In this document: positions 1 to 27,741 of the stretch, in pieces
Layout: every line of letters begins with the position of its first letter
Numbering within the stretch: the first letter of the stretch is position 1
Assembly (NCBI GenBank): GCA_040326155.1
Contig: JBEQLE010000060.1
Span: 1 to 27,741, forward strand
Reading direction: 5' to 3'
DNA from: Leptospirales bacterium
Lineage (GTDB): Bacteria > Spirochaetota > Leptospiria > Turneriellales > JAOUFE01
Length of the DNA stretch: 27,741 nucleotides
Position numbers and translations under genes: made by a program
The notes under the pieces: generated by a model
Database searches by the model: none
What the model saw: only the letters and a program-made list of their open reading frames with translations
Told to the model about the DNA's origin: nothing

Positions 1-21
1 CGCCTTTGTTAACATGGAAAA

Positions 22-363
22 TCAGCCTACAGCGTCTTCTCCGGTTTCTCCGGTTCGAATTCGGATGCATTCATTTATATCGAGAATGAATATTTTACCG
101 TCTCCGATATTACCCGACTTGGCTCCTTTCACAATGGCGTCCACAGTGGGTTTTACATATTTTTCATTGACCGCAATTTCAATTTTTATTTTCTTTAACA
201 ATTGAACTTCTTCGCTTGCGCCCCGGTAGGTTTCGGTATAACCTTTCTGGGCACCGGCTCCAATTACATTAGAAACGGTCATCTTGAAGACATTTACTTC
301 CGCTAAGGTTTTTTTAACGTCGGGAAGTTTATGCGGTTGAATCATGGCAACTATTAGTTTCAT
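22..363 (-). CDS. glnK: P-II family nitrogen regulatory protein
   Basis: 113 aa, colinear with E. coli P-II. Has the YRG T-loop, GDGKIF and RIRTGE signatures. Directly downstream of amtB, with an AAGGAAGG RBS. Confidence 0.95.
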
Positions 364-382
364 GTTTTATCCTTCCTTTTAA

Positions 383-1750
383 TTAGTCATTTGTTGTAAA
401 GATCTGGAAACCACTATAAGCTTCCATTCCATGCTCGGAAATATCGAGCCCTTTAATTTCTTCTTCGCGTGTTACCCGTATACCAAAGATTAATTTGGCA
501 AGGTAAAAGAGTACTCCGGCGCCAACAAGAGAGATGGCTCCATATGCGGCGACACCGATTAACTGGGTGAAGAAACCAAATTCTGCGCTGAATATACCAA
601 CAGCGAGTGTTCCCCATACTCCGCAAACCAGATGGACAGAGATGGCTCCTACCGGGTCGTCCAGTTTGAGTTTGTCTAGTGATAGTACGGAAACGACGAC
701 CAGAATACCCGCGATAAGCCCAATTAGTATGGCTGACATAGGAGATACAACGTCGGCTCCAGCAGTGATACCAACTAGACCGGCAAGCGCTCCGTTTAAG
801 GCCATAGATAAGTCGAGACTTCCGGTAATGGCCAGAGCCATAAAACCTGCGGCAAGAACTCCGGCTGCGGCAGCCAATGTAGTGGTTACAAAGACACTTG
901 ATACTGCTTCGGGGTCAGCCGAAAGCACGGAACCGCCATTAAAGCCATACCATCCAAACCATAGAAGAAAGACCCCAATAGTGGCCAGCGGCATGTTATG
1001 ACCATAAATGGGTTTAATATGACCATTGGGCCCATATTTTCCTAAACGCGGTCCTAACAAAAGTACCCCTATTAAAGCTCCCCAGCCACCCACAGAGTGA
1101 ACTAATGTGGAACCGGCGAAATCGTGAAAATTGATTTCGGGATTGGTTAAGAACCCTCCGCCCCAGACCCAACTACCTGCAATCGGGTAAATTACCGCAA
1201 CATAGACAGTTATTACCATAAAAAACGGGAGTAGCTTTATGCGCTCAGCAACTGCTCCTGAAATAATAGTAGCGGCTGTGGCAGCAAACATACCCTGGAA
1301 TAAAAAATCGGTCCAATAGGTATAGGCGCCATCGGCGTAGTCTATGGCTTCTCCGGCCGGCTCGGCAATTCCGAAACCGTCAAAACCAAAAATACCTTCA
1401 ATGCTAAAAACATCAGGGTACATTAAATTGAAACCAATTGCGGCATATGTGATAATGCCTATGGAGACAATAAACGTATTTTTGAATAAAATGTTTACTG
1501 TATTTTTAGCCCTGGTCAGACCTGCTTCGAGCGTGGCAAAACCAAGGTGCATAATAAATACCAGGATGGTTGCTATTAACATCCAGGTGTTGTTTATTGT
1601 GAACATTTCGACACTCACGCTTGATTTTACAACGTCGGCATCTTGCCCAAAAATTTCGGTAGCCGTCAATAAAACGACTAGCGCTAAAACCCATTGAAAG
1701 GGTTTTTTAATTAAGTTCCCACTCAGGAACTTTTTTTTCAATAACATCAT
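383..1750 (-). CDS. amtB: Ammonium transporter (Amt family)
   Basis: Motifs GAVAER, DFAGSTLVH, LLWFGWYGFNGGS and DDPVGAISVH (twin His intact). Start moved from 1765 to ATG 1750 because GGAGG lies at 1760-1756. Confidence 0.96.
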   Translation of the reverse strand: MMLLKKKFLSGNLIKKPFQWVLALVVLLTATEIFGQDADVVKSSVSVEMFTINNTWMLIATILVFIMHLGFATLEAGLTRAKNTVNILFKNTFIVSIGIITYAAIGFNLMYPDVFSIEGIFGFDGFGIAEPAGEAIDYADGAYTYWTDFLFQGMFAATAATIISGAVAERIKLLPFFMVITVYVAVIYPIAGSWVWGGGFLTNPEINFHDFAGSTLVHSVGGWGALIGVLLLGPRLGKYGPNGHIKPIYGHNMPLATIGVFLLWFGWYGFNGGSVLSADPEAVSSVFVTTTLAAAAGVLAAGFMALAITGSLDLSMALNGALAGLVGITAGADVVSPMSAILIGLIAGILVVVSVLSLDKLKLDDPVGAISVHLVCGVWGTLAVGIFSAEFGFFTQLIGVAAYGAISLVGAGVLFYLAKLIFGIRVTREEEIKGLDISEHGMEAYSGFQIFTTND

Positions 1751-1782
1751 ATAATCCTCCGTCATGATAGATACACCTATAG

Positions 1783-1798
1783 TGCAAATTTTGTGCCA
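1783..1798 (-). promoter_or_regulatory. sigma54 (-24/-12) promoter of amtB-glnK
   Basis: Minus strand reads TGGCAC-AAAAT-TTGCA, matching TGGCAC-N5-TTGCW, just upstream of the RBS. Confidence 0.9.
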
Positions 1799-1836
1799 GG
1801 GCCGATGGAGTAGTTTTACATTGCAATGTTGCTAAG

Positions 1837-1874
1837 TGTGTTAATAATATGCAGGTATGCTTATTAATTAGACA
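1837..1874. promoter_or_regulatory. Two 17-bp NtrC-like candidate activator boxes
   Basis: TGTGTTAATAATATGCA (1837-1853) and an inverted relative TGCTTATTAATTAGACA (1858-1874). Similar boxes precede the other two sigma54 promoters. Confidence 0.6.
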
Positions 1875-1918
1875 GATTGGTTATTTAAAAATAATATTGG
1901 GATGAAGTTATAAGAGTA

Positions 1919-1955
1919 TAAGGAATACAGGAATGTAGACAGGAATTCAGGAAAA
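1919..1955 (+). repeat. CAGGAA tandem-repeat module
   Basis: TAAGGAATACAGGAATGTAGACAGGAATTCAGGAAAA, similar to 10820-10850 (+) and 13350-13313 (-). Confidence 0.65.
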
Positions 1956-2106
1956 TATAAGAGTGTTGTCTAGTTTTCTTTATCTTTTTGGTCGGAAATT
2001 CCACACCAGAGAAATTTTGTGCAGCAAACCTTGCTCAAGCGAGACTATTGATTTTGTCTTGAGTTTTTGATTATAATCTTTGAAGTAAAATTCATTGTTC
2101 CGATTA

Positions 2107-2183
2107 CGGTTGCATTCCGAACTACGTACAGAGGGAGTTAAGGCCCTTTACTTTACGGGATGTCTCGGGTCGTCGCCAGCCAT
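2107..2183 (+). repeat. 77-nt dispersed element, copy A (candidate structured ncRNA)
   Basis: Ungapped 59/77 identity to copy B (hand count). Shared blocks CGGTWGCATTCCGAACTA, GGART, CCTTTAC and GTMGYCWGCCAT. Confidence 0.85.
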
Positions 2184-2211
2184 GTATTTTAATTAGAAAC
2201 AAAAGAAAAAC

Positions 2212-2234
2212 AAAAAAAGCCCCCGAAGGGGCTT
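2212..2234 (-). terminator. Intrinsic terminator of the porin gene
   Basis: AAGCCCC-TTCG-GGGGCTT stem followed by a T tract on the minus strand. Confidence 0.85.
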
Positions 2235-2267
2235 GAAAAAGACGAATTTAGAAAAGATTAAATCGTC

Positions 2268-3077
2268 TTAGAAAGACAAGGATGCGCCAATAGTAACGGC
2301 CCCGATTGCCGAAGGACGGTCTGCAAGCGAACCAGTTGGGTCAAGATATTGGGTATCACCATCTGCAAAAATCCGATAAACTAGTAACGGAGTGATGTGA
2401 AAACTCAGGTTGTCACCGACTGAAATTGAAAAGGGAAGGGCCACATCAATGTGTCCCCAGTTTGCATTGGTTGCGGTATTGTAATACCACCAACCAAACG
2501 TCAGGGAGGGCTCTAATGACATACTTCCAAACTCTATGGCATGAGAAATACCGGCAGTTAAGTACTCGTAGCTACCACCAGACCCGTCAGAAGCTGCTAT
2601 ACTAAAAGTAGGGTTTAATAGTACCGGGATAGTATACGTGCCTATTACTTCTCCATAACTGTAATACGACCCCATGGTTGTCGGAAATGCATACAATACA
2701 TATGTAAAACCAAACCCACCCATAGTTGTATCGAACTCATACGTACCGGAAAAGTCAATTTCATCAGCCGCTCTAAGTGCGCCATCTGCATTAGCGCGAG
2801 CCATCAATGCATAAGAAGCCCATATATTAAAGGAGAGTCCTTCTATAGGTGTATTGACTGTAAACGATGGCATAACCACAGGTGCAAAGTTGAAAAACTC
2901 TCTGGCATCACCGGCTGCGTCTTGTTTAACTACTAACGCGTCTGATCCTCTCCAGATATAAGTCGAGGAGAAATCTATTCCTGCTTCTACGCCAGGTGTA
3001 TCTTGTGCGCTTAAAGGGCTTAATACCCCGGCTACTAATGCTATAGCCATTATTTTACCGAACATTTTTTTTATCAT
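2268..3077 (-). CDS. Outer-membrane beta-barrel, TorF/TIGR02001-like putative porin
   Basis: Signal peptide, SSTYIWRG and EIDFSGTY motifs, alternating beta strands, C-terminal Phe. Located next to amtB-glnK. Confidence 0.75.
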   Translation of the reverse strand: MIKKMFGKIMAIALVAGVLSPLSAQDTPGVEAGIDFSSTYIWRGSDALVVKQDAAGDAREFFNFAPVVMPSFTVNTPIEGLSFNIWASYALMARANADGALRAADEIDFSGTYEFDTTMGGFGFTYVLYAFPTTMGSYYSYGEVIGTYTIPVLLNPTFSIAASDGSGGSYEYLTAGISHAIEFGSMSLEPSLTFGWWYYNTATNANWGHIDVALPFSISVGDNLSFHITPLLVYRIFADGDTQYLDPTGSLADRPSAIGAVTIGASLSF

Positions 3078-3132
3078 TTTACTTCCTTATTAAATATTTA
3101 ACAAATCTTGTTTGTTATTATACTAACTATTG

Positions 3133-3148
3133 TGCAATTACTATGCCA
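3133..3148 (-). promoter_or_regulatory. sigma54 promoter of the porin gene
   Basis: Minus strand reads TGGCAT-AGTAA-TTGCA, 55 nt upstream of the start codon. Confidence 0.85.
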
Positions 3149-3197
3149 ACAATCCATACTTTATTTGGTATAATAAATAAACATTTTATACGTGTAC

Positions 3198-3214
3198 AGT
3201 AAAAATCTTATGCA
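3198..3214. promoter_or_regulatory. 17-bp candidate activator box
   Basis: AGTAAAAATCTTATGCA, fitting WGTRWWAATNNTATGCA as at 1837 and 8638. Confidence 0.5.
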
Positions 3215-3303
3215 TTTTCTAAAATTATGCTTGAATTAATTAAATAGATAGTGTACATAGTCAGTAAAGATTATTATAGAAATAGATAAATAGGAGTACA
3301 ACA

Positions 3304-3546
3304 ATGTCATTTTTTGCACAATCAAACAACGAAGAAGTAGAACAAGAAATCGGTGAAGAAGACAAGAGTAGTGAGAGTAAGGAAAATAAAGAAGACGACG
3401 ATGATGTTGTTTTTGAAGAGGTCAACGTAAGTTTTGCTTGCGAAGATTGCGATTACAGATGGGAGTCTGCATTTGAAAGTGATGAAGATGCGGACGAAGT
3501 TCAGTATTGTCCCATGTGTGGCACTGCAAATACAACACAGATCTAA
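3304..3546 (+). CDS. Small acidic zinc-ribbon protein
   Basis: CEDC...CPMC pairs, very acidic, AGGAG RBS. Confidence 0.75.
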   Translation: MSFFAQSNNEEVEQEIGEEDKSSESKENKEDDDDVVFEEVNVSFACEDCDYRWESAFESDEDADEVQYCPMCGTANTTQI

Positions 3547-3552
3547 AGTAAT

Positions 3553-3861
3553 ATGTCTTTACGCATATCAATTCTCTCTCTTGTTCTTCTGGGTTATTTT
3601 ATAATCTTGCTATCTAATACCCAGAGTGTGCAATTTACATTCTTTATGTATGAGTGGAAGATACCTATGTTTCATATTATGTTTATCTCTTCTTTGACAG
3701 GGATACTGTTTTATATGTCCGTAAAGTCGATTGTTTTTAAAAATGACCGATTGGTTAAGAAACTCATAGATCTGGAAGACCAGGTAAATGGTAGCTCCGA
3801 AGCTGTGGATAACCCCACCGCAAAGTCGCCAGCTAATACCGAAGGAGTAACTAATGAGTGA
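3553..3861 (+). CDS. Small membrane protein, LapA/DUF1049-like
   Basis: Two hydrophobic segments around SNTQSVQFTFF, then a short coiled segment. Overlaps the next start codon. Confidence 0.6.
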   Translation: MSLRISILSLVLLGYFIILLSNTQSVQFTFFMYEWKIPMFHIMFISSLTGILFYMSVKSIVFKNDRLVKKLIDLEDQVNGSSEAVDNPTAKSPANTEGVTNE

Positions 3862-4189
3862 TTGTCTTTTTTGTAAAATGGTAGATAAAGAAATTCAACC
3901 TGATATAGTAAAAGAAACCGACGATTGGCTTTGTTTTCGTGATTTGAACCCACAAGCTCCTGTTCATGTATTGCTAATACCTAAGAGCCATTACTCCGAT
4001 ATTGAAGATGTCGATGTGCCGGAAGTGTTCGGGAAACTATTTCAGGGTATTTGTGAAATAGTGCAACATTTAGGCCTCGAAGATGGGTATCGAGTTTTAA
4101 CGAACAAGGGAGTAAATGGGGGCCAAAGTGTTTTCCACCTGCACTTCCATATTCTGGGAAAGCGAAAGCTTGGGTGGCCGCCAGGTTAA
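3854..4189 (+). CDS. hinT: Histidine triad nucleotide-binding protein
   Basis: DCLFC, PQAPVHVLLIPK, GQSVFHLHFH and C-terminal WPPG. Confidence 0.93.
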   Translation: MSDCLFCKMVDKEIQPDIVKETDDWLCFRDLNPQAPVHVLLIPKSHYSDIEDVDVPEVFGKLFQGICEIVQHLGLEDGYRVLTNKGVNGGQSVFHLHFHILGKRKLGWPPG

Positions 4190-4201
4190 AAGGAGAATCA
4201 T

Positions 4202-4840
4202 ATGAGTAATGATTTATTAGATCGGTTCGGTTCCAATTATTCTGAAAATACGGTTATTTTTCGTGAAGGTGACGTTGGAGACTGCATGTATATTATTCAA
4301 GAAGGCGAGGTCTCTATTTCAAAGAAAGGGCAAAACTCGGACTTTGTTCTTGCCGTACTTAAAACCGGAGATTTTTTTGGGGAAATGACTCTTTTTACGA
4401 ACCCTAATAGAGTAGCAACTGCCAAAGTTACGATAGAGTCCGTTTTACTGAAAATTGATAAAAGTTCTTTTGATTACATGGTGCAAAAAAACGTACCTTT
4501 TGCCGTTCGTATGATTGAAAAATTATGTGATCGCCTTAAAAAGGTCGATGATCAACTCAGCGAGCTAATGGGCATAGGCGAGCAAACTCGCATGTTACAA
4601 TTTCTTATGAATTACTGGAAAATAGCTGGAAAAAAAGACGCTACGGGTCAGAATATTTTAATGCAATATCAGGGGTTTATGAATTTTTTAAGCACAGATC
4701 ATCATATCGGGGAAGATGATGGTAAACGAGCTTTATTCGATTTAAAAAGCCGAGGATTGATTCATGTTAAAAAGGATACCCAGGGTATCGTATATCTTAC
4801 GTTATCTCCCCGGGTATTCTCTTATTTTAACATTATTTAA
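4202..4840 (+). CDS. Cyclic-nucleotide-binding (Crp/Fnr-like) protein
   Basis: IFREGD..MYIIQEGEV, GDFFGEM and RVATA cNMP-domain motifs, with a degenerate winged-helix-like tail. Confidence 0.85.
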   Translation: MSNDLLDRFGSNYSENTVIFREGDVGDCMYIIQEGEVSISKKGQNSDFVLAVLKTGDFFGEMTLFTNPNRVATAKVTIESVLLKIDKSSFDYMVQKNVPFAVRMIEKLCDRLKKVDDQLSELMGIGEQTRMLQFLMNYWKIAGKKDATGQNILMQYQGFMNFLSTDHHIGEDDGKRALFDLKSRGLIHVKKDTQGIVYLTLSPRVFSYFNII

Positions 4841-4845
4841 ATGAA

Positions 4846-5064
4846 TTACTCTTTCCAGTGGATACATTCACCAGGACAATCATCGATCATTTCTTGAACT
4901 TCGTCAATATTTGCATCGGCAACAGTCGCTTCTTCTACATCAGAACCTTCCGTATATGCGTAAGCTAAATCATCGTCGTCCATTTTAAATATTTTCGGTA
5001 GTCCATCGGTACACAATGCACAACTGGTGCAATCATCCTTCACTACATATGTAATTTTACTCAT
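4846..5064 (-). CDS. Monocluster 4Fe-4S ferredoxin
   Basis: CTSCALC...CPGECI, acidic, AAAGGAG RBS. Confidence 0.9.
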   Translation of the reverse strand: MSKITYVVKDDCTSCALCTDGLPKIFKMDDDDLAYAYTEGSDVEEATVADANIDEVQEMIDDCPGECIHWKE

Positions 5065-5188
5065 AGATAACTCCTTTCTATACGAGATAGTTTAAAATAA
5101 ACCGCTCGAAACTTAGTCCTAAATAAATTTTCTTGATAATGTGACCATCATATTTTAGATTTTGAGTCGTGGCAAGTGATGGGAAAGC

Positions 5189-5218
5189 AAAAAAAAACCC
5201 CGGCGAACCGGGGTTTTT
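5189..5218 (-). terminator. Intrinsic terminator after the FecR-domain gene
   Basis: CCCCGG-TTCG-CCGGGG followed by 9 T on the minus strand. T5 on the plus strand, so it may be bidirectional. Confidence 0.9.
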
Positions 5219-5239
5219 AGAAAGGAAAACTGTATTAAT

Positions 5240-6253
5240 TTAATACGGTTCTACTTTAGCGACGGTGCTAGATGGAATAATACGTTTACCTTGTGTCGTA
5301 ATAATTTCCATATTACCACTTTTTTGGCTAAACGCTCCAATATAGACTTTACCGCTTTTAGTAATTACTTTGCTTAGTTGGCCATGAGTTCTTCTCAGGT
5401 CATCTAAAGTAATTTGTTTAGTTTCAGCTTTAATTTCTTCAGCTTTTTGCTCTTCAACCTGGATCATGACTTGCTCAATTTCATCAGGAACAATTTCAGG
5501 AATTTCTTCCAGAATTGCTTCTAATTCACTTGGCTTAGCAGTTTCGATCTGTTCGAGGTTATCATCAGCAACAAAAGCGATTTCATCAAGTTTTTCTAAA
5601 GACTCAATTTCAGCAATTTTCATTTCTTCAATTTTTACATCGGCAATAGACTCAGTATCTTCAGAAACTTCAATCTTATTACCGGCTGTTAAAATAATCT
5701 CTTCATCTTGAGTTGCGTCACTGTCTGGAATGGCTTCACTGCCATCAGATTGAGTGTTTACAAGTTTTGGAGCTTTTTTAACGGCCACTTTACCGCGAAA
5801 AAGTTTAATAGAAGCTGTTTTATCGTCTTTTACGTCAACGGAAAACGAAGTTCCACGCACACCCGCCGTAATGGTTGGTGTGTGAATGTTATACTCTGCT
5901 TCACCTGGCATAATTTTGTTGAAAGTAGACCCTCTTTCCTGGGTTAATTCGATATTTGGTTTACCGTCTTTACCCATCAATAGTTTATTAATAGAAAGAG
6001 TAGTGTTCGCTTCTACTGTTACCATGGCGCTGTTAGAAAACTGAATAACAGCAGTGGATTTGTCTTTAACGTTAATAGTATCGTTAGCCTTTACTTGATT
6101 TCCGATAGTCGCCTTAGCGTTATTCACTTCAACGCTTCCTCGAACAAAAGTAATTGTTCCGTGTAGCGATTCAGCGGTAGGTTTTTCTTCTTTGCAATGT
6201 ACCAATATAAGCAATGAAGCTAGTATTGGTAGGAAGAGTTTTAATTTTTTCAT
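5240..6253 (-). CDS. FecR-domain lipoprotein (LipL45-like)
   Basis: MKKLK..LILVHC signal/lipobox-like N-terminus and IHTPTITAGVRGTSF FecR motif. Start at 6253 is supported by GGAGG. Confidence 0.8.
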   Translation of the reverse strand: MKKLKLFLPILASLLILVHCKEEKPTAESLHGTITFVRGSVEVNNAKATIGNQVKANDTINVKDKSTAVIQFSNSAMVTVEANTTLSINKLLMGKDGKPNIELTQERGSTFNKIMPGEAEYNIHTPTITAGVRGTSFSVDVKDDKTASIKLFRGKVAVKKAPKLVNTQSDGSEAIPDSDATQDEEIILTAGNKIEVSEDTESIADVKIEEMKIAEIESLEKLDEIAFVADDNLEQIETAKPSELEAILEEIPEIVPDEIEQVMIQVEEQKAEEIKAETKQITLDDLRRTHGQLSKVITKSGKVYIGAFSQKSGNMEIITTQGKRIIPSSTVAKVEPY

Positions 6254-6500
6254 CTGTGTCCTCCCAAGGATATTACAGGTTATTTCAACTGTATAATAAT
6301 TAAAAGACAATGATGCAACTAAAAAACGTGTTCGAATCGGTCAAAAAGGTAAGAAATATCGATGATTTACTACCAAGGTACGACGAAGGAGTCCTTTCTG
6401 GATTTAGTATGGATGTAATTGTATATAAAGAAGTGATAGCCTAAATTGTTCTGTTTTCTTTTATTTTTTGTAATCAAAAGGCAATAATAATACATATTAT

Positions 6501-8573
6501 TTATTGTAATCCCAACTCTTTAATTTTTTTATCCAGTGTTAATCGGTTCACGCCGAGCATACGGGCAGTTTTACTCTTATTGTAAAACGTATTCTTTAAT
6601 ATATTAACTATTAAAATCTCCTCAACCTGCTGAATTACATTCTTATAGTATTCCCCTTCTTTTCCATTTTGAATGATGTCATCAACCCATTGGTCAATTC
6701 CGGGCTGCTCTACTTCTGTCTCTTTTACGGTTTTTTCAGTTTGTTGTATTCTGGTCTGGGTTTCGGGTATAACAATTTCAGCAGGTTTTATAAGTTTATC
6801 GCTCGATAATACATAGGCTCGTTCTAATATATTTTCAAGTTCCCTGATATTTCCGGGAAATGAGTAATTTTCAAGCCGGGCAAAGCCTGCATCGGATAAA
6901 GTTTTTTGAGGTTTGCCATTTCTTTTTGCAATCTGACGTAAAAGGTGGTCTGAAATAAATGGTAAATCTTCCATACGATCTCGTAAGGGAGGTATTTCAA
7001 TGCGAATTACATTGAGCCGATAATAGAGGTCTTCGCGAAACTTTTTATCACGAATGTTGGTTTCCAGATTGGCGTTTGTTGCTGCTATAATACGCACATC
7101 CACTTTGTATACTTTATTGCTGCCAAGCGGGGAGAACTCTTTATCTTGTAAAAATCGGAGCAACTTGGATTGTAGTTTGTAATCCATTTCGCCTACTTCA
7201 TCTAATAAGAGAGTTCCTTCATGAGCAATTAAGAATTTTCCTTTGTGATCGCGATCGGCGCCCGTAAAAGCGCCTTTATCATAGCCGAAAAGTTCACTTT
7301 CAAGCAAATCGGAAGGAATTGCCGCGCAATTGATTTTTACAAGCTTTTTTGTTTTTCGCATTGAATTTCTGTGTATAGCCGTTGCAAAAAGCTCTTTACC
7401 GGTTCCAGATTCTCCGGTGAGTAAGATGGAGGTGTTGGAATCTGCCGACATTTGCATGACTTGAAATAGATCTTGCATCGATTTGGAGCGTCCGACGATG
7501 TTTTCAAAAGAGTAGTTGCTGTCAAATTGCCGTTTTAATAATATATTTTCTTCTTCAATATCATTTTTACTCTCTTCAATAAAATTTTGAATACTGATTG
7601 CCTGAGAAAAAAGAGTGGATAATATTTGAACCAGAAAAGAGTAATCTTCAAATCGGGCTAAACTGGTATAGGGAATTTCCATATTAAAAACACCGCGTGG
7701 TTCATCATTGACCAGAATGGGTGAGGAGAAAAAACTCATTTTCTTTTTGGGGCGCTCTGCACCCGATTTATTTAAAAAAGTCTTATCCTGGTCGATATCT
7801 TGAAGGTAGACAGGTTCACTTTTTGAAAAAACAGTTCCGGTAATACCTTCGTTGGGGCGGTAATTACTTTTCTCTTTTTCTTCTTCTGTGTAGTTCAGTG
7901 AGTTTACGATGCCCAGTCTTCCGCTGACGGGTTCGGTAATAAATACGGCGGCCCTTTCGAGTCCGATTGTTTTTTGCAGATGCAAAATAATCTCCTGGAA
8001 TACCTTGGAAAAGACAGGATATTTTCCAAGGTATCCTGAAATTTCAATTAGAATGTTCTGGATATTGGTTCTATGGTTGAGGTGACGAATAGTTTCTTGT
8101 TTCGTTAGAATTTGAGCAGCGTAACTGGCCAACAGACTTAAGTACTCTTCGTGTGTATCGTTAAATGCATTTTTGCGCGAGGAATCAACAGAGATAACTC
8201 CGAAACTTTTGGAACCTGCTTTCAAAGGAACCGCTAGCTCTGATTGTATATCTGATCGAACAGAAACATAATAAGGATCTTCAGATGTATTACCGACATT
8301 TCGTGTTTTTCCGGTTAAAATACACCTTCCCGTAACCCCTTCACCCAACTTCAGTTTTACTTTTTCAGGTACGTCGGTAGACAAACCGCGAAAAGCCTTA
8401 ATGTCCAGGTATTTACGTGTGTCGTCCAAAAGGGCAATGCTGCCCGAATCGGCTTTGGTAAATTCAATGGTTTGGTCGAGTATGGTATCGAGTAAATTAT
8501 CAGGGTTATCTTCGTTTAATAAGCCAAGTGTAATTTCATGAAGATTTAGCAAAGGGTTAGAATAAGTCTGCAT
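6501..8573 (-). CDS. sigma54-dependent enhancer-binding protein, GAF-GAF-AAA+-Fis HTH
   Basis: GESGTGKE, ESELFG..GAFTGA, LLDEVGE, FREDLYYRLNV, FPGNIRELEN and a C-terminal HTH, with two N-terminal GAF-like domains. Start moved to 8573 because ATG 8603 lies inside a sigma54 promoter. Confidence 0.95.
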   Translation of the reverse strand: MQTYSNPLLNLHEITLGLLNEDNPDNLLDTILDQTIEFTKADSGSIALLDDTRKYLDIKAFRGLSTDVPEKVKLKLGEGVTGRCILTGKTRNVGNTSEDPYYVSVRSDIQSELAVPLKAGSKSFGVISVDSSRKNAFNDTHEEYLSLLASYAAQILTKQETIRHLNHRTNIQNILIEISGYLGKYPVFSKVFQEIILHLQKTIGLERAAVFITEPVSGRLGIVNSLNYTEEEKEKSNYRPNEGITGTVFSKSEPVYLQDIDQDKTFLNKSGAERPKKKMSFFSSPILVNDEPRGVFNMEIPYTSLARFEDYSFLVQILSTLFSQAISIQNFIEESKNDIEEENILLKRQFDSNYSFENIVGRSKSMQDLFQVMQMSADSNTSILLTGESGTGKELFATAIHRNSMRKTKKLVKINCAAIPSDLLESELFGYDKGAFTGADRDHKGKFLIAHEGTLLLDEVGEMDYKLQSKLLRFLQDKEFSPLGSNKVYKVDVRIIAATNANLETNIRDKKFREDLYYRLNVIRIEIPPLRDRMEDLPFISDHLLRQIAKRNGKPQKTLSDAGFARLENYSFPGNIRELENILERAYVLSSDKLIKPAEIVIPETQTRIQQTEKTVKETEVEQPGIDQWVDDIIQNGKEGEYYKNVIQQVEEILIVNILKNTFYNKSKTARMLGVNRLTLDKKIKELGLQ

Positions 8574-8594
8574 ATTGTTTAGAATATAAACAAC

Positions 8595-8610
8595 TGCAAG
8601 CATTTTGCCA
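8595..8610 (-). promoter_or_regulatory. sigma54 promoter of the activator gene itself
   Basis: Minus strand reads TGGCAA-AATGC-TTGCA (GG-N10-GC intact). Confidence 0.75.
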
Positions 8611-8637
8611 ATAAATGAGAGTAAGAAACTGTTTTAT

Positions 8638-8654
8638 TGTATAAATAGTATGCA
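8638..8654. promoter_or_regulatory. 17-bp near-palindromic candidate activator box
   Basis: TGTATA-AATAG-TATGCA, one mismatch from the palindrome TGCATA-N5-TATGCA. Confidence 0.6.
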
Positions 8655-8741
8655 TGAGGTTCGCATAATTGAGGAAAAGAAGGTTTATTACCTTATTCTA
8701 TATTCATCTTGACTGCTCATAATTGAAAGTTTCCTTATCTA

Positions 8742-10028
8742 ATGGATTCAGTGGAATCGCTGATTAAGGAGTGGCAAGAGCAATACTCTGATCTGCCTTT
8801 TGAAGCTTTTATAAAGCAAGATGTGTTGCGTTGTGGGTTGGGGTTTCAGAAAGAGGCGATTGATCCGCAGGTTGCCGGTCAATATAAAACCAAAGATTAT
8901 TTTATTTTCTCTTTTGACCTTGTTCCGCTAAACTCCATGAAAGAAGGGGAGAACTGGAAAGCCCCGGAAGAGATTCGTCTGTCGGGTGGTCCGCAATCTG
9001 TGCAACAAACCGTAGTTTCGGTACGTATTCATCCAGAGTCACCATACCAGGTTTCCGTTTTGGAAGGGGTCATGAGGCTGCTTTATAAGAACGAATATCT
9101 TTGCGATGTAGAATATCCGCCTATCCCAGAATATTATAAGAAAAAATACTCAATGGACAAACCCATTGGAGAAATTGCCCCTGTAATTGAGTGGGGGTAT
9201 CTAATTTATTTGACAGTGTTTCGTAATTGCCAGTATTTTGGCAAAGACGAAGAGTGTCAGTTTTGTGACATTAACCACAATTGGAAACAACAGAAAAAAT
9301 CGGGTCGTCCTTATACGGGTATAAAGCCCATTGAGTATGTGCTCGAAGCTCTAAGCGGTATAAATGAGTTTGATACGGTTGCTAAAGCCTATACACTTAC
9401 CGGTGGTTCGGTGGTCACGAACTTGCAGGGCAAAGACGAAACTGAATTTTACGGTCAATATGCAAAAGCGATTCAAGAGAAATTCCCCGGCAGGTGGATT
9501 TCCAAAGTCGTTACCCAGGCTTTTGAACTTGATAACGTAAAAAAACTGAAAGATTACGGCGTTGATATTTATCATCCAAATTACGAGGTCTGGGATTCTA
9601 AACTGTTCGATATTTATTGCCCTGGTAAGGCGCGTTACGTTGGCAGAGACGAATGGATGAAACGGATTATCGATGCAACTTCTGTTTTTGGCGCTCGAAA
9701 TGTAATACCGAATTTTGTGGGTGGAGTCGAGATGGCCGGTCCGCATGGTATTAAAGACGTCGACAAAGCGGTTGAAAGTACAAGCGAAGGGTTGGAATAT
9801 TTTATGTCAAATGGCGTTACGCCCCGTTTTACGACGTGGTGCCCGGAACCTTATACTGTTCTCGGAAACGAAAAAGCTCCACCTTTGGAGTATTATATGA
9901 AATTACTTCGCAATTATAAACGACTTATGGAAAAGTATAAACTGCCGGCGCCTCCGGGGTATGGGCCTGCCGGGGTGGGTAAGGCTGTCTTTAGTGTTTC
10001 GGCTTTTATGGATGTGCTAAGAGAGTAA
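8742..10028 (+). CDS. Radical SAM protein with non-canonical CX8CX2C motif
   Basis: CQYFGKDEECQFC, TLTGG, and a BioB-like NYEVWD..CPGK segment. Confidence 0.8.
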   Translation: MDSVESLIKEWQEQYSDLPFEAFIKQDVLRCGLGFQKEAIDPQVAGQYKTKDYFIFSFDLVPLNSMKEGENWKAPEEIRLSGGPQSVQQTVVSVRIHPESPYQVSVLEGVMRLLYKNEYLCDVEYPPIPEYYKKKYSMDKPIGEIAPVIEWGYLIYLTVFRNCQYFGKDEECQFCDINHNWKQQKKSGRPYTGIKPIEYVLEALSGINEFDTVAKAYTLTGGSVVTNLQGKDETEFYGQYAKAIQEKFPGRWISKVVTQAFELDNVKKLKDYGVDIYHPNYEVWDSKLFDIYCPGKARYVGRDEWMKRIIDATSVFGARNVIPNFVGGVEMAGPHGIKDVDKAVESTSEGLEYFMSNGVTPRFTTWCPEPYTVLGNEKAPPLEYYMKLLRNYKRLMEKYKLPAPPGYGPAGVGKAVFSVSAFMDVLRE

Positions 10029-10059
10029 AGCGAGTAAAGAGTGACATTGTCAGTGAATT

Positions 10060-10133
10060 TAGCGACGCAGGGATTCGAACCCCGGACACGCGGATTATGA
10101 TTCCACTGCTCTAACCTACTGAGCTACGTCGCC
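10060..10133 (-). tRNA. tRNA-Met (CAT), probably elongator
   Basis: Cloverleaf GGCGACG..AGCTCAG..CAT..GGTTCGAATCC..CGTCGCTA with paired 1:72. CCA not encoded. Ile2 not strictly excluded. Confidence 0.92.
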
Positions 10134-10140
10134 AACTAAT

Positions 10141-10213
<73 letters not shown>

Positions 10214-10311
10214 ATATGTTTACCCACAATGTGAATTTGAGATATCTTGTCAAACGATAAACAATGTGTAGGTCGGAATCAGCAATTTTCGGTTTTTCTC
10301 CACCTAGTTGC

Positions 10312-10746
10312 TTAGTTGCATTGTTGTATAATGCTGGGGCATTGAACACTGGCTTGCTCGCTTGTTTCATAGCAGCGATTATTTTCGGGGCAATACCAGG
10401 AGTAACCGGTGGGACAACACCCCGTTGGACAGCACAAAGCACCGGATGGACAACAATGAGAGGAGCAACAAAAAGCCGTGCTTTCGCAACATGTACCATT
10501 ATTGCAGTTTTTTGGATATTCCGACTCGGTACACTCCCATTCCTCGGCTTGCGCAATGTTTAGGTAGTTCATATTTTCAATATCTTCGTATTGCGTTAAA
10601 ACACCCGAAGACGAATTATCCATAACATTAGGTTCGAATAGTTGATTGCCTGTATAATAGGTCAGGCCTCCCAGAAATAAAAAAATTGCTATTGTGTATG
10701 CAAACACACGCACAAATGCGTAATTTGACTCACCAAATTTTTTCAT
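10312..10746 (-). CDS. Cys-rich membrane-anchored or secreted hypothetical protein
   Basis: N-terminal hydrophobic helix, 16 Cys in the C-terminal half including five CC doublets, GAGGGA RBS. Confidence 0.75.
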   Translation of the reverse strand: MKKFGESNYAFVRVFAYTIAIFLFLGGLTYYTGNQLFEPNVMDNSSSGVLTQYEDIENMNYLNIAQAEEWECTESEYPKNCNNGTCCESTAFCCSSHCCPSGALCCPTGCCPTGYSWYCPENNRCYETSEQASVQCPSIIQQCN

Positions 10747-10818
10747 GCTTTCCCTCGCTACGTAAAAAATAACTATTTAAATTGTTTATACCCAAAATAA
10801 AGAAATTAAGAAAAAAAT

Positions 10819-10990
10819 ATAAGGAAAGCAGGAAGACAGGAATGGCAAGAGTAAGAAATTTTGACAGGATTAACAGGATTGACAGGTTAAGAAATGTGGA
10901 GTGAATTTGTAGACAATCTTTTCTTAAATCATGTTAATCATGTAAATCCTGTCTATTAATCTTTATCTTTACCTGCCCTTCCTGCCTTAT
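10819..10990. repeat. Nested inverted-repeat element built from CAGGA tandem units
   Basis: Inner arms 10863-10894 and 10920-10953 (9-bp period ACAGGATTR). Outer arms ATAAGGAAAGCAGGAAGACAGG and CCTGCCCTTCCTGCCTTAT. Confidence 0.8.
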
Positions 10991-11019
10991 AGGTAAATTC
11001 CCACCCATCGGATTTTTTT

Positions 11020-12996
11020 CTAAATTACTCTCTCGTTGCCACCGTCAACGGCAACACCATCACCGGTTGTTTTGGCAAACGTGTCTGAACACATTTCGGC
11101 TGCCATGTTGGCAACGTCTCGACTAAAGACACCGATTTTCAGTACGTTGTTGGTTTTGTACTCTTCGACGGTTAAACCGTAACTTTTGGCGCGAGCGGCG
11201 AGAACCTCTTCGGTCCAGATGCCGGTGTCAAAAACCGCGTTGGGATGAATCGAGTTTATACGTATTCCATGTTCTCCCCATTCGAGAGCGGCAATTCGAG
11301 CCAGTTGGTTTAACGCAGCTTTCGAAGCAGAGTAGGCCGATGCACCTGGCCCGGGAGCTTTCACATTTTTAGAACCAATAATAACCACCCGACCGCTTTT
11401 AGGTGCATTTTTCAGATGAGGAAATGTTTTAGAAAGAAGCCTGACGTTGGAATCCAGGTTAATATCCATAACTTTTTTCCATGTCTCTAAATTCATATCT
11501 TCAATTTTCGACGACTTCGGAAAAATACCTGCATTTAAAACAATCATGTCGATTCCACCAAATTTCAGCAGAGAGTTCGATATGGCAGTATCAATGGAAT
11601 TTTCATCTGTAATGTCACAGACAAAACCGGCATAATCGGCGCGATCAAACATCGTTTCAATCTCTGTGTTAATGTCGAGTCCGACAACACAGGCCCCATC
11701 GGCTAGAAACTTTTCTACGCAGGCGCGTCCAATACCCGAAGCGGCCCCCGTAACCAAAACAACCTCACCCTGAAAACGAGCAGCTTTACCACCTTTACGT
11801 AGTTTGGCTTGTTCGAGATCCCAGTACTCCATTTGAAATAGATCTTTCGCTTCCAGAGCCCGGTAACCTCCCAGCTTTTCACTGCGCAAAATAATTTCTA
11901 TGGTGTGGTTATAAATATCTTTAATAATATTAGCATCTTTCGCGCTTTTACCGGCAGCCAAAAGACCAAAATCTTTATCGAGTATCACACGCGGGGCAGG
12001 GTCCAGCATAGTCAACTCGTCCGTAGAGTTTTTCTCGTAAGTCTCAAAGTATTTTGCATACTCACCAGCGTAGTTACCCACAGAGTCAAATAGAGCCGGC
12101 AGGCGTTTTGTGCGAATAATATGATCAGGTGTAGCAGGCCCCTGTTGTGAAATAGTTGCCAGATCTTTGTTAGCCGCAAAAGTTCGGGTTTTATCCGTTG
12201 TTTCGGCGCTTATAATAAGGGGAAAACCAGCGCTATCGCTAATCGATTTTCTTAAGGCAGACAACGAAGCAATTTTCTCGTCTGGCACCGTCGCAGCTTT
12301 TTCACTCCATTCGAGACTCCAGGACGATTTTGACTCGATAAATTTTTCAGAACGTTCAATAAGGTCGATCATTCGATCGTAAGACTCTTTCGCATTATCG
12401 CCAAAACTGAACATCCCATGGTTCATTAAAGCCATACCAATCGTATTCTCGTTTTTCTGTTTGGCAAACTCAACACCGCATAAGCGGGCAAGGTCAAAAC
12501 CGGGCATCACATAAGGAATATAAATAACACTATCGCCATAAATTTCTTTAATAAAGTCAAAACCATTTGGAGTATTTGTCACCGTAACAAGAGCGTCGGC
12601 GTGAGTATGGTCCACATATTTAAACGGTATAATGGCATGCAAAATAGTCTCCACCGAAGGTGACGGGGAGGAGTAGTTCGTCATGCTGGTTTTTAGTTCA
12701 TTCACCATCTGGGGGTCCGAAAGTTTCTCCAGCGCAGAGAGTTTCACCATATCGTTTAGCTTCACGGGACTAAAACCGGGCTCTTCAATGGTTGCTAAAT
12801 CCCATCCACTGCCTTTTATGTATAATATCTCTTCGTCTTCGCCAAGAATATTTTTCTCGGTAATCTTAACAGAGGTGTTTCCCCCGCCATGCAAAACAAG
12901 CGAAGGGTTGCGTCCGAGCAGTCGGCTGGTATAGACGCGCAGGGCCAGATCAGTTTTATATTCAGAAGCTTCTTTATCATTCCAGAGGTTATTCAT
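11020..12996 (-). CDS. Bifunctional class II aldolase / short-chain dehydrogenase (RhaD-SDR fusion, YuxG/RhaEW-like)
   Basis: HGGGNTSVK, KGSGWDL, PSVETILH, DHTH, TPDH and EYWDLEQAKL, then SDR motifs TGAASGIG, NAG and YSASK. Family-typical start MNNLW at 12996. Confidence 0.92.
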   Translation of the reverse strand: MNNLWNDKEASEYKTDLALRVYTSRLLGRNPSLVLHGGGNTSVKITEKNILGEDEEILYIKGSGWDLATIEEPGFSPVKLNDMVKLSALEKLSDPQMVNELKTSMTNYSSPSPSVETILHAIIPFKYVDHTHADALVTVTNTPNGFDFIKEIYGDSVIYIPYVMPGFDLARLCGVEFAKQKNENTIGMALMNHGMFSFGDNAKESYDRMIDLIERSEKFIESKSSWSLEWSEKAATVPDEKIASLSALRKSISDSAGFPLIISAETTDKTRTFAANKDLATISQQGPATPDHIIRTKRLPALFDSVGNYAGEYAKYFETYEKNSTDELTMLDPAPRVILDKDFGLLAAGKSAKDANIIKDIYNHTIEIILRSEKLGGYRALEAKDLFQMEYWDLEQAKLRKGGKAARFQGEVVLVTGAASGIGRACVEKFLADGACVVGLDINTEIETMFDRADYAGFVCDITDENSIDTAISNSLLKFGGIDMIVLNAGIFPKSSKIEDMNLETWKKVMDINLDSNVRLLSKTFPHLKNAPKSGRVVIIGSKNVKAPGPGASAYSASKAALNQLARIAALEWGEHGIRINSIHPNAVFDTGIWTEEVLAARAKSYGLTVEEYKTNNVLKIGVFSRDVANMAAEMCSDTFAKTTGDGVAVDGGNERVI

Positions 12997-13064
12997 GAGG
13001 GTACATTCGTCTTCAAAGAGGGGGGGTAAAGGATTTTTGCATCTCCATTTCGGCAGGAAAGAAG

Positions 13065-13141
13065 ATGGCAGGCTACCAGCCCGGTTTTCTCGGGTTGTAA
13101 AGGTATAATATTCCAATTAATAATAGTTCGGAATGCTACCG
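13065..13141 (-). repeat. 77-nt dispersed element, copy C
   Basis: Ungapped 52/77 identity to copy B (hand count). Similarity to B continues through roughly 13142-13190. Confidence 0.8.
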
Positions 13142-13179
13142 AAGTAGAGACTTGTATTTACTTTTTAGTTATAGTAGAG

Positions 13180-13367
13180 AAGGAAAAGGAAAAGATGGGA
13201 GGACAGGATTTACAGGATTAACCGGTTTTAAAGTAAGAGATTATATTTACATTCACCAGGCAAATAAAACTCAATAGTGGCTCGAAACGCAATGAAGTTC
13301 TTTCCTCTCTTTCTTTTCCTGCCATTCCTGTCCTCCTTCCTGCTTTCCTTACAATTCTTACTCTTGC
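13180..13367. repeat. CAGGA-repeat inverted-repeat element
   Basis: Perfect IR GGAGGACAGGA (13198-13208) / TCCTGTCCTCC (13326-13336) within longer purine and pyrimidine arms. Shares AAGGAAAGCAGGAAG, ACAGGAATGGCA and GCAAGAGTAAGAA with 10821-10857 in inverted orientation. Confidence 0.8.
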
Positions 13368-13431
13368 GTTATTCGATAACGGAAAAGAGTCGACATCGTA
13401 ATTCGTGAAAACAAATGTAAACGCACGAATT

Positions 13432-14052
13432 ATGAATAAATTAAAGAATTGGCAATTTCTGGTTGTCGAGGGGATTGACGGCAGTGGCAAATCGACTATT
13501 GCTAAAAAGATTTTCGATGAACTGAAAGGGGCTGCGGCACTGTTTTGTGAACCGACTGAAAACAGTCCTCACCGAACTCGAATTCGGGCTATTTTGGCGG
13601 GGGACGAAGGGGAAGTCGATGATGAAAAAAACTCAGTTTTGCGTCGGCTTTTTCTCGAAGATCGAGTCTGGAATATAAAAAATAACCTGGAACCCGCAAT
13701 TCAAAGGAGTAAAAAAGTAATCCTCGACCGGTATTTTTTTTCAACGGCTGCTTACCAGGGTAAAGACGAAACCGAGGCCAGGGGAATTGCCGCTGAATAT
13801 CTGACGCTTCCCGAAATTCTAATGCCCGATGTGGTTCTTTATATTGACATTGCTGAAGAGACAGCGCTCGATCGTTTGAATGCGCGAGCAGGTCATACTG
13901 AAGTATTTGAAAAACTAGAATTCTTGAAAAAAGTCCATAAAAATTACAACAGCTTGTTTACTTCCACCGATTATGAATTCCCCATCCGGAAAATTGACGG
14001 AGCGAAAACGCCCGAAGAGGTATGGCTGGAAGTTTCGAATATTATATTTTAA
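13432..14052 (+). CDS. tmk: Thymidylate kinase
   Basis: VEGIDGSGKST, EP, LFLEDR, LDRYFFST.AYQG and PD motifs. Alternative GTG start at 13405. Confidence 0.93.
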   Translation: MNKLKNWQFLVVEGIDGSGKSTIAKKIFDELKGAAALFCEPTENSPHRTRIRAILAGDEGEVDDEKNSVLRRLFLEDRVWNIKNNLEPAIQRSKKVILDRYFFSTAAYQGKDETEARGIAAEYLTLPEILMPDVVLYIDIAEETALDRLNARAGHTEVFEKLEFLKKVHKNYNSLFTSTDYEFPIRKIDGAKTPEEVWLEVSNIIF

Positions 14053-14193
14053 TGTGGTAATTTATATGACGTTCTTTCATTCCTCGACCCGCTATGCGAA
14101 CGCACAGTTAAACTCCATAATTTGGGCGAGGTCGATAGCGGAAGCGAAAGGGTAGAGTAGCTTATTAAAAAATTCAAAGCTGTCAACAAGGTG

Positions 14194-14223
14194 TTTACCG
14201 GGATGTTCGAAAATCCCGGTAAA
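14194..14223. terminator. Hairpin between convergent genes (probable terminator)
   Basis: TTTACCGGGAT-N8-ATCCCGGTAAA, a perfect 11-bp stem. Confidence 0.7.
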
Positions 14224-14279
14224 TTATATTCGAATTGTTAAAGTCAGTTCTATTCAATTCTCATTATCAAAGAGAATTT

Positions 14280-17200
14280 TTACTGGATATCTCTCACACA
14301 ACGCACTTTTGTGTCAGCAACGCCCAGCATTCTGCTATGAATGTCACCAACAACGACTGAATTACTAACACCGTCATACGAGAACCAATATTTCAAAGAA
14401 TTAGGGGGCAGTGGCGGTGACGGTGGGTTATTATACCATGATGGTTTGTTTCTGGAGTGACCCCCGGTAAGGCGGTGGTCGTCTTTATCGAAATCCGGAC
14501 TTACACCCCATATCCGATTATACCCTAGAATACCGGAAATTATATGGTCAGTAATTAATGGCTCTGTGCTTGATTCTTGAAAATTCAATAAATGACCATA
14601 GTCAACGTAACCCCACCGATACCAGCCCCAGCAAAAAGAATATTTTGAACCGCAGCCACGCGCTTTGTGCCATCGTATACCGACGGCAACAGTTCTCTTA
14701 TCTAAGCTACCATAATCATACCAATAATCCCCTAAAGGATCTGAAAAGAATGGTTCGGCACTGTCTTGTGGTTGTACAGTTTCGAATTCCGGTTTCGTTG
14801 GCAAACGCCAGTCAATAAATCCGGACAAGCTGAGATTAGCGCAATCGTTTTTGGTGTCGGTTAAGTTAGAATAAGCCCTCGGAGTTCCAGCACAGTCCGG
14901 GTCGTACATATGTTGACCCAGGTTACATTTAGTCCACATCAGTGAACTTGCATCATCGACCAGCATACCGGCATATGGATCTTGACATATTCTATTCACC
15001 AGGTTAAGGTGAACTTGATCAGTTGAGTCCACAGTTATATTGTAAACATAACAGTTGAGTACTACCTGATCATTTCCCGAGGCAGACTGTATAACCTCTA
15101 CCCGATACAAACCTTCCGGTTTTGGCGGAGTTACACCGGGCACCGTTGGTATTGGCGGGTCAAATTCTGCTGAGGGTAGAGACATTGTATCTCTTGTTAC
15201 AGTATTCGGTCCGGTCAACGTATTGCTAAGCAACCAGTCCAGCTGGAATTTACCGTCTGCCAACAATTGAACCTGTAAAATTTCAGGAGTAGCATCTCCT
15301 TTTATGTTAATAGGGAATAAACCTACCGTTGTCGCAAACTCATTAATCACCTGCGCGGCATAATTTTTCTTTGGTAGCGGATAACCGTTCACACCCACAT
15401 AAAACTGGTCATTCACGATATTGTTTGCAAAATATTTTTTGGATTGTGAAACCGGGTCAATAAGGCAGTAACCGCCAAGAGTCACCCTGGCATTCAGATG
15501 TATATTTAACATTGGTGAATCGTCTAATGGCATTGTATCGCCATTGTCCAATACCATCTCAAATTGCGTGGCTGAACCCGGTGGAGCTATTCTAACTGTT
15601 CCGGTAATTTTAGGTTTACATTTTTGACTGGATGATTTACGCCAGTTTTTTGTCCATATCCACTCGGAGCCGCCAGCAGGGTTATCATAATCTATTTTCA
15701 ACCCGCTTAAATCAATTCCAAACACTAACATCCCGTTTATTTCTGAGATTGTATTTATTCTAAACATTGATTTTTGAACGTTCGCATAGCTCATTGGATT
15801 CGATAGAATAAGTGAATAGCCATATAGAGTAGGCCGTTCTAACATGTCGGCATTGACATCATTAAACAATGTTGTTGCCGCATCGTGAACATTTTGAAGG
15901 GAGAATTGAGGAATAATTTTTACTGCGTTCACCCTTAATTCGTTGCCCCCCATGTTAACGGACACCCGATAGTAAATATCGAGAGAACCCGTTTCAACAT
16001 TCAAAGGTATACCAAAACTCGCCAGGTGAGATTGTGCGGATAATCGCATTCGGAATAAATAGTTTCCTAAATATTTAATCTCAGGAACAGATGCCGGTTC
16101 TATAGTCAGAACAGTGTTCGTATCGGCGTTCACTTCATAATTATAGCAAAAATAACCCCGCTTAGACAGTTCCAAAAAGACTTGATTCATTGCGGTTAAC
16201 GAAAAACCCATGCCAAGATCAGAATCTGACGGTAAGGGGAAGTTTTGTATCGGTGAATCGGGAATAGTTCCCAGATCTACATTGCAGTTGCCTGCGGCAA
16301 TTTGAGGCGCAGGAATGTAAGCGTTAATATCTGCTGAGTATTCTATGCCTAGAGAATCAAGCTTAACATTGGCTTCGACCCGGGTGTCGGCAAGCGATGT
16401 GTTGATGGCTTTTTCAATTTCTTTGCTTAAACTGTCTTCCTCTCCATCACCAATTGCCTCGGCAATTTGCTCACTTATTTTGATCTCTTTATTTATCTCT
16501 TTTTTTATTAAAGCATGAATCTGTTCTTTAAAAATATAAAATATCGGACTAAGAATACCAAGCATATCGACATTAAAATGCGTATGGTCTACACTTACAT
16601 TAAAGTTCCCGGCTTGCTGGTCCACATACTCTATAGACATTACCCCGGTTTTAGCGTCTCTTTTTACTTTATAATTCAATGTTAAGTCAAAATCCCTTAT
16701 ATTAATATCAGCAGAATCTTGAGCCCATATTACAGTAGTTTCACAGATAATACGTGCAGCTAAAGCAAGAGTGTAACAAACAGGCTGGAATAGTGGAAAC
16801 CATTTCGCACAATCATCATTTATTGATTCATGCATTAAAATACACAAACCAGCGGATCCTAATATTCCTTTCACCACCTTTAAATCAACATGTCCGGCGG
16901 TGAAATCTGTCAACCGGGCTCTCACACTTAGAATGTCAGGTGTGTCGGGTGAACCGGCTACTGTAAATTTAAATTTGCGAGAATCAATTTCATATAACTT
17001 TAGATCACCGCTGGCCGTAAAACCGATGCCTTTCATGTCAATGCTACCTTTTTGTGCCGGTATTATTACAGGGTTAACAGCGTGAGCTTTTTCGACAATG
17101 TAATTCAGTGCGCTGTATTGAATCTTCGCGGCGACTGCGTTTGGATAAGAAAGTGTAAATCCACTTTCACCGCTTACAGTAATAATCGTAAAGTGATTCG

Positions 17201-18584
17201 TATGGACGGTTACAGTATTCGCGCCCTCATCTATATCAACGGAAGGAATATAAACCCACTGCTCTCTATCTTTATGATAATACCTGGCTCGTATATTTTC
17301 GGCAGTAAAACCTTTCGCTGCCAGTAAATTCGGGTCGTACTTTAATGTTAAGCTTATGGCTTTTTTAAAAACCATATCGGGCTTCATCTCATACGCGCCC
17401 AGTAATACGCTATTTTCTCCAGACAGAGGCTTTGGTAGATTCGCTTCAACGATAGGGTTGGCTTCTATACGAACCGGTTTATCAAATGCGTTTTCATCAG
17501 CGTTTACAATTAAATTGCCGTTGTCTAAATTCAAGTTAACGGGTTTATCCGGTTCATTATACTCATCACCACTGATTCTGTTAATCGCGAAAACAGGATC
17601 GAAGTAGAACTGACCGTTTCTATCGAGAATAGATTTGTTTAAGTTCGGTCGAAGAGCAAAGTCCATGACTTTGGATTGTACAATTGGAAGTTCTTGAACT
17701 ATGATTCTTGATTTTGAGTCACCGGACTGAAAAAGAAGAGGAATGGAAACAAGATCGCCGTAAGCTGTTGCTCCTGAATTCATTTGTTGTACAGTTTCTA
17801 ATGTTACACCTGTTGGCGGTTTAAATAGAATTTTTCCTGTGTCGCCAAAGTTTATTCGAATAGCGTCGTAAAGAGCCGGTTCTAATGCGTATATGCCTAT
17901 AATACGGTTTAAATCTAACACTCCTAAATCAACCTCAGTTTCTTGTGTGGTTATTTTTATCCATCCATTTTGAGGGTGCCGCGCTTCTACAGATTTAATG
18001 TTTACAAGAACTTGTACGTCGCCCCTGGGGCCATATTTTTCTTTAAACGCTTGAATTTTATTATAAATTTCCTGGATATCTTCTATTAATTCATCATGAT
18101 CATCGTCCCCAGATTCTTCGCGATATTCGTTTGCAAATTGTTTTATTTCTATATGTAACTCGCGAATATCGTGCCATGTTCTAAAAGTATCAGCATCATG
18201 GTGATTGCTTACTGTACTAATTTTATTGACATGATCGACCTTATCCTCTTCTTTACCTGATTTTAACGAACGCTCCAGTTCGTGCATGGGTTTATTCATG
18301 GCATCGTAAATACAAGATAATTTAACAGCCCCTTCTACAGTTGAGCAAGCAGCTTCAGCGTCGCAGAGCACTTGTATGTATTCATTCTCTGTGGGGTTAC
18401 ATGCCGCATTTCCATCTTCTGTGAACAGCGGTCCTTGTAGTCGCACGCTTAGAACTCCGTTGTCGGGGTATTCTTCCAGTAACATTTGTTCCGTAATGCT
18501 TTCAATTGTAGTTTCATCTTCGCCACCACAGTTGTATGCAATCAGTATGCTAAAAACCAAAATAAGACAAGTTCGTAATTTCAT
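14280..18584 (-). CDS. 1434-aa multidomain lipoprotein: DUF4382-like, HFT-motif beta domain, BPI/LBP-like region, C-terminal DUF1566 (Lcl)
   Basis: Lipobox-like LIAYNC, TVHTNHFT at about aa 464, and LMWTKC..C..L..GFIDWRLPT..E..VRCVR (DUF1566). AGGAG RBS. The internal domain calls are by eye. Confidence 0.75.
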   Translation of the reverse strand: MKLRTCLILVFSILIAYNCGGEDETTIESITEQMLLEEYPDNGVLSVRLQGPLFTEDGNAACNPTENEYIQVLCDAEAACSTVEGAVKLSCIYDAMNKPMHELERSLKSGKEEDKVDHVNKISTVSNHHDADTFRTWHDIRELHIEIKQFANEYREESGDDDHDELIEDIQEIYNKIQAFKEKYGPRGDVQVLVNIKSVEARHPQNGWIKITTQETEVDLGVLDLNRIIGIYALEPALYDAIRINFGDTGKILFKPPTGVTLETVQQMNSGATAYGDLVSIPLLFQSGDSKSRIIVQELPIVQSKVMDFALRPNLNKSILDRNGQFYFDPVFAINRISGDEYNEPDKPVNLNLDNGNLIVNADENAFDKPVRIEANPIVEANLPKPLSGENSVLLGAYEMKPDMVFKKAISLTLKYDPNLLAAKGFTAENIRARYYHKDREQWVYIPSVDIDEGANTVTVHTNHFTIITVSGESGFTLSYPNAVAAKIQYSALNYIVEKAHAVNPVIIPAQKGSIDMKGIGFTASGDLKLYEIDSRKFKFTVAGSPDTPDILSVRARLTDFTAGHVDLKVVKGILGSAGLCILMHESINDDCAKWFPLFQPVCYTLALAARIICETTVIWAQDSADINIRDFDLTLNYKVKRDAKTGVMSIEYVDQQAGNFNVSVDHTHFNVDMLGILSPIFYIFKEQIHALIKKEINKEIKISEQIAEAIGDGEEDSLSKEIEKAINTSLADTRVEANVKLDSLGIEYSADINAYIPAPQIAAGNCNVDLGTIPDSPIQNFPLPSDSDLGMGFSLTAMNQVFLELSKRGYFCYNYEVNADTNTVLTIEPASVPEIKYLGNYLFRMRLSAQSHLASFGIPLNVETGSLDIYYRVSVNMGGNELRVNAVKIIPQFSLQNVHDAATTLFNDVNADMLERPTLYGYSLILSNPMSYANVQKSMFRINTISEINGMLVFGIDLSGLKIDYDNPAGGSEWIWTKNWRKSSSQKCKPKITGTVRIAPPGSATQFEMVLDNGDTMPLDDSPMLNIHLNARVTLGGYCLIDPVSQSKKYFANNIVNDQFYVGVNGYPLPKKNYAAQVINEFATTVGLFPINIKGDATPEILQVQLLADGKFQLDWLLSNTLTGPNTVTRDTMSLPSAEFDPPIPTVPGVTPPKPEGLYRVEVIQSASGNDQVVLNCYVYNITVDSTDQVHLNLVNRICQDPYAGMLVDDASSLMWTKCNLGQHMYDPDCAGTPRAYSNLTDTKNDCANLSLSGFIDWRLPTKPEFETVQPQDSAEPFFSDPLGDYWYDYGSLDKRTVAVGIRWHKARGCGSKYSFCWGWYRWGYVDYGHLLNFQESSTEPLITDHIISGILGYNRIWGVSPDFDKDDHRLTGGHSRNKPSWYNNPPSPPLPPNSLKYWFSYDGVSNSVVVGDIHSRMLGVADTKVRCVRDIQ

Positions 18585-18600
18585 ATATTTCTCCTAACGG

Positions 18601-18629
18601 ACAATATAATATTGTCTTCATTTTGTCAA
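18601..18629 (-). promoter_or_regulatory. sigma70-type promoter of the large lipoprotein gene
   Basis: TTGACA-N17-TATTGT. The palindrome ACAATA-TAA-TATTGT (18601-18615) overlaps the -10 element. Confidence 0.6.
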
Positions 18630-18781
18630 TGAATATATAATTTTTGTAAGGTTATGTGCAATACTTTGCAGGGATCGAGGTCAGTTGTCGGAACAATGCC
18701 ACTACCTTCCTCATTTTCTTATAAAACTTTTCTCTTTCTTCTTTAGTAAGTAAAACTTAAAAGGAAAACAAGTCTGTATTA

Positions 18782-18858
18782 CGGTAGCATTCCGAACTAC
18801 GTACAAATGGAGTTAAATTCCTTTACGACAGGGGAGTCGCCGGGACGTCGTCTGCCAT
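18782..18858 (+). repeat. 77-nt dispersed element, copy B
   Basis: Aligns without gaps to copies A and C. Overlaps the last 11 codons and the stop of trmB. Confidence 0.85.
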
Positions 18859-19551
18859 ATGTTTCTTATTGCTTCTTTTTAAACAGGCAAAATAGACGTT
18901 TTCTCCTTCTTCCTTTTTTATGCGCTGGAAGAAAGAGACGGGCCTGTCGGGTATGGAGCGGCGAACGGTAAGCGGTGAAAATGTATTTTCCCAATAACCG
19001 GAATTTTCGAGCAAAGTCAAACCCGATTCCATGTAGGGCCAATAGTCAGTTCCATACTGGAGCAGGGCGCCTGGTTTTGATATTTTTGAAAGCTCTGCAA
19101 CCATATCCGGTTTTAGAAAACGATGTTTGTGGTGTTTGGCTTTGGGCCACGGGTCGGGAAAATTGATTATGATGCTGTCAAATTGCTCGGCAGAAAAAAT
19201 TCCTTCGAAGTACCAGCTGATATCGATAATCATCCATCGGACGTTCTCAATTTCTTTTTTGATCTGGTTTTTAACCGATCGTAAAATTCTCGGCTTTTTC
19301 TTTTCCAGAGCAATCGTTAAAACCTCAGAGTTTTTTTGCGCATTCGCCAAGGTGAATTCTCCCCAGCCGCTACCAATTTCGAGTGAAAATTCTTTATAAT
19401 TATTATAATATTCGTTTAAAGCAAGGGGAAATTTAGAAGTATCAAACGGGATTATCTTGTTTTTAAAAAGATCATTCGATATTTCACTTTGTTTTTCAAG
19501 TATTCCGGTAAGTTTATCGAAAAGTTGGGGTCGATCGAAAACTAAGCTCAT
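18823..19551 (-). CDS. trmB: tRNA (guanine-N7)-methyltransferase
   Basis: LEIGSGWG, NFPDPWPKAKHHKHR and TD motifs. Start placed at 19551, abutting the upstream stop. Confidence 0.9.
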   Translation of the reverse strand: MSLVFDRPQLFDKLTGILEKQSEISNDLFKNKIIPFDTSKFPLALNEYYNNYKEFSLEIGSGWGEFTLANAQKNSEVLTIALEKKKPRILRSVKNQIKKEIENVRWMIIDISWYFEGIFSAEQFDSIIINFPDPWPKAKHHKHRFLKPDMVAELSKISKPGALLQYGTDYWPYMESGLTLLENSGYWENTFSPLTVRRSIPDRPVSFFQRIKKEEGENVYFACLKRSNKKHMADDVPATPLS

Positions 19552-19552
19552 A

Positions 19553-20128
19553 CTATAATTTATATTTGTAAATGTAGGTTGAAATAACAAGAGTCCCTTT
19601 CGGGGCAGCTGGAAGATGGGGGGTAATAAATCCATCGTGGCTATAATATAAAATTTCGAGAATATCTGATATTTTATGGATCATTTTAAGGCCTTTGCCG
19701 AAGCGAAAATGACGGTGAAGTTTTCCTGATTTTTTAATATGGGTGGTTCTTTGTACTCTTCTTAACTGGTCATGCGGGTCTTTAATACTGTCGTTTATGG
19801 CAGCGTATTCTTTAATTTTTTCCTTGTCCATTCCGCATCCACAGTCTAATACTATAATAGTCGCTTTGCTTTTTTCGATTAAAGAATGAAAAATAACCTG
19901 TCCTTTCGAGTTTCTCTCGGCTGTAGCAAATAGAGCGTTTGATAAAATTTCTTCACAAAGTATTTGTACTTGAACGCGGTCGTCTTCAGACACGTTTTCT
20001 TTCAACATACATTGTTCCACATGATCAATGACAATAGGCAATAAGTCCAGGTCAGGGCGCATTACTGCAATATAATGACATGAAGCTTTGCCATTTTTTT
20101 GTGTAAAATCGATAAATTCCTTTTTCAT
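19553..20128 (-). CDS. HATPase_c anti-sigma-factor-like (RsbW-type) ATP-binding protein
   Basis: N box EEILSNA, G1 DCGCG, G2 GKGL..I. Confidence 0.7.
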   Translation of the reverse strand: MKKEFIDFTQKNGKASCHYIAVMRPDLDLLPIVIDHVEQCMLKENVSEDDRVQVQILCEEILSNALFATAERNSKGQVIFHSLIEKSKATIIVLDCGCGMDKEKIKEYAAINDSIKDPHDQLRRVQRTTHIKKSGKLHRHFRFGKGLKMIHKISDILEILYYSHDGFITPHLPAAPKGTLVISTYIYKYKL

Positions 20129-20167
20129 AAAACGCGCTTTAGCGTTCTAGTGCGAACTCACACTGAG

Positions 20168-21706
20168 TCAATTCCTATTTATTGTATCCAGACGATTAAT
20201 TACCCGCTTTTTGCCTAAAAGCAGAATATATACAGGTAGTTCCAGGCCAGCTGTTTTTCCAGTAATTGCCGAGCGTAAAGTCATAAACAGTTGTTTGCCT
20301 TTCACGTTTACGGCTTTACCCGATTCATTAATACAATTTTTTACACTATCTTCGCTTAATTCTTCCAGGTTCTCTAAATTCTTATGAAATATTTCAATTA
20401 GTTTTGGAGTTTCTTCTTTACTAAGCCATTCTTCAGCAGCAGCTTGAATGTCAAGTTGGTCATCATAGAAATCTCCAATATGATGACGAATCTGGTTAAA
20501 ATAGTCCAGATAAACACGAAGTGAGAGTAAAATAGATTTTAAATTTTCATTATCGCTATTTATTTCACTTTCGGGAATTTTTTTAACCTGCTTAATTCTT
20601 GGTAATATAGCTTCAATGTAATCTTCCGGGCTCATGTCACGAATATGTAGATTCCCTAGCCAGTTTAGTTTTGACTTTGGAAAAAGGTACTGTTCTAACT
20701 CATTTACAGGAACGTCGTTTAACTCTACGTCCACAGCTTTTTTTAGATCGAAAACATCGAACATGGCCGGGCTTTTACTGCATCTTGCCACATCGAATTG
20801 TTCAATAATTTTTGAAACTGGCATAAATTCATTACCATCTGGAGCAGACCACCCTAGAAGGGCCATATAATTTACAAATGCATGTGAAGGGTAGCCAAGA
20901 TCTCTAAAGGCTGTAATTGCAGTGGCGCCATGTCTTTTTGACAGTTTTTTATGGTCACTTCCAACAATTTCGCTAACGTGGGCCCAGTTGGGTTCTTCCC
21001 ATTCCAGGGCCTGGTATATAACAATCTGGCGAGGGGTATTCGAAAGGTGGCCGACTCCGCGAATAATATGATTAATTTTCATGAGGTAGTCATCTACAAC
21101 CACGGCAAAGTTATAAGAAGGAAATTTATCCGATTTAACAATAATAAAATCGCCAATTAAAGAGGCGTCAAACCGAACGTCGCCCTGGACCATATCTTTA
21201 ACCAGAATCTCTTTATTGGGAGTTCGAAAACGGACAACATATGGAATTTTCTCATCCATTTTTTCTTGAAGCTCTTTTTCATTGAGGTTGGCGCATTTAC
21301 CATCATAGACCGGCGGTAACCCGATGGCTTCGCGTTTTTTCTTTTTATTTTCGAGCTCTTCACTGCTGCAAAAACAGTAATATGCTTTCTTCTTTTGAAC
21401 CAGTTCTTCTGATTTTTCTCGATAGATGTCAAGTCGTTCAGATTGGCGGTAACTTCCGTAAGGACCACCCATTTCCGGACCTTCGTCCCAGGTAAGTCCC
21501 AACCAACGCATGCTTTCGAGCATCTGGTGATAACTCTCTTCAGTAGAACGCGCCTGGTCGGTATCTTCTATTCTTAATATAAATTGGCCGCCTTTGGCCC
21601 GAGCATAAAGGTAATTAAACAGGGCAGTGCGCGCTCCTCCAACATGAAGGTATCCCGTAGGTGAGGGGGCAAATCGAGTACGTACTAAACCGGGCTTTGT
21701 ATCCAT
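20168..21706 (-). CDS. gltX: Glutamate--tRNA ligase
   Basis: RFAPSPTGYLHVGG, LRIEDTD, KLSKR and an anticodon-binding C-terminal domain. Confidence 0.97.
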   Translation of the reverse strand: MDTKPGLVRTRFAPSPTGYLHVGGARTALFNYLYARAKGGQFILRIEDTDQARSTEESYHQMLESMRWLGLTWDEGPEMGGPYGSYRQSERLDIYREKSEELVQKKKAYYCFCSSEELENKKKKREAIGLPPVYDGKCANLNEKELQEKMDEKIPYVVRFRTPNKEILVKDMVQGDVRFDASLIGDFIIVKSDKFPSYNFAVVVDDYLMKINHIIRGVGHLSNTPRQIVIYQALEWEEPNWAHVSEIVGSDHKKLSKRHGATAITAFRDLGYPSHAFVNYMALLGWSAPDGNEFMPVSKIIEQFDVARCSKSPAMFDVFDLKKAVDVELNDVPVNELEQYLFPKSKLNWLGNLHIRDMSPEDYIEAILPRIKQVKKIPESEINSDNENLKSILLSLRVYLDYFNQIRHHIGDFYDDQLDIQAAAEEWLSKEETPKLIEIFHKNLENLEELSEDSVKNCINESGKAVNVKGKQLFMTLRSAITGKTAGLELPVYILLLGKKRVINRLDTINRN

Positions 21707-21741
21707 ACATCCAATACGAGTTTTTGAGATGCAGCGTCAAA

Positions 21742-22350
21742 TCAGTTAGCTTGATCATGGGCAAATCGAAAGGCTTTTTCAATATCCCCTAAAAAAACAG
21801 TCCAGAGCTTTCCACTTTGCCCGCCGTTTCGCAATACATAACTTGGATGGAAAACAGGCATAAGCGAGGTTTCCATAAAAGGAAGTATTTCGCCTCGTAC
21901 TTTAGTAATGGCAATTCGTTTTTCAAGCAGAGTTTTTGTGGAACTAGCCCCCAAAGTAATAATCAAGGCTGGTTTAATAATTTCCATTTGTTGAACCAAG
22001 ATAGGACGGCACTGGGTTACTTCTTCAGGTTCGGGAGGACGGTCTTTCTCCATTTTATAATCTACCGTTGGTCGGCATTTTACGATATTTGTAATATATG
22101 CGGCGTTCTCACGTGGTTTTTGAAAGACTTTTTCAATTGCAATTGTTAAAAGTTTTCCAGAGCGACCTATAAAGGGTTTTCCTTGTTTATCTTCTTCTTT
22201 ACCAGGTCCTTCCCCAATAAATAAAATGGAACTTTCCGGGTTTCCTTCCCCGAAAACAAATTGATTTCGTGTATTGCCAAGAAGGCAATTTTGGCAATCT
22301 GAAATTTTTTCGCATAGCGTTTTGAGTTTTTCAGTTTTATTGAAATCCAT
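21742..22350 (-). CDS. Uracil-DNA glycosylase, family 4 (Fe-S)
   Basis: CQNC, GEGPG.EED, TNIVKCRP and HPSY. Confidence 0.93.
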   Translation of the reverse strand: MDFNKTEKLKTLCEKISDCQNCLLGNTRNQFVFGEGNPESSILFIGEGPGKEEDKQGKPFIGRSGKLLTIAIEKVFQKPRENAAYITNIVKCRPTVDYKMEKDRPPEPEEVTQCRPILVQQMEIIKPALIITLGASSTKTLLEKRIAITKVRGEILPFMETSLMPVFHPSYVLRNGGQSGKLWTVFLGDIEKAFRFAHDQAN

Positions 22351-23081
22351 TATTCTTCTAAGAACTTAACCTGTGTAAAATCAATCGACACATATTCTTC
22401 AGATTTGGAATTTGTAACTTTTATGGATTTAGGAAAATGGTATGCTTTTGGGTTTTTTAATTTACCTGTAAACGTAATATAGGTAATAGCCCCGGTGTAG
22501 AAATCTTTATACTCCAATTTGTCTACCGCATTTTGCGTTATATGAGTCCTTAAATGGTAGGTATCTCCAACATAATCGATGAATCCTTTTTCTGTGTCAA
22601 TGGCGGTATTTTTCAGATAAATAACTTCTGGAATCGAACCATACATAAACGGTACTAAAAACTTAAAGGGAAAATACGCACCAAAAAGTTCGACAAGGTA
22701 AAAATCTTCCAGGGGAACGGTTTCAGAGCGTCTTTTCATGTGGTTAAAAGTTTTAACTTCCGCACCATTAATATCAAGCGAGTAAATTAAAGAGGAAAAT
22801 ACTGCGTCATAAAGCTTTATAGAAATAATGCGATCTTCATTATCAAACCCGGTTTTCAGCTTTCCAATTAAATAGACTTTTTTGCCTTTTTGAAAAGCGC
22901 GCAATTTAAAGGAAGCTGTAAGGGCCTGATGAGAAGGGTAAGTCAAGCGCAAATTTTCTATAAGCTCCGTTTCATCTGTCGATTTGACAACTTTGGGAGT
23001 GTTGGTATCGGTTGTTTGAGTTGCGGCGCAAAATTGAACTGAAATACATACAAAAAGCAATAGAAACGTTTTATACATCAA
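22350..23081 (-). CDS. Hypothetical lipoprotein (possible LolB/DUF4292-like fold)
   Basis: Signal peptide ending in a Cys, beta-rich, translationally coupled to both neighbours. Confidence 0.55.
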   Translation of the reverse strand: MMYKTFLLLFVCISVQFCAATQTTDTNTPKVVKSTDETELIENLRLTYPSHQALTASFKLRAFQKGKKVYLIGKLKTGFDNEDRIISIKLYDAVFSSLIYSLDINGAEVKTFNHMKRRSETVPLEDFYLVELFGAYFPFKFLVPFMYGSIPEVIYLKNTAIDTEKGFIDYVGDTYHLRTHITQNAVDKLEYKDFYTGAITYITFTGKLKNPKAYHFPKSIKVTNSKSEEYVSIDFTQVKFLEE

Positions 23082-25277
23082 TTAGTTGCCCTTTTTATTA
23101 TACATCGATTTAATTTTGTTAATTCTTTCTTTAAGGTAAACTTCGTCCAATGGCTCTGAAGAAGCATCTATGGTATCGAGTGTTTGTTGATAATAGATTT
23201 TCGCCATAGGATAGTTTTCAAGCATATAATAAGTTTCAGCTATATGGAAGCTAATTACGGAGTCGTCAAAATCTCGATCATCGGCTAATGATTTGGCGAA
23301 CAACAGGTGTCCAAGTGCTTCTTCGTATTTTTTCATTTGGAATAGAATCCACCCCAGGGTATCTAAAAAAGCTTCATTGACCGGATCTTCCTCCAGAGCT
23401 GTTTTAACATATTTATATGCCTGATCGAGTTTTACATTGTGCTGAGAATAGGTATAACCCAGAAAATTCAAATATCCGGGGTTGAACGGGTCCATCTCGA
23501 TGGCTTTTAAAAGATATTTTTCGGTTTCTTCAAATTTTCCCAGTTTCTCCGATACCACTCCTAAATGAAAATAGATAACAGACGGAGCCGTATTATTTTT
23601 AGACGCTACGATAAAAGCCTTTTGAGCTTCCAGCAGATATTGTTCCGATTTTTCATAACCGGCTTTGTTATTGTTGTTTTTATCCGCTTCGTTATGGTAA
23701 AGTATTCCTAGAAAATAGTAAGCGCGCGCATCTTCCGGGTCAATCTCTTTGGCTTTAAGTAAGAGTTTTTCAGAATCAAATTGACTCTCTTTATAGTCAT
23801 ATACCGTTAACCACCCACAGGCAATCAACAGGGCGCTTTTTCTATATTTTAGATCGTCTATTTTTTTTAGATACGAAGGCTCATCAATTTTATCTGTGTT
23901 TTTCGCTGCTTCTAGCCACGATTCCAGTTTACCAATATACTTAAGCGCTTGTAAATAGTAAGACAGCGCCGCCTTTGGTCGCCGTACCATTTCGTTTGTG
24001 GAACCGTGGTAGGTATAAAATTCAATGTAATGGTATGCCAGATCATTTGCTTCTTTAGAATAATTTTCTTCATTTACGGTCGCATAAAAAAACTTTTGTT
24101 TAAAGTTCGTTTGACTCGATTCATGGTCTAAAAGTTTATTCAAGGTTGAGGCGAATTTGATCGCCAATGGGTAGGCCTGAATTTGCTGAGCAAAATACAA
24201 TGACATAAAAGCGGCTTGTTTTTTTTCTTTCAGGTTTGTCATCGGAGTAGATCGTAACAGCCCAACTTGCAAACTGAGCTTGTTTTTATTCTTACGCGTA
24301 GCCCGTTTAAATAGAGCTAACGCTTTTTCGTTATTGCCTTTAGCCTGTTCACCAATAGCTCGATATAAAGTATCCATTCGATTTGTAGAATTTTTATATA
24401 GCGAAAAATAATAGTTGGTTTTAACACTATTTAAAATAAATAAGGTATCTACCAGAGAGTGTAGAAGCTGAATGTTATTCGGCTGAATTTTAACCAAAGG
24501 TTCATGAATTTCCGCAGCCTCAGCATAACGTCCATTTGCTTTATAGAGTTGACCCAGAATAAAAGCCGCCTTAAAATCACGCGGGTTCATCTGGTGAATT
24601 TCCTTATAATAATGAAGAGCATCTGCATACTCTTTTCGTTGGTTATGATATATCGCCAGTCGGATAAAAGATTTATATAAAAGAGGATTAAACCCTCCGC
24701 GGCCTTTTAAAGCGCCGGAAAGTTTGCGATAGTATATCATCTCTTTTCTAGTATCATTCAACTGGTTATACACTTGCACCAGTATATATAAAGTACTGAT
24801 ATCTCCCGGTGAAAGTTCATGCAGTTGCTCTAGAGTCTGGACCCCTTTTTGTGTTTGATCATCCGAAAGATAGGCCCTTCCAAGATAGTACAGAGTCTCT
24901 TCGCTTTTTGGAGCTACCTTTGCGGCTCTCTCCAGATACTCAATCGCATCATCAAGATAGTCGCGTTCCAGAGCCATTTTTCCAAGAAATCTCAAAGGAA
25001 CCTCTTGGTCCCCTTTAATTTCAATATATTTCTTAAAATACTCAATCGCCCGAACATAATCATCTGCGAAGTAGTAGTAAAACGCCATATCGAGTATGTA
25101 ACCCGGTTGTTCAATACCGATACGCGAGGGTTGCGATTGCCCCTGCGTGGGTAGTGAAACAAATAAACAAGTTATAATTAACAGGGATGCTGAAATAGTT
25201 TTGAATATCTTGCTATTTTTTCTTTTTATATCTGTTTGAGGTTGAGTGTTCATGTTTTTTTTAAATTGCATTTTCAT
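23082..25277 (-). CDS. Exported tetratricopeptide-repeat protein
   Basis: Signal-like segment, many TPR units, C-terminal LNFLGY...FLDTLGW motif. Start uncertain (25277, 25271 or 25253). Confidence 0.85.
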   Translation of the reverse strand: MKMQFKKNMNTQPQTDIKRKNSKIFKTISASLLIITCLFVSLPTQGQSQPSRIGIEQPGYILDMAFYYYFADDYVRAIEYFKKYIEIKGDQEVPLRFLGKMALERDYLDDAIEYLERAAKVAPKSEETLYYLGRAYLSDDQTQKGVQTLEQLHELSPGDISTLYILVQVYNQLNDTRKEMIYYRKLSGALKGRGGFNPLLYKSFIRLAIYHNQRKEYADALHYYKEIHQMNPRDFKAAFILGQLYKANGRYAEAAEIHEPLVKIQPNNIQLLHSLVDTLFILNSVKTNYYFSLYKNSTNRMDTLYRAIGEQAKGNNEKALALFKRATRKNKNKLSLQVGLLRSTPMTNLKEKKQAAFMSLYFAQQIQAYPLAIKFASTLNKLLDHESSQTNFKQKFFYATVNEENYSKEANDLAYHYIEFYTYHGSTNEMVRRPKAALSYYLQALKYIGKLESWLEAAKNTDKIDEPSYLKKIDDLKYRKSALLIACGWLTVYDYKESQFDSEKLLLKAKEIDPEDARAYYFLGILYHNEADKNNNNKAGYEKSEQYLLEAQKAFIVASKNNTAPSVIYFHLGVVSEKLGKFEETEKYLLKAIEMDPFNPGYLNFLGYTYSQHNVKLDQAYKYVKTALEEDPVNEAFLDTLGWILFQMKKYEEALGHLLFAKSLADDRDFDDSVISFHIAETYYMLENYPMAKIYYQQTLDTIDASSEPLDEVYLKERINKIKSMYNKKGN

Positions 25278-25448
25278 TATTCAAGTCCGATGTTAGAGGT
25301 TTGTATTAGAGTTTCGGCCTGACAAGCAAAAAATAAAAACGATTTAGTTGATTATTCCCAACAAATATGATTAATTTGTAATGAAAAAGTATTGACCTAT
25401 CCCCTTTGTTCTGTAACCTTATCGTAGGATGAATTGCGGAGGATTTTA

Positions 25449-25787
25449 ATGAACGTTCCAATTACTAAAGTTCAGGTTTATGCAAGAGACGATGGTCAAA
25501 ATACTCTTGGTTATGCACATATTACTTTAGGTGATACATATGTAGTTAAAAATCTTCGTATTGTAAAAGGCCGAAAAGGTGTTTTTGTTGGTATGCCATC
25601 GAACAAAACCAGACGGGGAGATTATATCGATGTTTTTTTCCCCATCACGCAAGAAGCCAGAATTTACCTGACACAAGAGGTGATTAAAGCTTTTGAAGAA
25701 GAGTTCCCTGAACTATTGAAAGGGTTAAATGTATATGGCGTCGATAATGATGACGTACAGGCGCAGACAACGGAAGAAGCGCAATAA
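25449..25787 (+). CDS. spoVG: SpoVG family nucleic-acid-binding protein
   Basis: ITKVQV, NLRIVKGRKGVFVGMPS and DVFFPIT..R. GGAGG precedes ATG 25449. Confidence 0.9.
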   Translation: MNVPITKVQVYARDDGQNTLGYAHITLGDTYVVKNLRIVKGRKGVFVGMPSNKTRRGDYIDVFFPITQEARIYLTQEVIKAFEEEFPELLKGLNVYGVDNDDVQAQTTEEAQ

Positions 25788-25806
25788 TCGCAGGTATTAA
25801 CGTAAA

Positions 25807-26910
25807 TTAAACGTTAAATCTGAAATAAATAACATCTCCGTCAGCAACAGTATAATCTTTACCCTCAACGCGCAGCTTTCCGGCATCTTTAGCTGCCTTC
25901 ATTCCGTCATTGGAAACAATGTCATCGTAAGAAACTATTTCAGCTCGAATAAAACCTCGTTCAAGGTCGGTATGGATTTCTCCAGCTGCTTGTGGAGCCA
26001 GAGCGCCTCGAACAATATTCCATGCTCGAACTTCTTTTTCGCCAGCGGTAAAAAAAGTAATATAGCCAAGTAGTGTGTATGCTTCTCTAATAACACGATT
26101 GAGTCCCGGTTCGGTTAAACCAAACTCTTCGAGAAAAGTTTGTTCTTCTTCAGGTTCAAGCTGGGTAAGTTCAGCTTCGATTTTTCCACAAATAGGCACG
26201 ACGTAAGTTCCTCTTTCTTTTGCCGCTTGCTCAAGGGCTATATAATGAGGAGATGTTTGTGGTTTATCGATGAAATCTTCGTCGACGTTACCTACAAAAA
26301 GTACGGGTTTTAAAGTCAATAATGCTAGCTCTTTAATGGCAAATATTTCATCTTCATTTAAGTCTACGCTTATGGCCGGTTTTGAATCTTTTAATACAGG
26401 AAGAACTTTTTGCAAAACCTGGTCCTGAAATTCCGCTTCTTTATCTCCGCCTTTAACCAGCCGTACTAATGTTTGTATCTTTTTTTCGACTTGTTCAATA
26501 TCTGCTAAAATAAGTTCGAGTTCTATAACTTCAATGTCATCTGCGGGGGATACTTTACCAGAAACATGGGTAACATTTTCATCATCAAAGCAACGGACAA
26601 TATGCAATATGGCATTCACCTGTCGAATATGCGCTAAAAAAGCATTTCCGAGACCATCACCTTTGGATGCGCCAGCGACGAGTCCGGCTATATCGACAAA
26701 TTCAACGGCGGCCGGAACTTCGCTTTTTGGACCAATCATTTTACATAAATTTTTGAACCTGGGGTCAGGTATTTCCACAATTCCCACGTTCGGATCAATC
26801 GTACAAAACGGAAAATTTTCAGCAGCAGCGCCATGACTTTTTGTTAAAGCATTAAAGATCGTCGATTTGCCTACATTAGGTAAACCGACCAAACCACATT
26901 GTAAACCCAT
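25807..26910 (-). CDS. ychF: Redox-regulated ATPase YchF
   Basis: GLPNVGKST, FPFCTIDPN, DIAGLV, FFTAGEKEVRAW and FRFNV. Confidence 0.97.
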   Translation of the reverse strand: MGLQCGLVGLPNVGKSTIFNALTKSHGAAAENFPFCTIDPNVGIVEIPDPRFKNLCKMIGPKSEVPAAVEFVDIAGLVAGASKGDGLGNAFLAHIRQVNAILHIVRCFDDENVTHVSGKVSPADDIEVIELELILADIEQVEKKIQTLVRLVKGGDKEAEFQDQVLQKVLPVLKDSKPAISVDLNEDEIFAIKELALLTLKPVLFVGNVDEDFIDKPQTSPHYIALEQAAKERGTYVVPICGKIEAELTQLEPEEEQTFLEEFGLTEPGLNRVIREAYTLLGYITFFTAGEKEVRAWNIVRGALAPQAAGEIHTDLERGFIRAEIVSYDDIVSNDGMKAAKDAGKLRVEGKDYTVADGDVIYFRFNV

Positions 26911-27054
26911 ATTGACAGATTATATAATAGAGACCGCCTGACGATAAAAAACTTTTAGAATAATGCAAACCTGTAATTTGTATACAAAAATAAAAAAACA
27001 AACGAAGTTTTAATAAATCTCTATTTCATGTTTCCTATGGAAGAAATAAAATTA

Positions 27055-27741
27055 TTAGTCAATTTCTACACCAAAGAATTTAAGTCCTTTTTTCTTCTTA
27101 TTTTTACCTTTATTTTTCTTTTTATTTTTTGAGTTTTCTTTCGGGTCTTCTTTTTGGCTTTTTCGCTCTTGAACTTTCTGTCGTCCCAGCAGGCGGAACT
27201 TATAAGTATAGTCCTTTGGTTTTCCATTTACAGTAACATTTTTAATTGTAACAGTATATTCCACATTATTTGCAAGCCCTCGGGTTTTCCATTGGATGAT
27301 ATTTGGAATTCCATACCCTTCATAGTTGGTTTTAATAGAAGATACTCCTAATTTTCTACCTTTAGGGTCACGAACTTCAATTTTGGCTTTTTTGTAATTG
27401 ATATTTTTTTGGCCATTGCCCCAACCGGAGGTTCGATCAACAATAGCGTTGAATGATAAATACCAGGATTTTGCAAAAAGGCGATCAGGGTAATCCCCAT
27501 AAGGATAAGCGACAAAATTTAAATTAGTTTTTGTTATATCTTGAGACTCATCATGAATTACTTTTAAGGCAGCCGCTGAAACTCCGTTTCCGTCAACTCT
27601 TCCATACGAAATATATTTTAAAAACGGATCGAGAATCCACCTTCTGTGTCCAAGCGATTCGACCCTGTCGTCAACAACCCAACCTGTGGTAAAGTATTCG
27701 GTACTATAAGCCTGGCCCCGGTACAAATCTCCAAAATACAA
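27055..27741 (-). CDS. CAP/SCP-domain protein, 5'-truncated by the window edge, with a Lys-rich tail
   Basis: SLGHRRWILDP CAP motif followed by an Ig-like beta region. The ORF is open at the window end. Confidence 0.65.
   Translation of the reverse strand: MYFGDLYRGQAYSTEYFTTGWVVDDRVESLGHRRWILDPFLKYISYGRVDGNGVSAAALKVIHDESQDITKTNLNFVAYPYGDYPDRLFAKSWYLSFNAIVDRTSGWGNGQKNINYKKAKIEVRDPKGRKLGVSSIKTNYEGYGIPNIIQWKTRGLANNVEYTVTIKNVTVNGKPKDYTYKFRLLGRQKVQERKSQKEDPKENSKNKKKNKGKNKKKKGLKFFGVEID

Follow-up and report, generated by a model that had tools for sequence, protein, structure and literature searches.

A stretch of 27,741 nt from a Leptospirales bacterium (GenBank assembly GCA_040326155.1, contig JBEQLE010000060.1), hereafter the window, raises the question of what three dispersed 77-nt sequences within it represent: structured RNAs, mobile DNA or signals at gene boundaries. 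The initial annotation placed these copies (A, B and C) at 2107-2183 (+), 18782-18858 (+) and 13141-13065 (-) and aligned them without gaps; coordinates, strands, sequences and alignment were all reproduced, the cores being letter-identical to those quoted. The relevant parts of the window are the following.

2048..2077, + strand: sigma-70-like hexamers TTGATT-N18-TATAAT (10/12 matches), copy A only
2107..2183, + strand: core of copy A, 77 nt (74.1 bits with the family covariance model R1); helix P1 formed by G2-G6 with C71-C75, including U5-A72
2184..2198, + strand: weakly U-rich tail of copy A, from the sequence and the family tail profile
13049..13064, - strand: pyrimidine-rich tail of copy C, adjoining a co-directional aldolase/SDR ORF
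13065..13141, - strand: core of copy C, 77 nt (R1 77.6 bits)
13142..13172, - strand: 5' flank of copy C, 31 nt, with C at -13 and GTCTCTACTT
18751..18781, + strand: 5' flank of copy B, 31 nt, with an AAACTTA box, C at -13 and GTCTGTATTA
18782..18858, + strand: core of copy B, 77 nt (R1 77.5 bits)
18859..18880, + strand: U-rich tail of copy B, from the sequence and the family tail profile

Searches with R1 revealed 84 copies at E<=0.01 in this 4.26-Mb genome, with A, B and C as exactly the hits in the window, and bore out the prediction of a large genome-wide family. At the same threshold nhmmer gave 90 hits, and a degenerate pattern of the two conserved blocks had 52 matches in the genome, 29 on the forward and 23 on the reverse strand; a control pattern with the same two blocks read backwards had 0. 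The recurrence first seen in three copies is therefore confirmed as far beyond chance. The copies are scattered over at least 60 contigs; few are within 5 kb of each other, and these few have mixed orientations.

How far does the family extend? A sister species carries at least 32 R1 copies on its metagenome contigs. The R1 search of 40 relatives returned 0 copies, and in three genomes of the same family nothing scored above 19 bits at E<=5. A pattern scan of one genome per species produced 67 single hits, of which R1 rescoring left 8 at E<=1 with a maximum of 24.8 bits. When the whole window was compared with Rfam 15 at gathering scores, only two tRNA-Met genes passed; no match overlapped copy A, B or C at E<=10 or E<=5, in agreement with the initial annotation, in which comparison by eye with several ribozyme, riboswitch and attC consensus sequences gave no match. 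ARAGORN and the Rfam tRNA model placed tRNA genes at 10059-10214 only and found no cloverleaf in the 77-nt copies. The 77-nt repeat is a genus-restricted family, real and new, of a familiar general kind.

Another important question is whether the element folds, and on which strand. Pairing was assessed mainly on a set of 52 copies, drawn from both species, whose length is exactly 77 nt. P1 (2-6:71-75) is 99.2% paired in this set, and its pair 5:72 occurs as C-G in 21 copies, A-U in 20 and U-A in 10, with one unpaired, so that the compensatory swap proposed from three copies holds with three pair types; taken independently, this genome and the sister species each show P1 99-100% paired and 5:72 fully covarying. 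Wobbles are frequent (U4-G73 in 48/52, U9-G31 in 23/52); since the other strand would have A-C mismatches in their place, it is the strand given here that folds, as the G-U argument of the initial annotation had it. P1 thus pairs, and the fold is strand-specific. For the second helix, the register first proposed (16-21:64-69) has only 58.8% of cells paired; a register shifted by three bases, 18-22:66-70, fits better (70.6% and 68.1% paired, with two-sided changes in 4-5 of 5 pairs) and has no more than moderate support. The crossing helix that would make a pseudoknot (8-14:26-32) is 72-77% paired, but its variation is almost all one-sided (U-A to U-G), the sole two-sided change being at 14:26 (C-G 22, A-U 5), which leaves the pseudoknot plausible only.

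Taken as a whole, the structure has 78.7% of cells paired in the 52 sequences versus at most 50.8% with the partners slid, and its covariation score lies above all 500 shuffles, although only one pair covaries strongly and the helices other than P1 are 68-72% paired. An optional hairpin with different stem sequences was found in 7/70 copies at one fixed site, directly 5' of UACCUUUAC, a stretch that is invariant and unpaired in the fold model; between orthologues this hairpin is gained or lost. Together with the P1 covariation and the U-G wobbles, the fixed-site hairpin with varying stems upholds the view that selection acts on base pairing of this strand. In folding energy the copies do not surpass their shuffled counterparts (mean z about -0.75 for this strand and about 0 for the other, 10 copies each). 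An additional helix, 48-51:60-63, was rejected at 48.6% paired, and no base-pair-like covariation was found between either flank and the core or between the two flanks.

The conserved unit is longer than the core. The family has a semi-conserved 5' flank of 31 nt with two boxes, in which C stands at -13 in 58/78 copies and positions -6 to -1 read S-T-A-K-T-K (G41/C29, T51, A58 and G38/T24 at -6 to -3 in 78 copies); at orthologous loci, homology extends 31-36 nt 5' of the core and then ends. On the other side, T is enriched from +4 to +11 past P1 (e.g., 58/70 at +4). The hexamers upstream of copy A do exist, but the family upstream profile contains no promoter at that distance. A Bacteroidota-type promoter on the opposite strand was rejected, there being no such box in the family profile, as was an ECF/sigma-E-like promoter, whose CTTYA box occurs in just 28/70 copies; a two-box ECF-like pattern had 121 genome matches, 0 of them adjoining a copy. 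In the 5' flank profiles and in these CTTYA and two-box scans, no recognisable promoter common to the family copies was detected.

These features make it possible to suggest, tentatively and as the best of the explanations considered, that the copies are small self-terminating RNA modules, with transcription and termination predicted from sequence. The module would span ~120-130 bp, comprising the 31-nt 5' flank, a core of 75-77 nt and the U-rich tail. In the predicted fold, P1 joins the first and last bases, and a hairpin at 8-14:26-32 has a loop that pairs with the segment immediately 5' of P1 (18-22:66-70). Each copy would be transcribed as a tRNA-sized RNA from a putative start site; P1, the 18-22:66-70 pairing stacked with it and the U tract behind them would together make an intrinsic terminator, and the invariant single-stranded blocks may offer a binding surface for a presumed partner, a protein or another RNA. 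An intrinsic-terminator consensus scan made no call. What precedes the U tract is no simple hairpin but P1 (5 bp) with another 5 bp stacked on it, and P1 encloses a 64-nt interior, unlike a textbook terminator hairpin. Against the RNA-module reading stand the absence of a shared promoter, fold energies like those of shuffles, the single strongly covarying pair and copy C, which ends 17 nt before a co-directional ATG. That codon, at 13048, is the first ATG of the aldolase/SDR ORF and so leaves little room for a separate promoter after copy C. Moreover, 84 paralogous small RNAs within one genome would, to our knowledge, be unprecedented.

The main rival, which we consider possible though rather unlikely, is that the family is REP/MITE-like non-autonomous DNA, mobile now or formerly, folded as single strands and recognised in trans by a transposase; past spread would have left copies that are now mostly decaying or domesticated. 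The family is multicopy, intergenic (0/78 copies inside ORFs of at least 100 aa) and restricted to a single lineage, and ssDNA hairpins tolerate G-T wobbles too. Recent duplicates of ~115-205 bp lie at different loci. In 14 cases the sequence 3' of a sister-species copy has its match at a locus of this genome without an R1 hit, and a further locus of this sort (C113) retains a 5'-truncated remnant of the element; one copy has a 7-nt deletion, and one is interrupted by a Mu/TnsB-like transposon. On the other side, five element pairs yielded neither target-site duplication nor terminal inverted repeat beyond the 5-bp P1, and in five recent duplicate pairs the 5' boundary varies raggedly from -3 to -75 and the 3' boundary from +79 to +134. 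Six-frame searches of the genome, which is 94.66% complete, gave 0 matches to the Y1/RAYT transposase (PF01797) and no TnpB. No parent insertion sequence with the element's ends was found, no copy adjoins a transposase as an end, and the three IS110 genes are unlinked to copies; an association with a nuclease, transposase or reverse transcriptase, raised earlier, is not supported.

The age of the copies also bears on this rival. Eight copies occupy orthologous sites in the sister species, where the flanks are only 70-85% identical; other copies have decayed. In the orthologous copies drift has affected the variable blocks, and the conserved blocks are retained. Comparison of the two species shows, at the level of sequence, purifying selection on the conserved blocks of copies that are old and vertically inherited. 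The highly diverged variable blocks of most copies with invariant blocks kept, and the eight orthologous sites, argue for selection on residents rather than recent bursts. At six loci compared between the species for clean empty sites, the intergenic DNA is highly diverged.

Among known repeats, MITEs such as Correia/NEMIS and ERIC are ~100-150 bp long, multicopy and intergenic, and can carry promoter- or terminator-like signals and fold as RNA. Units of the 77-nt family are similar to these in size, copy number, intergenic location, capacity for such signals and foldability, but differ in having no TIR, TSD or parent insertion sequence and in being old and at orthologous sites. GTAG-tagged REPs and BIMEs, as described by Di Nocera et al. 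2013 (PMC3733652), are likewise high-copy, intergenic and species-restricted, fold on one strand, carry a GTAG-like tetranucleotide 5' of the stem and lie near gene ends, plausibly transcribed. The S-T-A-K at -6 to -3 of our family, a point in favour of the REP/MITE-like reading, is GTAG-like, though 2 nt away from the stem and not invariant. REPs, however, are simple 20-40-bp palindromes, whereas the present core measures 75-77 nt and is closed by a 5-bp stem around a structured interior of 64 nt; no RAYT gene was found, 26/70 copies lie in divergent spacers, and inverted dimers are few.

A further possibility, which we regard as improbable, is a cis-acting gene-boundary element without its own promoter, that is, a one-way terminator/insulator or 3'-end stabiliser that would stop transcription from the variable 5' side before the conserved 3'-side gene. 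It draws on the U tract after P1 and on an asymmetry of the neighbouring genes. NCBIfam hits at E<=1e-10 were obtained for 34/57 nearest 3'-side genes versus 11/56 nearest 5'-side genes (Fisher p = 2e-5); for ORFs of at least 150 aa, tallied manually from two listings, the figures are 32/43 versus 8/32 (p = 3e-5), both Fisher tests being run on hand-entered counts. The copies are thus polar relative to neighbouring genes: 3'-side genes belong mostly to well-known conserved families, and 5'-side genes are mostly unknown or toxin-antitoxin, including HicB, MazF, PIN, an Xre antitoxin, SLATT and a phage sheath protein. Copy pairs with their 5' ends inward enclose Doc/Fic-antitoxin and HigB/HigA modules. 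From an alignment read by eye, efp appears to have kept a sigma-70-like promoter of its own, located downstream of the element and ahead of the start codon. Where neighbours are convergent, 20/28 tails fall in the interval from 35 nt inside the gene's stop codon to 44 nt past it, which fits a gene-end element as well as the RNA modules favoured above.

The same neighbourhoods also count against a boundary role. Just 21/56 nearest 5'-side genes point into the element, which therefore cannot terminate most of them. Spacers holding copies are divergent in 26 cases, convergent in 11 and co-directional in 33, the copy being sense to both genes in only 12 of the last group versus antisense in 21. 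For the RNA-module reading, in contrast, it is favourable that copies occur in all these settings, outside ORFs of at least 100 aa, and that element features are unchanged across gene contexts. A terminator needs no conserved 64-nt interior or 5' flank, the folds are not unusually stable, and PADLOC revealed no defence bias (4/56 5'-side versus 7/57 3'-side).

The polarity towards poorly conserved genes would also suit a folded recombination or attachment site, attC- or att-like, with accessory DNA inserted or exchanged at its 5' edge, an explanation we hold to be quite improbable. At four orthologous loci, homology stops 12-36 nt 5' of the core and continues 3'; at the tig locus, the sister-species 5' flank maps to another contig of this genome, whose tig locus has an Xre-type antitoxin gene at that 5' position. 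Two direct copies, 95% identical and matching over -31 to +99, lie on either side of a 27-kb cluster of contractile-tail genes. However, the 5' spacers are long, so fast non-coding divergence could alone explain the lost 5' homology. For an integron integrase, the best TIGR02249 scores were 102.7 and 86.5 bits (two pieces of one ORF, lacking the middle of the profile) against a cut-off of 265. The four tyrosine recombinase genes all lie away from copies (the one examined is in a conserved topA neighbourhood), and the copies are dispersed, with no tandem cassette arrays. The family resembles attC in being a strand-specific folded site beside variable, often toxin-antitoxin genes, with structure partly more conserved than sequence; it differs in its invariant sequence blocks and in having no IntI, cassette array or attC core-site motifs.

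A ligand-sensing leader, self-cleaving ribozyme or other catalytic RNA is very improbable. In its favour are the compact fold, possibly a pseudoknot, whose unpaired blocks are invariant, and a putative 5' hairpin, pairing -6 to +3 with 11-19, which could rival P1 in some copies. Against it, the nearest downstream genes share the element's direction in only 29/57 cases and have unrelated functions (efp, smpB, prfC, tig, argG, proA, pta, fba and others), and no Rfam ribozyme or riboswitch matches. The competing hairpin, rejected with its extension 33-76% paired, shows no covariation and a strength independent of gene context. The riboswitch-like role proposed initially is not supported.

Returning to the small RNA modules, among the closest described counterparts are the TD-1 and TD-2 RNA motifs of Treponema denticola, with 28 and 36 copies (Weinberg et al. 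2007, PMC1950547). These are also spirochaete motifs confined to a single species or lineage at tens of copies per genome, with covariation, variable-length or modular stems, noticeable pair-breaking changes, varied and poorly characterised neighbour genes and no assigned function. Copies A, B and C have no sequence or structure match to them (Rfam 15, E<=5-10), and the 77-nt family differs in its 84 copies, U-rich tail, conserved 5' flank and polarity.

If the modules are transcribed and functional, they would form an unusually large structured small-RNA family in one bacterium; the invariant unpaired blocks would imply a partner yet to be named, and the orientation, away from poorly conserved or toxin-antitoxin DNA and towards housekeeping genes, would give a testable handle on the shielding of core genes from adjacent foreign DNA, or on the sites of its insertion. 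In a bolder version, which we offer as a long shot, ~84 independently transcribed tRNA-sized RNAs would share an invariant, perhaps pseudoknotted core with one partner, bear variable arms and mark, perhaps help to create or insulate, the junctions of conserved genes with fast-changing accessory DNA; such RNAs would form a new multicopy class in bacteria, genome-organising or regulatory. Should the family prove to be a decaying REP/MITE-like repeat, it would still serve as a marker of its uncultured lineage and as a caution for RNA-motif screens.

Two other candidate roles were rejected. Guide-like complementarity of the variable blocks to their own genome is confined to just 3 loci sharing at least 16 nt; an excess of 14-mers from block 2 (46 observed versus a shuffled mean of 12) has no support from longer matches and could stem from composition or from remnants of copies. 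Copies A, B and C have an ATG and in-frame TAA that suggested a small peptide encoded opposite to the folded strand, but in most of the family GCCTG forms the end and there is no start codon. Also on the opposite strand, the last 36 nt of copy B form the end of a TrmB-like ORF (18823-19635, -).

The three 77-nt sequences quoted in the initial annotation were read out of the window and align without gaps, as follows:

2107-2183, plus strand: copy A of the element
13065-13141, minus strand: copy C
18782-18858, plus strand: copy B, whose last 36 nt are the end of a TrmB-like ORF on the other strand, a case of convergent-stop overlap

The large genome-wide family predicted from these copies was found in the source assembly (G000; 4,257,931 bases in 171 contigs, 39.6% G+C; the window is its contig C128), in which R1, a covariance model of the core trained on 36 ungapped 77-nt copies from the same genome, revealed 84 matches with scores of 30-93 bits. 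A profile search returned 90 matches at E ≤ 0.01, 78 of them strong matches with a complete 5' end, and a strict two-block pattern matched 52 times, with no match in a reversed control. Neither R1 nor the strict pattern matched any of 40 relatives (three from the same family, the others from its order or class), and nothing above 19 bits was detected in the three same-family genomes when R1 was relaxed to E ≤ 5. Across one genome per species, the two-block pattern gave 67 single matches in unrelated organisms; upon rescoring with R1, eight of these reached E ≤ 1, with a top score of at most 24.8 bits. A metagenome scan yielded 101 stretches, and among the 80 loci listed, 32 were confirmed by R1 (at least 32 copies, 28-82 bits), 31 of them on contigs sharing one name prefix and one (L185) with another. 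Flanking DNA at the confirmed loci shows 70-95% identity to G000; thus, these copies come from a related but different species (sister species below).

The core is 75-78 nt long in most copies, with (nearly) invariant positions C1 G2 G3 U4, G6, A8 U9 and C11 C12 G13 and a similarly conserved block at 37-45 (U-A-C-C-U-U-U/A-A-C); its invariant blocks can be given as CAUUCCG and UACCUUUAC. The closing helix P1 (2-6:71-75), as initially claimed, is 100% paired in the 36 G000 copies, where pair 5:72 is A-U in 15, C-G in 13 and U-A in 8; the 16 sister-species copies of exactly 77 nt have C-G in 8, A-U in 5, U-A in 2 and a mismatch in 1. The second helix was originally placed at 16-21:64-69, a register that proved weaker (58.8% paired), but register 18-22:66-70 fits better, being 68% paired with both-sided changes in all five pairs. 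The crossing helix, here 8-14:26-32, is supported as a pairing (72%), with most of its changes going from U-A to U-G. Applied to the combined set of 52 sequences, the three-helix model has 78.7% of its cells paired versus 27.5-50.8% when the partners are slid. None of 500 shuffles reached its covariation score or its number of cells with both-sided changes, a result that related sequences may also give without structure. The wobble pairs U4-G73 and U9-G31 favor the strand on which the RNA had been placed. Over 10 copies, the minimum free energy is on average lower than that of dinucleotide shuffles by only ~0.75 sd on this strand and by ~0 on the opposite one, which counts against a strong fold.

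An extra hairpin is found in 7 of 70 copies, always at one site directly before block 37-45 and with differing stem sequences; at three orthologous pairs, it is present in the sister species and absent in G000. Some of these hairpins are similar to a small palindrome found elsewhere in G000, and part of the signal may therefore reflect nested insertion. The palindrome (ACGCGATTCATCGCG-like, resembling the optional core hairpin) occurs at no fewer than 10 dispersed G000 sites, e.g., C22:48375, C66:53835 and C85:45361.

P1 is followed by a U-rich tail, in which T is the most frequent base at +4 to +11 (58/70 copies at +4, 55/70 at +7). The 5' flank is semi-conserved up to about -31, comprising a CTTYA box near -28 (28/70 copies), an A-rich stretch, C at -13 (58/78 copies) and S-T-A-K-T-K at -6 to -1. 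At three orthologous loci, between-species homology extends 31-36 nt upstream of the core before it ends, and at a fourth it extends 12 nt; two pairs of recent G000 duplicates likewise start near -28 to -31, but duplicate ends are ragged overall. The pairing of first and last bases, the U tract, the conserved 5' flank, context-independence and selection on resident copies make putative small self-terminating RNA modules the best-fitting reading of the copies. We hold this reading tentatively, among other things because no promoter type fitting the 5' flank was found.

A second possibility, which we consider rather unlikely, is a REP/MITE-like repeat recognized as single-stranded DNA. No TIR or TSD was found at the element, and the G000 genome revealed no Y1/RAYT, TnpB or integron integrase genes. 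The search for a linked transposase or reverse transcriptase, suggested in the initial annotation, came out negative: the four tyrosine recombinases, two reverse-transcriptase matches and three IS110 transposases of G000 are all unlinked to copies. Eight sister-species copies, including those upstream of efp and rpsF, occupy loci with a G000 copy, and the rpsF copy of G000 shows a 7-nt deletion in the conserved block. The 3' flanks of 14 other sister-species copies match G000 loci without an R1 match, and one additional locus of this kind (C113) retains no more of the element than its 3' third. Another G000 locus has a 331-aa ORF where the sister species has the element, and in empty-site alignments at six loci the intergenic DNA is too diverged to show sites.

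A promoter-less terminator or insulator is, in our estimate, an improbable identity for the element. As to genomic context, no copy among 78 is contained in an ORF of ≥100 aa; 26 copies sit in divergent spacers, 11 in convergent, 12 in co-directional sense and 21 in co-directional antisense ones. Among 57 nearest 3'-side genes, 29 are co-directional with the element (median distance ~90 nt) and 28 convergent; in 20 of the latter, the stop codon falls in the range from 35 nt inside to 44 nt past the element end. The neighbors are polar between the two sides: with an identical library and threshold, NCBIfam models were matched by 34/57 nearest 3'-side genes (such as efp, smpB, prfC, tig, rlmN, argH, argG, proA, murJ, pta and fba) versus 11/56 nearest 5'-side genes, and by 32/43 versus 8/32 in our own tally of ORFs ≥150 aa (Fisher tests, p ~2e-5 and ~3e-5, respectively). 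Pfam matches of 5' neighbors include HicB, MazF, PIN, an Xre-type antitoxin, SLATT, TerB, a type I methylase fragment and a phage sheath protein, and copy pairs with facing 5' ends enclose Doc/Fic with a small ORF, HigB/HigA and other small genes. PADLOC revealed no defence bias (5' side 4/56, 3' side 7/57). The window copies fit the polarity trend only in part, with amtB located 5' of copy A and tmk 5' of copy C. One ORF neighboring the element matched the FcpA (flagellar coiling protein) model with a score under the curated cut-off.

An attachment site for accessory DNA is a quite improbable reading. In contig C83, two 95%-identical direct copies (match from -31 to +99) bracket a 27-kb contractile-tail gene cluster, and at C121:1483-3271 (L286) the end of a Mu/TnsB-like transposon interrupts a copy at about position 22. 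The C83 cluster (about 94,500-121,730; L293, L294) encodes a contractile-tail sheath, a gp25-like sheath initiator, baseplate J and two tail-fibre-like proteins with Peptidase_S74/G2 domains, with no integrase inside. The transposon at C121 encodes a 533-aa protein with rve and Mu C-terminal domains, its end bears repeated TTCCGGAAACA-like motifs, and a TraG/TrwB-like coupling protein gene lies just upstream. A riboswitch or ribozyme is the least probable identity, and an Rfam 15 search with copies A, B and C gave no match, in agreement with the novelty initially proposed. The five readings are not mutually exclusive and can hold together; REPs are themselves regarded as both selfish and functional.

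The defining tests speak against REP, MITE and attC membership. Given this outcome and the lack of an Rfam match, we regard the element as new, within a loosely defined group of lineage-specific multicopy structured repeats; no published description was found in open-access papers and bioRxiv. Its nearest precedents are the TD-1/TD-2 motifs (PMC1950547) and GTAG-tagged REPs (PMC3733652). The former, with 28 and 36 copies in one species, Treponema denticola, are described as having covariation, modular stems and no known function (PMC1950547).

Several other repeats accompany the copies. Directly 5' of some of them is a repeated motif (units with GTTCAAG..TTG.G.CAC.GCC and CCGCTAGG; C154 about 17065-17210, C81 about 13480-13540, sister-species L227 about 230-300), which suggests mosaic repeat clusters. 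A second short pyrimidine-rich repeat (TTCCTGCCTTCCTTA-like) lies just past the tail of several copies ending in GCCAT (C125 from about 15700 downward, C106 from about 38335, and weakly at window 13049-13064). A multicopy family of 237-aa ORFs without a Pfam match is present at C96:4762-5475(-) (L279:1763-2476), where it adjoins a Pycsar-effector-like gene, and at no fewer than 10 further sites; four sister-species copies and one G000 copy (C171) have DNA of this family within 300 nt on their 5' side. In the window, a 20-nt inverted repeat (13198-13336; 85% complementary, arms 99 nt apart) with weak hairpin-type Rfam matches on both strands lies between copy C and tmk. A canonical intrinsic terminator (2217-2234, minus strand; 7-bp stem, GAAG loop, T run) is located 34 nt past the end of copy A on its 3' side and comes after a 269-aa ORF of unknown kind (2268-3077, minus strand).
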